The notes under the pieces: model-generated
The model's database searches: none
What the model was told of the DNA's origin: nothing
The model's input: the letters and a program-made list of their open reading frames with translations, nothing else
Translations under genes and position numbers: made by a program
In this document: in pieces, positions 1-64,000 of the stretch
Layout: each line of letters begins with the position of its first letter
Position numbering within the stretch: the first letter of the stretch is position 1
Source of the DNA: a virus
Taxonomy: Duplodnaviria > Caudoviricetes
Length of the DNA stretch: 64,000 bases
Virus record (IMG/VR): IMGVR_UViG_3300033066_002255
Reading direction: 5' to 3' (one strand)

Positions 1-119
1 TCTGCAACAGTTAAATTAAATTCATTAGATGATAAAAACACAGCGGTGGGCATAAGTTTTTGTAATGATTTGCCAACCATGCCTGAGCCTCCTGTAACTA
101 CAATTCTTTTATATTTCAT
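1..119 (-). CDS. fcl: GDP-L-fucose synthase / NAD-dependent epimerase, N-terminal fragment (runs off the window)
   Basis: Not in the ORF track. Manual translation from ATG at 119 gives MKYKRIVVTGGSGMVGKSLQKLMPTAVFLSSNEFNLT, a Rossmann TGGSGMVG motif. Follows a GT11 gene. Confidence 0.65.
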   Translation of the reverse strand, partial: MKYKRIVVTGGSGMVGKSLQKLMPTAVFLSSNEFNLTVA

Positions 120-121
120 AA

Positions 122-910
122 TTAAATTTTTATCCAACCTTCACAATAAAGGTCATTTGTATTATGATTTTCATATGCTGGACCAAACCATTTTGACGGA
201 GCGATAACTTTTTTTTCTGGATTTGCATTTAACCATGCAGCCCACCAACTAAATGTAGAATTACAAATAATATTATCATTACAATGACTCATAATATATA
301 AATCTTCATAATCTTTATTCCCCTCTATAAATACAAACTTCTCTGGTAAATCTGGGAAATTTGCTTTACACCATGCGATATCATCTGAGAATATTAAGAA
401 TACAGTATCTTTGGGCATTTGTTTAATAGCCTTCATATAATAATTCATATTTTGCGTTGGATGATGGTCTGGTGAATTTAAATAATCACCTCTTCTAACA
501 TGAATAGAACAAGTGTGTTTTGTTTCTAATATATTTTTTATTTCTTCTTTTATGTCAACATCGTAAGATGTAAATAAATTTCTTATTTCATCTTCATATT
601 CTTTAAAGTATTTTTCAGTTTGAAAATAGCCATAAAGTAATATGTTTTTATCTGGGGAGTCTTTTAATTCATTATAATGAAATCCACTTTCATTTATCTG
701 TATTCTTCCGTTTCCTTGTGGTGTGTGATACAAATCAATATTTTTGAATATGTTATCATTATAGACAGTAACATGCTGATGTTGACCGCTTGATTCTTGG
801 CAATTAAATCCTACTGACTTATTATGTTTTTTACCATATGCATATGTAGCTGCAACTTGAAACATATAGTTTCCAAGCCCTCCCATTAGTATCGCTGAAA
901 CTTCATTCAT
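122..910 (-). CDS. GT11 family alpha-1,2-fucosyltransferase
   Basis: GGLGNYMFQ, GYFQTEKYF, SIHVRRGDY, FSDDI and NSTFSWWAAWL motifs. Confidence 0.9.
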   Translation of the reverse strand: MNEVSAILMGGLGNYMFQVAATYAYGKKHNKSVGFNCQESSGQHQHVTVYNDNIFKNIDLYHTPQGNGRIQINESGFHYNELKDSPDKNILLYGYFQTEKYFKEYEDEIRNLFTSYDVDIKEEIKNILETKHTCSIHVRRGDYLNSPDHHPTQNMNYYMKAIKQMPKDTVFLIFSDDIAWCKANFPDLPEKFVFIEGNKDYEDLYIMSHCNDNIICNSTFSWWAAWLNANPEKKVIAPSKWFGPAYENHNTNDLYCEGWIKI

Positions 911-914
911 AATT

Positions 915-1607
915 TTAAGGTTTAATTAATATCCCCTGTCCAGTAGGAGATGTATAGATTAATAAATTTTTAGAGGCAGCAAAAGCATCATGAGATTTCT
1001 TTTGATTTTCATGTCCAGGAAATCCATAGTCATCAAAAATAACTATTGCGCCAGAAACTAATTTAGGCCAAAAGAACTCAAGAGCTTCAGCTTCTGGTTT
1101 AACAGTATTCATATCAATACTTAAAAAACTTACTTTTTCAATATGTACTGTAGAAAGAACATCTGGAATAGCTCCTTTTATTATTTTAGCACTTTCATTT
1201 TTCGAAAATCTTTCAACTATTTCATCGTGCCAAGGATTATTTTTTGTATAGTAATCTCCAGTTCTTAAAAGTTCTTCTTGAGTACTATGCTCTTTTGATA
1301 ATCCTTCAAAAGTATCTATTAAATAATAATTTTTAGAAAGACTTTCGAAATTTAAATAAGAAAGTATCGCAGAAGCAAATAGACCAAAACCTGCTCCGCA
1401 CTCTACAAAATCTCCATCTAAATTCTCAGCTTGTTTAGCTGCCCACAATAAAGTGTGTATTCTCCAGCGTATATCATAACTTGAGTCAGCTAATAAAAGT
1501 CTTCCCTTGTCTGCTTTTACACATTCAGCATAAGCTTCTATAAATTTATCTTCTAACATAAAACCAGTATTTGCATTGGTTCCAACTATATCTCCAGTAT
1601 AAAGCAT
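915..1607 (-). CDS. TylF/MycF-type sugar O-methyltransferase
   Basis: GDFVECG, DTFEG, SIDMN and FDDYG motifs. Confidence 0.85.
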   Translation of the reverse strand: MLYTGDIVGTNANTGFMLEDKFIEAYAECVKADKGRLLLADSSYDIRWRIHTLLWAAKQAENLDGDFVECGAGFGLFASAILSYLNFESLSKNYYLIDTFEGLSKEHSTQEELLRTGDYYTKNNPWHDEIVERFSKNESAKIIKGAIPDVLSTVHIEKVSFLSIDMNTVKPEAEALEFFWPKLVSGAIVIFDDYGFPGHENQKKSHDAFAASKNLLIYTSPTGQGILIKP

Positions 1608-1609
1608 AA

Positions 1610-2224
1610 TTATTGTATTTTTTTTAAATATCCATTAACGTTGAATGTAGCATTCTTACCGAAAAAGTCACACCATTTTCTATCAATTACATAATCAGAA
1701 TTATTATTCATGAATTCTGCTATTGCCTTTAATGGTCCTCCATTATAATCAGGATAGCCTAATTCATCTATGATACCATCCTCTACTATAAAATAAGAAT
1801 TTTTTGTTGGTATAGTTTTAAATTTATTTAAAGATGCTATAACATCTTCATAAGTATGAGAACCATCATCTATAACTAATATAGTATTAAACCCCTCAGC
1901 ATTTTTTAAATCATAAGATTGATATCCTCCAAGAAATCTTTTTATTCTTGAATGATTTTTGACAAGTTCGCTGTCAACCATATCAACTATGTCAATAGTA
2001 TGAATTTCTCCATGACCTATTTTATCCATAATATCAGCCATATACAAAGCGCCTCCACCAGCATTAGTACCAACTTCTATTATTAAATCTGGTTTAATTT
2101 CATTTATAATCATTTGGTAAATTATATAATCAAATGGGCATCTTATATACCTTACACCTCTATAAGAAACATTGTGGTGTCCACTGCAAATGCTCTTAAC
2201 ATCAAAATTTACTGAATTATCCAT
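1610..2224 (-). CDS. CmcI family (cephalosporin hydroxylase / rhamnosyl O-methyltransferase-like) methyltransferase
   Basis: KPDLIIEVGTNAGGGA, IDDGSH, YFIVEDG, GP..A motif and C-terminal NGYLKK. Confidence 0.85.
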   Translation of the reverse strand: MDNSVNFDVKSICSGHHNVSYRGVRYIRCPFDYIIYQMIINEIKPDLIIEVGTNAGGGALYMADIMDKIGHGEIHTIDIVDMVDSELVKNHSRIKRFLGGYQSYDLKNAEGFNTILVIDDGSHTYEDVIASLNKFKTIPTKNSYFIVEDGIIDELGYPDYNGGPLKAIAEFMNNNSDYVIDRKWCDFFGKNATFNVNGYLKKIQ

Positions 2225-2852
2225 TTATTTTTTTAGCTATACAAATTATAAAATCTTTTTTACCAATGTTTTCAACAACATTATGATTAACATAATCTTG
2301 ATAAAAATATTTCTCAACTTCAAAATATCCTTCTAAAAGCTTAGGTATAACATCTTCTGTAATATAAAAAGTTCTATGAAAAATTCTTGAATATTCATTT
2401 TCAACTTGATTGTATGGAGTTGAAAATATAAGCTTTCCATCATCTTTTAATGCCTTATGCATTATAGGGATAAGAAGCTTAATTTCTTCTGGAGTAAAAT
2501 GTTCAATTGTTTCAAACGAAACAATTTTATCAAATTTGTTTTCTTCAGTTACATCTAATAAATTTGCCTCAATAAATGTAGCATTTGTTTCTCCAGAATA
2601 TCTCTGATTTATTTCTTCTATGGTAGTTTTATCTATGTCATATCCATAAACTTCTTTACATTTTTTACTTAACATTAAAGACCCATAACCTGAGCCACAT
2701 GCCATATCGCCAATAATATCATTCTCCTCAATTAAAGTGGCGGCTAATTCATATCTCTTATAGTGGGATTTTTGATACATGTCAAATGAATCATAATTCA
2801 TATTATAAAAATTTATGTCCATTCTTTCACCATTATTTTCTAAATTTTTCAT
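2217..2852 (-). CDS. Class I SAM-dependent methyltransferase
   Basis: HYKRY, DMACGSGYG, FDKIVSFETIEH and LIFSTP motifs. Confidence 0.88.
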   Translation of the reverse strand: MKNLENNGERMDINFYNMNYDSFDMYQKSHYKRYELAATLIEENDIIGDMACGSGYGSLMLSKKCKEVYGYDIDKTTIEEINQRYSGETNATFIEANLLDVTEENKFDKIVSFETIEHFTPEEIKLLIPIMHKALKDDGKLIFSTPYNQVENEYSRIFHRTFYITEDVIPKLLEGYFEVEKYFYQDYVNHNVVENIGKKDFIICIAKKING

Positions 2853-2862
2853 TTTTTTGTTT

Positions 2863-4377
2863 TTAGTTGTTAAATTTATTTTTTATATACTCTGTTTCTT
2901 TTTCTTTTATTTCATTTGAAATCATGTTATTATATTGATTATCCCAAATTCTATTTACTACATTTGTTGAAGTTAATATGATTGGGTCTCCAAATTCTTG
3001 TTGCATTCTAATATAATAATCACAATCCATCATCCAAATTATATTTTCGTCAAATCCAACATTATAAGGCTTTAAGAAACTTATAACACTTGGAGAGCTA
3101 ATTGTATTAACTCCACTTAATAATTTTTCTTTATCAAATTCAGGCATAAAATTATTATAAAAATCTATTCCATTTTTAGAATGCTCACAAGAAGATACAA
3201 GCCATTTTTTGTCTGGATTGTTATCAAAACTTTCTTTTATATCTTTCAGGCTATCTGTAGAATAAAGAAAATCATCTTGAAATAATATTTTTACAATTCT
3301 ACCTGTAGAAAATTTTATTGCATTATTAATATTAGCAGAGGAATTTCCTAAATTTTCAGAATTTCTAAAATATTTTATATCAAGAAATTTAGAATATTTC
3401 TTGCATAAATCTTTTATAGAATTATCATTACTATGGTCAGAAACTACTATTTCAAAGTCCGTAAAACTTTGACTTCTTAATTTTTCGAAGCTAAATTCAA
3501 GAAATTCTGAACCAAAACCATGCATTTCATAGGCTGGTATTGCTATTGAAATTTCTTTAGGAACTTTTCTGTTTGATGTTGTATCCAAAATTTTATTTAT
3601 TACTATTTCTAATCTATCAATAATAGTAATATATTTTTTTGATAATTCATAGTTTTTATTTATAAATTCTAATTTTTCACTATAAGTATTTTCATTTATA
3701 GAATTACATACTTCTATAATTTCTTCTAAAGAATTGACAATAAAAAATCCACGTGTATCAAAAAAATCTCCTATGTTATCACAACCCCAAAAAATTGGAA
3801 TAGTTTTAGTTGTAAGACAATCTATTAATTTTTCTGTAAAAAAATTTTTTTGTTTAGAGTTTTCTATACAAATATGAAATTGAGACTCAAAAAGCGGATT
3901 TTTACTTTCATCTAATATCTTATTTTCAAAGCTATTTTCTACCCCTCCATATTTACTGATATAAAAGTCTTTATTATTTTTTATTTTATTTTGTTTATAA
4001 TGTACTTTTTTTCTCAACAAATGTCCTTTAGTTATTTCCTTAAAACCTGTCAAATGAGAAATCTGAAATTTTTTAACGCTTGACAAATCAAAATTATTAA
4101 TCCAAGAAGTACCAAACTCTAAAAAATAAGCATTTGGACAACTTAGTAATATTTCTTCATCGTATGTAATAATAGCATCAAATTTTTCTTTATTATTTAA
4201 AACATGAGATTTGAATTTGCTTATCTCTTCTGATTCTTTAACCCATAATATTTTAAAACTATTATTGTTTGGATTATATCCATTAAAATTATCTACAAAT
4301 AGTTCTATAGGTCTATCAAACTCTACTGAAATATTTGGCCATCCTGATTCACTCGTACTATTAATTATTTGTTTCAT
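2863..4377 (-). CDS. Bifunctional glycosyltransferase: GT10-like (alpha-1,3/4-fucosyltransferase) fused to GT2
   Basis: N-half ICIENS..NFFTEKLIDC..TIPIFWG; C-half ISIAIPAY, VVSDHS, FQDD. Confidence 0.75.
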   Translation of the reverse strand: MKQIINSTSESGWPNISVEFDRPIELFVDNFNGYNPNNNSFKILWVKESEEISKFKSHVLNNKEKFDAIITYDEEILLSCPNAYFLEFGTSWINNFDLSSVKKFQISHLTGFKEITKGHLLRKKVHYKQNKIKNNKDFYISKYGGVENSFENKILDESKNPLFESQFHICIENSKQKNFFTEKLIDCLTTKTIPIFWGCDNIGDFFDTRGFFIVNSLEEIIEVCNSINENTYSEKLEFINKNYELSKKYITIIDRLEIVINKILDTTSNRKVPKEISIAIPAYEMHGFGSEFLEFSFEKLRSQSFTDFEIVVSDHSNDNSIKDLCKKYSKFLDIKYFRNSENLGNSSANINNAIKFSTGRIVKILFQDDFLYSTDSLKDIKESFDNNPDKKWLVSSCEHSKNGIDFYNNFMPEFDKEKLLSGVNTISSPSVISFLKPYNVGFDENIIWMMDCDYYIRMQQEFGDPIILTSTNVVNRIWDNQYNNMISNEIKEKETEYIKNKFNN

Positions 4378-6145
4378 TTAATTCTTTTTTTAATAAATTA
4401 TATGATTCTTCATTTATATCAATATTATTTAAAGCTTCTTTATACAATAATTTATGGTACAACCCAAATCTTTTTATAGCCCAATCTGCATATGAAGAAG
4501 AAGCATTTTCAAGTCCTTTATTATAAAATTTCATTCCAGAACCTACACCTGCAAAATGCATTAAATTTTCTCCGAAATCCATATCTGAATTTAATTCAGA
4601 AAATTTATTTTTCCTATTACCTTCTAATGTCAAGCCCCCAACTTCATCAGGATTTAAGAAATAAATCTTCCCTTTGTTATTTAAAATATCAAATGATACT
4701 GGGTCAAAATAATCTAATATAGGATGTCCTAAAGGATTATGATATCCAACTATCATTTGCCTTAATGTATTAAAATCATATGTACTAATTTTGTTTTTAT
4801 TAAATGCATAAAAATATGTTTGAGATACGTCTGATAACTGAGACAGGTCTGTTCTACCATTCATATTATTCTTATAACATCTAACTGGACCTATTAGGTC
4901 ATAGCCTTCATTTATTTTATCTCTCAACAAAGAAAGAGATTCTTTTCTGAAAATTACATCACTATCAAAATGAACAATATAGTTATAGCCTTTTGAAAAT
5001 TCTTTAATAACTTTAGCGCCAATATGAGCAGTACCAAGATGACCATTTTTAAAGCATTCCTTTAATTCAAGGTCTTCACTTAATTCAATGTATTCTACAT
5101 TTTTAAACTTTCCAACTTCTTTAAAGTCTTTTGCTGTACCAAAAATATGTACAATTTCATTAGGATGATACAGAAAAAAAGATTCTAAACATTTTTTTAA
5201 TATTAAACCACATCCATAAGCTTCAGTGAATATATATACTTTATTGTCTATTTTAGTATCATTTATAAACAAAGTACTTTTTTCTTTTATAAAATTAAGT
5301 CTATTTTTTTTATTCATAGCTCTAAATTGAAGCATATAATTTTCCATTTGATATAACAAAGGATTTGTAGCATGTGTTGGCGGGTGCCACATATGAAGCA
5401 TATCTATTGGAGGATTGTCAGCATAATCAACTTCACCTAATAGTGTAATTGCTTTATCCCAAATTATTTGGTCTTCAGCAGCATATCCCCAAAACAATTC
5501 AGGGTCAAAACCTCCAATTTGATTATAAAAATCTTTTTCAAATATAATAGAACCTCCTTTTGACCCAAATATAGCTGGAACAGATACTCCATGACTTAAT
5601 TCTGTAAGGGCATTATAATCAATTTTATTTGATAATACCTCATCCGTTAATTCCTTAGACATATACAAAACCCTTCTTTTACCATATGTTTGCATAGCCT
5701 TAGATTCTTTTAAATTTTCATATAATTCTATAAAAAAATTTTCTTTTACTAAAATATCTAAATCATGCAATAAATAGTACTTTGCAGAGTTTGAATATTT
5801 TACTCCAAAATTATAAGCAAAACTTCTGCTATATTGTTCAGTTACATTTCCAGGAGTCCATAAATAATTTACAGACCCAACTAATAAATCTTTATTATCT
5901 GGGTTTTCACTATGTTCAACAAAAGTTAAACAAAATCTTTTTGGCGTAGGAGAGTTAATTTTAAAAAAATCAAAAGCTTTTTGGAAAGAATTTATTAAAG
6001 GCGATATAAATTCTTTTCTACCTCTAAAACCAATTATTATATTAATGTCATATTCTTCATTGTTTAATAAGAAAACTTCTGATTTTTCTCTTATTTCACT
6101 ATAGCTAAATTCATTTTTTTTTAATGATTCAAATATATTTTCCAT
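4361..6145 (-). CDS. Two-domain glycosyltransferase (GT2/GT7-C-like plus a second GT-A domain)
   Basis: SRSFAYNFG, HDLD, GGFDPELFWGYAAED, HMWH; second domain HFDSD...HFAG. Confidence 0.7.
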   Translation of the reverse strand: MENIFESLKKNEFSYSEIREKSEVFLLNNEEYDINIIIGFRGRKEFISPLINSFQKAFDFFKINSPTPKRFCLTFVEHSENPDNKDLLVGSVNYLWTPGNVTEQYSRSFAYNFGVKYSNSAKYYLLHDLDILVKENFFIELYENLKESKAMQTYGKRRVLYMSKELTDEVLSNKIDYNALTELSHGVSVPAIFGSKGGSIIFEKDFYNQIGGFDPELFWGYAAEDQIIWDKAITLLGEVDYADNPPIDMLHMWHPPTHATNPLLYQMENYMLQFRAMNKKNRLNFIKEKSTLFINDTKIDNKVYIFTEAYGCGLILKKCLESFFLYHPNEIVHIFGTAKDFKEVGKFKNVEYIELSEDLELKECFKNGHLGTAHIGAKVIKEFSKGYNYIVHFDSDVIFRKESLSLLRDKINEGYDLIGPVRCYKNNMNGRTDLSQLSDVSQTYFYAFNKNKISTYDFNTLRQMIVGYHNPLGHPILDYFDPVSFDILNNKGKIYFLNPDEVGGLTLEGNRKNKFSELNSDMDFGENLMHFAGVGSGMKFYNKGLENASSSYADWAIKRFGLYHKLLYKEALNNIDINEESYNLLKKELNETNN

Positions 6146-6146
6146 T

Positions 6147-6833
6147 TTAAAGTAGATATTTTTTTAATAAGTTATATGTATAATTTTTTTTAAGTTGATA
6201 ATTTCTTTTATCTAATATCTTTTTAAATTCACAATTATCAACTTCGTACTTTGAAGTTATTCCCTCAAAAACTATTGGACTATTTTTTTTAAGTATTTGC
6301 ATCATCATTGTAGCTAAATGTAACACTTCAATTCTATTATCAAATGCTATATTTAATTTAACATCTACAACATCATTTTTTTTATATTCTTCAATTATAG
6401 GAGGTAATATTTCTATTAAATCGTCTATGTCTATTAAAAATCTTGTAGTTTCTGGAGAAATTCTTAATTCTAATTCAGATTGTATTTTATTTTTAAAAAA
6501 ATTAAATAAAGTGTGCTGATTATCAGTTTTTCCAACTACAATAGGCAATCTAAATATTATCTTTTTTTTAAAAGAATTACTTATAAGATTTTCCATATAA
6601 TGTTTGTGTTTAACATATTCAGAATTGCAAGATTCTGAATCGTAAATACTACAAGTACTAAAATAAACTAATAAAGAATTTTTATCTAAAGCATTTAATA
6701 ATTCAACTTCTCTCTTAAAAGCTTCTGGATTATTTTCTTTAGAATTAGACACGCCAGAAGCAAAAATAATAATTTCATTATCATTTTCATATTGCTTAAA
6801 AGCCTTAGCTAACATTCCATTGCCAATTACCAT
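6147..6833 (-). CDS. NAD-dependent epimerase/dehydratase-like protein
   Basis: IGNGMLA, FASGVSNS, YFSTCS, YxxHK and FRLPIVVG motifs. Confidence 0.75.
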   Translation of the reverse strand: MVIGNGMLAKAFKQYENDNEIIIFASGVSNSKENNPEAFKREVELLNALDKNSLLVYFSTCSIYDSESCNSEYVKHKHYMENLISNSFKKKIIFRLPIVVGKTDNQHTLFNFFKNKIQSELELRISPETTRFLIDIDDLIEILPPIIEEYKKNDVVDVKLNIAFDNRIEVLHLATMMMQILKKNSPIVFEGITSKYEVDNCEFKKILDKRNYQLKKNYTYNLLKKYLL

Positions 6834-7576
6834 TCTAATGTTTCTAAAGGTTCATTTTTTTGTTTAGAACGAACATAATTTGCCAATTCTATTTGACGAG
6901 ATTCATTTAAGGCTCCATCTCTACTTGAATTAGCTACATTATAAACATATAAAATATCTGATATATATCTACTTTTATCTCCAGCTAATTCAAGCATAGG
7001 CAACATAATTGCTTGGTCTCCAGCTGTATCTAGCCATTCTCCATCTTCTCTTGTAAAGTTATTTTTATCTAATTTTAACAAAAGCTCTCTTCTCCAAGTT
7101 CTTAAATGAGAGGCAAGCCATTGATATTCTTTAAAAGAGTTATTTTTAATTACTTCATCTGGATATGCCCTATAAATATTAGATACACTTCTATATGGAA
7201 ATTCTTCGTAAGTTCCATATGTCATCCACACTTCTCCAGAATTATAAACTTCATTAAGCTTTTGCAATACTTTACTATTTTTGAACCAATCATCTCCGTC
7301 TATAGATACTATTATAGAGCCTGGTTTTGATAGTTCAGTTAACCATAAAAAATTAGCTACCTGAGGAAGGCGTTTATCATTTTGATATATTTTTAAATTT
7401 TCAAAATCATTAGCGTACTTTTGAGCAATTTCATAAGTTTTATCTGTCGATAATGCATCAACAAGAATAACTTCAAAATTATCATATTTTTGAGTTAAAC
7501 ATGTACTTAGGCACTTTTCAATCCATTCTTCATGATTGCATGTATCTACAATTATACTAAAAAAATTATTCATCAT
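6827..7576 (-). CDS. GT2 family glycosyltransferase
   Basis: VDALSTD and IDGDDW motifs; paralog of the next gene (SHLRT, LYVYN). Confidence 0.85.
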   Translation of the reverse strand: MMNNFFSIIVDTCNHEEWIEKCLSTCLTQKYDNFEVILVDALSTDKTYEIAQKYANDFENLKIYQNDKRLPQVANFLWLTELSKPGSIIVSIDGDDWFKNSKVLQKLNEVYNSGEVWMTYGTYEEFPYRSVSNIYRAYPDEVIKNNSFKEYQWLASHLRTWRRELLLKLDKNNFTREDGEWLDTAGDQAIMLPMLELAGDKSRYISDILYVYNVANSSRDGALNESRQIELANYVRSKQKNEPLETLEW

Positions 7577-8316
7577 TTATAGTTTTCTATTTTATTAAAA
7601 CTTTTTTTATTACTTAATTCAACATGTATTCCAGTTTGTAATGCTTGATTTACTCTATCATCAGAAATAGGATTATTCCTATTATAAATATATAAAATAG
7701 TATCATTAAATATAACTTTATCTGGACCTGACATTTCTAGTATTGGAAACATGATAGCTACATCGTATGTCATTTTATAAAATTCCCCAGAAGAGTCTTT
7801 CATACAAGCAAAATCTGTATCTTGCTCCTGAATTTTTTGATAAATTCCTGCTCTAAATGTTCTTAAATGAGATACACGAAAGGGAGATTTTCTAATATTA
7901 GAAAATTCTTCTTTTGAATATTCAGAAGCAAACCCTCTTCTGCCATCAGTCCAATTAGCTTGTCCATACATAATCCAACAATCAGTTTTATTATATGTTT
8001 CATTTATATATGATAAAACATTTTTATTTGAAAGCCAGTCGTCTCCATCTACTAAAACAACAATATCATCTGCATCACAATAATTCATAATTGCATTATG
8101 TAAATTTTCAAGAGCAGTTTTTCTTACCTCATTTTTTATTATAGTAACACGTGAATCATCTTTTGGTAATTTATCAAAAGATGAATCGGTAGATGCGTCA
8201 TCAATAAAAATAATTTTAAAATTATCATATTTCTGTGAAACCAGGGAGGCTACACAATTTTCTAAAAAATCTCCTGGATTATAAAAAGGAGTTATAACTA
8301 CTATTCTATTTTTCAT
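7573..8316 (-). CDS. GT2 family glycosyltransferase
   Basis: ITPFYN, IDDASTD, VDGDDW, SHLRT motifs. Confidence 0.88.
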   Translation of the reverse strand: MKNRIVVITPFYNPGDFLENCVASLVSQKYDNFKIIFIDDASTDSSFDKLPKDDSRVTIIKNEVRKTALENLHNAIMNYCDADDIVVLVDGDDWLSNKNVLSYINETYNKTDCWIMYGQANWTDGRRGFASEYSKEEFSNIRKSPFRVSHLRTFRAGIYQKIQEQDTDFACMKDSSGEFYKMTYDVAIMFPILEMSGPDKVIFNDTILYIYNRNNPISDDRVNQALQTGIHVELSNKKSFNKIENYK

Positions 8317-8318
8317 AT

Positions 8319-9023
8319 TTAAATTTCTAAAACTATTCTATCTAAACTATTAAAATCATATGCTTTAATAGTCTCATATCCTCCTTCTGTTACTTGTAAT
8401 ACATCTACAAGTACACTATTATTAAAACTTGCCATTAATTCTCTAGGGAAATATTCTAACTGCTCAAAGCAAGCTTCAAGTTCTATTATATTTGTAAATT
8501 TCCAATGTTTAAAAAGTTTATATATTTCTTTGCTACGAAATATATGACCTCCTCCTAACTCTAAAGGTCTTCCAAAATCTAAATAATGCTTAACCCAATT
8601 CCATTTAATTGCTTTATCTCCTATTTGTTCTTCATTTAGAAGTATATTGTAAACATCATTATAATAGCAATGTTTTATATTTTTACCTAATATTAAAGAA
8701 AAACAAAAAATATCTTGGTCAGACATGATTTCGTCAAAATCTAATTCAGGAATTTCAGAAAAGAAATAATTTGTATCTTTAAAAAAAGAAACTAAACCTG
8801 AAGCAGAAGCAATCATATCCAAGAGATTTTCTTTAAAAGAATCTATTTTCTTAAAATTAATTATTCCATATTCTAAAAAAACCTTTTGATAGTCTCCTTC
8901 GTGATTCTCATCTGAATTGTATAGTACAGAGAATTCAAAATTATTTACGTTTTTATTAGAAGCAGACTCTAAAAAATTCCTTAAATTAGTTGGCGAATTA
9001 TTTGAAAATACTATTGCTTTCAT
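8319..9023 (-). CDS. Hypothetical, possibly degenerate GT-A fold protein
   Basis: Inside the glycan operon; the DxD position appears to read KDT. Confidence 0.45.
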   Translation of the reverse strand: MKAIVFSNNSPTNLRNFLESASNKNVNNFEFSVLYNSDENHEGDYQKVFLEYGIINFKKIDSFKENLLDMIASASGLVSFFKDTNYFFSEIPELDFDEIMSDQDIFCFSLILGKNIKHCYYNDVYNILLNEEQIGDKAIKWNWVKHYLDFGRPLELGGGHIFRSKEIYKLFKHWKFTNIIELEACFEQLEYFPRELMASFNNSVLVDVLQVTEGGYETIKAYDFNSLDRIVLEI

Positions 9024-9328
9024 TATAACATTGAAATTATGTCTTCTTTTGTTTTTACTCCCACAAATTTTTCTGATAATTCTCCTGCTTTAAATATAAA
9101 AACAGCAGGAATACTTCTAATTCCAAATTCGCTAGATAAATCATTGTTTTCGTCAACATTAACCTTTATGACATTAACTTCTGGATTTTCAGTTGCTACT
9201 TTATCTAAAATTGGTCCCAGGGTCTTGCAAGGACCACACCATTCAGCGTAGAAATCTACAATTGTTGTTTTTCCTTCTTCGATTAAGCTTTTTACATTTT
9301 CGCTTGTACCTTGTATTACATTTTCCAT
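9023..9328 (-). CDS. trxA: Thioredoxin
   Basis: DFYAEWCGPCK active site and cis-Pro SIP. Confidence 0.95.
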   Translation of the reverse strand: MENVIQGTSENVKSLIEEGKTTIVDFYAEWCGPCKTLGPILDKVATENPEVNVIKVNVDENNDLSSEFGIRSIPAVFIFKAGELSEKFVGVKTKEDIISML

Positions 9329-9377
9329 GTTTTTTGTTTTTTGTTGTTATTTATTATTGATTCTGTTTTTTAGTAAT

Positions 9378-9409
9378 AAAAAATACTCATTAAAAAGCAG
9401 AAAATCAAA
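9378..9409 (-). promoter_or_regulatory. Imperfect Bacteroidota primary-sigma promoter for the trx/glycan operon
   Basis: Minus strand TTTG-N20-TATTTTTT; one mismatch to TAnnTTTG. Confidence 0.35.
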
Positions 9410-9418
9410 TTTTTTGAA

Positions 9419-9425
9419 TATTTAT
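9419..9425 (+). promoter_or_regulatory. Putative late promoter element TATTTAT
   Basis: Recurrent motif, here 20 nt before ATG 9446. Confidence 0.55.
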
Positions 9426-9445
9426 TTAAAAATCATACACTAATT

Positions 9446-9820
9446 ATGTCAAACAAGAAAATTATTAGCCCAAGTACAATCAAACAAGCTATTGTTGAAG
9501 AGGCTCTTAGAATCAAAAGAAAAAAAGAACTTTACGAGTCAGTAAAGCAAATCAATTCAGAGTTGAAGCAACTAAACGAAGTTGGGATGGTTGGAAGTTT
9601 TGGATTCGCAAATCCAAGTGATAATATCAACAAATCTAAAACTGGTTTTGTTAATGATTTTCAACACATTTCTCATGTAGCTGAATTAGCTGCTGAATTT
9701 GCAGCAGTAGACAATTCTTCATCTATAAACGAAGATGCTTTAAATGAAGTAGATAAGTTAAAAGAAGAAATAAAAAAGCTTCAAGAAGAAAATGAAGCAT
9801 TGAAAAATTCAAAAAAATAA
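9446..9820 (+). CDS. Hypothetical head-associated coiled-coil protein
   Basis: N-terminal IKQAIVEEA motif; LYE/LNE/INE sites. Confidence 0.6.
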   Translation: MSNKKIISPSTIKQAIVEEALRIKRKKELYESVKQINSELKQLNEVGMVGSFGFANPSDNINKSKTGFVNDFQHISHVAELAAEFAAVDNSSSINEDALNEVDKLKEEIKKLQEENEALKNSKK

Positions 9821-9838
9821 CCATTAAAAACAAATAAT

Positions 9839-10684
9839 ATGAAAATCAAAAAGTCAGATATAGACAAAATTATTAAAGAAGAATTCCAAAGAATGCTTCA
9901 AAAGAAACAATTAACTTCAAAATTAGCTAAAATTAATGAATCTATAGCTTCTATGGAAGCTGAAGATGCTAAACTTAATGAGGTTGAAGCAGGTGGCGAA
10001 GAAAAAGTTTCTTCACATGCTTGGACAGGAGAAGCTAATGGTGATGTAAAATATAAACCAAAATTTGAAAAAATTGGTACTCATCTTAAAGAAGATGATG
10101 AAGATGGAATGTCATCTGAAATGAACGCTGAAGTAGAAGAAAATCCAATGGGTGAATTTGAATCTAAATTTGCTGAAATCGGAAAAGCTATTGATGCTAA
10201 ATTAGCATCTGAAATGGGTGGAAGTTCTGCAGCAGCAGATGCAACTGGAACAGAAATGCCAGCTGATTCAAATGATGTAGATGATGATTTTGAAGAAGTT
10301 GAAGTTTCTGATGAAGATAATGATGGAGAAGAAAAAGAAACTGATATTGATGAATATCATGAGATAGTTGGTGGCGTTGGAGCAGAACATGGTATGACTG
10401 CTGATGATGCTATGAAACATAAAGAAGTTAAAGAAAGTGTAGAAGAACCACTTGAAGGTCATAGTGTAGCTCAAGAAGTTGCTGCAGATGATGTAAATGA
10501 TAACATGGAAAAAGATACTCATGTTAAAGAAAACAAAAACAATAAAGGTTCTTTAATTTCTGAAGTAAAATCAACTGAAAAAAATATCTTCACTGAAGGT
10601 GTTGATGCGGCTAAAAAAGCTAAGTTGATGGAAGAATTTAATAGAATGAAAAAATTTGCAGGTCTTTCTAAAGACGAAGAATAA
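9839..10684 (+). CDS. Acidic putative prohead core/internal protein
   Basis: Very acidic; IDKIIKEEF N-motif; C-terminal RMKKFAGL resembling the scaffold end; many (I/L/V)xE sites. Confidence 0.6.
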   Translation: MKIKKSDIDKIIKEEFQRMLQKKQLTSKLAKINESIASMEAEDAKLNEVEAGGEEKVSSHAWTGEANGDVKYKPKFEKIGTHLKEDDEDGMSSEMNAEVEENPMGEFESKFAEIGKAIDAKLASEMGGSSAAADATGTEMPADSNDVDDDFEEVEVSDEDNDGEEKETDIDEYHEIVGGVGAEHGMTADDAMKHKEVKESVEEPLEGHSVAQEVAADDVNDNMEKDTHVKENKNNKGSLISEVKSTEKNIFTEGVDAAKKAKLMEEFNRMKKFAGLSKDEE

Positions 10685-10686
10685 TA

Positions 10687-11343
10687 ATGGAAATTACAAA
10701 CAAAACTCAATTACTTGAATTTCTTAGACAGCAAAGCCTGAAGCTCTTAAGTGAGAATCAGGCTTTTGCCGATAAGGAAGCATTTCAGCAGTTAGAAAAA
10801 AAACTAACTGATGTAAATGAGCATTGGGTTGATGTAGATGAAAGAAATCTTGAAAGGTTAAAAAGAGAAGAGGATTCTGCTATAAAAAAAGAAGATTATG
10901 CAGACTTACAAAGAATCAAAAAAGAAAAATTTGATGTTCTTGGTAAATTAATGGTTGCTTATAAGAAAAAAATGGACTTATATGCTCAATTAAGAGAAGC
11001 TCTTAAATCTGAAATGACAGATATGGGAACAAAAGGTTCCAATGTTTTCAAAAACAAAGAAATTACCGAATTTAATAATGAAGAATTTGAAAAAGGTAAT
11101 ACTGTTAAAATTTCAACTATAGCTACAGAATTAACTGTTCAAAAAATTTCTGATAACAATCAATATAAAGTTTTAAATAGTTCTGCTCCTGGAATTACAG
11201 AGGGAGATGTTTTGGTTTTACCTAATATGAAAATAGGTAATTCAGCACCAATAACTGTTTATAGAAAATTCGGAGAGAGATTTGAAGAAATAGGTAAGCC
11301 AACAATACAAAACATTAGACAAATAACAAAAAATCCAGCCTAA
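10687..11343 (+). CDS. Hypothetical protein
   Basis: 218-aa ORF in the operon, ending at a terminator. Confidence 0.7.
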   Translation: MEITNKTQLLEFLRQQSLKLLSENQAFADKEAFQQLEKKLTDVNEHWVDVDERNLERLKREEDSAIKKEDYADLQRIKKEKFDVLGKLMVAYKKKMDLYAQLREALKSEMTDMGTKGSNVFKNKEITEFNNEEFEKGNTVKISTIATELTVQKISDNNQYKVLNSSAPGITEGDVLVLPNMKIGNSAPITVYRKFGERFEEIGKPTIQNIRQITKNPA

Positions 11344-11357
11344 AGCTGGATTTTTTT
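11328..11357. terminator. Bidirectional intrinsic terminator
   Basis: AAAAAATCCAGC-CTAAA-GCTGGATTTTTTT between convergent genes. Confidence 0.8.
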
Positions 11358-11553
11358 ATTTTAGAAGTTCTCTTCCGTCATCTGTAATGACTTTTTGCTC
11401 TGCACGCTCAATGATATCATTTTTACCATTTCCTATTTGCTTAGGTGCCTTAGGAGCTTCAACTTTTTTTTCAGTAGAGATTAAATCTCTTGCTGAAGTT
11501 TTTTTACCTTTATTGTTCTCATTTAAGAACTCTGTATCAATCCAAATTGCCAT
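11356..11553 (-). CDS. Small hypothetical protein (TDDGRELL motif)
   Basis: C-terminus shared with the neighbouring gene. Confidence 0.7.
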   Translation of the reverse strand: MAIWIDTEFLNENNKGKKTSARDLISTEKKVEAPKAPKQIGNGKNDIIERAEQKVITDDGRELLK

Positions 11554-11557
11554 ACTA

Positions 11558-11761
11558 TTATTTATTTTCGTTTAACATTTCTCTTCCATCATTGGTAAGT
11601 AATTTACCTGAATCTTTGTGCATTATTTCAGTTGTTGGCTTTTTTAAATTAGCTTGTTTAACTGCTTCTGCATATACCTTATCTGGAGTCATAAGTTCAT
11701 TTACAACTTTTTTATTAGGAGAATTTTTTCCCCCTAAATTTGGATAAAAATAATCTATCAT
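11558..11761 (-). CDS. Small hypothetical protein (TNDGREML motif)
   Basis: C-terminus shared with the neighbour; TATTTAT upstream on the minus strand at 11777-11783. Confidence 0.7.
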   Translation of the reverse strand: MIDYFYPNLGGKNSPNKKVVNELMTPDKVYAEAVKQANLKKPTTEIMHKDSGKLLTNDGREMLNENK

Positions 11762-11791
11762 AATTTTTAATTTATAATAAATAGTTGAAAA

Positions 11792-12625
11792 TTAATTACC
11801 TTTTATAGTTTCTGGGAACTTTCCTTCATCTTCAAATTTTTCAAATCTATCAACAATATCAATAAGAATTTGTTCACGAACAATATCACTTCTTTCAAAT
11901 TTAAAGATAGCACATCCTTTTATTGGCTTTATAATTTCATTAAAAGTATCTACTGAAACATATTTTTTATTAATATCATTTTGTTTAGTATCTCCCATAA
12001 ATACAATTGTACTATTTCTACCAAGACGAGTAACAATGCTCTTTAGCGCCTTAATATCAAAATTTTGAAACTCATCTACAATAATAAATGAATTTTTAAG
12101 TGTTCTACCTCTTAAGAATTGAGCAGGCTTAAATTCTATAATTTTTTCTGACCATAAATGTTTAAAATCTTTTGGTAAAAGTATTTCATCAAAAGCATCA
12201 AAAAAAGATTCTGCATAAACAGACATTTTTTCATCTAAAGAGCCTGGTAAAGCTCCTGGGTCTTTGGTACCTGATAAAATTTCTGTTGGTTTAGAAAGAA
12301 CTATTTTACTACATCCATTTGATAAAAATGATTGTATAGCTGCATAACAAGCAACAAAAGTTTTAGAAGTTCCAGGAGGGCCTGTAACAGTTATTATTTT
12401 GTTGTTTTGCATTAACTTTATAAGCTCTTTTTGCTTTTTAGTAAGCTCAAATTCTAAACTTTTTATTTTAATAAAATCTACAGCATCTTTACTTGCATTA
12501 TTGTTTTTAGTGCTGATATATTCATCCACTTCATCTTGCATGTATTTAGGGATTCTTTTATTTGTAGCTTTTCTCTTGTCATGATTTCTATTATCTTGAC
12601 CTTTTGTTGACTTTTGTCTTGACAT
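11792..12625 (-). CDS. phoH: PhoH family ATPase
   Basis: GPPGTSKT (variant Walker A), PGALPG, FLRGRT, IVDEFQN, GDTKQND, DIVR. Confidence 0.92.
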   Translation of the reverse strand: MSRQKSTKGQDNRNHDKRKATNKRIPKYMQDEVDEYISTKNNNASKDAVDFIKIKSLEFELTKKQKELIKLMQNNKIITVTGPPGTSKTFVACYAAIQSFLSNGCSKIVLSKPTEILSGTKDPGALPGSLDEKMSVYAESFFDAFDEILLPKDFKHLWSEKIIEFKPAQFLRGRTLKNSFIIVDEFQNFDIKALKSIVTRLGRNSTIVFMGDTKQNDINKKYVSVDTFNEIIKPIKGCAIFKFERSDIVREQILIDIVDRFEKFEDEGKFPETIKGN

Positions 12626-12725
12626 ATTTTGTGTGTTTAGTATATAAATAAATAAGTATTTTTTTCAGCATTATCAATAGTAAAAGGAAATTAGTAAAAA
12701 ATAAGCTATTTATAATAAATAATAT

Positions 12726-13820
12726 ATGTCTGATAATATGTCTGCTAAAATAAATATAGATGAGCTTAAAGCCATGATAGCTAATGAAATAAAAGAAATT
12801 GGCCTACATTCAGTGCTTGGTAATGATGCTATAGAAAAAGTTAAAGATAAAGTTGTAAAAACTTATAATCATGAAAAAGCAAAAAACGATGTTCCAGAAC
12901 TTATACCTGAAGCAATAGCTCCTATTCCAGGAGAAACACCTTCTTCTGGTTTAAATCAAACTACTCCTGAAACTACTATAGATTCAACAGTTAATACTGA
13001 TTCTACTAATTTAATTTCTAATAAAAATATAGATTCTGGAACAAATGGAAATATTCCAGCTTATACTCCAGAATTACCTGAATTTATGAATAACATAGAA
13101 CCTGGTAAGGTGATTGTATTTAGTCAAAATGAATTAAGCGAAGGAGGAGAGAATTTAAGCAATAAACCGCTTAGAACCTATGAAAATCCTGATTTAAGAA
13201 AATCTATGCATGATTTATGGATGGAAAATGGAAAAAGAAAAGCAGATGTATATATTGCTAAATTAGAAAAAATAGGTACTTTAGAATTTAATTATGCAAA
13301 TGGAACAACTCAATTTGTTGAAAATAGATTTGAGCCTGATTTTGAAGCACAAGCAAAATATAAAGAGAATCCTTATATGGCAGATAATGCTGGTCCAGCA
13401 AAACCTGGTGCATTAGATATAAATGGACAGCCAAATATAATGGCACAAGGAATTTCTTCTATAGATATGGAAAGAGTTGTTGGAGACATTGTAAAAAATA
13501 TCCTTCAAAATTATTTTCTTACAAACAAAACAAGAGCTGTAAATTCAGTACTTGAAGTTTCTCCAGATGAATATAATGGATTTAATACATCTCAAGCAGT
13601 GAAACCTATGGAAGAATCATTTAATATTAAAATGATTGACCTTATTAATGATTATAATAAAATTGATACGCCAAATAGATTAAAAGAAGCTATCGAAAAA
13701 AATGATAGAAGTCTATTAATCAAAGAAAACGAAGAAGTACAAGAGTGGGAAATAGAAGGAAATTCTTATTTCTTACCAGTTAATAAAATTTCAACAAGAA
13801 AATGTTATATTAAAAACTAA
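12726..13820 (+). CDS. Hypothetical late protein
   Basis: 364-aa ORF; TATTTAT at 12707-12713; ELKAMIANEI N-motif. Confidence 0.7.
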   Translation: MSDNMSAKINIDELKAMIANEIKEIGLHSVLGNDAIEKVKDKVVKTYNHEKAKNDVPELIPEAIAPIPGETPSSGLNQTTPETTIDSTVNTDSTNLISNKNIDSGTNGNIPAYTPELPEFMNNIEPGKVIVFSQNELSEGGENLSNKPLRTYENPDLRKSMHDLWMENGKRKADVYIAKLEKIGTLEFNYANGTTQFVENRFEPDFEAQAKYKENPYMADNAGPAKPGALDINGQPNIMAQGISSIDMERVVGDIVKNILQNYFLTNKTRAVNSVLEVSPDEYNGFNTSQAVKPMEESFNIKMIDLINDYNKIDTPNRLKEAIEKNDRSLLIKENEEVQEWEIEGNSYFLPVNKISTRKCYIKN

Positions 13821-13863
13821 TTTATTTTTTAGCTATATATAACTATATTTAAAATAAAACATT

Positions 13864-14133
13864 ATGTGGAAAATTACCAATACAAGCAAGACTACAGTAA
13901 AATTCGCTGCAGCTAAATCAAATACAGTAACAATTGGAATACTTTTAAAACCAGGAGAATTCTGTATATGTGATTCAAGATTAACAACATCTATTGATGC
14001 TCAAGAAAGAAGAAAATTTATAGCTGTTGATAGAAACTATGATAACACTCTTAAATTATCATTGTGCGAAAATTATAATGTTGATGCATTGAATAATGCT
14101 ATTAATGATGTAAATGAGTATAAGAAGTCTTAA
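13864..14133 (+). CDS. Small hypothetical protein, probable paralog of 30210..30464
   Basis: KITN...LKPGE...ALNNAINDVNEY. Confidence 0.65.
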   Translation: MWKITNTSKTTVKFAAAKSNTVTIGILLKPGEFCICDSRLTTSIDAQERRKFIAVDRNYDNTLKLSLCENYNVDALNNAINDVNEYKKS

Positions 14134-14156
14134 AAATATTAAGAATTTTTAAAATT

Positions 14157-14181
14157 AAACCTGCTAAATGCAGGTTTTTTT
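14157..14181 (+). terminator. Intrinsic terminator
   Basis: AAACCTGC-TAAAT-GCAGGTTTTTTT. Confidence 0.8.
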
Positions 14182-14256
14182 ATTTTTAAGCATATAACTA
14201 TTTATTATTTTAAAAAGTGAGCTTATGTTTAATAATTAAAGCTTAATTTAAAATAC

Positions 14257-15618
14257 ATGAATACAGAAAAATCAAAAATTTTAATAGTACCCTCAGATAA
14301 TCAGGGTGTAGGACATTTCCGTTCAATTTGGCCAGCTCAAGCGCTCTCAAGTTATTTCGATGAAGAATTTGAAATAGAAATAAATTTATCTCCTAATCTT
14401 GAAAATCTTGAATATTTAAAACAGTTTAAAATAATTCATTTTCATAGACAACTTGGTCCATATGAAATTATGGAGCAAGTATTTCCAGCATTAAAAGAAG
14501 CAGGAGTATTATTAGTAATGGATATTGATGATTTCTGGGAACCTCCTGTAACACATCCTTTATTTGAGGCTGTAAAAAAAGAAGAGATATCAAAAAAAAT
14601 AATTAGAGCTATACAAATTTCTGATTATGTAACAACTACTACATCTATATTTGCAGAAGAAATTGCTAAATATAATAAGAATGTAATTATTATACCTAAT
14701 GCATTAGACATGAGAGATAAAATGTGGAAATCAGAAGTAACACCAAATCCTACAGATAGATGCAGAATTGCTTGGATTGGAGGTTCTTCTCACTATTCAG
14801 ATTTAAAACTTTTAGAAAATTCTATGGGTTTACTTTATAGAAATAAAGATTTAGAAGATAAATTTCAATTAGTAATGTGCGGATTTGATACTCGTGGGTC
14901 TATTACAGAAGTAGGACAAGATGCAAATGGTAAAGAAATAAGAAATGTAAGAGCTATTGCGCCACATGAAACAATTTGGTTAAAATTTGAAGAAATATTT
15001 ACAAACAAATATTCTGATTTAAAAATTAAAGATGAAGAATATCTTAAATGGCTTAATAAAATTAAAAAAGAAGAATTTGCAGACCAATATACAAAATCAT
15101 TTGTTAGAAGATGGACTTTGCCTTTAACTCAATATGGTAAACACTATGATTACTGCGATGTTTGCTTAGCTCCAATTGAAGGAATTGAAAGATATAAAGA
15201 GATTAAAAATGACAAAGGATTAATTGAGATAGTATCTGAAAATGATGTTAGACCTGGAACTGTTAAAACAAGACCACATTACTTTAATAAAGTAAAATCT
15301 GAATTAAAAATTATTGAGGCTGGTATGAAGAAAAAATGTTTAATAGCTCAAGACTTTGGTATTTACAAGGAGTTGCTTAAAAATAATGAAACAGGTATAC
15401 TTGTAAGTGACAATAAAGATGGATGGTATAAAGCTATAAGAAAAGTTATTCAAGACCCTATTTTTAGGGAAGAAATGGCAAATAATCTTCATGAATTTGT
15501 AAAGGATAAATATAATTTAAAAGCTGTTACATCTGAAAGAGCTAAAGTTTATAGAGATTTATTGGAAAAGCATAAAACTCAATTAGAAAATAAAACAGAA
15601 ATTAAAATAGAAGCATAA
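14257..15618 (+). CDS. GT-B fold (GT4-like) glycosyltransferase
   Basis: DIDDFW, IIPNA, IAWIGGSSH..D, DVCLAP, FN..KSELKIIEAG, ETGILV. Confidence 0.82.
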   Translation: MNTEKSKILIVPSDNQGVGHFRSIWPAQALSSYFDEEFEIEINLSPNLENLEYLKQFKIIHFHRQLGPYEIMEQVFPALKEAGVLLVMDIDDFWEPPVTHPLFEAVKKEEISKKIIRAIQISDYVTTTTSIFAEEIAKYNKNVIIIPNALDMRDKMWKSEVTPNPTDRCRIAWIGGSSHYSDLKLLENSMGLLYRNKDLEDKFQLVMCGFDTRGSITEVGQDANGKEIRNVRAIAPHETIWLKFEEIFTNKYSDLKIKDEEYLKWLNKIKKEEFADQYTKSFVRRWTLPLTQYGKHYDYCDVCLAPIEGIERYKEIKNDKGLIEIVSENDVRPGTVKTRPHYFNKVKSELKIIEAGMKKKCLIAQDFGIYKELLKNNETGILVSDNKDGWYKAIRKVIQDPIFREEMANNLHEFVKDKYNLKAVTSERAKVYRDLLEKHKTQLENKTEIKIEA

Positions 15619-15649
15619 AAAAAACCCGCAATTTAATTGCGGGTTTTTT
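15617..15649. terminator. Bidirectional intrinsic terminator
   Basis: AAAAAAAACCCGCAAT-TTA-ATTGCGGGTTTTTT. Confidence 0.85.
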
Positions 15650-15650
15650 A

Positions 15651-17960
15651 TTAAAGTTTAACTGTTGTTAGTTTATCTTCAATTGTAAACTTAATTTGTC
15701 TTGAGTCTAAATCAAGAGTCATTTCTTTTTGACTTCTATCTGTAAACTCTTTAAACCAAGATTTACCAACAATAGTTAAGAATTTAGCTTTAGATATTTC
15801 AGTCATTAATTTTGACTTATGTTTTCTAAAGTTATTTGATTTTTGATATAACCAATCTTCTAACATTTTGTTTTCATCAGTACCTTTTAAAAGAGATTTG
15901 AATTGTGAGAACTCTTTAATGTAAGGAGCTACTAACTCTTCTTTTGGTGTCAATGAAACTCCTGCTGCAATTTTAGTTTCTGCAGATTCAATGTCTTTAG
16001 CAGTTACAGATGAACTTAATTTTTCAATTTTAGTTTCTAATGTATTAACAATAATTTCTTCATTAGATTTTTCAACTGTTTTAGGAGGATTAAACCCATC
16101 AGCTTTCAAGCCTAAAGTAGCTAACCAAGCAGTAGCTTCTTCACCATAAGTATCTAAGAAACCTTTACTTGCATTATTAAACATTTTTTTCTTCAAGTAA
16201 TTGAAGTATGAATTACTTGCTTGCAATTTAACTAATTCATATTCATTTTGAAATAAATCTGTAGCAGACAATGAATTAACCATTTTTCTGTTTATAACAG
16301 GAATATGAGCAAAATTAAGTACAAAAATTTTATTTGCTTCATATTTTTCTCCTTTTAATAAACCATTAGATTGTAACTTTTTAAAAGTTGATTCTCCTAA
16401 AGATACAGGTAAATTATAAGAATGAACAATACCATCTTTAATAATAGTATAATTTCTATAAATGAAAGTATCAAATTTATTTGGAATATTAAATTTGTTA
16501 TCAGGAATAGTTACAAAACCATCATATTTTACAAGAACTGATAAATTTGCTCTTTTTTCATTCCAAGTTAAATTTGTAATAGAAGATGGCTGTAAAGAAT
16601 TGCTGTAATTGAATTCAAGGTCTGGAATTTGTTTATCTTTAACTTCTTCTAAAGTAGCTTGTAAATCAGCAAGTTTATTTTCTTTTAATAAATTTTCTAA
16701 TTTAGCCTTATCTTCATCAGAAATTTTTCCAGCTTTAGAAACAGTCTTAGAACCGATTCTCTTATACGCAAAAGCTTCGTGTTGAGGGTACCAGTTATTT
16801 TCCTCTTCCATCATAAGGTCGCTAATCATGTCAAGTACACAATATGCATCTTCTGCTGGCTCTAATGTTGGGTCATAACCTTCTACTAATCTTGAGTCAC
16901 CATCATTGATAGCATCAACGAATTTTTGCTCTAATTCTGTAATTTTTTGTGTACCGAATGTATTTGCTTTAATTTTAATCAAAGAAGCATCTCCAGTAGC
17001 TTTTAATACTTCTGAAACCATATTAAAATCACTCTTACGACTGAATGCGAACATCGCAGCATAAGCACCTTTTAAAAACTCATCGTTTTTAAATTGACCA
17101 TTAGTATAAATTTTTTCGAAATATTCAGGCCCTCCTAATAATGTTCCAGTAGGAGCTTTTTTAGTAAAATAAAAAACGTTAGTTTCTCCATCAACACTAA
17201 GTAAAACTTCATTTTTTTCATTTGGAGTATACATGATAACATCACCATCGACAACATTAAATACAACTCCAAATTCAGGAGTTTCATCTAACTGAACATA
17301 TTTTCTTTTACTTTTATTTTCATTTGAAAATTGTTTTGTCATGTATGGTTCATAATCTTGGAAGTTTTGACTAACTGTATGAATACCACCCAACGTTTGA
17401 GCCATTTGACTCATTAATTCTCTATTGCAATACCAACCATATTCTACAATAGTTGCAGCATTTAATGATTCTTTAATTTTTTCTACTGCATTAATAATAT
17501 CTTTTTGAGGCCAAGAATTATCGCATCCATCAGTCAAGAAAAATAAAGAGTGTAGATATCCACTTTTAGATTTTGAAACTCTCTCAACTACATTTTTAAC
17601 TTCTTCTAAAGGTTGTTTAAAAGCTGTTAAACCTTGAGGTCTTAAATATTTATCTACTGTTTCTTTTAGCTTTTGAAGACTTACTGGACCATTAATTTTA
17701 TAGTCTTCAATAACAACCCCAAATTCATTTTTACCTGAAAACCACAAAATTGTAGTAGAATCATTAGGTTTTAAAATAGTTGAGATTTTGTTGTGTAAAT
17801 CTGTTCTAATTCTGGATAATTCTCCAGACATAGACCCAGAACAATCAATTACGAAAATGTGATGAGTATTAACTTCTACCACTTTTTCTTTTTGAGCTTC
17901 AGGTTTAATCACTTGATTAGTGAAAAATAAGCTCTTGTTTAACTTTAAGTACTTAATCAT
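15651..17960 (-). CDS. von Willebrand factor A (MIDAS) domain protein
   Basis: IDCSGSM, GLT and FLTDG MIDAS residues; long uncharacterised C-terminus. Confidence 0.82.
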   Translation of the reverse strand: MIKYLKLNKSLFFTNQVIKPEAQKEKVVEVNTHHIFVIDCSGSMSGELSRIRTDLHNKISTILKPNDSTTILWFSGKNEFGVVIEDYKINGPVSLQKLKETVDKYLRPQGLTAFKQPLEEVKNVVERVSKSKSGYLHSLFFLTDGCDNSWPQKDIINAVEKIKESLNAATIVEYGWYCNRELMSQMAQTLGGIHTVSQNFQDYEPYMTKQFSNENKSKRKYVQLDETPEFGVVFNVVDGDVIMYTPNEKNEVLLSVDGETNVFYFTKKAPTGTLLGGPEYFEKIYTNGQFKNDEFLKGAYAAMFAFSRKSDFNMVSEVLKATGDASLIKIKANTFGTQKITELEQKFVDAINDGDSRLVEGYDPTLEPAEDAYCVLDMISDLMMEEENNWYPQHEAFAYKRIGSKTVSKAGKISDEDKAKLENLLKENKLADLQATLEEVKDKQIPDLEFNYSNSLQPSSITNLTWNEKRANLSVLVKYDGFVTIPDNKFNIPNKFDTFIYRNYTIIKDGIVHSYNLPVSLGESTFKKLQSNGLLKGEKYEANKIFVLNFAHIPVINRKMVNSLSATDLFQNEYELVKLQASNSYFNYLKKKMFNNASKGFLDTYGEEATAWLATLGLKADGFNPPKTVEKSNEEIIVNTLETKIEKLSSSVTAKDIESAETKIAAGVSLTPKEELVAPYIKEFSQFKSLLKGTDENKMLEDWLYQKSNNFRKHKSKLMTEISKAKFLTIVGKSWFKEFTDRSQKEMTLDLDSRQIKFTIEDKLTTVKL

Positions 17961-17989
17961 AATTTAAATTTAATTTATATTTTAGAAAT

Positions 17990-18020
17990 CAAATATAACA
18001 AAAAAAACTTTGAAAACAAA
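17990..18020 (-). promoter_or_regulatory. Bacteroidota primary-sigma (-33/-7) promoter for the vWA gene
   Basis: Minus strand TTTG-N19-TATATTTG. Confidence 0.75.
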
Positions 18021-18055
18021 AAAAAATTTTGGATATTTATTATAAAATATTCGCA

Positions 18056-18865
18056 ATGAAAGACATCAGTTATAATTTTGGGGCTATCAGAGACTCAATA
18101 ATGAAATTATCAGCATCTGAATTAATTAAAGAATCTTCAAGTAAAACTTTAGATTCTTTTACTGATAGATTAAAAAATAGTTCTATCCTAAAAAAGCAAC
18201 ATTTAATTTTTAAAAACATACAAGAAAGTAAATCTTTTGAAAAGGAGAGATTGGCTGAAAGATTTTTAAATCAAAATTTACAATTATTTTCTAATGAAAA
18301 ATGGAATTCAATTGTAAATGAAAATAAAACTCTTAGAAAAAATTTATTAGATGACATGCATGTAGAAGCAAAAAAGGATGAAGCTTTATTTGAATCTATT
18401 AATGTGCTAATAGAAGCTATGACAAATCCTAATTTTACAAATTTTGAAAAGGAGCAAAGTTCTTATGAATATGTTTTACAACATCTTATGAGACCAGTTA
18501 TATCTGAGTCTGAAAAATCTAAAGAAACTAATGACTCTCCAGCTTTTGCTGGAAATACTTGGAAATACATAACAAAGATGGCTATTTCTAATTTTAATGA
18601 GAGATTTAAACATTTAAATGAGAATGAAAAAAAGGCTTTTAAAATTTTAACTTCTGATGCCAAAACAAAAACTAATTATTTAGAATCTTTAAGACAAGAA
18701 AATATATCAATTATTGATAAAAAAATACAAGAAGAAAAAAATGCCAAAGCTATTGATTTATTAAATGAGTTTAGAAATAAATTAGAAAGCATAAAAAATG
18801 CTAGTCCTAATCAAATTGATGAATGTATTATTTCATGTTTAGAATTAAGTGAAGTATTAAAATAA
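18056..18865 (+). CDS. Hypothetical head-region protein (start revised to ATG 18056)
   Basis: The track's TTG start overlaps TATTTAT at 18034-18040; an ATG follows 15 nt later. Confidence 0.7.
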   Translation: MKDISYNFGAIRDSIMKLSASELIKESSSKTLDSFTDRLKNSSILKKQHLIFKNIQESKSFEKERLAERFLNQNLQLFSNEKWNSIVNENKTLRKNLLDDMHVEAKKDEALFESINVLIEAMTNPNFTNFEKEQSSYEYVLQHLMRPVISESEKSKETNDSPAFAGNTWKYITKMAISNFNERFKHLNENEKKAFKILTSDAKTKTNYLESLRQENISIIDKKIQEEKNAKAIDLLNEFRNKLESIKNASPNQIDECIISCLELSEVLK

Positions 18866-18869
18866 TAAG

Positions 18870-18894
18870 AAAACCGCCGCAGAGCGGTTTTTTT
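18870..18894 (+). terminator. Intrinsic terminator
   Basis: AAAACCGC-CGCAGA-GCGGTTTTTTT. Confidence 0.8.
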
Positions 18895-18940
18895 GTTTTT
18901 GACAAAAAAATGCTTATATTTTAAAAAAAATAAATAATTT

Positions 18941-19450
18941 ATGTCAACATATAAAAGGACTGCAAGAGAAATTAAAGTTAGTGAGAAATGTATAACTAAT
19001 AAAAATATAAATGTAAAAATAGGTACTGTAGAAAATAGAGATGCTCCTAATACTATTTATGTCTTTATTAGTTTTTGGTTACAACCAAAAAAAGAATATA
19101 AAGAAAAAGAACAAGAGTATTTAAAATCTACGCTAGAAAGAGAAATCAACACAATATATTCTGAAAAATTAAAGCCATTGCTTATAAAAAGTGAAATTTT
19201 TCCAAAGGAAAATGAAAATATTTTTATAAAAAATATACCTGATAATTTAAATTATAATGATAAAAGAAATTTTATCTCAATAGAATTATATTTACACACT
19301 TGTAATATTTTAAAGAAAGAAAAAATTCCATTAAGCGTAAAAAAGAATACTGAAATGTTTGATGAAGCTATTACTTTAAGTAATTTAATTGGAGATTCTG
19401 ATTTATTAAACAATAAATCTTTTTTTGAAATTCAAAAGAAATCATCTTAA
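18941..19450 (+). CDS. Hypothetical protein
   Basis: 169-aa ORF. Confidence 0.7.
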   Translation: MSTYKRTAREIKVSEKCITNKNINVKIGTVENRDAPNTIYVFISFWLQPKKEYKEKEQEYLKSTLEREINTIYSEKLKPLLIKSEIFPKENENIFIKNIPDNLNYNDKRNFISIELYLHTCNILKKEKIPLSVKKNTEMFDEAITLSNLIGDSDLLNNKSFFEIQKKSS

Positions 19451-19491
19451 AATATAAAAAAAAGAGGTATTTATTTAAAAAACAAATACCT

Positions 19492-20214
19492 ATGAGTTCA
19501 AAAAAAGTTACAATTTCTGAATTAAAAAATTATATTATTTCAGAAGCTAAAAAATTATATGATTTAGAAATCTTAAAAGAGGAAAAGCGTAAAATTGAAA
19601 AAGCTTTATCTGAAATTGATAAAAGAGCTATGAATGCTGCCAAGCAAGATATAGAAAAAGATGGCGGTAAATTTGAACCTCTTGGTAAAAATAAATTTGA
19701 AAAAAACATTGACAAAAAAGAGCTTAAAAAAGCTATGAGTCCTGAAAAAATGGAAGAAAAAGTTAATCCTTGGGCTGTTTGTCATGCTTCTACTGGTCCT
19801 GAAAAAGATAAAAAATTTGAAAAATGTGTAATGGATGTAAAAAAGAAAGAACACATAAAAGAAGAAACTCCTTCTGCAGGGCTATCTAAAAAACAAAAAT
19901 CTGATGTTGTTAAAAGTACTAAATCTGGTGAAGATATTGGAAATAAAGGTAAAGGATTTAAAGATGTTGCAGCAAAAGCAGAAAAAGAATATGGAAGCAA
20001 AGAAAAGGGAGAAAAAGTAGCAGCAGCTTCAATGTGGAAAAATATAAAACGTGAGTCCGACAATGATTCAGAGTTTAAAAAATTTAAATTTAAAATTAAA
20101 CATGATAAAGGATATATAAATATTAGTACTACTGCTACTGATTTAGAGACTGCAAAAAAGAAAATAATGAATGCAGAAGGTTGCCCAGAAAGTGCTTTAA
20201 CATATTTAGGTTAA
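19492..20214 (+). CDS. Lys-rich modular putative internal head protein
   Basis: ELKNYIISEA N-motif; short modules separated by LKE/LSE/MEE/IKE. Confidence 0.6.
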   Translation: MSSKKVTISELKNYIISEAKKLYDLEILKEEKRKIEKALSEIDKRAMNAAKQDIEKDGGKFEPLGKNKFEKNIDKKELKKAMSPEKMEEKVNPWAVCHASTGPEKDKKFEKCVMDVKKKEHIKEETPSAGLSKKQKSDVVKSTKSGEDIGNKGKGFKDVAAKAEKEYGSKEKGEKVAAASMWKNIKRESDNDSEFKKFKFKIKHDKGYINISTTATDLETAKKKIMNAEGCPESALTYLG

Positions 20215-20236
20215 TATATAAATTAAAATTTTAGAG

Positions 20237-20265
20237 AAAACCCTTGAATTTTCAAGGGTTTTTTT
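20237..20265 (+). terminator. Intrinsic terminator
   Basis: AAAACCCTTGAA-TT-TTCAAGGGTTTTTTT. Confidence 0.8.
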
Positions 20266-20319
20266 ATTGTCGTTTAGAAAACAAAAAAAAGTTTATTATT
20301 TATAATAAATTAATTATCA

Positions 20320-20988
20320 ATGATAAACGATTCAAAATACATTATACGTGAGTTTTACGCTTTCAATGCAAACCCTCAATTAATTAAAGAGGCAGAAGAA
20401 AGAGGTAAACCATTAGTTATGACTGGTATATTGCAGAAAGCAGATACAGTAAATAGAAACGGTAGAATTTACCCATTCAATATTCTTAAACGTGAAGTTG
20501 ATAAATACATGGAGCTTGTAGAAAACAATACTGCAGGTGGTGAATTAGACCACCCTGATAGTGCTGTTGTTTCTTTAGCTAATGTATCACATAGAGTTAT
20601 TGATATGTGGTGGCAAGGAACTGACCTTTATGGAAAAGTTTTAGTAGCTGAAGATGTAGAAGCTGGAAAAAAATTAAAAGGTTTATTAAAAGCTGGATTT
20701 ACTTTAGGAATTTCTTCAAGAGGTGTTGGTTCAGTTAAAAGTCAAGGAGGAAAAGATATTGTACAAGAAGATTTTGAATTAATTGCATTTGACTTTGTAT
20801 CATCTCCTTCAACTCCTGGAGCTTATTTATTTAAAGAAGGTAAAGAAGTATTTACTCGTGGAATGGTTCCTTTAAAGGCTGAACACTATAGTTTTATTAC
20901 TCCAAAAGGAGAAGAATTAAATGAAGAATACGAAAAGTATACAAAATTATTTGAATTAAGTAATAAAGATTTTTGGAAAAATCTTTAA
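20320..20988 (+). CDS. gp21: Prohead core protease (T4 gp21-like)
   Basis: NRNGRIYP, GELDHP, VSH, GISSRGVGS and DFVSSPS motifs. Confidence 0.95.
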   Translation: MINDSKYIIREFYAFNANPQLIKEAEERGKPLVMTGILQKADTVNRNGRIYPFNILKREVDKYMELVENNTAGGELDHPDSAVVSLANVSHRVIDMWWQGTDLYGKVLVAEDVEAGKKLKGLLKAGFTLGISSRGVGSVKSQGGKDIVQEDFELIAFDFVSSPSTPGAYLFKEGKEVFTRGMVPLKAEHYSFITPKGEELNEEYEKYTKLFELSNKDFWKNL

Positions 20989-21051
20989 AAAAATGCATAT
21001 AATTTCAAATTTATCAATTTTCATAATATTTATTAACAAACATCTCAGAAA

Positions 21052-22494
21052 ATGAGCGAAAAAAACAAAAAAACTCCACTTGAAGAAGCAGTCTTAAATT
21101 ATGCAGAGATACAAAAATTTGCAGAAGAACATGCTGCTGCTCAATTAAAGGAGCAAGTTTCTGAAAAAATTAAAGAAATTTTTGAAGATAAATTAAACGA
21201 AGAAATTACTATTACTATTTCTAATGATGGTGAAAATGTTGAAGTTGCTAAAGACGGAGATGTAATGTCATCAATGAATGATTTAGATAATAATATTGAA
21301 AACGGTTCAGAAGAAATGGGTCTTGAATCTCCCGAAGATAAAAATTCAGATGATGATTTAGATTCAGATGAATTTATAGTTTCAGATGAAAATGATGAGA
21401 TTTCTCTTGAAGAAGAAACTATGGAAGAAACAATTCAAAATACAAATATGGAAGAAATGAATAAAATTACAATGGAAGATGCAGCAGCACAACCAGCAGC
21501 AGCAACAACACAAACAGCTGCTCCAGTAGCAGATGCAACAGCAGCTCCAGCAGTAGACGCAGCAGCTCCAGTAGATGGAACAGAAACAGCAGCAACACCT
21601 GAAGAAGCTATGCCAGAATTGTTATCAAAACTTGATACATTAATTAATGTATTATTACAACAACAAGGTGCAGCACCTGAAAATGATGCAGCTACAGCAG
21701 GAGAAGATGGAGAATTTGAAGTAATTGATGATGAAGCAGGCGCAACAGCTCCAGCAGGTCCAGTAGCAGATGCAACAGCAACTCCAGCTCCAGCACCAAT
21801 GCAAGAAGAAGAAATTGAAATAGTTGATTTTGATGGAGATAAAGAACATGAAAATTTCATTGATGAAATGGAAAATGAAATGTTAGAAATTGTTGATGAA
21901 GATGAAGTGCCTATGGAAGGTATGTCAATGGAAGAAACAAGAGGTCTTAGCTTTACATCAAAAAGAACAGGAGACAAAACTCTTAAAATGGATACAATGA
22001 AAGATGAAAAAGGTCATCATGCACCTGTAACATCTTTAAAAGAAAATAAAGCTCAACAAGAGTCTAAAGTAGACGAGCTCATTAAGGAAAACGTTGGTTT
22101 AAAAAACACGGTTAAAGAACTTCAAAAAGATAAAAAAGATTTTGAGGTAGCTTTTATCGAACTCAGAAAACAGTTTAACGAAATGCAAAATTTTAATGGA
22201 AAGTTAGCATTAGTAAACAGAGTGTTAATGAATGGTGGACTTACAACAGAGGAAAAAGTAAGAATCTGTGAACAATTTGACCAAGCAGCAACATTTGATG
22301 AAGCAAATAAACTTTTTAAAACTATTATGAAAGAAAGCACTCACAAGGTTGCTGCAAACACAGTAGATAAATTAAAAGGAGCTTCTACTAATACTATAAA
22401 ACCTAGAAGTACATCAGAGCCTCTTTACGAAAGTGTAGAAGCAAAAAGATTAAAAAGACTTGCGGGAATCGGTAAAACTGAAGAAGAGAACTAA
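21052..22494 (+). CDS. Prohead scaffold protein (gp22 position)
   Basis: Acidic, coiled-coil C-half; lies between protease and MCP; ends RLKRLAGI. Confidence 0.75.
   Translation: MSEKNKKTPLEEAVLNYAEIQKFAEEHAAAQLKEQVSEKIKEIFEDKLNEEITITISNDGENVEVAKDGDVMSSMNDLDNNIENGSEEMGLESPEDKNSDDDLDSDEFIVSDENDEISLEEETMEETIQNTNMEEMNKITMEDAAAQPAAATTQTAAPVADATAAPAVDAAAPVDGTETAATPEEAMPELLSKLDTLINVLLQQQGAAPENDAATAGEDGEFEVIDDEAGATAPAGPVADATATPAPAPMQEEEIEIVDFDGDKEHENFIDEMENEMLEIVDEDEVPMEGMSMEETRGLSFTSKRTGDKTLKMDTMKDEKGHHAPVTSLKENKAQQESKVDELIKENVGLKNTVKELQKDKKDFEVAFIELRKQFNEMQNFNGKLALVNRVLMNGGLTTEEKVRICEQFDQAATFDEANKLFKTIMKESTHKVAANTVDKLKGASTNTIKPRSTSEPLYESVEAKRLKRLAGIGKTEEEN
21478..21800 (+). repeat. Ala/Pro/Thr low-complexity repeats in the scaffold
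   Basis: CCAGTAGCAGATGCAACAGCA occurs twice (PVADATA); GCA-rich. Confidence 0.7.
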
Positions 22495-22543
22495 AAAAAA
22501 TAAAAAAAAATAGTAAAAAATTAGAAAAAGAAAAATTTAATAC

Positions 22544-22550
22544 TATTTAT
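22544..22550 (+). promoter_or_regulatory. Putative late promoter TATTTAT upstream of MCP
   Basis: ACTATTTATTATTAA followed by an A-rich leader. Confidence 0.6.
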
Positions 22551-22582
22551 TATTAACAATTTAAAAACCAAAAAAAAACACA

Positions 22583-24241
22583 ATGAGTGAATTATTAAAT
22601 AGCGGTAAGGTTGGTCTTACAATTTTCAAAACATTAGCAGAGCAAAGAACTGCTATCATGAACAACTGGAAAGATTCTGGTTTGTTAGAAGGTTTGAAAG
22701 GAATGAAGAAATCTAACATCGCTCAGCTTTTAGAAAGCCAAGCACAATCAATGTTAAACGAGGTTACTCTTGATTCTTCTGCAGGAAGATTTGATACAGT
22801 AGCATTCCCAATCGTAAGAAGAGTTTTCTCAAGATTGTTAGCAAACGAGATTGTTTCAGTACAACCTCTTGCTTTACCTTCTGGATTATTATTCTACATG
22901 GATGCGAGAGTATCTTTCAATGGAACTGATACAACATTTAACAACCCAGTATATCCTAACTTCCCTGATAACTCAGGTGCAGGTTCTTATAGCAAAGTAG
23001 CGCCAGCTAACACTGCTAACGGACAAGCTGGTCCAGTATTCGCAGATACAACTGCATACGAAAGATTCTATAACAACAGAGGTTTCGACTTATCATTTGG
23101 TACAGGTGAAACTGCAATGGGTACAACTAATGGTGCTCTTGCAAGTACTTGGACAGGTGGTATCAAAGCGTTAAACTTCGCTTTAGGTACAGGATTTAAC
23201 GTATCAAAACAACAATCATCAGCATCTTTATATTTATCTGCTGTAACAGCGATTTATTATTCAGGTTCTAACGGTAATACTCTTATCGTAGCAGCTGGTG
23301 GAAGAGTACCTTTCTACTCTCAAATCCAAACTTGGACTCAAGACCAATTCGCTAATAACGAATTAGATGCAGTAGTTGACTTAAGAGTTAACGGTGTATA
23401 TGGTTCTGATTTCAATCCAGCGATGTTAAACAACGGTGCTGGTACATTTGGAGCATCTTACACAATCAATATGGTTCCTGCTTACCAAGTTTATAATGAC
23501 CTTGAAGCAAAATCAGAAATGGGAGAAATCACAATCAGATTCTCAAGTGTAACTGTAAATACAATTACAAGAAAATTAAGAGCACACTGGACTCCAGAAT
23601 TAGCTCAAGATTTAGAAGCTTACCATTCAATTGATGCTGAAGCTGAATTAACAGCTTTATTATCTGAGCACATTGCTGCTGAGATTGATAGAGAAATCAT
23701 CATCGAATTAATTAATGGTGCTCCTTTCAGAGCTAGATGGGATTACAAAGGGTTATCTAACAATGCTAACTTCTTCGGTACTCAAAAAGACTGGAACCAA
23801 ACTTTAATCACAAGAATTAACGAGATTTCTGCGCAAATCCACAAGGCTACTTTAAGAGGTGGTGCTAACTGGGTAGTTTGTTCTGCTGAAGCTGGTGCAA
23901 TCTTCGATGATTTAGAATACTTCCACGTGGATGGTTCTGCTCAACCAGAGTCTGAAAAATATAACTTAGGTGTTGAAAAAATTGGTAACTTAGGTTCAAG
24001 ATATGTGGTTTACAAAGACCCTTATTTACCTGCGCCAATCGTATTAATCGGTCACAAAGGTTCTACCTTCTTAGAGGCTGGTTTCATCTACGCACCTTAT
24101 ATTCCACTTCAGTTAACTCAAACAATCTATGACCCTAACGATTTAACACCAAGAAAAGGTATTATGACTCGTTACGCTAAGAAGATGGTTAACAACAGAT
24201 TCTACGGTGTTATCTACATTGATAATATCAATACTTACTAA
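22583..24241 (+). CDS. gp23: Major capsid protein (T4 gp23-like)
   Basis: VRRVF, VSVQP, RKLRAHWTPELAQDL, AEIDREII, YAPYIPL, GIMTRYA. Confidence 0.96.
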   Translation: MSELLNSGKVGLTIFKTLAEQRTAIMNNWKDSGLLEGLKGMKKSNIAQLLESQAQSMLNEVTLDSSAGRFDTVAFPIVRRVFSRLLANEIVSVQPLALPSGLLFYMDARVSFNGTDTTFNNPVYPNFPDNSGAGSYSKVAPANTANGQAGPVFADTTAYERFYNNRGFDLSFGTGETAMGTTNGALASTWTGGIKALNFALGTGFNVSKQQSSASLYLSAVTAIYYSGSNGNTLIVAAGGRVPFYSQIQTWTQDQFANNELDAVVDLRVNGVYGSDFNPAMLNNGAGTFGASYTINMVPAYQVYNDLEAKSEMGEITIRFSSVTVNTITRKLRAHWTPELAQDLEAYHSIDAEAELTALLSEHIAAEIDREIIIELINGAPFRARWDYKGLSNNANFFGTQKDWNQTLITRINEISAQIHKATLRGGANWVVCSAEAGAIFDDLEYFHVDGSAQPESEKYNLGVEKIGNLGSRYVVYKDPYLPAPIVLIGHKGSTFLEAGFIYAPYIPLQLTQTIYDPNDLTPRKGIMTRYAKKMVNNRFYGVIYIDNINTY

Positions 24242-24262
24242 TCGAAAGATAAAGTATATAAT

Positions 24263-24292
24263 AAAAAGAGAGCTCAAAAGGCTCTCTTTTTT
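24263..24292. terminator. Bidirectional intrinsic terminator
   Basis: AAAAAGAGAGC-TCAAAAG-GCTCTCTTTTTT. Confidence 0.85.
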
Positions 24293-24329
24293 ATTTTATT
24301 GGATATCCAACTATTTTACAATTTTTATC

Positions 24330-24557
24330 TTATTTAGTATTTTTTTCATCTTGCTTTATTACTTGATAAGTTGTATAAGGATAAGTAATACCTGAAAATG
24401 TTTTAGTTTCATCGCATTTTTCTGGATTATTACAAAAGTGAGGATATTGCGCTGGATATGTCATTAAAACATTGCCAGATGGCCTCATTTTTCCTATACC
24501 ACACTTATCACAAGTATAATCTACTTGAATAGTTTTTACCTCTTCTTTAATTTCCAT
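24330..24557 (-). CDS. Small Zn-ribbon-like protein
   Basis: CDKC...HFC...C. Confidence 0.65.
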   Translation of the reverse strand: MEIKEEVKTIQVDYTCDKCGIGKMRPSGNVLMTYPAQYPHFCNNPEKCDETKTFSGITYPYTTYQVIKQDEKNTK

Positions 24558-25129
24558 TATTTATCTTTTTGTTCTTTAAGTAATTTACTTATTAACTCTG
24601 TATTAGTAATAAACTCATCTCTTACTTTTAAGTTTTTATTGATTTCATCTTCAAAACGAATTCTTTTTATAGAAACAAAATTAGAATAAGCATCAATCAA
24701 ATCTCTTTTCCATTTTTTTATATCTAACGTATAAAACCTAAAACCCATATGGCCATGTAGATAACAAGGCATTTTAAAGGCGAATTCAGGAACATGCATT
24801 CCATAAATTCCAGCTGGATATTCATCATGGCTAATAGAAACATTTATGTGTCTATCATTTTTTTCACCCTTTTCAACAATATTAAAAGCAGAAATATAGC
24901 ATTTTAAGACACGATAGCCCTCTGGAAATTCAGCTGTAATTGGATATGGCTCAATACTAAATATTGAATCACCTTTTTCAAGGTCTTCAAATTTCTTTTT
25001 AAGAGGTAATTTTTTCTTTTTTTGAATAATCATTTTTTCCTCTTCTTTCTCAATATATTTAAGCCTATCTTGACATTGTTTTATGAGTGATTCCGCCTCA
25101 TATTTATTAAGCTTTTTTACACTTTTCAT
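24557..25129 (-). CDS. Hypothetical protein
   Basis: 190-aa ORF with stop/start coupled to the next gene. Confidence 0.65.
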   Translation of the reverse strand: MKSVKKLNKYEAESLIKQCQDRLKYIEKEEEKMIIQKKKKLPLKKKFEDLEKGDSIFSIEPYPITAEFPEGYRVLKCYISAFNIVEKGEKNDRHINVSISHDEYPAGIYGMHVPEFAFKMPCYLHGHMGFRFYTLDIKKWKRDLIDAYSNFVSIKRIRFEDEINKNLKVRDEFITNTELISKLLKEQKDK

Positions 25130-25168
25130 ATTCTTATTCGAAGATTTTTACTTTTATGTAAACCATAA

Positions 25169-25708
25169 TTAATATTCTGCTAATGAAAATATATTTTCTG
25201 AATACGGTTTAAGTTTTTCAGCACCATTAAGAAAGCTAAGCCCAACCATAAAATAAAAACCTGATATATTTCCCCCTTGACGTTTAATTAATTCAGCTGT
25301 AGCAGCTGCAGTTCCTCCAGTAGCCAATAAATCATCATGAATTAATACATTCATACCAGGCTCAATTGCGTCTTCATTCATTTCAATTTTACTTGACCCA
25401 TATTCAAGGTCATATTCAATACTAACTGTTTTAAAAGGAAGTTTTCCTGGCTTTCTAATGGGTATAAATGGTACTCTTAATTTATTAGCTAAAAGAAAAC
25501 CAAAGAAAAAACCACGACTTTCTGCTCCAGCAATAGCATCTACTTTAATACCTTTATTCAATATTTCAAGATATAACTGAGAAACAATGGCCTCACATAA
25601 TTCAGCATCTTTTAAAACTGGAGTAATATCCTTAAATAAAATCCCTGGTTTAGGAAAATCTTGTACATCTCTTATTGTTTCTTTAACTCTTTTTTGAAGT
25701 TCTTTCAT
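25169..25708 (-). CDS. apt: Adenine phosphoribosyltransferase
   Basis: DFPKPGILFKDITP, ESRGF, RKPGKLP, YDLEYG, DDLLATGGT. Confidence 0.95.
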   Translation of the reverse strand: MKELQKRVKETIRDVQDFPKPGILFKDITPVLKDAELCEAIVSQLYLEILNKGIKVDAIAGAESRGFFFGFLLANKLRVPFIPIRKPGKLPFKTVSIEYDLEYGSSKIEMNEDAIEPGMNVLIHDDLLATGGTAAATAELIKRQGGNISGFYFMVGLSFLNGAEKLKPYSENIFSLAEY

Positions 25709-26234
25709 TTTGTTCTTTTATTTGTCTTGTTAATTCATAAAATCTTGATAAGAATTTAGCTTTAGCTTCTTCTTGAGACCAATAAGTAAATTCTAATTTT
25801 TGATTTACATGAAATCTTTCATATTCATATTGAAGTAACTCATAATCTACCTTATGAACTCTTTCTGTAAGAGGATAGGTAAGATTATATTTTTTAAATA
25901 TAATACTCAATAGATTTTCCTCGATTTCAACATATTGAGGAATTTGCATTTTAATCGGTTTAGGTAAATCAATTAAATAAGCTTCTGAAGCATCATGCAT
26001 CAATAATTCTAATTGTTCTTGAATAGTCTTGCCTTTTAAAGAACATAAAACTGAATGTTGAGCTACAGAGTAAAATTTAGGACAATGACCTCCATATCTA
26101 CAAAGCATTGATAAAGCATGTGCTATATCATCTATTTTAATATCCTCTTCCTTTGGGGCGAAGACATCAAATAAAACTCCTGAACGAACTAAGATAGCTC
26201 TTGGGTTTAATTTTTTAGCCTCTAATAATTTCAT
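25683..26234 (-). CDS. HD-domain phosphohydrolase (YfbR/YfdR-like)
   Basis: IAHALS..CRY.GH, YSVAQHS, LMHDASEAY..D. Confidence 0.85.
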   Translation of the reverse strand: MKLLEAKKLNPRAILVRSGVLFDVFAPKEEDIKIDDIAHALSMLCRYGGHCPKFYSVAQHSVLCSLKGKTIQEQLELLMHDASEAYLIDLPKPIKMQIPQYVEIEENLLSIIFKKYNLTYPLTERVHKVDYELLQYEYERFHVNQKLEFTYWSQEEAKAKFLSRFYELTRQIKEQNERTSKKS

Positions 26235-26253
26235 AAGCTATGTGTTTGAATAA

Positions 26254-26285
26254 CAAAAGTATAAATTTATTTTGATATATGCAAA
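26254..26285 (-). promoter_or_regulatory. Bacteroidota primary-sigma promoter for the HD-apt operon
   Basis: Minus strand TTTG-N20-TACTTTTG. Confidence 0.75.
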
Positions 26286-26322
26286 AAGAGTTGTTTTTTT
26301 TTGTTATTTATATATAAAAACA

Positions 26323-26985
26323 ATGGATATCAGGCTAATAATAAGGGAAGAACTTGAAAAAATTATGAGTCCAAAGACTTCAGAAGAAGTTTTTGATAGA
26401 GATATTTCATATATAAAAGGTTTTAAACTTTTAAAAAAAGAATCTAAAAACAATTCTGATATATGGGTTTTTGAACATAGAACAAAAGATTATTTTATAA
26501 GATTTTATTTACATAAAAATAAATCTAGTAGAGAATGGACGGGCAAAATATTTGTTTATTGGAAAGAATATTCTCCTGATTTTACAAGTGCAAAAGGAAA
26601 AGATTTTGAATATGCTTTTGGTCCATTTAATTCATATAAAGAAATGATTTTTAATTTAAATAATAAATTAAAAAACAATCCTTTATTCTCAAAAGAGATT
26701 TATTTAGATGATACAGAAACACAATTCGATAATGATTCTATAGAAATGCTAAAAAGATTAATATCAATAAAAGATAAACTTTATAAAGTAAAAGATAAAA
26801 AATTTAATAAATTAAAAAAAATATATAATAAAATACACAACTTTAAAGATGATGTTCAATTTAAAGAATTTTTAAATAAAGAATACCCAAAAGAAGAAGA
26901 TAAACAAACTTTATTAATTATACTTCAAGAAATTCATCAAATAGATTTTTACTTACATAAAGAAGACTTAGAAGGTTTATTTTAA
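26323..26985 (+). CDS. Hypothetical protein (start revised to ATG 26323)
   Basis: TATTTAT at 26305-26311; begins MDIRLIIREELEK. Confidence 0.7.
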   Translation: MDIRLIIREELEKIMSPKTSEEVFDRDISYIKGFKLLKKESKNNSDIWVFEHRTKDYFIRFYLHKNKSSREWTGKIFVYWKEYSPDFTSAKGKDFEYAFGPFNSYKEMIFNLNNKLKNNPLFSKEIYLDDTETQFDNDSIEMLKRLISIKDKLYKVKDKKFNKLKKIYNKIHNFKDDVQFKEFLNKEYPKEEDKQTLLIILQEIHQIDFYLHKEDLEGLF

Positions 26986-27004
26986 CTATTTATAAATAAA
27001 AAAT

Positions 27005-27292
27005 ATGGCATTTCACAACGTAAATTACACAATGGTACCACTAACAGGTGGAACTTATACATTAGGAGACTTAGGGAATAGTATAACAGCATCTACAGTG
27101 CATGAAGTTTACTGTATTAGTGCAGGAACAATTTCAATTACTGCATTTGGAGGAGGTACTGCAACTTTACCAATGACATCTGGACAAAGCATAAAAGTTA
27201 TGCTTGGTAGTTGTACTGTAGTTTCAGGAGCTTATGTAGGATTCAAAACAAAATTTGATTCTTCTGGAATTGGTAGAATTCAATTTTCATAA
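27005..27292 (+). CDS. Small putative virion protein
   Basis: Gly/Thr/Ser-rich beta protein; TATTTAT at 26987. Confidence 0.6.
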   Translation: MAFHNVNYTMVPLTGGTYTLGDLGNSITASTVHEVYCISAGTISITAFGGGTATLPMTSGQSIKVMLGSCTVVSGAYVGFKTKFDSSGIGRIQFS

Positions 27293-27301
27293 AAATAAAA
27301 A

Positions 27302-28471
27302 ATGGGAAGTTTTTGCGCTAATGGCTGTTTAACTGGAATGACTACTTCGGAGCAAGTAGCACTTTACAAGAGAATAAGATATTTTCTTGGTGAGCCTGTT
27401 ATGGGAGTAGAGCTTGTAGATGAACAAATAGAAACTGCTATTTGTATTGCAATAGAAGAATACTCAAGTTATATAAACAACTGGGTAATGCAAAATAGAT
27501 TAGGAGAGATGTTAGGTCTTCCCTCTGAAATTGATTTTACATTAAAATATGTTTCTAATAGTCTTTATTTTGAAAAATCTTATGCTACATCATTTGGTGA
27601 ACAAGTAGGATTAGGAGCTAATAGTATTAGAGAAATTAAAACAGGAAGAATTACTCTTAGCGCTGGTACACAAGATTATTATTTGCCTGCTGGAATAGAA
27701 GTTGATAGTGTACTTTGGTTTACACCAAGTTTTATTAATTTATTTGGTTTAGACCCTTTTTCAAATTCAAATATTGCATTTACAGAATTTGGAGCTTCAT
27801 TTGCAGGTCATACATTATATCATGTAATGCCTGTGTTTGATACTATTTTAACAGCTCAAGCTGCTGAATTACGTAACAGAGTAAGAGGTTCAGAATATTC
27901 TTATATTTTAAGAGGTGGTCCAAATGGACAAAGACTTTTAAAATTATTTCCTGTGCCACAACCTGGAAACTCAACTGCTTCAGCTGGAGGTACAGGAACT
28001 CCTGGAACTTTATTTTATACTTATTATGATACTGTAAGTTTATATAGTGGAAATACTGCAAACCCAGGATTTACAGGATATACACAAGCACAAATTGATG
28101 CTGGATTTCAGGGTAACGGATTGGTATCTTCTCCTGCTGATGTTCAATTAAATTTTATTAGTTATAATCAATTAAATGATACTGCCAAAAGATGGGTTAA
28201 AAGATATGCCCTTGCATTATGTAAGGAAATATTAGGTCTTGGGGTTAGAGGTAAATTTAATGGACAATTGCCTATACCTGGAGCTGATTTAACTTTAAAT
28301 AAAGACGATTTAATTAATACAGGTAGAGAAGACCAAGAAAAATTAATGACTGAATTAAAAGAGCAACTTGCTGAATTATCTTATGATAAGATAATGGAAA
28401 AAAGAGCTGCTGTACAAGAAGCTATTAATAAAAATCTTGGATATGGTCCTTCGGGAATTTATGTTTTTTAA
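27302..28471 (+). CDS. Neck / head-tail adaptor (T4 gp13-like)
   Basis: LG.PV..VEL.DEQI N-terminus; WVKRYALALCKEILG..RGKF..LP.PG..LTLN. Confidence 0.85.
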   Translation: MGSFCANGCLTGMTTSEQVALYKRIRYFLGEPVMGVELVDEQIETAICIAIEEYSSYINNWVMQNRLGEMLGLPSEIDFTLKYVSNSLYFEKSYATSFGEQVGLGANSIREIKTGRITLSAGTQDYYLPAGIEVDSVLWFTPSFINLFGLDPFSNSNIAFTEFGASFAGHTLYHVMPVFDTILTAQAAELRNRVRGSEYSYILRGGPNGQRLLKLFPVPQPGNSTASAGGTGTPGTLFYTYYDTVSLYSGNTANPGFTGYTQAQIDAGFQGNGLVSSPADVQLNFISYNQLNDTAKRWVKRYALALCKEILGLGVRGKFNGQLPIPGADLTLNKDDLINTGREDQEKLMTELKEQLAELSYDKIMEKRAAVQEAINKNLGYGPSGIYVF

Positions 28472-28489
28472 TTTTTTAATTTATAAAAG

Positions 28490-29056
28490 ATGTCTGACTT
28501 TAACGAAATAGGATTAAATCCTGAAAATATGGATGCTGCTGAGGCAAAGCCAAAAGGTATTGAATTGTTTTTCGGTTCAAAAGAAAGAGCTTTTTTTACA
28601 AATGCAGGAAGAGAAATTACTGAAGGTATATTAAAAGAGAGTTTTTTACTTTATAGAATTGACCTTGAAAAGACACAAACAGATTTTTATGGTCAAGCTA
28701 AGAAAAAAGTTTGGCTTCCTGAAATAGAAATTTTTGGTAGAATTAATGTAGAAGTTCAAGACCCAAAATATGTTACTAAAGGAGCAATAGAAAAGAAAGG
28801 TATGGGTAATATTACTGCTCATATTTATTTAGACCAATTGGAAGAGCTTGGTTTAATTACAAAACAACAAAACACTAATGTTATTGTAAGTGGAATTAAG
28901 ATGGGCCATTTCATTGCTTATAAAGGACAATTTTATAAGATTATTGATGATGGATATTCTCAAATATCTAATGAGTTTTCATGGGGTGGAGATAGAAGAT
29001 TCTTTATTACAATCAAAGGTGTTGAGGTTGATGAAGATATATTCCAAGGCCGTTAA
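28490..29056 (+). CDS. Head closure / neck protein (gp14-like)
   Basis: Follows the gp13-like gene; LYRIDL..T..DFYG pattern. Confidence 0.6.
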   Translation: MSDFNEIGLNPENMDAAEAKPKGIELFFGSKERAFFTNAGREITEGILKESFLLYRIDLEKTQTDFYGQAKKKVWLPEIEIFGRINVEVQDPKYVTKGAIEKKGMGNITAHIYLDQLEELGLITKQQNTNVIVSGIKMGHFIAYKGQFYKIIDDGYSQISNEFSWGGDRRFFITIKGVEVDEDIFQGR

Positions 29057-29136
29057 GATGTAAGTTAAGGGTTTTATACCTATTTGGCGTTACTCTCTTA
29101 TAATTAAAAGATTACTTTATATTAAAATATATTGTT

Positions 29137-29377
29137 ACCAGCTTTTAGTAAAAAACGTCAAAAACCAACGCCCCCTCTCATCCCCCAATTTCGAAAAATT
29201 GCTCCTAAAAGCCTAAAATAAGGCGTAGGAAGTACAGGCCGAACATATCAGCTATACTGGACGAGAGTGGGCCTTTTGACGTTTTTATACTGGCTTGTGA
29301 GGTACCATCCCCCAGGGTAAAAACTCCTACATGTGAGACCAACGCCCCGAAGAAAACACAATGTAGGTTAAAAAATC
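29137..29377 (-). ncRNA. Candidate structured ncRNA (or cis element) of unknown family
   Basis: GC-rich ORF-free island with a 13-bp perfect inverted repeat, several hairpins (one with a UUCG loop on the minus strand), direct repeats and a promoter immediately upstream. Confidence 0.55.
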
Positions 29378-29381
29378 ATTT

Positions 29382-29413
29382 CAAATATAGACAATAAAAA
29401 ACTTGAATCCAAA
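29382..29413 (-). promoter_or_regulatory. Bacteroidota primary-sigma promoter pointing into the non-coding island
   Basis: Minus strand TTTG-N20-TATATTTG. Confidence 0.72.
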
Positions 29414-29443
29414 TTTTTTTTAAAACTATTTATTAATAAATAT

Positions 29444-30163
29444 ATGTCCATATTAGATAACATAGGAAAAAACTTGGATTCAGACTTTGAAAACCATGCT
29501 TTTTTACCACAAAAATTAGAGATTGTAGATTTGGACAAAGGGGTTTTTGAATTCATTAAAAACCTTAATATTACTGTTACAGATGAAACAGGAAATTCAA
29601 GAGTAGTTCCAATCATATTTAATACTCATGAGCTTTGGGCTGAGAGAAGAATGAATTGGAAAAGTATGCGTAGTGAATATGGGGAAGAAATTACAAGACC
29701 CTTTATGGTTTTGACAAGAACAGCTGTAAAGCAAGGTACTTCTCCTCTTAAAAGAACTGTACCAGTTAAGAAAAAATTTACATGGCTTAAAGTACCTACA
29801 TTTGATGGGACTTTAAAAGGTTATGTTCTTTATAAGATTCCTCAGCCAACATATATTGATTTACATTATGAATTAGTTTTTGTAAGTACTTATGTTGATG
29901 ATGTAAACAAATATTATACTAAAGTTTTAAGAGATGGATATTCAGATTTGCAAGGATATATGAATATAAATGGTTATCATGTTTCTTCAAGAATAGAAGA
30001 CCCAAGTGAAACGAGAGAAGAAGATTTGGCTAGTGAAAAGGTTTATGAAACAACTTTTCCAATAATAGTCTTTGGAAAATTAGTTGACCCAACACAATTT
30101 GAGAGAGTAAATACAATTAATAAAATACAAATAAAAATTTCAGAGAAAAAATCTGATAAATAA
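29444..30163 (+). CDS. Tail terminator / sheath stabiliser (gp15-like)
   Basis: VPIIF...E.W, P...L.R and IPQPTYIDLHYEL patterns; lies between neck and sheath. Confidence 0.65.
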   Translation: MSILDNIGKNLDSDFENHAFLPQKLEIVDLDKGVFEFIKNLNITVTDETGNSRVVPIIFNTHELWAERRMNWKSMRSEYGEEITRPFMVLTRTAVKQGTSPLKRTVPVKKKFTWLKVPTFDGTLKGYVLYKIPQPTYIDLHYELVFVSTYVDDVNKYYTKVLRDGYSDLQGYMNINGYHVSSRIEDPSETREEDLASEKVYETTFPIIVFGKLVDPTQFERVNTINKIQIKISEKKSDK

Positions 30164-30209
30164 AAGATTTTGATAATTTCTGAATATTTATAATAAAACT
30201 TTAAACCTT

Positions 30210-30464
30210 ATGGTTGTTAGAAATAAAAAGAATGGAACAAACATATTAGCTTTTAGGTCTGGAGTACAAAATGTAAAGATTTCAATAAAAGCAGGTGAAG
30301 TAGTTGAAATACCAAATTTAACAAATTATAGCCAAATTATTAATAAGGCTGATTTTGAAAAAAGAGGATGGTTTGAAATAGTTGAGTCGTTAAAAATTGA
30401 AGAAGAAACAAGTTTAGATAAAGCAAGGAAAGAGGTTAAATATTATGCCTCTGAAGGTAAATAA
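30210..30464 (+). CDS. Small hypothetical protein
   Basis: TATTTAT at 30185; similar to 13864..14133. Confidence 0.65.
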   Translation: MVVRNKKNGTNILAFRSGVQNVKISIKAGEVVEIPNLTNYSQIINKADFEKRGWFEIVESLKIEEETSLDKARKEVKYYASEGK

Positions 30465-30504
30465 AAAAAGAAAAAAATAACAAACAAAAAAACAAATAAA
30501 TAAT

Positions 30505-32871
30505 ATGGCAACAATTTTCGTATCACCAGGAGTATACACTAAAGAGCAAGACTTTTCAGTTTTTGCATCTCGTATTGGTATTACCAGACTGGGGTTAGTT
30601 GGTAAGACTGAAAAAGGTCCAGCTTTTGAACCTATAAAGATTAGTACTTCTGATGAGTATGCTTTAAGATTTGGTGGGACAGACCCAGATTTACCATTAT
30701 CTTATGTGGCAAACTCATTCTTAACTCAATCAAATGAATTGACTGTAACAAGAATTCTTGGTAATACAGGATTTGTTAACTCACCAGCTTGGATAATAGC
30801 AGCATCAATGAGCGGTTCTTCTTCAGGAGCAACTTTAGCTGTATTAAGAAGTAAGAAAAGTCAAATTGACAATACATTTTATTTTGACCAAGAGTCAGAT
30901 ATTAAAATAGGCGGAATTACTTCTGCGCTTGGAGATTTTATTTTATCAGGTACAACAGGTCCTTTAACAGCTGGAACTATTACTGTTTCTTTAGATGAAA
31001 CTAAAGATAGTTATATTACAAAAATTTTAGGTAAGAGTCCAAAAGTTATTTCTGGATTACCAAATTTCTATGTTGAAACAATTTATCCACACTTCTTAAG
31101 AGAAGCTGTTAATAGAGGAGCTGTTTTAAATATATTCAGTGCAACTGTATATACTCAAGAAGGTTCATACACAGATTATCAAAGTAGTTATACAAACGCT
31201 ATAACTCCTTGGGTAGTTGGTAGAGTAGTAGGAGGAAGTGTAAGAGAATTATTTAGAGTTCAAACTATTTCTGATGGTGATGGTTCTAATAGAGAAATTA
31301 AAATTTCTATTGCAAATATTGACATTGTAAATTATACATTCGATTTAATTGTAAGAAGATTTGATGATACAGATGCAACAGCTTCTTCTTCAGCACTTGA
31401 AAGATGGTCAAATCTTTCTTTTGACCCAAGAAGTACAACTTACATTGGAAAGGTAATCGGTACAACAGATGAATCTTATCCAAGAAAATCATCTTTCATT
31501 ACTGTTGATATTGCTGAAAATGTTCCTACAACTTCAGTTCCAGCTGGTTTTAAAGGTTATACTTTAAGAACTTCTGGTGTAAGTGGAACAACAGCTCCAG
31601 GGCTTTATTATAAAACAACTTATTTCTCAGGAGATTCTAAATTCAAGACTTATCTTGGTATTTCTGAATTAGCTTATACAAGCTTAACTCAGAATATGGT
31701 TTCTACAAGAAATTCAGTTAAAACTTTAGAAGCAGATTTATTCGCTTATTATGGTGGTGTAGCAAGTGGTACAACTACAACTAAAGGTTTCCACTTAGAG
31801 AATACTGCTGATGCGTCTTTATTTATTAGTGGAAATAAAAATAGTTTAACAGCTTATACAAATGATGCTCAAACTTTAATTGATAAGACTTTATTAAAGT
31901 TCACATTAGTACCATATGGTGGTTTTGATGGATGGGATAAATATAAGCAATATTCATATACTTATGAAGAATTTAAAGATGCTTATCAAGATAATGTAGA
32001 TGAATTTAAAGCAGGTATTGATACAATGGCAAATCCTGAAGAAGTAGATATTAACTTATTTGCTACTCCTGGTATTGACTTCTCAAATAATGAGACAGTT
32101 ATTAGATATGCTCTTGATATGATTGAAAATAGAGCTGATTCTCTTTATATTATTGATTCTCCAAGATTAACTGTAGGTACTGAAAAAGGTACACCAGAAG
32201 AACTTGTATCAAGATTAGAGGCAACAGGTATTGATAGTAACTATTCTGCTACTTACTGGCCATGGATTCAAATTGAAGATAATACAAGTAACTTATATAC
32301 TTATCAATCTCCAACATTATTAGTTGTAAGAGCTATCGCCTTTACAGATAACGTTGCAGCTCCTTGGTTTGCTCCAGCAGGTCTTAATAGAGGTCTTGCA
32401 GGTGCAGGTGTTATCAGAACAGATATTAAGGCTGGTAAAGATGAGAGAGATGTATTATATGCAGGAAGAATTAATCCAGTTGCATTCTATATTCAACAAG
32501 GTATTTCATTGTGGGGTCAAAAGACAATGCAAGTTAGACAATCTGCTCTTGATAGAATTAATGTTAGGAGATTACTTCTTCAAGTAAGAAGATTGGTTTC
32601 TGCTGCATCTTTAGGATTAGTTTTCGAACAAAACGACCAAACTTTAAGAGACCAATTCTTAGCAAAGGTAGAACCTATTTTATTACAAATCCAAAACCAA
32701 AGAGGTTTAACAGCATTCAAAGTTGTTATGGATGATAGCAATAATACAGCTGATACAATTGATAGAAATACATTGGTTGGTAAAATACAATTAAAACCAA
32801 CAAGAACAGCAGAGTTCATCGACTTAACATTCCAAGTATTACCTACTGGAGCGAACTTCGAAGATTTTTAA
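30505..32871 (+). CDS. gp18: Contractile tail sheath protein (gp18-like)
   Basis: FVSPGVYTKE, KGPAFEP, YWPW, PWFAPAGLNRG, WGQKT, RINVRRLL, EQND. Confidence 0.96.
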   Translation: MATIFVSPGVYTKEQDFSVFASRIGITRLGLVGKTEKGPAFEPIKISTSDEYALRFGGTDPDLPLSYVANSFLTQSNELTVTRILGNTGFVNSPAWIIAASMSGSSSGATLAVLRSKKSQIDNTFYFDQESDIKIGGITSALGDFILSGTTGPLTAGTITVSLDETKDSYITKILGKSPKVISGLPNFYVETIYPHFLREAVNRGAVLNIFSATVYTQEGSYTDYQSSYTNAITPWVVGRVVGGSVRELFRVQTISDGDGSNREIKISIANIDIVNYTFDLIVRRFDDTDATASSSALERWSNLSFDPRSTTYIGKVIGTTDESYPRKSSFITVDIAENVPTTSVPAGFKGYTLRTSGVSGTTAPGLYYKTTYFSGDSKFKTYLGISELAYTSLTQNMVSTRNSVKTLEADLFAYYGGVASGTTTTKGFHLENTADASLFISGNKNSLTAYTNDAQTLIDKTLLKFTLVPYGGFDGWDKYKQYSYTYEEFKDAYQDNVDEFKAGIDTMANPEEVDINLFATPGIDFSNNETVIRYALDMIENRADSLYIIDSPRLTVGTEKGTPEELVSRLEATGIDSNYSATYWPWIQIEDNTSNLYTYQSPTLLVVRAIAFTDNVAAPWFAPAGLNRGLAGAGVIRTDIKAGKDERDVLYAGRINPVAFYIQQGISLWGQKTMQVRQSALDRINVRRLLLQVRRLVSAASLGLVFEQNDQTLRDQFLAKVEPILLQIQNQRGLTAFKVVMDDSNNTADTIDRNTLVGKIQLKPTRTAEFIDLTFQVLPTGANFEDF

Positions 32872-32897
32872 AATTAAAAAATATAACTTATAAAAGT

Positions 32898-32928
32898 AAA
32901 AAAAAGAGGGTTTATATCCTCTTTTTTT
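32898..32928 (+). terminator. Intrinsic terminator
   Basis: AAAAAAAGAGG-GTTTATAT-CCTCTTTTTTT. Confidence 0.75.
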
Positions 32929-32984
32929 CTTTTTATAAACAAACAATTGTTTTTAATTTCTATTTATATATAAATAATTTGTAA

Positions 32985-33473
32985 ATGCCTGGAATGTATT
33001 TTAATCCCATAAAAAGAATTTTCTTAAATTTATCTGGAGGTACTGTTTCTGGGGATACAGTTTTTGAGCAGGGTTTAGTTGCCTTAAATTTTTCGGGAGA
33101 TACAATTTATTCTGGGAATACAAACTTAGATATAATAATTAGAGATATTGCAAATAGTGCTGTTACAGGAAACACAAATTCTGCAGAATTTTTACCATTA
33201 TCAGGTGGAGTAGGAGGTCAATATTATTTTACAGGAAATACAACTGGTCAAACTTTATATATTGAAAATGATTTTATTCCTAATAATGATGATAATTCTA
33301 ATTTAGGAACAACAATTAAAAGATTTAGAAATTTAAATATAGTAAATGGTGTTTCTGTAAATTTCACAGCAGAAACTAGATTGTCTACTCTTGAATTAAA
33401 GTTAGGAAATACAATTGTTACAGAAGATAATATTATTCTTTCTGGAAATACAATAAGTGGAGGTAATTGGTAA
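32985..33473 (+). CDS. Putative virion fibre/decoration protein
   Basis: FLPLSGG and NLGT..KRFRNL fibre-type motifs; dense SGxT motifs. Confidence 0.6.
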   Translation: MPGMYFNPIKRIFLNLSGGTVSGDTVFEQGLVALNFSGDTIYSGNTNLDIIIRDIANSAVTGNTNSAEFLPLSGGVGGQYYFTGNTTGQTLYIENDFIPNNDDNSNLGTTIKRFRNLNIVNGVSVNFTAETRLSTLELKLGNTIVTEDNIILSGNTISGGNW

Positions 33474-33506
33474 AAAAATAAAATAACAATAAAAAAATAA
33501 AAAAAT

Positions 33507-34970
33507 ATGGCATTAAGAGATGTGCGTATAGCATTAAGAGACAGGCAAACCACAGGAGGTTTATTGCCTGCGGATTCACAATTTGGTGAACCATTTATAA
33601 ATTTATTTGATGGTATATTAAGATTCTCTGGTGTTACAGGAGGCTCTTATGAAACTGCTACGCAAAGTGGTGTATTTGAAGTTGGTTCTGTTTTATATAA
33701 TCAAAGAATTAGTAATAGATTAAATATTAATAATAATTTAATTATTAGTGGAGATACTGGTATTATTAGTACTTATGGAGGATTAGCAGGAGCATCACTT
33801 AATGGAAAATTTTTAAGTGGAACAACAGCAGGTTTAGTTTTAGCAAATATATCAGATATTCAAGGCGTACAAGTTTATGTACAAAATGGAAGAAATATTA
33901 TTACAGGAGGAACATCTACATTACCTACAATAAACTTAGTAGACTCACCTTCATTAAATAATATTACATTTTCAGGTATATCAACTGGTGGTAATTCTAT
34001 AGCAACAAATGTATCTGCTACAACATTTTATTCAGGTTCAGCTAATTTAGAAGGTATAATTTATAATATTGCGACATCATCTTCTGGTGTACATACATAT
34101 GTTCAACCAGGAACAAATATAACAACAGGTGGTACAGCAACTGTTCCAATTATAAATCTTGTTGCATCTCCTTCTGTAAATAATATTACATTTTCAGGAA
34201 CAGCAATTGGGGGAACAATGCAGGCAGGCAGTGGAACATTTACTTCGTTATCAGCAACGACATTAAGCGGAGGAACAATTTATTCTGGTGGAACAAATTT
34301 ATATTCTATTTTTTCACAAACAGATACAATAACAAGAGTTCAGCCTGGCACAAACATAACAACAGGAGGTACAGCAAATGCACCAACGATTAATTTAGTT
34401 GCATCTCCTTCTATTAATAGTTTGACAATTTCTGGAACAACAACAGGAGTAATAGGAAATTTTTCTACTTTATCAGCTACTGCAATTACAGATAGTAATT
34501 TAACTGCAGGACGTGCAGTTTATGCTGGCGTTGGAGGTTTATTAAAGACTAATAGTGGATTTACATATGATGATGCTATTAATACTTTATTTTCACAAAA
34601 TTTACAAGTTGGTTCTCCTTCTTTGAGCGGAACAGTAACAATATGGGGAGATGTAGTTATGATGGGTGCTGCTATTAGTGCATTTACTTCTCAGTTATAT
34701 ATTGAAGATAATAATATACAATTAAATTATAATCCATCAGCTTCAACAACTTCAGCATCTCTTGGAGCTGGGCTAACAATACAAGATGGTTCTGGTATTG
34801 CTGCAGGTGATGTGTTTTTAGATATTAGAGGAACAGCTACAGGAGTTGCAAATAGAAGCTTTGCAACTAATCTACAAGATATCAGAATAAGAGAAACAGG
34901 AACTATTTCATCTCCTAATGGCTCTAGGCTGCTGGCGGAAAATGATTTTATTGATGGAGGTACATATTAA
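33507..34970 (+). CDS. Putative tail fibre / virion structural protein
   Basis: GEPFIN N-domain, three VQ(P/N)G.NI.TGGT...P.INLV modules, IEDN.I.LN, ends IDGGTY. Confidence 0.7.
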   Translation: MALRDVRIALRDRQTTGGLLPADSQFGEPFINLFDGILRFSGVTGGSYETATQSGVFEVGSVLYNQRISNRLNINNNLIISGDTGIISTYGGLAGASLNGKFLSGTTAGLVLANISDIQGVQVYVQNGRNIITGGTSTLPTINLVDSPSLNNITFSGISTGGNSIATNVSATTFYSGSANLEGIIYNIATSSSGVHTYVQPGTNITTGGTATVPIINLVASPSVNNITFSGTAIGGTMQAGSGTFTSLSATTLSGGTIYSGGTNLYSIFSQTDTITRVQPGTNITTGGTANAPTINLVASPSINSLTISGTTTGVIGNFSTLSATAITDSNLTAGRAVYAGVGGLLKTNSGFTYDDAINTLFSQNLQVGSPSLSGTVTIWGDVVMMGAAISAFTSQLYIEDNNIQLNYNPSASTTSASLGAGLTIQDGSGIAAGDVFLDIRGTATGVANRSFATNLQDIRIRETGTISSPNGSRLLAENDFIDGGTY

Positions 34971-34971
34971 T

Positions 34972-35003
34972 AAAAAAGCTCAGTAAATTTACTGAGCTTT
35001 TTT
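34972..35003. terminator. Bidirectional intrinsic terminator
   Basis: AAAAAAGCTCAGTAAATTTACTGAGCTTTTTT palindrome. Confidence 0.85.
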
Positions 35004-35383
35004 TATGTTAAATCATTTAAGTCTTTTCCTATTTCTATACTAAAATTTCCTATTTGAGGTATAGACATTCTTCCTCCTCCAGAAAATAAAAGTTGAAATT
35101 CTCCATAAAAAGTACCTGATTCATTTGTGTCTTCTGGGTCCCAATTATAAGATATATTACCACCACTATAAGAAATTATTTGTGCTGGTTTAGCCATGAT
35201 TTTTACATCTCCACAATCATTTGTCATTGTAAAAGTGCATGCTGTTACACCGCTTAGATTAAAAGGTATTTTATTACCAAGACATGCTCTATCACTTATA
35301 ACAATATCAATTGATGGAAGTGTATCGTTTCTTTTAATAAAGAATTTATCTTTAAGTGTTTTGATATAACCTGGTTGTGGCAT
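35003..35383 (-). CDS. BppU-N-like Ig-fold baseplate/fibre attachment protein
   Basis: IKRNDTLPSI...YNW...DT..SG.FYGEF. Confidence 0.65.
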   Translation of the reverse strand: MPQPGYIKTLKDKFFIKRNDTLPSIDIVISDRACLGNKIPFNLSGVTACTFTMTNDCGDVKIMAKPAQIISYSGGNISYNWDPEDTNESGTFYGEFQLLFSGGGRMSIPQIGNFSIEIGKDLNDLT

Positions 35384-35405
35384 TTTAATTTTATATATAA
35401 ATATA

Positions 35406-35816
35406 TTATGAAATATCTATTTCAAAAGAATCATTAATAATTTCTATTTCAAGAGGATATTTTATTATTTCAAATTCAATTTGATTTGTAACAAAATTAG
35501 TATTAATTCTAAAGCGTGTATTTATTTTTTTTATAGGTGCTGTTTCTGTATATTTTATAAACCAAACAAGGTCATATGTAATATCAGATGCGTATAAATT
35601 CGGATTAAGGTCTGCGAAATATATTCCAGTAGATGTGTTGCTAATAGATACTAAGTTTTCTATTATCGAATTAGATTCTGTATCTCCAGAGCCAGAAGTA
35701 AAAGTTGTAGCGCTAAGAGAGTAGGGATTTATTAAAATATAATCTTGCTGTAAAGTACTACCAGTTCTGATAATTTTTACATTATAAAATTTTTTATATA
35801 ATTTTAATTCACCCAT
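35406..35816 (-). CDS. Hypothetical virion protein (start revised to ATG 35816)
   Basis: The track start lies inside a terminator hairpin; STGIYFADL Ig-like pattern. Confidence 0.6.
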   Translation of the reverse strand: MGELKLYKKFYNVKIIRTGSTLQQDYILINPYSLSATTFTSGSGDTESNSIIENLVSISNTSTGIYFADLNPNLYASDITYDLVWFIKYTETAPIKKINTRFRINTNFVTNQIEFEIIKYPLEIEIINDSFEIDIS

Positions 35817-35822
35817 TTTTTT

Positions 35823-35864
35823 AAAAAAAAACCTTGGAATAACTAAAAAGTATTCCAAGGTTTT
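35823..35864 (-). terminator. Intrinsic terminator after the tail tube gene
   Basis: AAAACCTTGGAATA...TATTCCAAGGTTTT with a U-tract on the minus strand. Confidence 0.8.
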
Positions 35865-35882
35865 AATATTTTTATAATTAAA

Positions 35883-36371
35883 TTAAGCGCCTAAAAGACA
35901 TCTGTCTGGCTGAATAGTAATTGTTACCTCAGAAATATCATCAGAACCATAATCATAATCACCAAATTCAGCATTTGTAATCATACAACCTACAAGAGTC
36001 CATTTTTCAACGTCTTGTCCAGTTGGGTCAAGACCTTTTAAAACAAGGTTTTTCTTGTAACCAACTGCATAACCCATACGGCCTGTAGCAGTTTCAAAAT
36101 GTAATCTTACCCACTCCATGATTTTTTGAGTAGTAGATGGTCCTATTACATCAATAAATTTGATATCAATAGAACCCCATTTTGAACGACCAGCAACCCA
36201 CTGAGAAGTGTTCATGTACATAATTTCAACAGGATTAATTTCTAATTTTGGTTTACCTGAAGTTTGAACTAAAAAAGATTCGATTCCAAGCTCAGTTGGA
36301 AATTCCAAAGCGAATCTATTTTTTCTTTTTGGTTCCTGTTCAATTGGAACGGGTCTAAACATATCTGCCAT
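35883..36371 (-). CDS. gp19: Tail tube protein (gp19-like)
   Basis: EPKRKNRF, AGRSKW, QKIMEW, YKK, LDPTG..VEKWTL.G, I.PD. Confidence 0.88.
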   Translation of the reverse strand: MADMFRPVPIEQEPKRKNRFALEFPTELGIESFLVQTSGKPKLEINPVEIMYMNTSQWVAGRSKWGSIDIKFIDVIGPSTTQKIMEWVRLHFETATGRMGYAVGYKKNLVLKGLDPTGQDVEKWTLVGCMITNAEFGDYDYGSDDISEVTITIQPDRCLLGA

Positions 36372-36536
36372 AGTAGTTGTGTTTGTTGTTTATAGTGTTA
36401 TTTTTATATATTAATAAATACATAGAAAAAAAAATTATATTTTAAAAAAAATAGAAAAAAAATTATTAGGCTATATTTATAAAGGATATTAAAGCCTCTA
36501 TAGGTTTAAAAGTCAGAATTCTATAATTCAAATTAA

Positions 36537-37871
36537 ATGGCAAGCGGTCAAACAAGAACAGTTGGGGCAATTATCCCAAAGAAAAGTGCTGTATCTGGTA
36601 AAATACCAACAGGTACAACTGCTGGGGAAATTTTCTCTAATCTTACAGATAAAAAGCTGTGGGGATATGACGGTGTCAATATATTTGAATATGGTTCTGA
36701 TACTTTTTTAAATTTAACTGGAGGAACTATATCTGGAGATATAATAGTAAATTCAATCAGTGCAAACACTTATTTAGGTTTACCAGAGGACATATCCCTA
36801 ACATCTTTTACATATAATAGTGCAAATACTTTTACACTAACAAATAATACAGGAGGAACACTTTCTGCTATTATTAATGTAATGACTGGCCTTACAGTTA
36901 ATGGTGGTCTTAGCGCTACAACATATACTGGTGATACTATTACATTAAATACTAGTGGTTCTGGAACTGTTGGTTTATTATTAAATACAGTTAGTAACCA
37001 AGATTCAAAATTACATTTTTCAACAAATAACGCTGCTTCAGCTAGAGGTAGATTATATGTTGAAGATGCATCGCAAACATTTAATTTATATACATTTAAT
37101 AGTGATACTATTTTTTGGAATGGTAATGGACTTGCTCAATCAAAAACACTTACTTTGTATACTGATACTACAGCTAAATTTGAAAATAAACTTACAGTTG
37201 GTTCTTTAAATATACAAAATATACCTAGCGGTGTTAGTGTTTATAACTTAGCTATTGATTCTAATGGCAATGTTATTTCAGCAATTACTAATTCAATTGA
37301 TGTTACACGTGTACAACCAGGTTCAAATATTTCAACAGGAGGAACTGGGAATTTTCCAGTAGTGAATTTAGTAGATTCTCCATTTGTAAATAATATTAAT
37401 TTCTCAGGCACTGCAATTGGTGGAACAATACAAGCTGGTGCTGTTACTGCAACTTCATTATCTGCTGGTAGTATATCTGCTGTAACTTATTATGGTAATG
37501 GTATAAATTTAACAGGAATAACTGGAGCTTTTGGAATTACAATAGATGGTGCTGGGAGTGATATAACACCTGGTCAAAAAGGATTTGTAGTAGCTCCATA
37601 TAACATGGGAATAACTGGATGGGATTTAATTGCAAACACATCTGGGAATTGCGCAATTGATATTTGGAAAAGCGCAACAATACCAACCATATCTGATTCA
37701 ATTACTGGTCTTAGTTATCCAGACTTAATAAATAATCAATTTAATCAAAATAGCACTGCTCTAGTGAGTTGGGCTACGGGAATAACCAATGGCGATATTA
37801 TTGCCTTTAATGTTATATCAGCAACAAGTGTTTCGAGAATAACATTAACATTAAAAACAATTAAAAAATAA
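36537..37871 (+). CDS. Putative tail fibre protein
   Basis: GEIFSNLTDKKLW head; TRVQPGSNISTGGT module; C-terminal GITIDGAG...DIWK domain. Confidence 0.7.
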   Translation: MASGQTRTVGAIIPKKSAVSGKIPTGTTAGEIFSNLTDKKLWGYDGVNIFEYGSDTFLNLTGGTISGDIIVNSISANTYLGLPEDISLTSFTYNSANTFTLTNNTGGTLSAIINVMTGLTVNGGLSATTYTGDTITLNTSGSGTVGLLLNTVSNQDSKLHFSTNNAASARGRLYVEDASQTFNLYTFNSDTIFWNGNGLAQSKTLTLYTDTTAKFENKLTVGSLNIQNIPSGVSVYNLAIDSNGNVISAITNSIDVTRVQPGSNISTGGTGNFPVVNLVDSPFVNNINFSGTAIGGTIQAGAVTATSLSAGSISAVTYYGNGINLTGITGAFGITIDGAGSDITPGQKGFVVAPYNMGITGWDLIANTSGNCAIDIWKSATIPTISDSITGLSYPDLINNQFNQNSTALVSWATGITNGDIIAFNVISATSVSRITLTLKTIKK

Positions 37872-37875
37872 TATA

Positions 37876-39996
37876 ATGTCAATAAAAGCGATAAATTTCA
37901 AATTTAATGGGACTACAACTGGAATTACAACATATGATTCCTCATTGACGAATCTTGGAACATTAATTAAACAATATTCAGGAGTTACTAATCAAGATGT
38001 TTTTGCGGGTCCAGCCAAGATAGGTATGGCTAGACCAATGGAACAATCAACTGCCATACCTTCAATATATCCACATGTTATAACATTTTCAGATAGTATT
38101 GATTGGGTTTTTTTAGCAGATAATGCTACAGCTGCAGCAACAAGAAGGATTGTAATGTATGAATATAATAAAAATACATCAGAATTTAATTGGAAAGGTT
38201 TTATTACACTTACTTATCCAGCAGCAACAGTAGGACATACTATAAGAGGCTTTAAGGTTGTTAGAGAATTATACACCTCTGGAACAACAGCTGCAAGTGG
38301 GACAGCTGTTACTGGAACAGGTAGTGCATGGAGTACAGATAGAATGTCAGTTGGCTGCAGAATAGGTTTTGGTTCTTCAGACCCAGCTCAAGTTACAGAA
38401 TGGGCTAATATAAGTGCTGTTGGAAGCGATACTGGAATCACACTTTCTACAGCTCTATCTGGAACATATACTGCTGGAACACCATATGTTATTGAAGATA
38501 TGATTATTATTACTTCAACCGCAAATACAACTGCAACAAATGGTGGTTTATTTATTACTAAAGGTATTGCGGCAAATATATTTACATCCGTTGGAACCAC
38601 AATACCAGCAGCTGTAGCAACAGATAACATTAGAGCTGTATATTGGCTTGCAGATGCTGCTGTAGTTACTAATACTGCACCATGTGGAGCAGCTATACAA
38701 GAAAAAACATCATGGGTTTCTGCTAGTACTTACGTTTTAGATGTAGCTACAGCAAAGGTTTTTGTTTATAATTTTAGAAAAGCATTAACATTAGCTTCAG
38801 GAAAGGATACAACAACGCTATTGCTAAAGACAGGTAATCAGGCAGTTACAGGTACAATTTCCACAACAAATAATGGTCGTCTTGGAGTTCTTAATCATGG
38901 GCCAGGAATTGGAGTCGAATCACTTTATTTTGTTACGACAACAAGATGTTATAGAGCAGCTGTTTCAGCTATAACAAATTCATCCACATCTTGGATTAGT
39001 GATGTTATGGTAGAGATTCCACCAGGAGGAGTAAATACCTACTTAGCTACAGGTGCATTATCATCTTGTGAATTATCTTCTGGTATTGATAGGTTAGTTA
39101 TAGCATCAACAGGAACAGCTGGGGCTAGAAGCTATGTTACAGAGTATAATACAATTTCTACTCCATTTAATCATATTTTTTTAAATGATGATAAACAACA
39201 AGACCAATCTATTTCTGATTCTGGAGGAGTTGCTCATCCAGTTATTTTAGCTTCTCCTATGTCGGTATGGTCTGAAAATGGTGTTTTGTATTTAGCTAGA
39301 ATAGGTACTACTGCTGCGATTAATCAGGTATATACTTTGCCAATAGGAGCACATCAAACATATGCTATTGATGATAGTCAAATGTTAATTACGCCTAAAA
39401 TTGATATAAGTGATTCAAATAAATTATATAGTTTTACCCCAAAATATATTAGTAAACTTGGAACTGATACATTTTCTTTGCCATCAGAACCTTTTAAAAT
39501 GTTCTATAGGACTACTGGAATTTCAGATAATACTGGTAGTTGGACCGAATTAGATTATTTTGGAGACTTAACAAGTGTTAGTGCAAGTGAAATTCAGTTT
39601 ATGTTTATTTTTAAAATTTTAGGTACAACGTGTATTCCGTCTAGGATTATGGGTTTTACATTAACTTATGAAGATAATACAACAGATAGTCATTATGAAC
39701 CAAGTGTAGGAAATTCTTCTGTTACTAATAGAATTTTTGCTTATAGACAAAGAACTTTATGGAGTAGTAATATACCAAATTTAAAAATAAGAATATACAA
39801 TGCTGTAACAGGTAGTTTGGTTTTAGAAGATGATATATTGTCTTCAGCATTTGGTACATTTGAATATTCAACAGACGGAGGCTCAAACTGGTTGTCATGG
39901 AATGCAACAGCTGATGTTGTTTCAAATTATATAAGATATACAGCCACATCTCTTCCAAGCGGAATAAGAGTGCGTTCATTATTAACACAAGCATAA
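37876..39996 (+). CDS. Large putative virion structural / receptor-binding protein
   Basis: Thr/Ser/Gly-rich; GTAVTGTGSAW motif; FEYSTDGG.NW Asp-box-like motif. Confidence 0.65.
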   Translation: MSIKAINFKFNGTTTGITTYDSSLTNLGTLIKQYSGVTNQDVFAGPAKIGMARPMEQSTAIPSIYPHVITFSDSIDWVFLADNATAAATRRIVMYEYNKNTSEFNWKGFITLTYPAATVGHTIRGFKVVRELYTSGTTAASGTAVTGTGSAWSTDRMSVGCRIGFGSSDPAQVTEWANISAVGSDTGITLSTALSGTYTAGTPYVIEDMIIITSTANTTATNGGLFITKGIAANIFTSVGTTIPAAVATDNIRAVYWLADAAVVTNTAPCGAAIQEKTSWVSASTYVLDVATAKVFVYNFRKALTLASGKDTTTLLLKTGNQAVTGTISTTNNGRLGVLNHGPGIGVESLYFVTTTRCYRAAVSAITNSSTSWISDVMVEIPPGGVNTYLATGALSSCELSSGIDRLVIASTGTAGARSYVTEYNTISTPFNHIFLNDDKQQDQSISDSGGVAHPVILASPMSVWSENGVLYLARIGTTAAINQVYTLPIGAHQTYAIDDSQMLITPKIDISDSNKLYSFTPKYISKLGTDTFSLPSEPFKMFYRTTGISDNTGSWTELDYFGDLTSVSASEIQFMFIFKILGTTCIPSRIMGFTLTYEDNTTDSHYEPSVGNSSVTNRIFAYRQRTLWSSNIPNLKIRIYNAVTGSLVLEDDILSSAFGTFEYSTDGGSNWLSWNATADVVSNYIRYTATSLPSGIRVRSLLTQA

Positions 39997-39998
39997 AT

Positions 39999-40166
39999 AT
40001 GATAAATTTAGAAAAAGGTGAAAGATTAGTTTCAGATGAAACATTAGTTGTTTTTGAAGGTGGTGAATATAATGAATTTGATTTAGTTCTTGTAGCTAAA
40101 GAAAATGAAGATAAACCAATATATCAATTTCAAGCTTATTTTATAAAAAACGGAGAAAATATATGA
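39999..40166 (+). CDS. 55-aa hypothetical protein (not in track)
   Basis: MINLEKGERLVSDE...KNGENI*; fills the operon gap; ATGA overlap with the next ORF. Confidence 0.6.
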   Translation: MINLEKGERLVSDETLVVFEGGEYNEFDLVLVAKENEDKPIYQFQAYFIKNGENI

Positions 40167-40318
40167 TTGATGATATAGTATTTGAGTTTTGTAGTTTTAT
40201 ATTAGAATTACCAATAGACTCCCCTGGTGGTAATATTAATTCATATTCTTTGGATGGATTTGGCTATGATTTTAATCAGACTTCAGGAGGAGAAACAAGT
40301 TACACGTTTATAATATAA
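40163..40318 (+). CDS. 51-aa hypothetical protein (not in track)
   Basis: MIDDIVFEF...SGGETSYTFII*; coupled to both neighbours. Confidence 0.55.
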   Translation: MIDDIVFEFCSFILELPIDSPGGNINSYSLDGFGYDFNQTSGGETSYTFII

Positions 40319-40319
40319 T

Positions 40320-40628
40320 ATGGAAGCAAGAACAGGTCAAACAATTATAGAAAATTTTTTTTCTTTAGATGTGGATAATAATCCATTATCTGGAGCTACT
40401 TTTGATGTAGTGTCAATAAAAGATGGATTTCCATTTACAGGAATAACTGTATCTACAACTTTATCAGATGCTTCACTTGGTCTATTTTATGCGAGTTGGT
40501 CAGCAGATACAACTGGAGATTATCAACTTTATATAAAAAATAATTTAACAAATGTAATTTATATTACTGATAGAGTTAGTGTTTTACCAGATAGCGAATT
40601 TGACCAAAATATATTTATTGGTTTATAA
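40320..40628 (+). CDS. Small Ig-like putative virion protein
   Basis: PLSGATF...GLFYASW..DTTGDYQL. Confidence 0.6.
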   Translation: MEARTGQTIIENFFSLDVDNNPLSGATFDVVSIKDGFPFTGITVSTTLSDASLGLFYASWSADTTGDYQLYIKNNLTNVIYITDRVSVLPDSEFDQNIFIGL

Positions 40629-40654
40629 AATATTTTTAAAGGTATTTATATAGT

Positions 40655-41800
40655 ATGAGTACTTTAATATATCTTGAGCCTAGAGACAATCCTGAATATT
40701 TTTTCAGGCAATTAATTCATGATATAAATACCAATTTTAGCGCAGGAACATCTGGCTCTGGAGGTGGCAGTCCTATACAAAATGGTTTAAATACCTACAC
40801 TGGAGGAACAGTATCTGCACAAACAATAAATGTATCAGCTCTAACTATAAATAATATTTATGTTAGTGGAGGTTCATTGTTTAATACTATTAGTGGAACT
40901 TCAGCATTTATTTCTAATGCTAATTCTACAACATATACTTCAGCACAAACAGGAACTTTATTACATATAATTTCTAATGGTTCCACAAATGGTCGTATAA
41001 GTTTAGATACATATGCGGCAGCCAATACATTTGGAGCTGTATTTCAAGGAAGAAAAGCAAGAGGGACAAATACGGCTCCAAGCGCAGCTCTTAAGGATGA
41101 TACATTAGCATTGATTGGTGGTGATGGCTATGGAACAACAAATTTCCACGGTTCATCAATTGGCGCATTCTTGGTTAAAGCTGAACAAACTTTAACAGAT
41201 ACAAGTGCTCCAACTTATCTTTCATTTTTTGTTACTCCGACAGGTTCAACAGCATCTACTGAAAAATGGAGAATAAGTAGTAATGGAAACTTAAGCAATA
41301 ATTTAACAGCAGGAACTGCAATATTTACAATTAAAAATGCAAGTGGTAATACTGAGTCTGCTCAGAATTTATTTGAAGGACAGAACTCAGGAGGAACAAT
41401 AACTTCTTTTATTAGAGCTGATGGTTCTATGAGCGCAGTAACTTTATCGGCTTCAAGTGTGTATGCAGATAATTTATTAACAAAGAGTTTATTTGTAACA
41501 GCATCTACAACAACAGCAATTGTAAGTGTTGGAGCAAATTTAGTAAATTGTTCATTTACAGCTTTAACTTCATCTTTGACAATTCAAACAACTGGTACAG
41601 CAAATAATTTTGATAAAATGGTTGTAAGAATTAAAGATAATGGAACAGCAAGAGCAATTACATTTGATTCAACTTATTTTGAAGCTAAGGGGCAAGCACT
41701 TCCAACAACAACTGTAATATCCAAGGTTTTAACAGTTGGTTTTATATATGATTCTATTACAGGAAAGTTTGGATGTGTATCAGTTGCACAAGAAATTTAA
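40655..41800 (+). CDS. Putative tail fibre protein
   Basis: IQNGLNTYTGGT module; RKARGT..AP; EKWRISSNGN; tip domain IKDNGTARAITF...LPTTT. Confidence 0.7.
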   Translation: MSTLIYLEPRDNPEYFFRQLIHDINTNFSAGTSGSGGGSPIQNGLNTYTGGTVSAQTINVSALTINNIYVSGGSLFNTISGTSAFISNANSTTYTSAQTGTLLHIISNGSTNGRISLDTYAAANTFGAVFQGRKARGTNTAPSAALKDDTLALIGGDGYGTTNFHGSSIGAFLVKAEQTLTDTSAPTYLSFFVTPTGSTASTEKWRISSNGNLSNNLTAGTAIFTIKNASGNTESAQNLFEGQNSGGTITSFIRADGSMSAVTLSASSVYADNLLTKSLFVTASTTTAIVSVGANLVNCSFTALTSSLTIQTTGTANNFDKMVVRIKDNGTARAITFDSTYFEAKGQALPTTTVISKVLTVGFIYDSITGKFGCVSVAQEI

Positions 41801-41819
41801 TAAATAAAAAAATAAATAT

Positions 41820-42032
41820 ATGGGACTATTTGACCAATCAGAGAAAGCTAATGCCGCTCAACAAATAAAAATATGGTATGATACTTCTATTAGTAGTATT
41901 AATCAAGCTATATTTTATAAGGAAAATTTAGTTAAACAATTAGAATTGATGAAAACAAATTCTGATTATAATCAGCAAGATTGTGATGATGTACAAGCTT
42001 TGATTGATGATATAAATTCAAAATTATCTTAA
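41820..42032 (+). CDS. Small helical hypothetical protein (possible fibre chaperone)
   Basis: 70-aa ORF between fibre genes. Confidence 0.55.
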   Translation: MGLFDQSEKANAAQQIKIWYDTSISSINQAIFYKENLVKQLELMKTNSDYNQQDCDDVQALIDDINSKLS

Positions 42033-42039
42033 TAATTAA

Positions 42040-44424
42040 ATGGCAACAAGAACTGTAACAGTAGGTGGCGGAAATTATAATTCAATTGCAACTTGGATGG
42101 AAGGTGCTGTTCCAACAACAGCAGATGCTATTGTGTTTTCAGCTAATTCTGGAAATTTAACAATAAATGTTTCCAGTTCAGCTTCAACGGTTAATTTTAC
42201 AAATTATACAGGTACAGTCACAGTTAATGCTACTTGGTTTGTATTTGGAGATATAAATTTTGGAACAGGTGGATACAATTACGCAGGTTCAAATTCACTT
42301 GCGCCATCTGCAACATCAACAATAACATCAAATGGAACAGCTTGGAAAGGAAATATTCAACTTCTTGGTACAAATAAAACATACACACTTGCAGATGATA
42401 TGACCTTAAATGGTACATTAACTATGCAAAACACTACTACTGCTGCTATTAATGGGAATAGATTATTTTGTAAAGGAAATCTAACAGTTGTGTCTGGTAA
42501 ATATTCGGGTACAACAGAAGTTGTAATGTATGGAACAGGAACAATTTCTGGTGGAAATTCAGCTGCTTATTTAATGAATGACTTAACAATTGCGCCAACT
42601 GGAACAACAACTTTTGGTTCTTCTTTTGTTTATAACACAGGAACTTTAAAGTATGTATCAGGCACAGTTATTACAACAGGAAGTACTTTAACTATTGCTG
42701 CTTCTACAACATTAAACACGAGTGGTATAATTTGGAACAATATAAATTTCACTGCTAATTCAACAATAGCATTGTTAAGTGATTTAGTATCTATTGGCAC
42801 TGTTTCTCACTACATTGGAAGTACAATAACATTCAATAATTTTAATTTTTATATTGGTGGAAATATTTCTTTATCGAATGGTAGGATATTTAATGGCACA
42901 ACTAAAATAATATTTAATACTTCAACTTCACAAAATATTTACGTAGATGGTGCTTATTTAGGAGGTATAAGAAATGATTTAGATATTAATGCAACGGGTA
43001 CTGTAGATATTAACTGGCTTTCATACGGTGGTGGCACACTAAATTATATAGCAGGTAATGTTATCTTCTCAGGTTCTAAAAATTTAGCTATTAATGCTTC
43101 TTGCACATTAGATGTAAGTGGAATTAATTGGAGTAATATAGGTACGGGTTATTCATCTACAATAACATTAGCATCTGATTTAACTTGCGAAAATACATTT
43201 AATATAGCACTCGGAAGTCTTATTGTTAACGGCTCAACACTTTACTGTAAAGGTAGTTTAATATTTTCTTCTGGAGGGGGTAATAGTGTAAGGGGAACAA
43301 CAAATATTGAATTTACTGGCAGCGCATCAGGTACTTGGATGTCAAATACTACGAATAATGCGTGGAGAAATAATGTTACTATAAATAAATCAGGTGGCAC
43401 GTTAACAATAGGAACACTTTTAGCGTATAATACAGGTACATTAACTTATTTAAGTGGTAATGTTATTACCACAGGTTCAACATTAAATATGGTTTTAGTA
43501 GATAATAACACAATACTTGATACAAGTGGAATGATTTGGAATAATATAACAGTAACAGAAGCTGCAAGTAGAATACTTAATCTTGCAAGTGATTTAAATT
43601 ATTCTGGAACAGGAAAATTCGGTTCAAGTTCTCAATTGCTTACATTAAGTGGTGCAAATATTAATGTACTTGGAAGTGGAATTTTTACGGCAAATGATGG
43701 TCACGGTTCACCAGTAAGTGGTGTAACAACACAAGTTAATTTACTTGGCGATAATGTTAGTTTTAATGATTGTGCTTGGAGTGGAGGTAATTTTTCAGCT
43801 CAATGGGCACTTCCAATTAATATTAATACAAATGGTACTTGTACAATTACTGGAAGGCTTACACCAACAAATAATTTTATTCTTAATTATTCAGCTGGAA
43901 CTGTTTTATTTGCTGACGGTTTTAATCCTAAATCACTTCAGCCTTTGGCAGGTTCTAATACACAATATAATTTAAGCGGAATGACTTGGGACAGTCCAAT
44001 AACAGGGGCTTCTGGAACACTTACGTTTAATACTCCTTTTTTAAGTAATTCAAGTCTTGTTTTTGGTACAAGTGGCAATTTAATATTAGATGGAAATGCA
44101 GGAGCAACATTCGCTTCTTTAACTGGAGTAACAGCTGGAAGGTTTATGACCTTAAAAAATGGAAATATATATAATATTACAAATAATTTAACAATAAGCG
44201 GTACATCTATTTCAAAAATAACTTTGCAATCTTCAGCTTCTTCATCTGCATTTTTTAATCTTCAATATGGAGCAACTCAAAATGTAAAAAATACAAATGC
44301 AACTTGGATTAATTCAATAGGTGGACAAACTATTTATGTGAATGCTGGTAGTACACTTTCCAATACAGTTAATTGGAATGTTGGAACATATTATGAGCCA
44401 AGCAATTTCTTAATGATGTTTTAA
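42040..44424 (+). CDS. Beta-helix/solenoid putative adhesin or tailspike
   Basis: GNYNSIATW..G.VP...D.IVF start; repeats YNTGTL.Y.SG.VITTGSTL and SG(I/M).WNNI. Confidence 0.65.
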   Translation: MATRTVTVGGGNYNSIATWMEGAVPTTADAIVFSANSGNLTINVSSSASTVNFTNYTGTVTVNATWFVFGDINFGTGGYNYAGSNSLAPSATSTITSNGTAWKGNIQLLGTNKTYTLADDMTLNGTLTMQNTTTAAINGNRLFCKGNLTVVSGKYSGTTEVVMYGTGTISGGNSAAYLMNDLTIAPTGTTTFGSSFVYNTGTLKYVSGTVITTGSTLTIAASTTLNTSGIIWNNINFTANSTIALLSDLVSIGTVSHYIGSTITFNNFNFYIGGNISLSNGRIFNGTTKIIFNTSTSQNIYVDGAYLGGIRNDLDINATGTVDINWLSYGGGTLNYIAGNVIFSGSKNLAINASCTLDVSGINWSNIGTGYSSTITLASDLTCENTFNIALGSLIVNGSTLYCKGSLIFSSGGGNSVRGTTNIEFTGSASGTWMSNTTNNAWRNNVTINKSGGTLTIGTLLAYNTGTLTYLSGNVITTGSTLNMVLVDNNTILDTSGMIWNNITVTEAASRILNLASDLNYSGTGKFGSSSQLLTLSGANINVLGSGIFTANDGHGSPVSGVTTQVNLLGDNVSFNDCAWSGGNFSAQWALPININTNGTCTITGRLTPTNNFILNYSAGTVLFADGFNPKSLQPLAGSNTQYNLSGMTWDSPITGASGTLTFNTPFLSNSSLVFGTSGNLILDGNAGATFASLTGVTAGRFMTLKNGNIYNITNNLTISGTSISKITLQSSASSSAFFNLQYGATQNVKNTNATWINSIGGQTIYVNAGSTLSNTVNWNVGTYYEPSNFLMMF

Positions 44425-44484
44425 GCGTTTTATACACAAAACCCCATTTAAAATATTCTAAACTATTTATTATCAAAAGATTAT

Positions 44485-46215
44485 ATGAATTTAGACTTAT
44501 TTCGTTTACAAGAAAAGATAAATTGCGCAAAAAGTCCAGTACATTATTTAAATACATATGGTTATGTTTTTGATGCTAAACAAAAAAAAGTAGCAAAAAT
44601 GACCTGCTTTAAATATCAGGAAAAATGTGTAAAAGATTTTCATAAATTTCAAAATAATATTGTTTTAAAATCAAGACAAACAGGTTTATCTGTTGTTACT
44701 GCAGGTTATGTAGCTTGGAGATTAATGTTTAGATATGATGAAAAAATATTAATCATTGCCAATGAAGGAGCAGGAGCAAGAAGGTTCTTGGCTACTGTTA
44801 AACAATTTATTGAGAATACTCCAGAATGGTTAAGACCAGAAGGTGTACCAACAAACAATCAAACTAAATTAGAGCTTTCTAATAAGTCTTGGGTTGAAGC
44901 AAAAGCTTCAAGTCCTAATGCTGGTCGTGGAGAATCTCTTACAATGCTTATTTTAGATGAAACAGCATTTATTAAAGATGACCAAGATATTTGGATGGGT
45001 GCTGGTATGGCGCTTTCAGCTACAAAAGGTAAATGTATTATGATTTCTACTCCAAACGGTACGGGAAATCTTTATCATCAAACATGGGTAGCTTCTCTTA
45101 ATAAAGAAAATGATTTTAATGGACTTGAAGTTCATTGGACAGAAAATCCAAATTCTGCAGTAGGTTTAGAATTTAGAAAGGCACCAGGTGGAGAAGATAT
45201 TCCATGGAGTCCTTGGTATGAAGAACAATGTAGAAGACTTGCTTATGATAGTGTAAAAATTGCACAAGAATTAGATTTATCTTTTGAGGGCTCTAAATAT
45301 CTTGCTATTGAAGGTGCTTTAATTGAAAAATATGAAAAAACAATTAAAAAGAAAAAACCTAATTTTTATATTAAGTATGATTTTTTAGATAAGGGTAAAC
45401 CAACATCTGGAAGGTTCGTAAGTGATGAAACCAATTTTCATGTTTGGAAACAACCAGAGAAAAATAAATCCTACATTATTGGAGTGGACGTTGCTAGAGG
45501 TGATGGAAAAGATTATTCTACAATACAAGTTTTTGATGTAGAAAATCTTGAGCAAGTAGCTGAGTATAGAGATAAGGTTGGAGTCGATTTATTACCTCAT
45601 TTAATAGACTGGGTAGGCAGAATTTATAATGAAGCTTTTGCTGTAGTAGAGGCTAACTCTTTTGGCTTAAGTGTAGGCTTTGATTTAAGAGATAAATTTC
45701 ATTATAGAAGATTATTTTATTCAAAGAATGTACAGGATATTCATGTAAGGCCAACTGATTATAAAGTTCCAGAAGGAATAGAAATCCCAGGATTTCAAAC
45801 AACAAAAAAAACTAGGCCAATGTTGATTAAATCTATTATTGAACACATGAGAGAAGGAAGTTTAATATTAAATTCTCCAAGGCTGTTAGCTGAAATGAAA
45901 ACTTTTATTATGAAAGGAGACAGACCAGAAGCTGAAAGTGGTTATAATGATGATTTAATTTTTTCACTAGGATTAGCATTATATATCAGAGATACTGAAT
46001 ATAACAATGTTTCTTTATCTGCAAATATGTATAAAAGCATGCTTGATGCATTTACTGTGAGCAATAGTTCTTCTGTAGGTAATTCTAATGACTTTAATAT
46101 TAAAAATAGTAAAGATATTCCAGATGTACCAAGTGGAGGCGGAGGAATATTCTTAAGTGGAGGAAATAATTCAGATAATGATGACGATAATGATTTTGGA
46201 TGGTTATTAAAATAA
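44485..46215 (+). CDS. gp17: Terminase large subunit (gp17-like)
   Basis: KSRQTGLS, ILDETAF, ISTPNG, IGVDVARG, VEAN, GF.TT..TRP, NDDL. Confidence 0.95.
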   Translation: MNLDLFRLQEKINCAKSPVHYLNTYGYVFDAKQKKVAKMTCFKYQEKCVKDFHKFQNNIVLKSRQTGLSVVTAGYVAWRLMFRYDEKILIIANEGAGARRFLATVKQFIENTPEWLRPEGVPTNNQTKLELSNKSWVEAKASSPNAGRGESLTMLILDETAFIKDDQDIWMGAGMALSATKGKCIMISTPNGTGNLYHQTWVASLNKENDFNGLEVHWTENPNSAVGLEFRKAPGGEDIPWSPWYEEQCRRLAYDSVKIAQELDLSFEGSKYLAIEGALIEKYEKTIKKKKPNFYIKYDFLDKGKPTSGRFVSDETNFHVWKQPEKNKSYIIGVDVARGDGKDYSTIQVFDVENLEQVAEYRDKVGVDLLPHLIDWVGRIYNEAFAVVEANSFGLSVGFDLRDKFHYRRLFYSKNVQDIHVRPTDYKVPEGIEIPGFQTTKKTRPMLIKSIIEHMREGSLILNSPRLLAEMKTFIMKGDRPEAESGYNDDLIFSLGLALYIRDTEYNNVSLSANMYKSMLDAFTVSNSSSVGNSNDFNIKNSKDIPDVPSGGGGIFLSGGNNSDNDDDNDFGWLLK

Positions 46216-46265
46216 ACTATTTATTTTATCCAAATTCTTATCTATATTTTTAAAAATAATTTAAA

Positions 46266-48536
46266 ATGGCAGAGATTAACAAACCAGATAGTATATTTCA
46301 AGGTGTAATAGACGCAATTGCTGGAGGAAAAAGAAGGACTCCAGAAGCTTCAAATCCGAATAGTTTTCAAGGAAACTTTCAATCTAAAGGCTCAGGTTTA
46401 ATTACTGGAGCTGGAAATGCTATTGAAGAAATGCAGCAACAATATTTAGATTGGCAAGTTAATAAAATTTCACATAATTTATATCAAAGAACATTATATT
46501 TTGACACAGATAGAATAGGCGCATATCAAGATTTTAGAGCAATGGATATGTCTCCAGAAATATCTGCGGCATTAAATATAATTAGAGATGAATGTCTTAC
46601 AAGAAATGAAAAAGGTAATATTTTAGAAGTATATTCTGAAAATTCAAGAGTAAAAGAAGTTATTAAAGATTTAACAAAAAGACTTAATCTTGAATTTAAT
46701 TTAAAATTATGGATTAGAGATTTAATTAAATATGGTGATTACTTTGTTCATTTACACATTGATAAAGAAGAAGGTATTTACAATTTTAGAACTCTTCCTC
46801 CAGAAGAAATGCATAGAGAAGATGGTTATGAAAATAAACCAGATGCAGTTAGATTTAGATGGGAAACTGGAAATGAATATTTTGATGAATGGCAAATAGC
46901 TCATTTTAGATTAATTGAAGATACTAAAAAAATACCTTATGGACGTTCTATACTTGACCCAGCAAGAAAACTTTGGAAACAATTGCAGTTAGCAGAAGAT
47001 TCAATGTTGGTTTATCGTATTACAAGAGCTCCAGAAAGAAGAGTTTTTTATATTGAAATTGGTAATCTTGAAGAAGCAGATATTAAACAGTACGTTGGAA
47101 AAATACAAAATCAAATTAAGAAACAGCCAATTGCTGACCAAAAAAATGGTAATCTAAATTTTAAATATAATCCAATGAATATTACTGAAGATTTCTTCAT
47201 TCCTATTCGTGGCGATAAATCTTCGAGAATTGATACATTACCTGGAGCATCTAACTTAGGAGATATTCAAGATATTGAATATTTACAAAATAAATTATTT
47301 GCATCTCTTCAGGTTCCAAAAGCATATTTAAATTATGCTGAAAGTTTACCAGGCGGTTCTACATTATCTCAAGCAGATTTAAGATTTGCAAGAACTATTA
47401 ATTCTATTCAAGAAGTAGTATTAATGGAATTAAGAAGGGTTGTTAATATTCATTTATATTTCGCAGGATTTAAAGATGATATTGATAATTTTTCATTAAG
47501 CTTTACAAACCCTTCTACTCAACAAGAATTGTTGAAGTTAGAAACTATGAAAGCAAGACTTGAAGTTGCTAAAGAATACTATTCTCCTGATGCTACATCG
47601 TTTGCATCTTGGACTTGGGTAATGCAAAATATTTTAGGTTTTTCTAATCAAGATATTAAATTAATTCTAAGACAAAAGAAAGTTGAGAAAAAAGTCTTTG
47701 CTGAAATTGATGCTGCAGTTGAGACATATAAGAAAATTGGTTTATTTACTGATTTAGATGCTAAATATGAAATTCCTGGCGCTGTAGCTCAAGGAACCGA
47801 AGGTTCAAGTGATGAAGGAGCTACTTCTGGTGGCGGTGGCGGTGGAGCTACTGGAGGAATGGGTAATATGGACATAGGAAGTCAAATAGGTGGTGGAGCA
47901 GAAGCTGGCGGAGGAGACCTTGGCGGCGGAGCTGGAGAAGTTGGCGGTGGAGCAGAAGCTGGTGGCGGAGCTGGGGCTGAAGTTGGAGCAGAAGCTGGAG
48001 CTGAAGCGGCACCTCTTTCTGAATCTAAACATATTAAATTAAAAAAGGCATTAAAAGAATCAGATAATAGATTTGAAGATTATTTAAAAAATTTATTAGG
48101 AGAAGATGAAGTGGCGAAAATAGACTTTTCACAAGAAAATTCATTGATTCAAAACAATAATAAATTAAACTATAGAACTCAAAAATTAATGGAGAAAATT
48201 CAGAGCAATATAGATAATGGAAATAATTTAGAAACTATCTCTTCAGAAAATTTAATACAAGAATCTTCAAATGATATACCTTTGTTTTCAAATGGAGAAC
48301 GTTTAATAAATGAGACAAATGAAATGATGTCTGTTATTGAAAATATGCTGAAGCTTAAAGAAGATAGTGATGATATTATTGATGAAGAAATAATCAGTGA
48401 AGATGATGCTGATGTAGATGAAACATCTTATGAAAATATAGAAGATTTTGAAAACACTGAGAATAATACTCCAGAAGAAGATTTAAGTCATGAAAACGAC
48501 TCAGGGGAAACCGAAGAAGATACCGATGCAGTCTGA
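46266..48536 (+). CDS. gp20: Portal protein (gp20-like) with long Gly-rich and acidic C-terminal extension
   Basis: YGRSIL..ARK.WKQL.L.ED, YRITRAPERRVFYI, EDFFIP.RG, IDTLPG, L.VPK. Confidence 0.95.
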   Translation: MAEINKPDSIFQGVIDAIAGGKRRTPEASNPNSFQGNFQSKGSGLITGAGNAIEEMQQQYLDWQVNKISHNLYQRTLYFDTDRIGAYQDFRAMDMSPEISAALNIIRDECLTRNEKGNILEVYSENSRVKEVIKDLTKRLNLEFNLKLWIRDLIKYGDYFVHLHIDKEEGIYNFRTLPPEEMHREDGYENKPDAVRFRWETGNEYFDEWQIAHFRLIEDTKKIPYGRSILDPARKLWKQLQLAEDSMLVYRITRAPERRVFYIEIGNLEEADIKQYVGKIQNQIKKQPIADQKNGNLNFKYNPMNITEDFFIPIRGDKSSRIDTLPGASNLGDIQDIEYLQNKLFASLQVPKAYLNYAESLPGGSTLSQADLRFARTINSIQEVVLMELRRVVNIHLYFAGFKDDIDNFSLSFTNPSTQQELLKLETMKARLEVAKEYYSPDATSFASWTWVMQNILGFSNQDIKLILRQKKVEKKVFAEIDAAVETYKKIGLFTDLDAKYEIPGAVAQGTEGSSDEGATSGGGGGGATGGMGNMDIGSQIGGGAEAGGGDLGGGAGEVGGGAEAGGGAGAEVGAEAGAEAAPLSESKHIKLKKALKESDNRFEDYLKNLLGEDEVAKIDFSQENSLIQNNNKLNYRTQKLMEKIQSNIDNGNNLETISSENLIQESSNDIPLFSNGERLINETNEMMSVIENMLKLKEDSDDIIDEEIISEDDADVDETSYENIEDFENTENNTPEEDLSHENDSGETEEDTDAV
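47815..48010 (+). repeat. Gly/Ala-rich tandem repeats in the portal extension
   Basis: GGTGGAGCAGAAGCTGG-type units (GGGAEAGGG). Confidence 0.7.
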
Positions 48537-48768
48537 TGATATTTTTAATATCAATGATACATACGGAATTAAAGATGAATTAAGGGCTATAAAAGAAATT
48601 ATAGCCCTTATAGAAATTGATATTAATAAATTTTTGGCTCCTAAAAAACCTAAGATAAGAGGTGCTAATGCAAGGTTTAAAATTAGTAAATTAAAAAACA
48701 ATTTATTACCAGAATTAGCTAGAAAAATACTGAAAACTAAACAAGATTACGAAAGCGATTATTCATAA
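48526..48768 (+). CDS. Small basic helical protein, histone H1-like (Hc1-like) candidate (start revised to ATG 48526)
   Basis: D..KF.....G..AR..I..LK..L.EL..KI pattern. Confidence 0.5.
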   Translation: MQSDDIFNINDTYGIKDELRAIKEIIALIEIDINKFLAPKKPKIRGANARFKISKLKNNLLPELARKILKTKQDYESDYS

Positions 48769-48769
48769 A

Positions 48770-48801
48770 TTTGCTTTCGTAATCTTTTTTTTCTACATTT
48801 G
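48770..48801 (+). promoter_or_regulatory. Bacteroidota primary-sigma promoter for the dnaE operon
   Basis: TTTG(48770-73)-N20-TACATTTG(48794-801). Confidence 0.78.
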
Positions 48802-48824
48802 CGTTAAATAAACGATTATTTATA

Positions 48825-51800
48825 ATGCAAAAATCATGTGGACATACTGGAGGTTGTAAGTGCCAACACGCACCATTACCAAGTTTAGAGGCAACAAAAG
48901 CCAATGTTGAACAGTATGAAAAAGATAAAGAAGCTTTAAAAAAACAAATAGATTTAATAGAAGATAGACGTAGAAAACCTATGGCACATCTTCATTTGCA
49001 TACTTTCCATTCTATTTTAGATGGAGCTGGAAGTCCTGATAATTATGTAAAGTTGGCTAAAGAATTTGGACATCCTGCTATGGCTATTACAGACCATGGT
49101 ACATTATCTGGTACTTATGATTTTTGGAAAAAATGTAAAGCTGCTGGAGTAAAACCTATTATAGGAATGGAGGCCTATGTAAATAACAAGATGGGTGAGT
49201 TTGAAGAGAAGAAATATGAAGGTGGAAACTCACATCAATCTATTTTTGTTATGAATAATGAAGGTTTTGTAAATCTTAATAGATTAGCATATAGGTCATA
49301 TTCTGAAGGATTTTATGGTAGAGGTCGTATAAAAACAGATTGGTTAATGGAGCATAAGGCGGGATTGTTTATTACTACATCTTGTGCTGTTAGTCATATG
49401 TCAAAACTTGTAAGAGAAGGCAATACGAAAGAGGCTGAGGAATATCTTGTTAGATTAATAAGTGAATTTGGAGATAATTTAGCTGTTGAATTACAATTTA
49501 ATGAATTTGATGGACAGAAAATTTATAATAATTGGCTTATACAAATGTATAAGAAATATAATTTAATGCCTATTTTGACTAATGATGTTCATTATGCTTT
49601 TCCTGAAGAAGCTAAACTTCAAGATACGTTAATTGCTATTAATCAAAAAAAACCTTTAGGTCAAGCCTTTAGACTTGATACAAGAAATTTATTTTATGCA
49701 AATGTTGATGATTTTCATATTTTTAATAAAAAATTTGGATTTAATTATCCAGAGAAATTTATTGATATGTGTCTTGAAAATACTTTGAAGGTTGCTGAAA
49801 AATGTAATTTTGATTTTGATACGACAACTGAAAAGTTTCCTAAATATGAAGCAACACCTGAGGTAATTGATGTTTTTAAAACATCTAATACAAAAGAAAT
49901 AATTACAAAATTATCTGTTAGCAAACTTAAAAAGAAAATAAACGAGTACAAGCAAAATAAATTGGTAGATATGACTCCTGAAAAAGAGCAGGAATATTAT
50001 GACCGATTAAAGTATGAACTTGAAGTTATTGAAGACAAAAAAGCTCTTGACTATTTTTTAGTATATTGGGAAATCATTCGTGATTATAGAATGAAAGGCC
50101 ATACAATTGGTCCTGGTAGAGGTTCTGCTGCAGGTTGTCTTTTATCTTGGTGTCTTGAAATTACAGATATTGACCCAATACGTTTTGATTTATATTTTGA
50201 ACGTTTTATGAATCCTACTCGTAAATCAATGCCAGATATTGATGTGGATTTTGAAAAGGGTACTGATGATATTACTAATGATTTCTTATATAAGAAATAT
50301 GGTAAAGAAAGAGTTTTGAGTGTATGTAATTTCACAACCTTTAATGAAAAAGGTTGTCTTAAAGATGTTGTAAGAGCTCATTTAGGAGAAGAGTATACAG
50401 GCTTTGATTCAGATGTTCATGCAGTTACAAAAGAGATGCCTGAGTCTTTTGATAAGGTAGAATATTCTTTAAAGGATTGGTTCGTTAATTGGCCAGAAGA
50501 CCCTGCTTGTAGTGAAAGAGTTAGAACATGGCTTAAAAGTCCAGTAAATAAAATTATTTTAGAAGAGACTTTAAAATTTCAAGGTCAAATTAGAGGTGTT
50601 GGTCAACACGCTGCTGGTATTGTAATTACTCCAGGTCCTTGTTGGGAGTATGTACCAACAAATATAATTGCTTCTAATAAAAATATTGTAACAGCATTTC
50701 AAGAAGCTGATAAATCAGGTAAAGATTTATCAGAACTTCAAATCTTAAAGTTAGATAGATTAAAAATAGAAACTTTAAATGTTAGAGAAGATGCCATTAG
50801 ACTTATTAAAAAAACTAAAGGTATTGATGTAACTGAACAAGTAAAAAATGTTGACCTTAATGATAAAAATTTATATGCAGAATTAAGACTTGGAATTAAT
50901 CATGGTATTTTTCAATTTGAAAGTTCTGGTATGAATGCGTTAATTCGTGGAATGGGAACAGAAAATTTTGAAGAACTTACTGCAGCAAATGCTTTGTATA
51001 GACCAGGTGCTATGGGTATTAAAGCTCATGAAGAATATATTTATAATAAATTTCATCCAGAAGAAATAAAATATATTCACCCAGCACTTTCTGATATATT
51101 AGGAAAGACAAATGGAGTATTAGTATTCCAAGAGCAATTAATGTTCTTAGCACATAAGATTGGTGGTATGAGTCTTGGCGATGGAGATATGCTTAGACGT
51201 TATATGGATAAGGCAAGTACTGCAATTTTAAAAAAATCTAAAGGTGAAGAGCTCACTAAAAAAGAAGCAGGTAATTATGCTGAATTCGAAAAATATTGGA
51301 ATAAGTTTATTGATGGAGCGGTAAAGAATGGTAATAAAGCAGAAGAGGTAGATGTTATTAAAGATTGGGTAAGTAAGTATGTTGGTTATTCATTTAATCG
51401 TTCTCACTCTTTATGTTATGCTTATCTTGCTATGCAAACATTATTTTTGAAACATTATTATCCTACTGAATTTTATACTGCATTATTAAATCATCCAAAA
51501 AGTTCTGGAGATAAAGAAAAAATTAAAGCTTGGCTTGCAGCTGCTATTGCTGCAGCGATGTCTAAGGGAATTAAAATTTTACCTCCATCTTTAAAATCAG
51601 GATGGGATTGGACAATGACTGGAGACAAAGAAATATCAATGGGGTTTTCAGGTATTAATGGGCTTGGAGAGATTGCATATGCTGAATTACAAGGATTTTT
51701 ACAAACTAAAAATAAAACTCTTGAGCAGTTAAATATGGTAGAGTTCTTTGAATTACCATTTTCAAAATTTAATAAGAGTGCTTTCGAGTCTTGTTTAAAA

Positions 51801-52340
51801 GCAGGAGTATTCGATTCTTGGTCTGATTCAAGAGCATTCTTGGCTTCGTTAAAAGAAAAGAAAAGAAAAAAAGTTATCGCAAATCAAGGATTACTTTTTG
51901 ATATGGCAGGCCCTGAATTTGAAATATCAATGGAAACTGATAAATTCTCTAAAACTACCGAAGAAGATAAAATAAAAGGGTTTTTAGAAGTTTGTAATTT
52001 TGATTTACAAAAGATTCAAAGAATTACAGAAATTAAAACTAAAGTTAATGAGAAAGCAAAAATACCTCTTGATAATTTAGTTAACTTCGAACAAAATGGT
52101 TGGTATTTCTTTATTGTAGAAAGTATTGTTGAGGCTATTTCTCAAAATGGAAAACCTTATTTAACTTTAAAGGTTGGAGATGGTATTGCTCAAACAACAT
52201 TGAGAGTTTTTTCTCCGCTTGCAGAAAAATTAAAACCAGAATTGCAAGTTGGTTCTGTTTATGTATCCAAGTTTGAAAAAAATGAAAAGGGTTTTACAAA
52301 TTTTCAGAGAGGTACACAAATTAAGAAGGTAGATGTATGA
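48825..52340 (+). CDS. dnaE: DNA polymerase III alpha subunit (family C)
   Basis: PHP motifs HLHLHT..S.LDG, AITDHG, TNDVHY; GPGRGSAAG; MPDIDVDF; HAAG; FQFES; YSFNRSH. Confidence 0.97.
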   Translation: MQKSCGHTGGCKCQHAPLPSLEATKANVEQYEKDKEALKKQIDLIEDRRRKPMAHLHLHTFHSILDGAGSPDNYVKLAKEFGHPAMAITDHGTLSGTYDFWKKCKAAGVKPIIGMEAYVNNKMGEFEEKKYEGGNSHQSIFVMNNEGFVNLNRLAYRSYSEGFYGRGRIKTDWLMEHKAGLFITTSCAVSHMSKLVREGNTKEAEEYLVRLISEFGDNLAVELQFNEFDGQKIYNNWLIQMYKKYNLMPILTNDVHYAFPEEAKLQDTLIAINQKKPLGQAFRLDTRNLFYANVDDFHIFNKKFGFNYPEKFIDMCLENTLKVAEKCNFDFDTTTEKFPKYEATPEVIDVFKTSNTKEIITKLSVSKLKKKINEYKQNKLVDMTPEKEQEYYDRLKYELEVIEDKKALDYFLVYWEIIRDYRMKGHTIGPGRGSAAGCLLSWCLEITDIDPIRFDLYFERFMNPTRKSMPDIDVDFEKGTDDITNDFLYKKYGKERVLSVCNFTTFNEKGCLKDVVRAHLGEEYTGFDSDVHAVTKEMPESFDKVEYSLKDWFVNWPEDPACSERVRTWLKSPVNKIILEETLKFQGQIRGVGQHAAGIVITPGPCWEYVPTNIIASNKNIVTAFQEADKSGKDLSELQILKLDRLKIETLNVREDAIRLIKKTKGIDVTEQVKNVDLNDKNLYAELRLGINHGIFQFESSGMNALIRGMGTENFEELTAANALYRPGAMGIKAHEEYIYNKFHPEEIKYIHPALSDILGKTNGVLVFQEQLMFLAHKIGGMSLGDGDMLRRYMDKASTAILKKSKGEELTKKEAGNYAEFEKYWNKFIDGAVKNGNKAEEVDVIKDWVSKYVGYSFNRSHSLCYAYLAMQTLFLKHYYPTEFYTALLNHPKSSGDKEKIKAWLAAAIAAAMSKGIKILPPSLKSGWDWTMTGDKEISMGFSGINGLGEIAYAELQGFLQTKNKTLEQLNMVEFFELPFSKFNKSAFESCLKAGVFDSWSDSRAFLASLKEKKRKKVIANQGLLFDMAGPEFEISMETDKFSKTTEEDKIKGFLEVCNFDLQKIQRITEIKTKVNEKAKIPLDNLVNFEQNGWYFFIVESIVEAISQNGKPYLTLKVGDGIAQTTLRVFSPLAEKLKPELQVGSVYVSKFEKNEKGFTNFQRGTQIKKVDV

Positions 52341-52840
52341 CAGAAAAAGAAATTTTAGAAGGCAATAGGAAGATTGCTGCATTTATGGGTTATATCTATT
52401 TTGAGCCTGGAGTTCTTATTGATTATAGTGATTGTGGAGGAATATATGATTCTGTAAATATATATTCTAAGACTCCTATTCTTGTAAAAGATTATGGTGA
52501 TGGAGAAAAGTATTTTGCAGATGTTCCAAATCCTGATTATAAAAACAATAATAATCCTAAATGGAATTCTAGTTTGGAGACTTTAAATTGGGCAACATTA
52601 AATGAGTATATAACCGAATTAAAATATCATGAATCTTGGGATTGGCTTATGCCTGTTATAAAAAAATGTTGTGATGAGATTAAAGAAACTACAGTTAATA
52701 CTCGTGGTAGTTGGACACCTGAAGATGGCTATGTGAGTAATCTATATACTATGCGTTTAAGTTCTTCAATAGAAGATGTTTGGCTTGAAGTCGTAAAGTA
52801 TGTTATAAAAAATAATAAAAAAAATGAAACTAACAATTGA
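52337..52840 (+). CDS. Hypothetical phage protein
   Basis: N..IA.FMG and LKYHESWDWLMPV motifs; ATGA overlap with dnaE. Confidence 0.7.
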   Translation: MTEKEILEGNRKIAAFMGYIYFEPGVLIDYSDCGGIYDSVNIYSKTPILVKDYGDGEKYFADVPNPDYKNNNNPKWNSSLETLNWATLNEYITELKYHESWDWLMPVIKKCCDEIKETTVNTRGSWTPEDGYVSNLYTMRLSSSIEDVWLEVVKYVIKNNKKNETNN

Positions 52841-53261
52841 ATTAGTCCCAAGTTCATCTTTTTTTAATAATTTGAGAAGTCTTCTTAAAAAAGAAGAGTG
52901 GGATAAAATTAGAAAAGCTTGTTATAAAAAAGCAAATTATAAATGTGAAATTTGCGGCGGCAAAGGTCCTACACATCCAGTAGAATGCCATGAAACTTGG
53001 GATTACGACGAAGAAAAAGGAATCCAAAAACTTATTAATGTTATATCACTATGTCCAAATTGTCATCAAGTTAAACATATAGGATTTGCAAATGTTAACG
53101 GAAAACTTGATGAGGCAATTGCGCATTTTTGTAAGATTAATGAGTGTAAAAAAGAAGAAGCTCAAAAATATATTGAACAAGTATTTGAGCTGTGGGAAAA
53201 GAGAAGTAAAAAGGAATGGGAGTTAGATGTTACATTATTAGAAGAATTAAAAAATGATTAA
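52824..53261 (+). CDS. HNH endonuclease-like protein
   Basis: CEICG...CHETW...LCPNCHQVKH. Confidence 0.8.
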   Translation: MKLTIELVPSSSFFNNLRSLLKKEEWDKIRKACYKKANYKCEICGGKGPTHPVECHETWDYDEEKGIQKLINVISLCPNCHQVKHIGFANVNGKLDEAIAHFCKINECKKEEAQKYIEQVFELWEKRSKKEWELDVTLLEELKND

Positions 53262-53715
53262 TATAGAAATTTATACAGATGGTTCATGCACTCAACAAAC
53301 AGGAGATGGCGGATGGGCTTATTTGATTTTAGAAGATGGAGAGATAAAATTTAAAGCAAATGCTCCAGAAGAAGAAACTACAAATAATAAATGTGAAATG
53401 CTTGGTATAATTAATGCATTAGAGTTTTTAAATACAAGAGTATTTTTTGAAGAAACAACAGTAACTGTATATTCAGATAGTGCTTATATTGTTAATGGAT
53501 TTGTCAAAGATTGGATAACAATGTGGATAAAAAATGGCTGGGTTAATTCAGAAAAAAAACCAGTAGCTAATAAAGAGCTTTGGGAAGATTTAATATATTA
53601 TCAAAAAAAATTAAAAGTTAATTTTGTTAATATAAGAAGAAGGTCTAATCAGTATGCTGAAAAGGTAGATGATATGGCCAATCAAGCTAAGATTACTTTA
53701 AAAGGCCAAAAATAG
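53254..53715 (+). CDS. rnhA: Ribonuclease HI
   Basis: YTDGSC, TTNN.CE, YSDSAY, W..NGW, VANKELW, D..A. Confidence 0.93.
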   Translation: MINIEIYTDGSCTQQTGDGGWAYLILEDGEIKFKANAPEEETTNNKCEMLGIINALEFLNTRVFFEETTVTVYSDSAYIVNGFVKDWITMWIKNGWVNSEKKPVANKELWEDLIYYQKKLKVNFVNIRRRSNQYAEKVDDMANQAKITLKGQK

Positions 53716-54085
53716 TAACAATAGCAGTAACAATAGTGGAAAGAACAGCAATAACTGTCATTGTTGTTGTTTTAAATTTTTTATAATCATCAGTGATAGT
53801 TCTTAATTCTCCAACGATTACATATAAATCTTCTATGTGAGAATCTACATCATAATTTTCTGAATAAAATTCTTTTAGATTCTCAAGGTCTTTTAATGTA
53901 ATTACCTTATCAGTATTATCTTTCCAATCCTTAAGGTTTGATATGACATGTTTAAGACCAGAAATTTTAGACAATTCAATGTTAGTCTTCTGAATTTCCT
54001 CAGCAAGTTTACTTTGATTTTCATGAAGTTTTTCAATCTTATCAATAATAAGGTCTAAAATTCTATCTGTATTTTTTTCTGACAT
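53693..54085 (-). CDS. Coiled-coil protein with C-terminal membrane anchor
   Basis: C-terminal TVIAVLSTIVTAIVTIFGLL. Confidence 0.65.
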   Translation of the reverse strand: MSEKNTDRILDLIIDKIEKLHENQSKLAEEIQKTNIELSKISGLKHVISNLKDWKDNTDKVITLKDLENLKEFYSENYDVDSHIEDLYVIVGELRTITDDYKKFKTTTMTVIAVLSTIVTAIVTIFGLLK

Positions 54086-54092
54086 ATTATAA

Positions 54093-54320
54093 TTATGCTG
54101 CTATAGCATTTTTTTCTGTTAATTTTTTAAGAGCAACTTGACACTCCTCTATAAGAGTTTCAAAGTTTTTATTTATTTGATTTAATCTTTCAGAGATTAA
54201 TTCTACTTTTTTTGTGTTTATTTTAGCAGCAGGTTTTTTGTTAGTGTTTTTTGCTGGTGATACCTCTACTTTTTTCTTATTAGCAGGGGTAATTGAACCC
54301 GCCTTTTTGTTTCTTGCCAT
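54093..54320 (-). CDS. Small basic hypothetical protein
   Basis: TATTTAT on the minus strand at 54336-54342. Confidence 0.6.
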   Translation of the reverse strand: MARNKKAGSITPANKKKVEVSPAKNTNKKPAAKINTKKVELISERLNQINKNFETLIEECQVALKKLTEKNAIAA

Positions 54321-54399
54321 TGCTCTTTTTTTATAATAAATATAAAGTTTTAATGCTTTTTTAAGCTATTTATTATAAAAAGTTAATAAATACATTGGA

Positions 54400-54825
54400 A
54401 TGGCAAGCAAGAGAGCAAAAAATATGATAAAAAAACTAAAGAGAAAGGCAAAAAATCCTCTTGGTTCTGTAAGTGCTAATGCCGCTAAGATGTCAAATAA
54501 AATGACTTGGCCAGAAAAAGAATTTAAAAAATTACTCAAAGAAATTGGTGTAAGTTTCGAAATTCAAAAAGTTGTTGGTAATAAAATTTTTGATTTTTAT
54601 ATACCAGAAAAAAATATGTTAATTGAAGTTGATGGTGATTATTGGCATGCAAATCCTGATACAGTAGAAACTCTAAATAAAATTCAAGAAAGAAATTTAA
54701 GAAATGATAAATTTAAAGAAGGTTTAGCTGCAGGTCTTGGTTATAAATTAGAGAGAGTTTGGGAAAGTGATTTAAAAAATAATTACAAAGTTATTAAAGC
54801 AAATTTTAAAAAAATATTGAAATAA
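54400..54825 (+). CDS. DUF559/Vsr-like PD-(D/E)xK endonuclease
   Basis: T.PE, FDF, IEVDGDYWH, D..K, GY...RVWE. Confidence 0.8.
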   Translation: MASKRAKNMIKKLKRKAKNPLGSVSANAAKMSNKMTWPEKEFKKLLKEIGVSFEIQKVVGNKIFDFYIPEKNMLIEVDGDYWHANPDTVETLNKIQERNLRNDKFKEGLAAGLGYKLERVWESDLKNNYKVIKANFKKILK

Positions 54826-55268
54826 TGAATGTTCGTAAAATTGTAAAAGAAGAATTAAGAAAATTGTTTGAACAAAACGATGAATCTATGTTTGGTAATG
54901 CTTTAACTGATATTGATTCTCAATTGCAAAGTGATTTGTCTAATGTTGATGTGATAATTAAAACTCAACAACAAGATATAAAAAATATGGATACTCAAAT
55001 TAAGGGAGACTTAAATACCAAATCTAAATTAGACGCTCAAAATCCGCATAAAAAAGGTTTAGAAAGAGAAATTCCAGAAAGACAAAAAGACTTTGTAAAT
55101 AGAAAAAAACAACTTAAAGACCTTGAAGATGCAAAAAAAGGGCTAGAAAATGCAAGAATAGAAATACAAAAGCAACAAACAGATATTCAAAAACAATTAC
55201 AACAAAATAAGTCTGGTCAGCCTCAAAAGCCAGAAAGTAATTTGCCTTCCTTAGAATCACCTATTTAA
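54825..55268 (+). CDS. Coiled-coil hypothetical protein (putative internal head protein)
   Basis: MNVRKIVKEELRKLFE N-motif. Confidence 0.65.
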   Translation: MNVRKIVKEELRKLFEQNDESMFGNALTDIDSQLQSDLSNVDVIIKTQQQDIKNMDTQIKGDLNTKSKLDAQNPHKKGLEREIPERQKDFVNRKKQLKDLEDAKKGLENARIEIQKQQTDIQKQLQQNKSGQPQKPESNLPSLESPI

Positions 55269-55325
55269 ATCTTTATTTTACTTTTTTTTAATCCTATATT
55301 TATCTAAAACCAAAAAAAGAAAAAT

Positions 55326-56150
55326 ATGGATTCTAATGAAAAAATTAGCATGGGAGGAGCTAATAAACAACCTTCTAATTCAATTCCTGACCAATTTATA
55401 GATACTGAATTTGTAGTGCCTACAGAAGAAGTAGAACTTCCTTCTGGCGGAGTTTTTTATCCTACAAAAAAACCAACTGTAAAAATAAAGTATTTAACAG
55501 CATCTGAAGATGATATTTTATTTTCTGCTGACCTTATCAAGAGCGGTAAAGTATTAGACGTTTTACTTGAAAATGCAGTTTTAGATAGAGATGTTAGACC
55601 AGATGATATGATTTCTGGAGATAGAAATTATCTATTAATAGAAATTAGAAAAACTGGTTTTGGTAGTGAATATAAGCCAGGTAAAGTTTTTTGTTCTGAA
55701 TGTGGAGAAACACATACTCCAACAGTTAATTTAGACCTTCTTCAAAAAAGAAAGTTAGAAGTTATGCCAGATGAAAAAGGTTGGTATTCTGTAGAATTAC
55801 CTGTTACTAAAATGCCTATCAAATTTAGATTACTTAGAGGTTCAGATGAAAAAAGATTATCTAAAATGATGGATATTGGACAGAAAAAAGGAGGTCTTAA
55901 AGTTTCTAAATTAGTAACAGAGAGATATTTATTACAAATAATGGAAGTAAATGGTAATACTGATAAATTATATATTTCTAAGTTTATTGGGGCTATGCCA
56001 ACAAAAGATTCTTTATTTTTTAGAGAATATAATAGACAAATAGAGCCAGGAATTGATTTAGATTATGATTTTGAATGTCCACATTGCGGAAATGTAGATA
56101 GACAGGCAGTTCCTATTAATTCTAAGTTATTTTATCCTGATAGTGAATAA
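55326..56150 (+). CDS. T4 gp26-like baseplate hub assembly / tail chaperone protein
   Basis: VELPSGG.FY, LT..EDDIL, GDRN..L..IR..GFG, two CxxC, VELP, PGID. Confidence 0.8.
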   Translation: MDSNEKISMGGANKQPSNSIPDQFIDTEFVVPTEEVELPSGGVFYPTKKPTVKIKYLTASEDDILFSADLIKSGKVLDVLLENAVLDRDVRPDDMISGDRNYLLIEIRKTGFGSEYKPGKVFCSECGETHTPTVNLDLLQKRKLEVMPDEKGWYSVELPVTKMPIKFRLLRGSDEKRLSKMMDIGQKKGGLKVSKLVTERYLLQIMEVNGNTDKLYISKFIGAMPTKDSLFFREYNRQIEPGIDLDYDFECPHCGNVDRQAVPINSKLFYPDSE

Positions 56151-57160
56151 TGGAAGAGGAAAATTCTATACAACAAGAATTATCCAATTTAAAAAAAGAA
56201 TTTGCAGAGTTTAAAGAAGAGTTTAAAAAGATTTCTGAATTAAATCTTAGAGAAGCTAATCGCAAAATATCAGAAAGGCCTTTTGGAATGTTATATTTAC
56301 CGTCCAAAGGCCTTTTTTATAAAAACAAAAACAATTATCTTTTAATTGGGTATTTAACTTATTTCGAAGAAAGTATTCTTACAAGTGAAATGATGCAAGA
56401 ATCTAATATTGCTATGCCTATAATTCTTGAAAAAGTCATTATGAATAATGATTTTGATATTAAGGAAATATTGGCTTGTGACGTACAAGCTATATCAATG
56501 TTCTTGAGAGCTTTTGCATATGGAGATTCTATTGAAGTAGAATTAGAATGCCCGCATTGTAATAAAAAAGATTCTCATAAAATAAGAATATCAAGCTTTA
56601 AATCTAAAGATTTAGAAATAGAACCTAATTCAGAAGGAGAGTTTGAGTTGATTACGCCAATATATAATAAACACATAAAAGTAAAACCTAAAACATATTT
56701 TGAAGAATTAACTCACAATAAGAAGGGTAAAAAAAATATTGATGATATGTGTTTTTATCTGTCTGAATTTGAAGGAGAGAGAGATAAAAGAAAAATTAAA
56801 CAAAAATTACTTGAATTAAAATTGCTTGAATCAAGAGATGTAAGAAAAACAATTTTTGAAAATCTTCCAGGTATTGACACAACAGTTTCATGTGAGTGCA
56901 TGTTTTGTGATAAGGAAATAAAAGTTAATTTTGGTAGTAACGGAGCTGATTTTTTGAAATTACCAGCATCTTTAATAAATGGAATTTTAGAGGAAATTTT
57001 TTTACTAACTCATTATGGCGAGAATATAACTGTAAATGATGCAAAAAAACTTCCTGTATCAGAAAGAAGATGGTTAATTAATAGATTAAGCGAAGAATTA
57101 GAAAAAAAGAAAAAAGCAGAAGAATCAGCTGTTAGAAGTGCTAAGTCTAAACGAAAATAA
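56150..57160 (+). CDS. Second gp26-like paralog fused to a gp51-like C-terminal module
   Basis: LPSKG.FY, LT..EE.IL, two CxxC, PGID; then EEIF.L..Y...LP..ERRW.I.RL. Confidence 0.7.
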   Translation: MEEENSIQQELSNLKKEFAEFKEEFKKISELNLREANRKISERPFGMLYLPSKGLFYKNKNNYLLIGYLTYFEESILTSEMMQESNIAMPIILEKVIMNNDFDIKEILACDVQAISMFLRAFAYGDSIEVELECPHCNKKDSHKIRISSFKSKDLEIEPNSEGEFELITPIYNKHIKVKPKTYFEELTHNKKGKKNIDDMCFYLSEFEGERDKRKIKQKLLELKLLESRDVRKTIFENLPGIDTTVSCECMFCDKEIKVNFGSNGADFLKLPASLINGILEEIFLLTHYGENITVNDAKKLPVSERRWLINRLSEELEKKKKAEESAVRSAKSKRK

Positions 57161-57193
57161 TAAAATTTATCCTATTTATTACAATATAGGAAA

Positions 57194-58102
57194 ATGGATT
57201 TTTTAAGTGAACATAATAAACAAACTCAAATAAATGAAGGTTTATTTGATAGAATATTGAAAAGAAATCCAGTACAGCAAGCTACTGAACCTGAGGAGGT
57301 AACTCCAGAAGAGCCTAAAAAGGTAGTAAAGAAAAATCCTCCTCAATTTAAGAGCAATAAAATATATTCATTTAATATGAATAAAGTGCCAGTTCTTAAT
57401 CTTCAGGATTTAGGTAAAATCTATTTAAGCTTTAAATCTCCTGATGATTTTTCAATGTTCCAAAGAATATTACAATTTATAAAAAGAGGTTTTCTTGAAA
57501 ATGATTTAAATACTTTACAGAAGGCTATTAAATATGGAGAAGTAGATGGATATGGACCATATCAATATTTAAGTTCTATTTTCAGTTCTCCTGGAAATAA
57601 TATTAGTAAAATATTGCCAGGTCAGCCTTACCGTTATGGAAGAAAAATATCAGAAGCTGCTGGAGATATTAATTTTACAATGCCTAAAAATTCAACTTTA
57701 AGAAATCCTTCAACAGAAATTCCAGAAAGATATACAACTTTAGAGTCTATGAAGAGACTTGAAATGTTTATTAAATATTTTGTTGAAAATATTGTAGATG
57801 AAAAAGGAGCTCCTAATATTGCTGTAAGAAATTTAATTACAAATAAATTAAAAGAGATACTAGGCACCAATAAAGTTCAAAATACTAATCCTCAGACAAA
57901 ACCTAGCTCAAAGGTGCAAACTGAACCTGGTACTCAAAAACAAGATATTGTTGGAGGCGAAGAAACAGGAGAGGAAAATATAACAAATAGCCCTGAAGAA
58001 AAAGCTCAGTCAGCATTAAGCATGTTGCAAAAGCAAGCTCAAGGTAAAAATAAAAAGAATATTCAAAAAGAAATTAGAGATTTATTGAGAGATAATTTTT
58101 AA
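57194..58102 (+). CDS. Hypothetical late protein
   Basis: TATTTAT at 57173; INEGLFD N-terminus. Confidence 0.65.
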   Translation: MDFLSEHNKQTQINEGLFDRILKRNPVQQATEPEEVTPEEPKKVVKKNPPQFKSNKIYSFNMNKVPVLNLQDLGKIYLSFKSPDDFSMFQRILQFIKRGFLENDLNTLQKAIKYGEVDGYGPYQYLSSIFSSPGNNISKILPGQPYRYGRKISEAAGDINFTMPKNSTLRNPSTEIPERYTTLESMKRLEMFIKYFVENIVDEKGAPNIAVRNLITNKLKEILGTNKVQNTNPQTKPSSKVQTEPGTQKQDIVGGEETGEENITNSPEEKAQSALSMLQKQAQGKNKKNIQKEIRDLLRDNF

Positions 58103-58104
58103 TT

Positions 58105-58130
58105 TGAAACCTTTTTTAAATAATAACGTA
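58105..58130 (+). promoter_or_regulatory. ECF-sigma-type promoter
   Basis: TGAAAC-N16-CGTA, 18 nt before ATG 58149. Confidence 0.5.
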
Positions 58131-58148
58131 TAATAATAAAAAAACGTT

Positions 58149-58802
58149 ATGAAAACTAATAGCGCAAAAAATATAAAATTAGTAGAAGATGGCAAAAAAG
58201 CAATTGATAGTGCTATTTCTATAATTCAAAAAACTAAAGTAATAGAAAGTGCTTGGTGGAGATTGCGTAAATTAGCTACTGGCATTTTTATGTTTTCTTT
58301 TGCAGCTTTTTTCTGTACTCAATATAGAGGTTATCAAAAAACTCATATTGATAATTATATAATTAATAATTGGCTATCATTTGTAGATAAAGACTTTGCT
58401 AAAGGTTTAATTGGATTTATTGGATGGATATTAGCTGGAGTTGCAATTTTATGGGTTGTTAGAGGTATTAATAAGGCATCTACTTTCTCATTTTATGTAG
58501 AAGATATAGATAATCCAGAACCTATTTTATCTCAATTAAAAAGAGCTATCTTAGAACCTTCAACTTCTTATTCAAATTCAAGATATAATAATATAGAAAC
58601 TTTAATTTCGTATAGAGATAGTAAGTTAGCTACTTTGACTTATGAGCAAAAAGCTGATTTAATGAGACATACTGCTTTTTTAGATGCAGCAAAATCTGGA
58701 GTTTACACTGGAAAAAATGCCAAAGAAGCTATTTCTTACATGAATTCAAAATTAGGAGCAAAAACATTTGAAGGAGGTCTTGATTATATTTCTGGAAAGT
58801 AA
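58149..58802 (+). CDS. Two-TM membrane protein
   Basis: Hydrophobic segments LATGIFMFSFAAFFC and GLIGFIGWILAGVAILWVV. Confidence 0.7.
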   Translation: MKTNSAKNIKLVEDGKKAIDSAISIIQKTKVIESAWWRLRKLATGIFMFSFAAFFCTQYRGYQKTHIDNYIINNWLSFVDKDFAKGLIGFIGWILAGVAILWVVRGINKASTFSFYVEDIDNPEPILSQLKRAILEPSTSYSNSRYNNIETLISYRDSKLATLTYEQKADLMRHTAFLDAAKSGVYTGKNAKEAISYMNSKLGAKTFEGGLDYISGK

Positions 58803-58825
58803 TATTTTTTATTATAATAAACTAT

Positions 58826-58859
58826 AAAAACTACATAGTAATATATGTAGTTTTTTTTT
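58826..58859 (+). terminator. Intrinsic terminator
   Basis: AAAAACTACATA-GTAATA-TATGTAGTTTTTTTTT. Confidence 0.8.
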
Positions 58860-58884
58860 GCACTTATTTATAATAAAAATGTAA

Positions 58885-61800
58885 ATGGCTAAGGCAGACG
58901 ATGAATATAAAAAGGCTCTAAAAAATGTTGAAAATTTAATCAAAAAACAGGAGCAAGCTAAAAAATCCGTAGAGTCTCTTAAGGATTCTTGGAGTGCTAT
59001 TTCATCTGAATTATTTAAAATTGATGGAGCTGCATTTTTTAAAGAGGTTCCTAAAAGTAGAAAAGAACTTGAACAGATTGGTAAGAATATTACCGAAATG
59101 AGAGATGAATTTGATAAATTAGGAGATTCAGCGTCTCAAGCAATTAATCAAAGTAAAAATATAAATGCATTTAAAGATGGAATTACAACAGCTTTTTTAA
59201 AAGCTCAAGATTCTATGAATGCATATTCAACTGCTTATAAAAATAGCCTAACAGAACAATTAGGTAAAATTCAACAGCAAAGAGGAGAGTTATCTCATAT
59301 AGTAAAATCTGAACAAGATTTAGAGAGAATTCTTAAAGATAGAAGTAATTTAACAGCAGAGCAAATAAAAGAACTTGAGCATTTTGAAGATTTCTTTAAG
59401 ACAAGAGATAAATATGAACTTGCTCAAGAAGAATATAATAAATTAGCAAATAAAGCATTAAAAGAACAGGGTATAGATGCTGGAGTTCTTGCAAGCCTTG
59501 ACGAAAAAGCTATTCAGAATGTTGTTGAAAAAATTGCAAAAGGGCAAGATTTAAATGAGATTCTAAAAGAATCTACAATAGAGGAAAAAAAATTCATAAA
59601 AGAATTGGCTGCTGGAGATGAAGAACTTCAGGCTACAATAGAAAGTATGATTAAGCTTGAATCTGGTATAGCTAATGCATCTGCTTCTGCAAAAGAAATG
59701 AGTAGAAGTTTTGATATGAGTAAAGCCATTGATTCTTTAACTAAAAATTTAAGAACAAAATTATTAGGTTCTATTACTCAATTTGATGATACTCTTAATG
59801 ATGTTCAAAAAAGAACTTCTATTAATATGGATGAAAACTCTCAAGCTTTTAGTAGGTTAACTGTAAAAGCGGCTGAGTTTGGAGTTAGTGTTGAGCAAGC
59901 AGGTGAATTAATGGCTAATATGTCTAATGAACTTAATACGACAGATTTTAATGTTTTATCAAAAGCTGCAGAAGATTTTATGGCCATTGAAGGAGCTACT
60001 GGTGCTGCTTCAGGAGATATAACTACTATAGCAGGTGAAATGATGCGTATGGGTGCAAGTTCTGCTCAAGTTAAAGAATCAATGGGAGAAGCTGATAAAT
60101 TAGCTAGACAATTTGGAGTTAGTTCTGCTAAAGTAATTAATGGAATTAGTAAGAACATTAAAAAAATGAGAGAAATGGGCTTTACTGGAGGTGAAAAGTC
60201 ATTAATAAAAATGGCTGCAACTGCAGAAAGACTTAAAATGAATATGGATGAAACCTTTGATATGGCTAAGCGAGCAAGGTCAATTGAAGGCGCCTTAGAT
60301 ATGGCTGCTGAATTACAATTGGCAGGTGGTTCTTTTTCTAATATAAATCCAATGGATTTATTGTCTGCAGCGAGAAAAGGACCAGAAGAACTTCAGAAAA
60401 TATTAACCAAAATGGGCTCTGATATTGGTAAATTTGATGAAAAAACGGGACAATTTCAATTTGACCCAGTTGATGTAGATAGATTACAAATGGTTTCCGA
60501 AGCTACAGGTCAATCAATGGAGTCTCTTCAAAATATGATTAAAACAAATGCTGAAGACGCTAAGAAGATAGACCCTTTCAAAGGGATGCTTGATAATTTA
60601 GATGCTGCTGACCAAGAGTTAACAAAGTCTGGATTAAGTCAAATGCTTAAGGTGGGAGAAGGTGGAAAAATTGAACTTGATGCAAGTAGCGATATGGCTA
60701 AGAGAATGGGTATTGATAGTTTGGAAGAATTACAATCCATGAGCGGAGAGCAATTGAAGGAGAAGATGAATGCTGACCAAAAAACGTTAGAAGAGCAAAA
60801 TAAGAAAAATCAATCAATGTCTAAGTCTTTAGATAATTTGATGAATTCCTTAGCTTCTCTTGCTACGATATTTCAACCTGTGATTGAAGTATTAACTACT
60901 TTTATACAAGGTGTTACTTCTGCTTTTCAGTGGGTTTATGGTTTTTTAGATAAACTTGGATGGTTTGGAACTATTATGAAATGGGCCATACCAGCTTTAT
61001 TATTATTTGGAACATCTTTTGGTTCTAGTGTTATGACATTTGTAAAAGATGGTATGAGTAAAATGGCAGGAGGTCTTAAATCAATGTTGCCTGGAAAAGG
61101 AGGTGGTGGGACTACAGATTTAGCAAGTGGAGCTAAAGGGCCAGCAGAAGGAGTAAATGGAGGATTGAAAGGTCTTGCTGATGGTCTTAAATCTATGGGC
61201 AAGGATTTTGGGGATGTTATGAAAGGTATTTTAGCTGTTGCTGCTGCTGGTCCAGCATTCTTATTGTTTGTTCCTGCATTGCCTGGATTATTAGTATTAG
61301 GTCTTATTGGCTCTATGGCTAAGGCTGTTACTGCAGGGTTTGAAGCTATTGCTGCTGGTTTAACAAAAATGGGACAAGATTCGAGTGTCTTTAAAGGTAT
61401 TTTGGCTACAGGATTAGCAGGTATAGCTTTATTAGCATTTACACCTGCAATACCAGGCATATTGGCTATGGCATTAGTAGGTGCTATGGCACCTCTTGTA
61501 ACAGCTGGTTTTAGTGCTGTCTCAAATGGTCTTGGTATGATGGGACAAAATTTTGGCAATATTCTTAAGGGCTCTTTAGCTATAGCTTTAGTAGGTTTAG
61601 CAATTATACCTTTTGTATTAGCTGCAAACATTATGTCTGGAGTTGATTGGGTTTCTGTTTTAGCTGGAGTAGGAGTTATGGCTTTAGTTGTTCTTGGATT
61701 AATGGGAATTGGTCTACTTATGGCTGGTCCTCAAATGTTATTATTGTTACTAGGAGTTGGAACTTTAATAATGGTTGGAGCATCTTTATTGATAGCTGCA

Positions 61801-62316
61801 GGAGGATTGTTGCTTGCAGCAAATGCATTTCAATCTTTAGGAGCTGTTGATTGGGGAGCGTTCTCTCAAATGGGAGCAGCCTTAGGAGCAGTTGTTCCAG
61901 GTATGTTAGGTTTTTCTCTTGCCGCTATGTTATTTGCTAATCCAATTTCACTTCTTGGGTTAATATTCATGACATCAGCATTGGGAGGCTTAGTTTCTGT
62001 GATGGCGCCATTAGCAGAATCTCTTACTTTAGGAGCTGATTCATTAGATAAATTTGCTTCTGGACTTGAGAAATTAGGGGAGGCTGCAAATAAATTAAGT
62101 GTTGAAAAATTAGAACAACTTAAAGAACTTTCAGAATCATTGGCTGGTGCTTCAGCTGGAGGAGCTCTTGCTTCAGCTATGGCTAATGCAGCTAATGCTA
62201 TAGGCGGAGGTGGAAAAGGAGGAGATGGAGAAGTTAGAAAAATAGAGGTCAATGTGAAATTAAATGGAAGAGAACTTCAGAATTTTATTGTAAAAGATAC
62301 TGCTATTATAAAATAA
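58885..62316 (+). CDS. Tail tape measure protein
   Basis: 1143 aa; helical N-half, Ala/Gly/Leu hydrophobic C-half; ends VNVKLNGREL; downstream of gp26-like genes. Confidence 0.85.
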   Translation: MAKADDEYKKALKNVENLIKKQEQAKKSVESLKDSWSAISSELFKIDGAAFFKEVPKSRKELEQIGKNITEMRDEFDKLGDSASQAINQSKNINAFKDGITTAFLKAQDSMNAYSTAYKNSLTEQLGKIQQQRGELSHIVKSEQDLERILKDRSNLTAEQIKELEHFEDFFKTRDKYELAQEEYNKLANKALKEQGIDAGVLASLDEKAIQNVVEKIAKGQDLNEILKESTIEEKKFIKELAAGDEELQATIESMIKLESGIANASASAKEMSRSFDMSKAIDSLTKNLRTKLLGSITQFDDTLNDVQKRTSINMDENSQAFSRLTVKAAEFGVSVEQAGELMANMSNELNTTDFNVLSKAAEDFMAIEGATGAASGDITTIAGEMMRMGASSAQVKESMGEADKLARQFGVSSAKVINGISKNIKKMREMGFTGGEKSLIKMAATAERLKMNMDETFDMAKRARSIEGALDMAAELQLAGGSFSNINPMDLLSAARKGPEELQKILTKMGSDIGKFDEKTGQFQFDPVDVDRLQMVSEATGQSMESLQNMIKTNAEDAKKIDPFKGMLDNLDAADQELTKSGLSQMLKVGEGGKIELDASSDMAKRMGIDSLEELQSMSGEQLKEKMNADQKTLEEQNKKNQSMSKSLDNLMNSLASLATIFQPVIEVLTTFIQGVTSAFQWVYGFLDKLGWFGTIMKWAIPALLLFGTSFGSSVMTFVKDGMSKMAGGLKSMLPGKGGGGTTDLASGAKGPAEGVNGGLKGLADGLKSMGKDFGDVMKGILAVAAAGPAFLLFVPALPGLLVLGLIGSMAKAVTAGFEAIAAGLTKMGQDSSVFKGILATGLAGIALLAFTPAIPGILAMALVGAMAPLVTAGFSAVSNGLGMMGQNFGNILKGSLAIALVGLAIIPFVLAANIMSGVDWVSVLAGVGVMALVVLGLMGIGLLMAGPQMLLLLLGVGTLIMVGASLLIAAGGLLLAANAFQSLGAVDWGAFSQMGAALGAVVPGMLGFSLAAMLFANPISLLGLIFMTSALGGLVSVMAPLAESLTLGADSLDKFASGLEKLGEAANKLSVEKLEQLKELSESLAGASAGGALASAMANAANAIGGGGKGGDGEVRKIEVNVKLNGRELQNFIVKDTAIIK

Positions 62317-62332
62317 TGCTTTTTTAAAAGAT

Positions 62333-62362
62333 AAAATCCACCTAAAACAGGTGGATTTTTTT
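62333..62362 (+). terminator. Intrinsic terminator
   Basis: AAAATCCACCT-AAAAC-AGGTGGATTTTTTT. Confidence 0.85.
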
Positions 62363-62396
62363 ATGCAATATATTTATATTAAACAGTTAATCTATA

Positions 62397-64000
62397 ATGA
62401 GAGTTTTTGACGATAATAACGAAAGAGAAAGAGCAGAAGAAAGCCTAAGATATTTTTATGAGGAATTTTCTGCTGGAATTAAAAAGCAGCTTTTAAGTAA
62501 GAACTTAATTGCTCCACAAAATGTTTATGATGTTCTTTATCCAAGAACAAGAGAAGCTTTATTGATTAAAAATACTCCAAAAGTAACTGATTTAGATGAA
62601 AATTCTAAAGCAATAAGAGATGCTTTGGTTGCTAAGATAATAGAATCTAATATTGATTTAGAGCAAGTAAGCGAAAGTGTTAGAAAATCATTAATAGCTA
62701 AAAATAAAATCATACAAGAATCTAATGATTTATTAAATAGTTCATATAATATTAGAAAAAATCTTTTATCAAAAAACACTTCAAGTGATTCTGATTTATT
62801 AAAAGATTCTGAAATTTATAAAAGAAACAATCTTTCTAATAATAATGAAAATATAAGTTTACAAAAAAATTTAGATGCTATTAATGATTCTTTTAGAGAA
62901 AATAATCTTTCCAAGAATACAGATAAAGGAGGAGATTTATTAGAAGATTCTAATCAATTTAGAGATAATAATTTAAATAAAAATGTAGATTCTAATTTTG
63001 ATTTAGAAAAAAATTCTTCTCAATTTAGAGATAATAATTTAAATAAAAATGTAGATAAAAAAAATACAGATTTAGAAGAAATAGCAAACGTAGAAAGAGC
63101 TAAAGCTCAAGCAAAAAATAATACAAGTGATAGTACTGAAGAAAAAACATTAGAAGATTCTCAAAAAATTAGAGAAAAGTTATTGTCTAAAAACAATACA
63201 GAATCAACAAATATTGATACTAATTCTAAAGACTTTAGAGATAATAATTTAAATAAAAATACTTCTAAAGAAATTGACTTAGAAAAAGATTCAAAAAACT
63301 ATTTAAAAAATAATGTGTCTGCAAACAAACCAGATACAGGGGATTTGTTATCTGATTCAGAAACTTACTTAAAGAATAATACATCTGCTAACAAACCAGA
63401 TGTAGGCGACTTATTAATTGATTCAGAAACTTATTTAAAAAATAATATATCAGCTAATAAATCTGAAAGTATAAACTTAGAAGATTTAGAGGCTCAATTT
63501 AGAAAAAAGAACCTTTCTCAAAATGAAAATTCATCCAAGGACCTTACACAAGATTCAGATACTTTCAGAAAAAATAACTTATCAAATAATAAACCTAACA
63601 ATTCAGATTTACTATCTGATTCAGAGACTTACTTAAAAAATAATACATCTGCTAACAAACCAGATGGAGGAGATTTATTATCTGATTCAGAGACTTTTTT
63701 AAAGAATAACACATCTGCTAATAAACCAGATACAGGCGACTTATTAGCTGATTCTAAAAATTTTTTAAAGAATAACACATCTACAAATAAACCAGATACA
63801 GGTGATTTAGAAAAAGATTCTTCTCAATTTAGAGATAATAATACATCTCCAAATAAGCCAGATACAGGCGACTTATTAACTGATTCAGAAACTTATTTAA
63901 AGAATAATACATCTCCAAATAAGCCAGATACAGGCGACTTATTAACTGATTCAGAGACTTATTTAAAGAATAATACATCTCCAAATAAACCAGATACAGG
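62397..64000 (+). CDS. Large repeat-containing protein (partial, runs off the window; not in track)
   Basis: ATG 62397 after TATTTAT at 62371; MRVFDDNNERE...; about 22-aa repeats DL..DS....KNN.S.N. Confidence 0.75.
   Translation, partial: MRVFDDNNERERAEESLRYFYEEFSAGIKKQLLSKNLIAPQNVYDVLYPRTREALLIKNTPKVTDLDENSKAIRDALVAKIIESNIDLEQVSESVRKSLIAKNKIIQESNDLLNSSYNIRKNLLSKNTSSDSDLLKDSEIYKRNNLSNNNENISLQKNLDAINDSFRENNLSKNTDKGGDLLEDSNQFRDNNLNKNVDSNFDLEKNSSQFRDNNLNKNVDKKNTDLEEIANVERAKAQAKNNTSDSTEEKTLEDSQKIREKLLSKNNTESTNIDTNSKDFRDNNLNKNTSKEIDLEKDSKNYLKNNVSANKPDTGDLLSDSETYLKNNTSANKPDVGDLLIDSETYLKNNISANKSESINLEDLEAQFRKKNLSQNENSSKDLTQDSDTFRKNNLSNNKPNNSDLLSDSETYLKNNTSANKPDGGDLLSDSETFLKNNTSANKPDTGDLLADSKNFLKNNTSTNKPDTGDLEKDSSQFRDNNTSPNKPDTGDLLTDSETYLKNNTSPNKPDTGDLLTDSETYLKNNTSPNKPDT
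63270..64000 (+). repeat. 66-nt coding tandem repeat (22 aa, DLLxDSETYLKNNTSxNKPDTG)
   Basis: AATAAGCCAGATACAGGCGACTTATTAACTGATTCAGA at 63852 and 63918, period 66. Confidence 0.9.

Follow-up and report, generated by a model that had tools for sequence, protein, structure and literature searches.

Does a short peptide motif, repeated in the tail proteins of a bacteriophage, serve as a signal for the sugar-modifying enzymes encoded by the same genome? The question is raised by a 64,000-nucleotide stretch of DNA (the window, i.e. the whole stretch analysed) from an uncultured jumbo phage. The initial annotation had proposed that a hydrophobic-[ST]-[GA]-x-[TS] motif on its structural proteins may be a phage-specific glycosylation sequon.

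An order-specific motif in the tail, neck and fibre proteins

All the pentapeptides listed in the initial annotation were found at the ORFs named. The motif was counted in a tail set of 12 tail, neck and fibre ORFs, lying between 27005 and 44424 and totalling 4,624 aa, the expected counts being obtained from local shuffles in blocks of 10 to 50 aa. In these ORFs, [ST][GA]x[TS] was seen 125 times vs. 45-50 expected (ca. 46), with a z of 11.7-13.4 (ca. 12), and h[ST][GA]x[TS], where h is hydrophobic, 77 times vs. 15-16 (z ca. 16). The other 50 ORFs of the window (15,411 aa) have no excess (19 vs. 24.4 expected). The enrichment in the tail set lies far above what S/T/G composition gives. None of the enzymes of the window shows an excess, and the scarcity previously noted by eye was confirmed for the DNA polymerase (0), terminase (1), PhoH (0) and vWA (1) proteins. 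The motif is equally flat in the major capsid protein (2 vs. 2.1), the portal (1 vs. 1.2), the tube (0) and the tape-measure-like protein (4 vs. 3.8).

Concerning the residues, enrichment at position 0 is restricted to Ser (z 11) and Thr (z 6.3), the latter making up 43% of the residues there, and Asp and Asn, which commonly replace them in turns, are depleted. Gly (z 9.2) and Ala (z 7.9) are the only residues enriched at +1, and both flanks (-1 and +4) are hydrophobic, Asp not being favoured at -1. Of the [TS] initially given for +3, Thr was retained (z 14.2) and Ser hardly so (z 2.3), Val and Ile not being enriched; the sharper form is h-[ST]-[GA]-x-T.

Ser and Thr make up 19-27% of the tail proteins, which are also rich in Gly and Ala, and (GSS)n repeats provide much of the raw count of G003-type relatives; this would suit an artefact of S/T/G-rich composition, low complexity or a DNA-level word. 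However, the z of ca. 12 survives shuffles down to 10-aa blocks, and the same residue classes in permuted orders are about two- to three-fold rarer (just 36-78 matches). Codon usage is the same inside and outside the motif, which is therefore not a DNA word, no collagen-like run occurs in the window, and the equally S/T-rich proteins of T4 and of phage immuto are flat or marginal. There is next to no chance of such an artefact, refuted by block shuffles, codon usage and position-specific residue enrichment. As a whole, the results establish h-[ST]-[GA]-x-T as a genuine motif, specific in its order and acting at the protein level, and it is concentrated in the outward-facing parts of the tail: the non-core region of the sheath, the neck, the small tail proteins and the fibres.

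Ten of the twelve carriers are encoded on the plus strand. A 95-aa protein (27005..27292; 4 motifs vs. 1.3 expected), with orthologues in relatives G001 and G003, precedes the gene of the T4 gp13-like neck or head-tail adaptor (27302..28471; phrog_211; 4 vs. 1.3, and 4 vs. 0.4 for the five-residue form), and the tail sheath lies further downstream (30505..32871; phrog_23, 6.8e-70; 12 vs. 4.0). The densest carrier is a 162-aa fibre-like protein (32985..33473; 10 vs. 0.7, z 11.4) with no relative in Pfam, PHROG or PDB; its 100 homologues among 1.8 billion proteins include many giant fibres with tandem modules. It is followed by a 487-aa fibre with two copies of a ca. 70-80-aa module (33507..34970; 17 vs. 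6.2), homologous at 9.6e-21 to the 444-aa, one-module fibre (36537..37871; 20 vs. 4.9, z 7.8; C-terminal domain phrog_35197, phrog_10330). Between these two lie the minus-strand genes of a BppU_N-like small tail protein (35003..35383; PF10651, 3.5e-05; 2 vs. 0.4) and of a 150-aa tail protein (35406..35858; 3 vs. 0.3, z 5.1; orthologues in G001 and G003). The remaining carriers are a 706-aa tail protein (37876..39996; 14 vs. 6.9; orthologue in G003), a 102-aa protein (40320..40628; 4 vs. 0.5, z 4.9), a 381-aa fibre (40655..41800; 18 vs. 5.4, z 6.0; C-terminal domain phrog_3030) and a 794-aa repetitive tail protein (42040..44424; 17 vs. 10.6, and 9 vs. 3.4 for the five-residue form). The repeats of the latter look beta-helix-like by eye.

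The description of these carriers as unrelated had to be narrowed, since four of them (at 32985, 33507, 36537 and 40655) share a repeated fibre module, but the other eight, devoid of any BLAST relation to it, keep an excess of their own (60 vs. 27.3, z 6.9). No homology was detectable between the sheath and the module (hhalign probability of 0.1%).

Placement of the motif and its distribution among phages

The fibre module (ca. 70 aa) is found in tandem and carries the motif at fixed places, with four to six motifs per unit, some only 5-6 residues apart; one 3,222-aa fibre has up to ca. 36 repeats and 233 motifs. The sheath sites were mapped on a predicted structure (pLDDT 77) that matches T4 gp18 in 9mkb (Foldseek, 1.7e-22). 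Burial in beta-cores had been put forward as an outcome that would speak against a sequon: in the model, 10 of the 12 sites fall within the non-core region 90-480 (3.7 expected there) and are predicted to lie mainly in coil or at loop-to-strand junctions, not in strand cores, the Thr at +3 often being the first residue of a strand. About eight sites are conserved in position across 41 orthologues and carry the excess, and the number of variable sites is about that given by chance, i.e. there is no turnover beyond chance.

All 63 IMG/VR relatives with a sheath identity of at least 51% display an excess, of ca. 1.5- to 3.5-fold, the strongest being found in G001 and G002 (91%- and 100%-complete, respectively), while two relatives at 31-33% identity have none. 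There is no excess in T4 (44 vs. ca. 50 expected), in the P2 fibre (0 vs. 4) or in the structural module of cyanophage S-SCSM1 (38 vs. 33), and that of Flavobacterium phage immuto and of Microcystis phage Mel-JY01 is marginal (1.3-1.5x). Clusters of glycosyltransferase (GT) genes also occur in S-SCSM1, immuto and Mel-JY01 despite their little or no excess, so that co-occurrence of GT genes and motif carries little weight. No GT-less member of the lineage was found, the apparent one having a glycan island of its own, which includes a true protein O-glycosyltransferase of the TibC/Aah type that is missing from the lineage of the window. Two sub-lineages share the motif, which is equally strong whichever island they carry, yet their islands are non-orthologous and the presence of no enzyme tracks the motif; consequently, no conserved enzyme accounts for the conserved motif.

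These data may be read as a purely structural strand-loop-strand signature, a short loop closing onto a beta-strand, in which the small residue packs tightly and the Thr begins the next strand; it would be a building habit of the fibre modules and outer tail domains of this lineage. Such a role is a serious contender, almost as likely as a sugar-attachment signal. The fixed positions in the tandem module, the hydrophobic flanks, the strand-starting Thr of the sheath model, the conserved sheath sites, the independence of motif strength from island type and the flat capsid, portal and tube all fit it. The glycan island would then have other targets, e.g. intermediates of host LPS, capsule or glycoproteins, in line with the GT10/GT11/GT2 clusters of cyanomyoviruses, which have been read as host-surface modification (PMC12801897). 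Nevertheless, a turn preference would also enrich Asn-Gly, Asp-Gly and Val/Ile at +3, which is not seen, and the beta-rich, S/T/G-rich proteins of T4, P2, S-SCSM1 and immuto show no or marginal excess. Moreover, the motif occurs in folds without detectable mutual homology, and an operon devoid of transmembrane or lipid-carrier proteins would have to borrow host machinery for a host-glycan role.

The glycan island and a candidate sugar-acceptor signal

The island is essentially a minus-strand operon of tightly overlapping genes, the first of which encodes a thioredoxin (9023..9328; PF00085, 1.6e-26). Then come an ORF without Pfam or NCBIfam match (8319..9023), two GT2 glycosyltransferases (7573..8316, PF00535, 1.3e-18; 6827..7576, PF00535, 1.2e-18), a second ORF without match in either database (6147..6833; G001 orthologue 43% identical) and a 594-aa multidomain glycosyltransferase-like protein (4361..6145), which has a G001 orthologue, only sub-threshold GT2, GT7C and Galactosyl_T matches and no sequence relative in PDB. 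Further on are a two-domain fusion of GT10 (alpha-1,3-fucosyltransferase-like) and GT2 (2863..4377; PF00852, PF00535; PDB relatives H. pylori FucT 2nzw and chondroitin synthase 2z87), a class I SAM methyltransferase (2217..2852; PF13649, PF08241), a CmcI/rhamnosyl O-methyltransferase-like protein (1610..2224; PF04989, 8.4e-31; NF045824, 2.1e-20, under the equivalog cut-off), a TylF/macrocin-type sugar O-methyltransferase (915..1607; PF05711, 2.9e-13) and a GT11 alpha-1,2-fucosyltransferase-like protein (122..910; PF01531, 1.3e-32; G001 orthologue 52% identical). The glycosyltransferases and sugar methyltransferases announced for this region are therefore confirmed by their Pfam families. As for the GDP-fucose synthase, an SDR-type, GDP-fucose-synthase-like N-terminus is present (3..119, minus strand; VTGGSGMVG Rossmann motif), but the gene leaves the window after 39 codons, which alone are below Pfam significance; fcl-like, colD-like and gmd-like ORFs occupy the syntenic position in G001. 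Outside the operon, a plus-strand gene encodes a GT-B (GT1/GT4-type) glycosyltransferase (14257..15618; PF00534, 7.5e-07, C-terminal half only; G001 orthologue 54% identical).

None of the island proteins has a transmembrane segment, i.e. all are soluble, and Pfam/NCBIfam scans of the window revealed neither flippases nor enzymes that start a glycan on a lipid carrier; hence, a cytoplasmic acceptor is called for. The window contains no recognisable initiating protein glycosyltransferase. The only one recognisable for protein O-glycosylation, a TibC/Aah-type BAHT, belongs to the sister sub-lineage: the G003/G023-type relative encodes, directly downstream of its fibres, a GT2-BAHT fusion scoring 286.9 bits (TIGR04414 cut-off of 200), and no BAHT was found in the window, G001 or G002. 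For one island gene only, the GT2 at 7573..8316, could a relative be detected in that sub-lineage, namely the GT2 domain of the G023 fusion (31.6% identity over 95 aa). Much of the raw motif count of G003-type relatives comes from collagen-like (GSS)n fibres, the obvious substrates of BAHT where it is present, and the window has no such fibres.

We tentatively propose, at somewhat less than even chances, that the motif is a sugar-acceptor signal on the tail proteins. A phage-encoded cytoplasmic enzyme would read it and O-glycosylate the hydroxyl of the Ser/Thr at position 0, or of the Thr at +3, before or during tail assembly, and the island enzymes would build on this first sugar to give a glycan with fucose and O-methyl groups that covers tail and fibres. 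Candidates for the initiating transferase are the 594-aa protein, the GT-B and the two operon ORFs without family. The strong, order-dependent and residue-sharp motif, its non-homologous carriers and its lineage specificity argue for this proposal, as do the predicted loop or junction placement of the sheath sites in region 90-480, the cytoplasmic acceptor called for by the soluble island proteins and the GT2-BAHT fusion as a precedent from the wider lineage. Against it stand the absence of BAHT from the window, G001 and G002, the flat capsid, and the fixed places in the tandem module, which look architectural and would be crowded if all were glycosylated. The restriction of the sheath excess to ca. 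eight conserved positions, variable sites being at chance level, also appears to weigh against it, as would, by analogy with TibC, which takes Ser only, the share of Thr at position 0.

Phosphorylation or acylation of Ser/Thr, or docking of a shared assembly chaperone on outer tail proteins, would account equally well for a motif that is sharply defined by its hydroxyl residues, is present in non-homologous carriers and is specific to the lineage, the link to sugars coming only from gene neighbourhood. Nevertheless, the scanned ORFs of the window matched no family of kinases, acyltransferases or fibre chaperones, and the glycan island is the sole large enzyme set nearby, which makes another reader of this kind improbable. 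The sequon claim itself was refuted by none of the analyses of composition, sheath mapping and GT-less relatives, its link to glycosylation being circumstantial, with no enzyme tracking the motif. A coating of the whole virion finds no support: the capsid, its largest exposed surface, is not enriched, and any coat would be limited to the tail.

Comparison with known glycosylation systems

In Che8-type mycobacteriophages, soluble phage glycosyltransferases are reportedly proposed to decorate their own structural proteins in the cytoplasm, the O-glycans being said to be borne by extensions at the C-termini of capsid and tail-tube subunits, for which no fixed signal of four residues is known. The same kind of enzyme and place of action are proposed here, whereas the capsid and tube of the window are motif-flat and without S/T-rich tails, and the candidate sites would lie within sheath, neck and fibre proteins, in loops away from their ends. 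Mycobacteriophage virion O-glycosylation (Freeman et al. 2023, Cell Host Microbe 31:1216) is cited in PMC12619734 and PMC12801897.

TibC and Aah, of the BAHT family, hyper-O-glycosylate TibA and AIDA-I in the cytoplasm, on many Ser of a repetitive beta-structure; TibC modifies the Ser of N-S-G-G-A-V and T-S-A-A-V-S, i.e. a Ser with Gly or Ala directly after it (PMC4358343). These Ser-Gly-Gly or Ser-Ala-Ala sites agree with the motif at positions 0 and +1, and the sister sub-lineage encodes a true BAHT fused to GT2. However, BAHT is missing from the window and from its complete relatives, this family uses Ser only vs. 43% Thr at position 0 in the window, and the island points to fucose and methyl sugars instead of heptose.

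The major capsid protein of the eukaryotic chlorovirus PBCV-1 bears N-linked glycans made by soluble multidomain enzymes such as A064R. Soluble multidomain glycosyltransferases and methyltransferases, fucose, O-methylated sugars, the lack of a lipid carrier and acceptor signals that are atypical and peculiar to the virus are common features, but in the window the link would be to oxygen and on bacteriophage tail proteins. In the large T4-like aquatic cyanomyoviruses, GT10/GT11/GT2 clusters also occur with sugar-nucleotide enzymes; those of S-SCSM1, P-SSM2 and S-SCSM2R were interpreted as serving host cell-surface or DNA modification (PMC12801897). The structural module of S-SCSM1 differs from that of the window by its lack of motif excess.

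Finally, general O-glycosylation in Bacteroidota is periplasmic, based on a lipid carrier, and uses D-(S/T)-(A/I/L/V/M/T), in which Asp is required at -1. Although position -1 of the window motif is hydrophobic and does not favour Asp, both are short, Ser/Thr-centred signals in which the next residue is small or hydrophobic, and the host phylum is possibly the same.

Motif enrichment in the tail proteins

Across the 12 tail, neck and fibre ORFs located between 27005 and 44424, the motif [ST][GA]x[TS] occurs 125 times, against 45–50 expected from shuffles within 10–50-residue blocks (z 11.7–13.4), and its five-residue form h[ST][GA]x[TS], where h is a hydrophobic residue, 77 times against 15–16 (z ~16); permuted orders of the same residue classes gave only 36–78 occurrences in these ORFs. 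All of the pentapeptides listed in the initial annotation were found in their respective ORFs, and both its proposal of an excess over composition and its impression, gained by eye, that the motif is scarce in DnaE, terminase, PhoH and vWA held on counting. The other 50 ORFs of the window show no excess (19 seen vs. 24.4 expected), terminase and polymerase being at expectation, as are capsid, portal, tube and tape measure.

According to a position-by-position scan, only Ser (z 11) and Thr (z 6.3) are enriched at position 0, where Asp and Asn are depleted, and only Gly (9.2) and Ala (7.9) at position +1. Position +3 is Thr (14.2, against 2.3 for Ser), with no enrichment of Val and Ile, and positions −1 and +4 are hydrophobic. 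The depletion of Asp and Asn rules out an Asx/ST-turn equivalence. Because codon use is the same inside and outside the motif, the signal lies at the protein level, and a DNA-level word is ruled out. A composition or low-complexity artefact is dismissed by the local shuffles, the permuted-order controls and the lack of collagen-like runs in the window; that the excess should be an artefact at all is next to impossible.

That the carriers are unrelated held only in part: four of them have a repeated fibre module of ~70 aa in common, and the other eight (the sheath, the neck protein, four small proteins and the 706-aa and 794-aa proteins) have no detectable relation to the module. These eight alone hold 60 motifs vs. 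27.3 expected (z 6.9) and 26 copies of h[ST][GA]xT vs. 5.2 (z 9.1). A hidden homology of all carriers was rejected, since BLAST connects four proteins only and hhalign of the sheath against the module gives a probability of 0.1%.

An exhaustive search of 1.8 billion proteins provided 100 relatives of the 162-aa protein (32985–33473), many of which are giant fibres made of ~70-residue tandem units with 4–6 motifs each at fixed positions, one of them having 3,222 aa, ~36 units and 233 motifs. These fixed places in a tandem module are a first argument for taking the motif as a purely structural signature. Pfam, PHROG and the PDB gave no relative of the module family, which is nearly confined to phage contigs. 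The fibres had no tblastn match in 50,697 isolated phages, and in PDB sequence searches neither the fibres nor the module profile nor the 594-aa glycosyltransferase (GT)-like protein of the glycan operon had a match. A module scan of 185,579 prokaryote genomes retrieved three short MAG contigs only, so that there is no bacterial adhesin context in which a structural role could be tested. For the 162-aa protein, the AlphaFold monomer prediction (pLDDT 50) was unusable. Should the motif be purely structural, it would still mark an uncharacterised fibre repeat family without Pfam, PHROG or PDB relative.

The C-terminus of the 162-aa protein is a conserved domain of ~60 aa, D-N-x3-L-G-x3-K-R-F-R-x-L-N-x-V-N-G ... 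G-G-x-W (alignment A2), present in ~100 of the 1.8 billion proteins, including the C-termini of long fibres. No relative of it is known in Pfam, PHROG or the PDB, so that it looks like an undescribed family of fibre-end domains. Short contigs (CAYPBW010000113.1, L103, and L102) binned into two bacterial MAGs, one of them of an uncultured Chitinophaga, also bear the fibre module, which hints weakly at a Bacteroidota host, unless these are mis-binned phage contigs.

Phage lineage and sites on the sheath

The 64-kb window is an AT-rich (~30% GC) piece of a T4-like jumbo myophage and contains no tRNAs. The minus-strand glycan operon (3–9328) is followed to its right by PhoH, a GT-B glycosyltransferase and a vWA protein, then by the prohead protease and major capsid protein (22583–24241), the neck, sheath (30505–32871), fibres and small tail proteins up to 44424, the terminase, portal and DnaE-type polymerase and, at the right end, baseplate proteins and a tape-measure-like protein. 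The interval between capsid and neck is interrupted by a pair of genes on the opposite (minus) strand, coding for a phosphoribosyltransferase-domain protein and a 5'-deoxynucleotide monophosphate phosphatase (phrog_318) (25169–25708 and 25683–26234), and a free-standing DUF559/Vsr-like endonuclease (54400–54825, plus strand), with orthologues in the relatives G001 and G003, lies amid the baseplate genes. The plus-strand ORF at 58885–62316 (1,143 aa) probably encodes the tape measure protein; its N-terminal half is coiled-coil-like, its C-terminal half Gly/Ala-rich and very hydrophobic, with many predicted membrane-like segments (residues 777–1044), and a GC-rich stretch at 60–62 kb falls in the same place.

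The nearest isolated phages, Microcystis phage Mel-JY01 and Flavobacterium phage immuto, are remote (~32% sheath identity). As for IMG/VR, 63 relatives were found, with sheath identities of 51–85% and contigs of up to 372 kb. All relatives with a sheath identity of at least 51% show an excess of the motif in the tail module (ratios ~1.5–3.5), and two relatives at 31–33% show none. No excess was found in the T4 structural proteins (44 vs. ~50 expected), the P2 fibre (0 vs. 4) and cyanophage S-SCSM1 (38 vs. 33), and only a marginal one (1.3–1.5x) in immuto (95 vs. 75) and Mel-JY01 (50 vs. 34). The motif thus characterises this lineage; beta-rich virion proteins and phage fibres at large do not share it.

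The sheath belongs to the T4 gp18 family (phrog_23, 6.8e-70; Foldseek to T4 gp18, 1.7e-22). The window sheath has a conserved core plus extra domains; minimal sheaths align over ~280 columns only. Residues 90–480, the non-core part absent from minimal sheaths, hold 10 of its 12 sites (3.7 expected), and in T4 this region forms the outer domains. A sheath model computed with AlphaFold from 27 orthologues (pLDDT 77) places eight position-0 residues in coil, and in it the Thr at +3 often opens a strand; the sites in region 90–480 are predicted to be mostly in coil or at a strand edge. Among the sheath orthologues the motif count is two to three times that expected, with ~8 sites positionally conserved across 41 sequences and a number of variable sites close to chance. 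The hydrophobic flanks, the strand-edge location and the conservation of positions without turnover again suit a structural signature, as does the flat count in the capsid.

Glycan island and candidate enzymes

The gene families on which the glycosylation proposal was built are largely there. Glycosyltransferases of the window comprise a GT11, a GT10+GT2 fusion, two GT2 genes and one GT-B (14257–15618), and the operon has three methyltransferases (TylF-type, CmcI-type and class I), together with the 594-aa multidomain GT-like protein, two family-less proteins and a thioredoxin. The claimed GDP-fucose synthase stands in part: the start of an fcl-like gene is seen at the window edge and the rest of it lies beyond. 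No hydrophobic or membrane segments were found in the ORFs of 122–9328 or 14257–15618, and Pfam and NCBIfam scans revealed no initiating phosphoglycosyltransferase, flippase or polymerase families; the window genes do not make up a self-contained lipid-carrier polysaccharide or O-antigen pathway. This lack of a recognisable initiating enzyme counts on the side of a structural motif.

Many start codons on the plus strand, of structural genes and DNA polymerase alike, are preceded at 10–25 nt by the element TATTTATA on the coding strand (e.g. 20297–20304, 26987–26994, 30185–30192, 32961–32968, 40643–40650, 48817–48824, 58865–58872 and 62371–62378). Its complement precedes the minus-strand genes PhoH and 35003–35383, and it is missing from the island leader region (9329–9445). 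With a window total of 24 vs. 17, not over chance, this promoter-like element is uninformative about the timing of the island.

No single enzyme tracks the motif. Wherever the contig of a close relative spans the syntenic region, it has GT2 and GT11 genes, and no GT-less member of the lineage was found among the relatives examined. The relative G001 (291 kb, 91% complete) is syntenic with the window and has its own island of ~22 kb (186671–208926, loci L088–L089), which includes gmd-, colD-, fcl-, NeuB-, CMP-sugar-synthetase-, radical-SAM- and aminotransferase-like ORFs, assigned by their N-terminal sequences only; glycan chemistry thus varies even between close relatives. G003 (222 kb, 87% complete, sheath identity 54%; loci L067–L078), of a sister sub-lineage, was ruled out as a GT-less phage keeping the motif, since its continuation G023 (loci L098–L099), 100% identical over ~19 kb and extending it by ~13 kb, carries a different island; the "87% complete" G003 genome can thus be lengthened. 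G003-type genomes have two tandem sheath paralogues (208406–210766 and 210820–213459).

The minus-strand island of G023 (IMGVR_UViG_3300008120_009499), located just downstream of giant (GSS)n collagen-like fibres, a type with no counterpart in the window, is headed by a 787-aa GT2-BAHT fusion (L099:3822–6185, minus strand), whose BAHT part is a full-length TibC/Aah-type protein O-heptosyltransferase (TIGR04414, 286.9 bits for a cut-off of 200). RmlD-like, CapD/Polysacc_synt_2 and methyltransferase genes and a 1,121-aa GT1-FkbM fusion complete this island. No BAHT was found in the window (tblastn), in G001 (91% complete) or in the relative G002 (100% complete), and this enzyme, absent from the window, is ruled out as the motif reader there. 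Furthermore, motif-less large phages also carry GT1 or GT2 genes, so that the co-occurrence of motif and glycosyltransferases is lineage-wide and non-discriminating; if the motif is purely structural, it would caution against taking such a co-occurrence as glycosylation. The occurrence of the same motif beneath non-orthologous islands is a further point for the structural explanation, which, all its arguments taken together, has a real chance of being correct and is nevertheless rather doubtful.

A possible acceptor signal and known systems

What favours a trans-acting reader is the specificity of the motif for hydroxyl and small residues, without Asn/Asp or Val/Ile equivalents, its convergence in non-homologous outer tail proteins together with its lineage specificity, and a soluble island that needs a cytoplasmic acceptor, along with the genuine protein O-glycosyltransferase that the sister sub-lineage encodes. 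Glycosylation is the obvious candidate for the role of such a reader. That the motif is a sugar-acceptor signal is a serious possibility, tentatively preferred here. The fuller proposal, in which h-[ST]-[GA]-x-T would be a phage-specific cytoplasmic O-glycosylation signal, lineage-wide, for an island-built fucosylated and O-methylated coat on the tail, is advanced with very slightly greater reserve. An unrecognised initiating transferase within the soluble island would read the motif on folded or folding tail proteins, after which the island would coat the neck, the fibres and the surface of the sheath with a fucosylated, O-methylated glycan, and this throughout a whole lineage of uncultured jumbo phages. 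Another modification or a docking role is improbable.

If the motif is an acceptor signal, it would be the first sequon to be defined for the glycosylation of virions in bacteriophages, and with a signal of four to five residues one could predict phage glycoproteins from their sequences. Big aquatic phages commonly have large, lipid-carrier-free glycosyltransferase islands, for which such a signal would supply a function, and it would also be relevant to the ways in which phage tails escape sticking, proteolysis or recognition.

The papers searched do not describe any sequon for phage virions. To our knowledge, experimental proof of virion glycosylation is limited to a few actinobacteriophages, and no acceptor rule is known. 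In Che8-type mycobacteriophages, glycosylation relies on phage-encoded glycosyltransferases, which are likewise present in the window, but the acceptors are reportedly S/T-rich C-terminal extensions of the capsid and tail-tube subunits, whereas the capsid and tube C-termini in the window are ordinary, with motif counts at expectation. In repetitive beta-structure, TibC/Aah-type enzymes add sugar to a Ser that precedes Gly or Ala (PMC4358343). The enzyme defining this O-heptosylation is absent from the window and was seen only in G023; its Ser-Gly/Ala acceptor is similar to the motif at positions 0 and +1.

Follow-up and report, generated by a model that had tools for sequence, protein, structure and literature searches.

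Few structured RNAs of phages are known to us, and most of those described, GOLLD and ROOL among them, are still without a function. Both are phage-borne non-coding RNAs which are GC-rich compared to the genome and fold into several covarying helices. The RNA that is the subject of this report shares these features and, like them, has no assigned function. However, it matches neither of them in sequence or structure, is much smaller and is not located beside tRNA genes. It also differs from GOLLD and ROOL in its internal duplication, its predicted two-state fold and its fixed position between the neck and tail genes.

The pre-primer RNA II of ColE1 forms a hybrid with the DNA, and RNase H processes it (PMC6380287). 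With the RNA described here, which would likewise be transcribed by the host polymerase, it has in common defined stem-loops, alternative pairings, a G-rich loop with a G-run downstream of it and a U-rich or AT-rich stretch thereafter. The two RNAs show no sequence similarity, however. The RNA described here is 250 nt in length compared to the 550 nt of RNA II, its G-runs are part of a conserved RNA helix, no equivalent of RNA I was found, and no evidence places an origin at this locus. The mitochondrial LSP/CSBII primer transcript, which we take to be a comparable case, can be likened to the RNA alongside RNA II.

Attenuators and riboswitch platforms resemble the element in another respect: one strand has a choice of two alike partners, and the exclusive helices follow each other in the order of synthesis. 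Unlike these systems, the element has no downstream gene on the same strand and no conserved aptamer (the apical domain varies), and with its own promoter it looks like a complete gene. As an autonomous promoter–gene–terminator unit that is found among late structural genes and occupies a slot with different cargo in different relatives, it is also similar to morons and anti-defence loci. In contrast to those, its cargo is an RNA and not a protein, and the same family is kept across diverged relatives.

Genetic context and promoter

The RNA gene was predicted in the window, which is the whole 64,000-nucleotide stretch of phage DNA that was analysed. It occupies positions 29118-29413 on the minus strand, where a Bacteroidota-type promoter, TTTG-N20-TATATTTG, is followed by a GC-rich, strongly folding stretch regarded as ORF-free. 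The claim of the sequence-only reading that this stretch contains no ORF holds in part. Two minus-strand ORFs of 45 and 37 aa with TTG start codons can be found, but neither of them is conserved, because the ORFs of the relatives are located in other frames and positions or are absent (L015, L016 and L044).

The Ad2-like head-tail adaptor gene (27302-28471), which matches phrog_211, is followed at its 3′ side by a gene in the gp14 position (28490..29056, plus strand). The 188-aa product of this gene gave no matches in family searches. On the other side of the element, a plus-strand gene (29444..30163) encodes a gp15-like tail terminator protein of 239 aa. Its AlphaFold model (pLDDT 71.5) was matched by Foldseek to the T4 portal-neck-tail complex (9mkb) with an E-value of 2.4e-9 and to T4 gp15 (4huh) with an E-value of 1.6e-7. 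The gp14–gp15 context that had been proposed for the element is thus correct, because the adjoining gene encodes a protein with the T4 gp15 tail-terminator fold. Wherever the RNA is found, it is antisense to both of these neighbours, and the promoter distance is constant. The motif CTATTTAT at 29426..29433 on the plus strand was assigned to the gp15-like gene and not to the RNA. Twelve of its 14 copies in the window are on the plus strand, most of them 10-60 nt 5′ of the ATG of a plus-strand gene; the number of copies in the window is not above chance.

An exact promoter had been claimed at 29413-29382 on the minus strand, and the sequence TTTGGATTCAAGTTTTTTATTGTCTATATTTG is indeed found there. 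The promoter (29382..29413, minus strand) is of the host type, in the style of Bacteroidota sigma-A, and consists of a −33 TTTG element and the −7 element TATATTTG, separated by a 20-nt spacer. Apart from the exact match, the assignment is based on conservation: about 25 of the 31 family members have a TTG-N17-22-TAnnTTTG box 33-36 nt 5′ of the first G-run. The promoter pattern occurs 13 times in the window, compared to 5.2 ± 2.1 times in shuffled sequences.

The predicted transcript (29118..29377, minus strand) would be about 250-260 nt in length, as judged from its fold and z-score, the lack of a conserved ORF and the lack of matches to Rfam, tRNA or tmRNA models. Its 5′ end is expected a few bases past the −7 box, and its 3′ end at or just after an AT-rich palindrome at 29118..29133, which was assigned to neither strand. 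This palindrome is probably the terminator of both the RNA and the converging neck operon. In most family members it is found within about 30 nt past M2b, the 3′-most motif of the RNA. A terminator scan at the locus detected no canonical GC-rich terminator.

The higher GC content of the element, which the sequence-only reading had pointed out, amounts to 0.43-0.51 at 29150-29349 compared to about 0.27-0.33 in the flanking DNA. The plus-strand GC skew at 29100-29199 is −0.52, which means that the RNA is strongly G-rich. The folding energy is −91.2 kcal/mol for the minus strand (z −4.7) and −70.9 kcal/mol for the plus strand (z −5.0), and for either strand none of 100 shuffled sequences folds as well as the element.

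Structure and covariation

The 5′ hairpin and the inner hairpins that had been described earlier are both present in the minimum-free-energy fold. The perfect 13-nt inverted repeat (29151-63 and 29274-86) and the direct repeats, of which ACCAACGCCCC occurs at 29164 and 29338 and CATCCCCCA at 29179 and 29306, were likewise confirmed. All parts of the RNA described in the following are on the minus strand and are given in the 5′ to 3′ direction of the transcript. The first of them is the P1 hairpin (29326..29367) with arms at 29357-29367 and 29326-29335 and a loop of about 21 nt. Its apical loop contains M1a, GGGGCGUUGGU (29338..29348), the first of two copies of the G-run motif and the most conserved sequence of the family. 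P1 is followed by the linker J, GUUUUUACCCUGG (29312..29325), which can pair with X through the inverted repeat I2, and by M2a, (G)GAUGGUACC (29300..29311), a small hairpin or loop that caps J:X and carries the first copy of UGGUA. The central strand X, CCAGUAUAAAAACGUCAAAA (29274..29293), was recognised from the inverted repeats I1 and I2, from duplex permutations and from the folds of truncated transcripts. It can pair either with J in a local hairpin or with J′ and M2b in the long-range stems P2 and P3.

The 5′ arm of P4, GGCCCACUCUCGUCC (29259..29273), shows covariation with the stretch that links the two G-runs on the 3′ side of the stem. It leads into an apical domain (29187..29258) of three hairpins, including CAAUUU-UUCG-AAAUUG, the length and sequence of which differ among subgroups. 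The 3′ arm of P4, GGGGGAUGAGAGGGGGC (29170..29186), carries the double G-run. M1b (29164..29174), the second copy of the G-run motif GGGGCGUUGGU, is located at the junction of P4 and P3 and changes in concert with M1a. The 3′ arm of P3, UUUUGACGUUUUU (29151..29163), belongs to the perfect 13-nt inverted repeat and continues into the U-rich J′. The last motif, M2b, GCUGGUAAC (29134..29142), is the second copy of UGGUA, and P2 is formed by its CUGG and the CCAG of X (29290-29293). The succession of a double G-run and a U-run is universal in the family.

Comparison of the intergenic regions of the relatives bore out the expectation of conservation and covariation for the stems P1-P4. Within P1, both partners of each of the eight outer pairs vary among the family members. 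In the model-fitted alignment the covariation of P1 is 0.734, with 122 cells changed on both sides, compared to at most 0.263 in slid controls. In an unfitted MAFFT alignment of 26 sequences, P1 and P4 together reach 0.464 compared to at most 0.225 for slid partners. In neither case is the value reached by any of 500 shuffles. RNAalifold independently recovers both P1 and P4. The duplex of P2 and P3 has a mean energy of −17.8 kcal/mol when formed within its own genome and of −11.4 kcal/mol with foreign partners; none of 20000 permutations gave an energy as low.

P4 contains 59 G·U cells versus 20 A·C cells. The minus strand is therefore regarded as the RNA strand, because of this excess of G·U in P4 and because of the direction of the promoter. 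The minus-strand fold is also 20 kcal/mol better than that of the plus strand. The promoter, the fold and the covariation are in agreement with the original proposal of a promoter-driven, structured, non-coding minus-strand RNA of about 240 nt.

Internal duplication

The direct repeats are best read as parts of two homologous halves, H1 (M1a–J–M2a) and H2 (M1b–J′–M2b). M1a and M1b are 174 nt apart, and the second pair of direct repeats is 127 nt apart. The halves change in concert: for M1 and for M2 alike, none of 20000 permutations matches the within-genome similarity. Gene conversion or a shared external ligand could be alternative causes of this concerted change.

Both H1 and H2 are complementary to X; therefore, two mutually exclusive folds are predicted. 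The duplex of J..M2a with X has a mean energy of −10.9 kcal/mol within its own genome and of −8.9 kcal/mol with others, and 9 of 20000 permutations were as low. The J:X hairpin is predicted in truncated transcripts of five lineages and forms in the folds of 24 out of the 26 members. RNAalifold, when given the MAFFT alignment of this module, predicted no pairs for the J:X helix, because the alignment misplaces the X side. Since the alignment gave no confirmation, the support for J:X consists of thermodynamics and permutations.

Distribution of the family and cargo of the slot

Homologues of the RNA were found in about 35 distinct IMG/VR viral contigs and in 21 metagenome loci, which correspond to dozens of related uncultured phages. 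The RNAs are about 170-290 nt in length, and the genomes of the clade that carries them are about 290-520 kb in size. The metagenome loci were obtained by a motif scan that took no account of context, and 21 out of 21 have the gp14-position gene on one side and the gp15-like gene on the other. Retron msr-msd also has an inverted repeat, but the neighbours here are these two genes and no reverse transcriptase adjoins the RNA. The covariance model R1, which comprises P1 with the G-run loop followed by J and the M2a hairpin, gave 62.3 bits (E 6.7e-12) for the window, which is part of the training set. Outside the training set, it gave 80.4 bits for L114, 77.7 for L122, 44 for L050 and 26.6 for L014/L002. 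The family is kept in phages whose neighbouring tail-terminator proteins share only about 50% identity.

The novelty that had been suggested for the RNA is upheld by the Rfam scan, in which none of the 4227 models of Rfam 15 reached the gathering threshold anywhere in the window. These models include 6S, Y RNA/YrlA, tmRNA, RNase P, SRP, group I and II introns and small ribozymes, as well as CRISPR repeats, GOLLD, ROOL and HEARO. At E-values up to 10, the sole match in 28950-29550 was a chance match to MIR812 (22.5 bits versus a threshold of 80), and ten relatives gave no matches at E-values up to 1. No tRNA or tmRNA was detected by ARAGORN in the window or in the ten loci. In a collection of 50,697 phage records, no matches were obtained by BLASTN for the 1.8-kb region, nor were any found among phage records by TBLASTN for the gp15-like protein. 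The best identity of the tail sheath is about 32%, with a 484-kb uncultured phage, Microcystis phage Mel-JY01 and Flavobacterium phage immuto (80% of length). No homologue was found by R1 in 151 sampled Bacteroidota genomes and five further genomes. A motif scan of bacterial genomes yielded loci of which 80 were tested with R1 among the matches listed, and all 80 were chance matches with E-values above 0.1. The 8-mer GGGGCGTT is essentially confined to the RNA in the window and in five contigs of 65-153 kb, and no genome-wide trans target or regulatory motif emerged from it in these sequences. No description of the RNA was found in the literature at full-text level. On the basis of these sequence comparisons, the RNA can be regarded as a previously undescribed family, type A of the gp14/gp15 slot, which is conserved among related uncultured phages.

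The same slot is occupied differently depending on the relative: it holds the type A RNA, another RNA (type B or type C, both apparently unrelated to it) or a gene for a protein. The RNA is not indispensable to this gene order, because in some relatives the slot holds type B or C or the protein gene. RNAs B and C fold modestly better than shuffled sequences (z −2.1 and −2.3). A search of type B alone against Rfam and a ten-locus search that included both types gave no matches, and homology of the two types to type A could not be demonstrated. In distant relatives, the slot contains a gene for a two-winged-helix protein and no RNA. The product of this gene shows a weak match to phrog_345, 'replication initiation O-like' (E 5e-5). 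Its AlphaFold model (pLDDT 86) matches only generic winged-helix regulators (MarR/SarS), and no iterons were found beside the gene. The idea that it is a replication initiator, which would point to an origin, was dropped in view of the weak match, the generic fold and the lack of flanking iterons. The slot is a hotspot of variable cargo, which is one of three RNA types or a gene for a DNA-binding protein, depending on the relative.

Possible functions

We consider it reasonably likely that the element represents a small-RNA gene that stands on its own and belongs to a new family, organised like a moron with a host-type promoter and a terminator of its own. This reading is built on the conserved promoter, the covarying stems, the minus-strand polarity, the duplication with its concerted change and the strict linkage to the slot. 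The carrier is a large myovirus, which probably infects Bacteroidota. The host RNA polymerase would produce a G-rich RNA of about 250 nt, in which the loop of the P1 hairpin would display GGGGCGUUG (M1a). J would pair with X in a second hairpin, with the M2a loop as a cap. The long irregular P2–P3–P4 hairpin would have a variable tip and a 3′ strand that repeats M1b, J′ and M2b. X:J is expected to form first during transcription, and X:J′/M2b to be the more stable end state. The product would work as an RNA, either regulatory or as a decoy, and the exposed G-run and U-run motifs may be its working surface. Action in trans is assumed by default.

A different explanation places the RNA at a replication origin, as a pre-primer similar to ColE1 RNA II or mitochondrial CSBII. 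The transcript would remain paired with its template and be trimmed to a primer by a phage RNase H; the M1a and M2a loops would pair with the template at M1b and M2b and clamp the R-loop, and the X switch would decide between the folded inactive form and the hybrid. Since M1a and M2a are identical in sequence to M1b and M2b, the upstream loops of the RNA show complementarity to the template DNA further downstream. The two identical G-run motifs, of which the first is in a hairpin loop and which change in concert 174 nt apart, agree with such a mechanism, and so does the G-richness of the RNA that is seen in the skew of −0.52. The G-rich loop of RNA II reportedly pairs with a C-run of the template (Masukata and Tomizawa, 1990), and this combination is present here as M1a in the P1 loop and its counterpart M1b. 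The double G-run and U-run of the family presumably resembles mitochondrial CSBII. However, the M1b G-runs are held in the covarying RNA–RNA helix P4, which would compete with the R-loop. The slot RNAs of types B and C lack the G-run duplication, and distant relatives have no RNA in the slot but only the two-winged-helix protein gene. The AT-rich flank 3′ of the element fits an origin, and direct repeats are found there in L015, L025, L027 and L052, but these repeats are significant in only 4 of 20 relatives and are absent from the window. A complete relative of 518,809 bp has the global minimum of its cumulative skew at about 329 kb, at a distance of 2.3 kb from the slot, but in two other complete relatives this distance is 18.5 and 22 kb; the minimum coincides with a switch in gene orientation and not with the slot. 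The minimum of the cumulative GC skew in the window is at about 9.4 kb, about 20 kb from the slot, with no sign change at 29.2 kb; T4-like replication leaves no GC-skew signal. No promoter of an antisense regulator stands out either, as there are 4 plus-strand promoter-like sites versus 4.2 expected, and none of the Bacteroidota type is on the plus strand inside the element. On balance, a pre-primer appears unlikely.

That the element acts on transcription in cis is in our view unlikely. Its long A-tract/hairpin/U-tract structure would then terminate transcription in both directions, or insulate the converging neck operon from the early promoter, and the choice between J:X and X:J′ would be an antiterminator/terminator switch that determines the amount of antisense transcription reaching the late neck genes. 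One strand with two alike, exclusive partners does follow the logic of an attenuator, the A-run/U-run helix of P3 provides a hairpin with a U-tract on either strand, and AT-rich palindromes are located 3′ of the element. In addition, the high-GC relatives L026, L033 and L040 have a canonical hairpin with a U-run inside H2. However, there is no minus-strand gene downstream to control, the terminator scan was negative here, and members such as L025 have no U-tract past the long helix. A terminator also requires neither a covarying P1 with a conserved 22-nt loop nor an apical domain of 70-150 nt, and a dedicated near-consensus promoter firing into it has the look of a small-RNA gene. It is distinctly improbable that the RNA mimics a host RNA in order to counter defence, for example a CRISPR repeat, a type III antitoxin or a tRNA-like decoy, with copies that track the host sequence. 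Such tracking would account for the concerted change of the two copies and for the variable cargo of the slot. A conserved structural slot with an early-type promoter and variable cargo (one of three RNA types or a gene for a protein) would suit this function, and the arrangement of the slot resembles anti-defence loci of other phages. Against it, the 5′ module has no homologue in the 151 sampled Bacteroidota and five further genomes, the 80 genome loci tested among the listed matches of the motif scan all proved to be chance, no CRISPR-repeat or other Rfam family was matched, and no toxin gene is nearby. In contrast to ToxI-like type III antitoxins, the repeats are not tandem but 174 and 127 nt apart, the first pair in different structural contexts, and no conserved minus-strand ORF is located downstream. 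Moreover, the pairing of both copies with X already accounts for their concerted change. Direct and inverted repeats in the DNA and the 45- and 37-aa ORFs might instead suggest an element that acts as DNA (an array of protein-binding sites, a cruciform or a site of recombination) or a gene for a small protein. This we hold to be very improbable: G·U is three times as frequent as A·C in P4, which argues for strand-specific pairing and is not expected from the symmetry of a DNA duplex, the promoter is directed into the element at a conserved fixed distance, and the ORFs are not conserved.

Conclusions

The RNA described here is compact, with a clear promoter, a well-supported fold and an unusual internal duplication which predicts a two-state molecule. 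Its fixed position across the clade makes it a defined RNA for the study of non-coding RNA of jumbo phages in Bacteroidota. If the RNA were an origin pre-primer, it would explain how replication starts in these phages, and tailed phages would have their first described example of an RNA-structure-gated origin. If, as in the small-RNA gene that we favour, it is a decoy or a regulator, it would represent a new class of phage RNA effector.

Genomic context of the element

The element lies on the minus strand in the gap between two plus-strand genes, which encode proteins of 188 aa (28490-29056) and 239 aa (29444-30163). The latter shows the tail-terminator fold of T4 gp15. Upstream of this neck gap lies a gene for an Ad2-like head-tail adaptor, and downstream of it one for a tail sheath. 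The sequence features noticed in the sequence-only reading were all recovered. The promoter, TTTG-N20-TATATTTG, is present at 29413-29382 on the minus strand; patterns of this type occur 13 times in the window versus 5.2 ± 2.1 times in shuffles. The reported rise in GC content (0.43-0.51 across 29150-29349 versus about 0.27-0.33 in both flanks), the perfect 13-nt inverted repeat and both direct repeats were also confirmed, the repeats at the positions given. The folding energy is -91.2 kcal/mol (z -4.7) for the minus strand and -70.9 kcal/mol (z -5.0) for the plus strand. The claim that the element contains no ORF holds in part: two ORFs with TTG starts (45 and 37 aa) are present. The ORFs of the relatives are in different frames or are missing, and thus no part of the element is conserved as coding sequence.

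Of the 14 window copies of the motif CTATTTAT, 12 read on the plus strand, and most of these 12 precede the ATG of a plus-strand structural gene by 10-60 nt. These 12, listed as minus-strand sites, include 12706, 14198, 22543, 26986, 29426, 32960, 44463, 46217, 54366 and 57172. The total count shows no excess over chance (14 versus 10.3); orientation and position are consistent. CTATTTAT, which is the T4 late box TATAAATA(G) in reverse complement, probably serves the phage as its late promoter or leader motif. The copy at 29426-29433 precedes the gp15-like gene and belongs to it, so that the late transcript of this gene would miss the element.

Searches of phage records revealed no close isolated phage. 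Identity of the sheath to those of a 484-kb uncultured phage, Microcystis phage Mel-JY01 and Flavobacterium phage immuto is about 32%. Related contigs measure 65-153 kb, with an estimated completeness of 21-52%. The complete and near-complete relatives measure 291-519 kb, which places them in a jumbo-phage clade. The promoter type and the closest isolates point to a Bacteroidota host.

A family of RNAs at a conserved position

A search of IMG/VR with the gp15-like protein, followed by one with its alignment, gave 92 loci. Most relatives with a gp15-like protein more than about 52% identical have a gap of 290-590 nt at the same place, here called the slot. In about 35 distinct contigs it is filled by a homolog of the window element (type A). 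R1, a covariance model of the 5′ module, detects a single copy in each locus. Member scores range from 21.8 to 91.7 bits and reach at least 34 bits except in the most divergent. Metagenomes scanned with a 23.5-base motif, irrespective of context, yielded 21 loci, and in all 21 the type A RNA is located between the gp15-like gene and the gene at the gp14 position. The promoter keeps a constant distance from the element: the -7 box precedes the G-run by 33-36 nt in about 25 of 31 members.

Neither the window nor ten related loci contain a tRNA or tmRNA detectable by ARAGORN. The Rfam scan proposed in the sequence-only reading was run with Rfam 15. No match was obtained for the whole window at gathering thresholds or for the ten related loci, and only a chance miRNA match for the 600-nt region at E up to 10.

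Short repeats follow the RNA in some relatives: a 10-nt unit present three times in an AT-rich stretch just after it (L025:1114-1148), a 25-nt unit present twice in the 3′ flank of L052 (the 67 nt that follow M2b, the second UGGUA motif copy), and short direct or tandem repeats in the flanks of L015 and L027. Their sequence is not conserved among the relatives, and they are absent from the window.

Fold, internal duplication and predicted switch

The covariation check in relatives was carried out for the stems P1 and P4 on a MAFFT alignment unfitted to any structure. Paired cells make up 77.8%, and covariation is 0.464 versus at most 0.225 for partners slid by 1-3 columns, a value reached by none of 500 shuffles. 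On the model-fitted alignment, P1 covariation is 0.734 versus at most 0.263, with 122 cells altered on both sides. Both stems were recovered independently by RNAalifold in the window's subgroup. The stem sequence of the P1 hairpin varies among lineages with pairing kept, and its loop of about 22 nt (U-run, GGGGGCGUUG, UUUC) shows the highest sequence conservation in the family. In P4, a C/U-rich strand is paired with two G-runs, and the linker between these covaries with its partner (AUAAUA/UAUUAU, ACUAUA/UAUAGU, AUGAGA/UCUCGU); in L024 the entire helix has a different sequence. P4 cells include 59 G.U versus 20 A.C, which marks the pairing as minus-strand-specific. The A/U-rich long-range stems P2 and P3 are misaligned by MAFFT and were therefore tested alignment-free. 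The strand following M2a (the first UGGUA motif copy) forms a duplex of on average -17.8 kcal/mol with its own 3′ segment versus -11.4 with segments of other genomes, and no permutation of 20000 reaches so low a value. At its tip, the long hairpin differs among subgroups in both length and sequence.

The direct repeat GGGGCGUUGGU corresponds to the G-run motif copies M1a, in the P1 loop, and M1b, at the P4/P3 junction. A second pair is formed by M2a (AUGGUA) and M2b (CUGGUA). Together with the U-rich linkers J and J′, the two pairs make up two homologous halves, M1a-J-M2a and M1b-J′-M2b. The copies vary jointly between genomes: both read GAGGGCGUUAG in L024, GGGGGUCU(G/C)GAU and CGCAAGU in L033, UGGAAGA in L026 and UGCAA in L052. 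Copy similarity is higher within than between genomes in 20000 of 20000 permutations, for M1 and M2 alike. A small part of this similarity may stem from shared base composition, but the specific matches exceed what composition accounts for.

A probable reason why the halves remain alike is that both are complementary to a single central strand, X. In all low-GC members, CCAGA of X is the pairing partner of M2b, and the sole changes in X are transitions that preserve G.U or Watson-Crick pairs. The remainder of X pairs with J′ and the segment after M1b. J pairs with X as well: own pairs average -10.9 kcal/mol versus -8.9 for others, and 9 of 20000 permutations reach so low a value. In folding predictions, a J:X hairpin capped by M2a is formed by transcripts truncated at 110-130 nt in five lineages and by the isolated module in 24 of 26 members, there with differing sequences (UUUUGC/GCAAAA, UUUUAC/GUGAAA, GAGUUUUUUA/UAAAAAACUC, CUGC/GCAG). 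A sequence alignment did not confirm the J:X helix. In the window it corresponds to the inverted repeat 29312-24/29281-93, which overlaps the X arm of P3, so that J:X and P3 pairing are mutually exclusive. From the exclusive pairings J:X and X:J′, a three-strand switch with a two-state fold is predicted for the family.

Type A is a real family of structured phage RNAs that had not been described before; it has a conserved promoter, covarying stems, an internal duplication and a predicted two-state fold.

Variable cargo of the slot

In other relatives the slot contains two further promoter-driven, GC-rich non-coding elements. Type B (L006:2537-3000, also L021, L051, L077 and L079) begins with UUGGACGGGAU, and type C (L034, L035 and L041-L043, about 1060-1500) with AGACGGCUAAAAACACCUG. 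They fold only modestly better than shuffles (z -2.1 and -2.3) and have no Rfam match, B searched alone and both in the ten-locus search. L002 (2031-2975) and, identically, L012 carry an extra 314-aa ORF, without Pfam or PHROG match, between the type A RNA and the gp15-like gene. These elements and the extra ORF mark the slot as a hotspot of autonomous cargo driven by a host-type promoter.

The slot of more distant relatives is occupied by a gene whose product measures about 260-275 aa (L058:621-1400, minus strand; L080:604-1428, plus strand). Its model shows two winged-helix domains linked by a long helix (pLDDT 86). The protein weakly matches the PHROG 'replication initiation O-like' (E 5e-5); the fold search lent this match no support and gave generic MarR/SarS matches only.

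Possible functions of the type A RNA

A pure terminator or attenuator is possible. P3 is a helix of an A-tract with a U-tract, and in some high-GC relatives the second half includes a canonical terminator hairpin; however, no gene lies downstream, and P1, its conserved loop and the large tip would be left unexplained. Mimicry of a host RNA is not supported, since R1 finds no copy in 151 Bacteroidota genomes or five others and all 80 bacterial loci tested among the motif-scan matches listed are chance matches; these negatives mean 'not found' in the sampled genomes rather than 'absent'.

The RNA could also be the pre-primer of a replication origin, as the sequence-only reading suggested. ColE1 RNA II has a G-loop/C-run arrangement. 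The parallels of the type A element are real: its upstream G-rich loop is identical to a downstream G-run, and it has a double G-run with a U-run, alternative folds, a host promoter and an AT-rich flank. As a pre-primer, ColE1 RNA II forms a hybrid with DNA and is cleaved by RNase H (PMC6380287). However, the idea gains no support from position. The cumulative skew of the window is lowest at about 9.4 kb, at a gene-orientation switch, and rises smoothly through 29.2 kb. The global minimum of the complete 518,809-bp relative lies 2.3 kb from the slot but exactly at an orientation switch; in two other relatives the minimum is separated from the slot by 18.5 and 22 kb. Moreover, relatives at about 50% protein identity lack the slot RNA and have the two-winged-helix protein gene instead, on either strand.

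The window minimum falls in the divergent gap 9328-9446 between a minus-strand glycan operon and plus-strand structural genes, which is the best positional origin candidate within the window. In the 518,809-bp contig (G161, with direct terminal repeats and loci L256-L281), the minimum at about 329.4-330.8 kb, at a divergent orientation switch, is likewise a candidate origin; the cumulative maximum is at about 145 kb.

The type A element is most likely a stand-alone small RNA that works as RNA. A role as origin pre-primer is improbable, and it is the most interesting of the readings.
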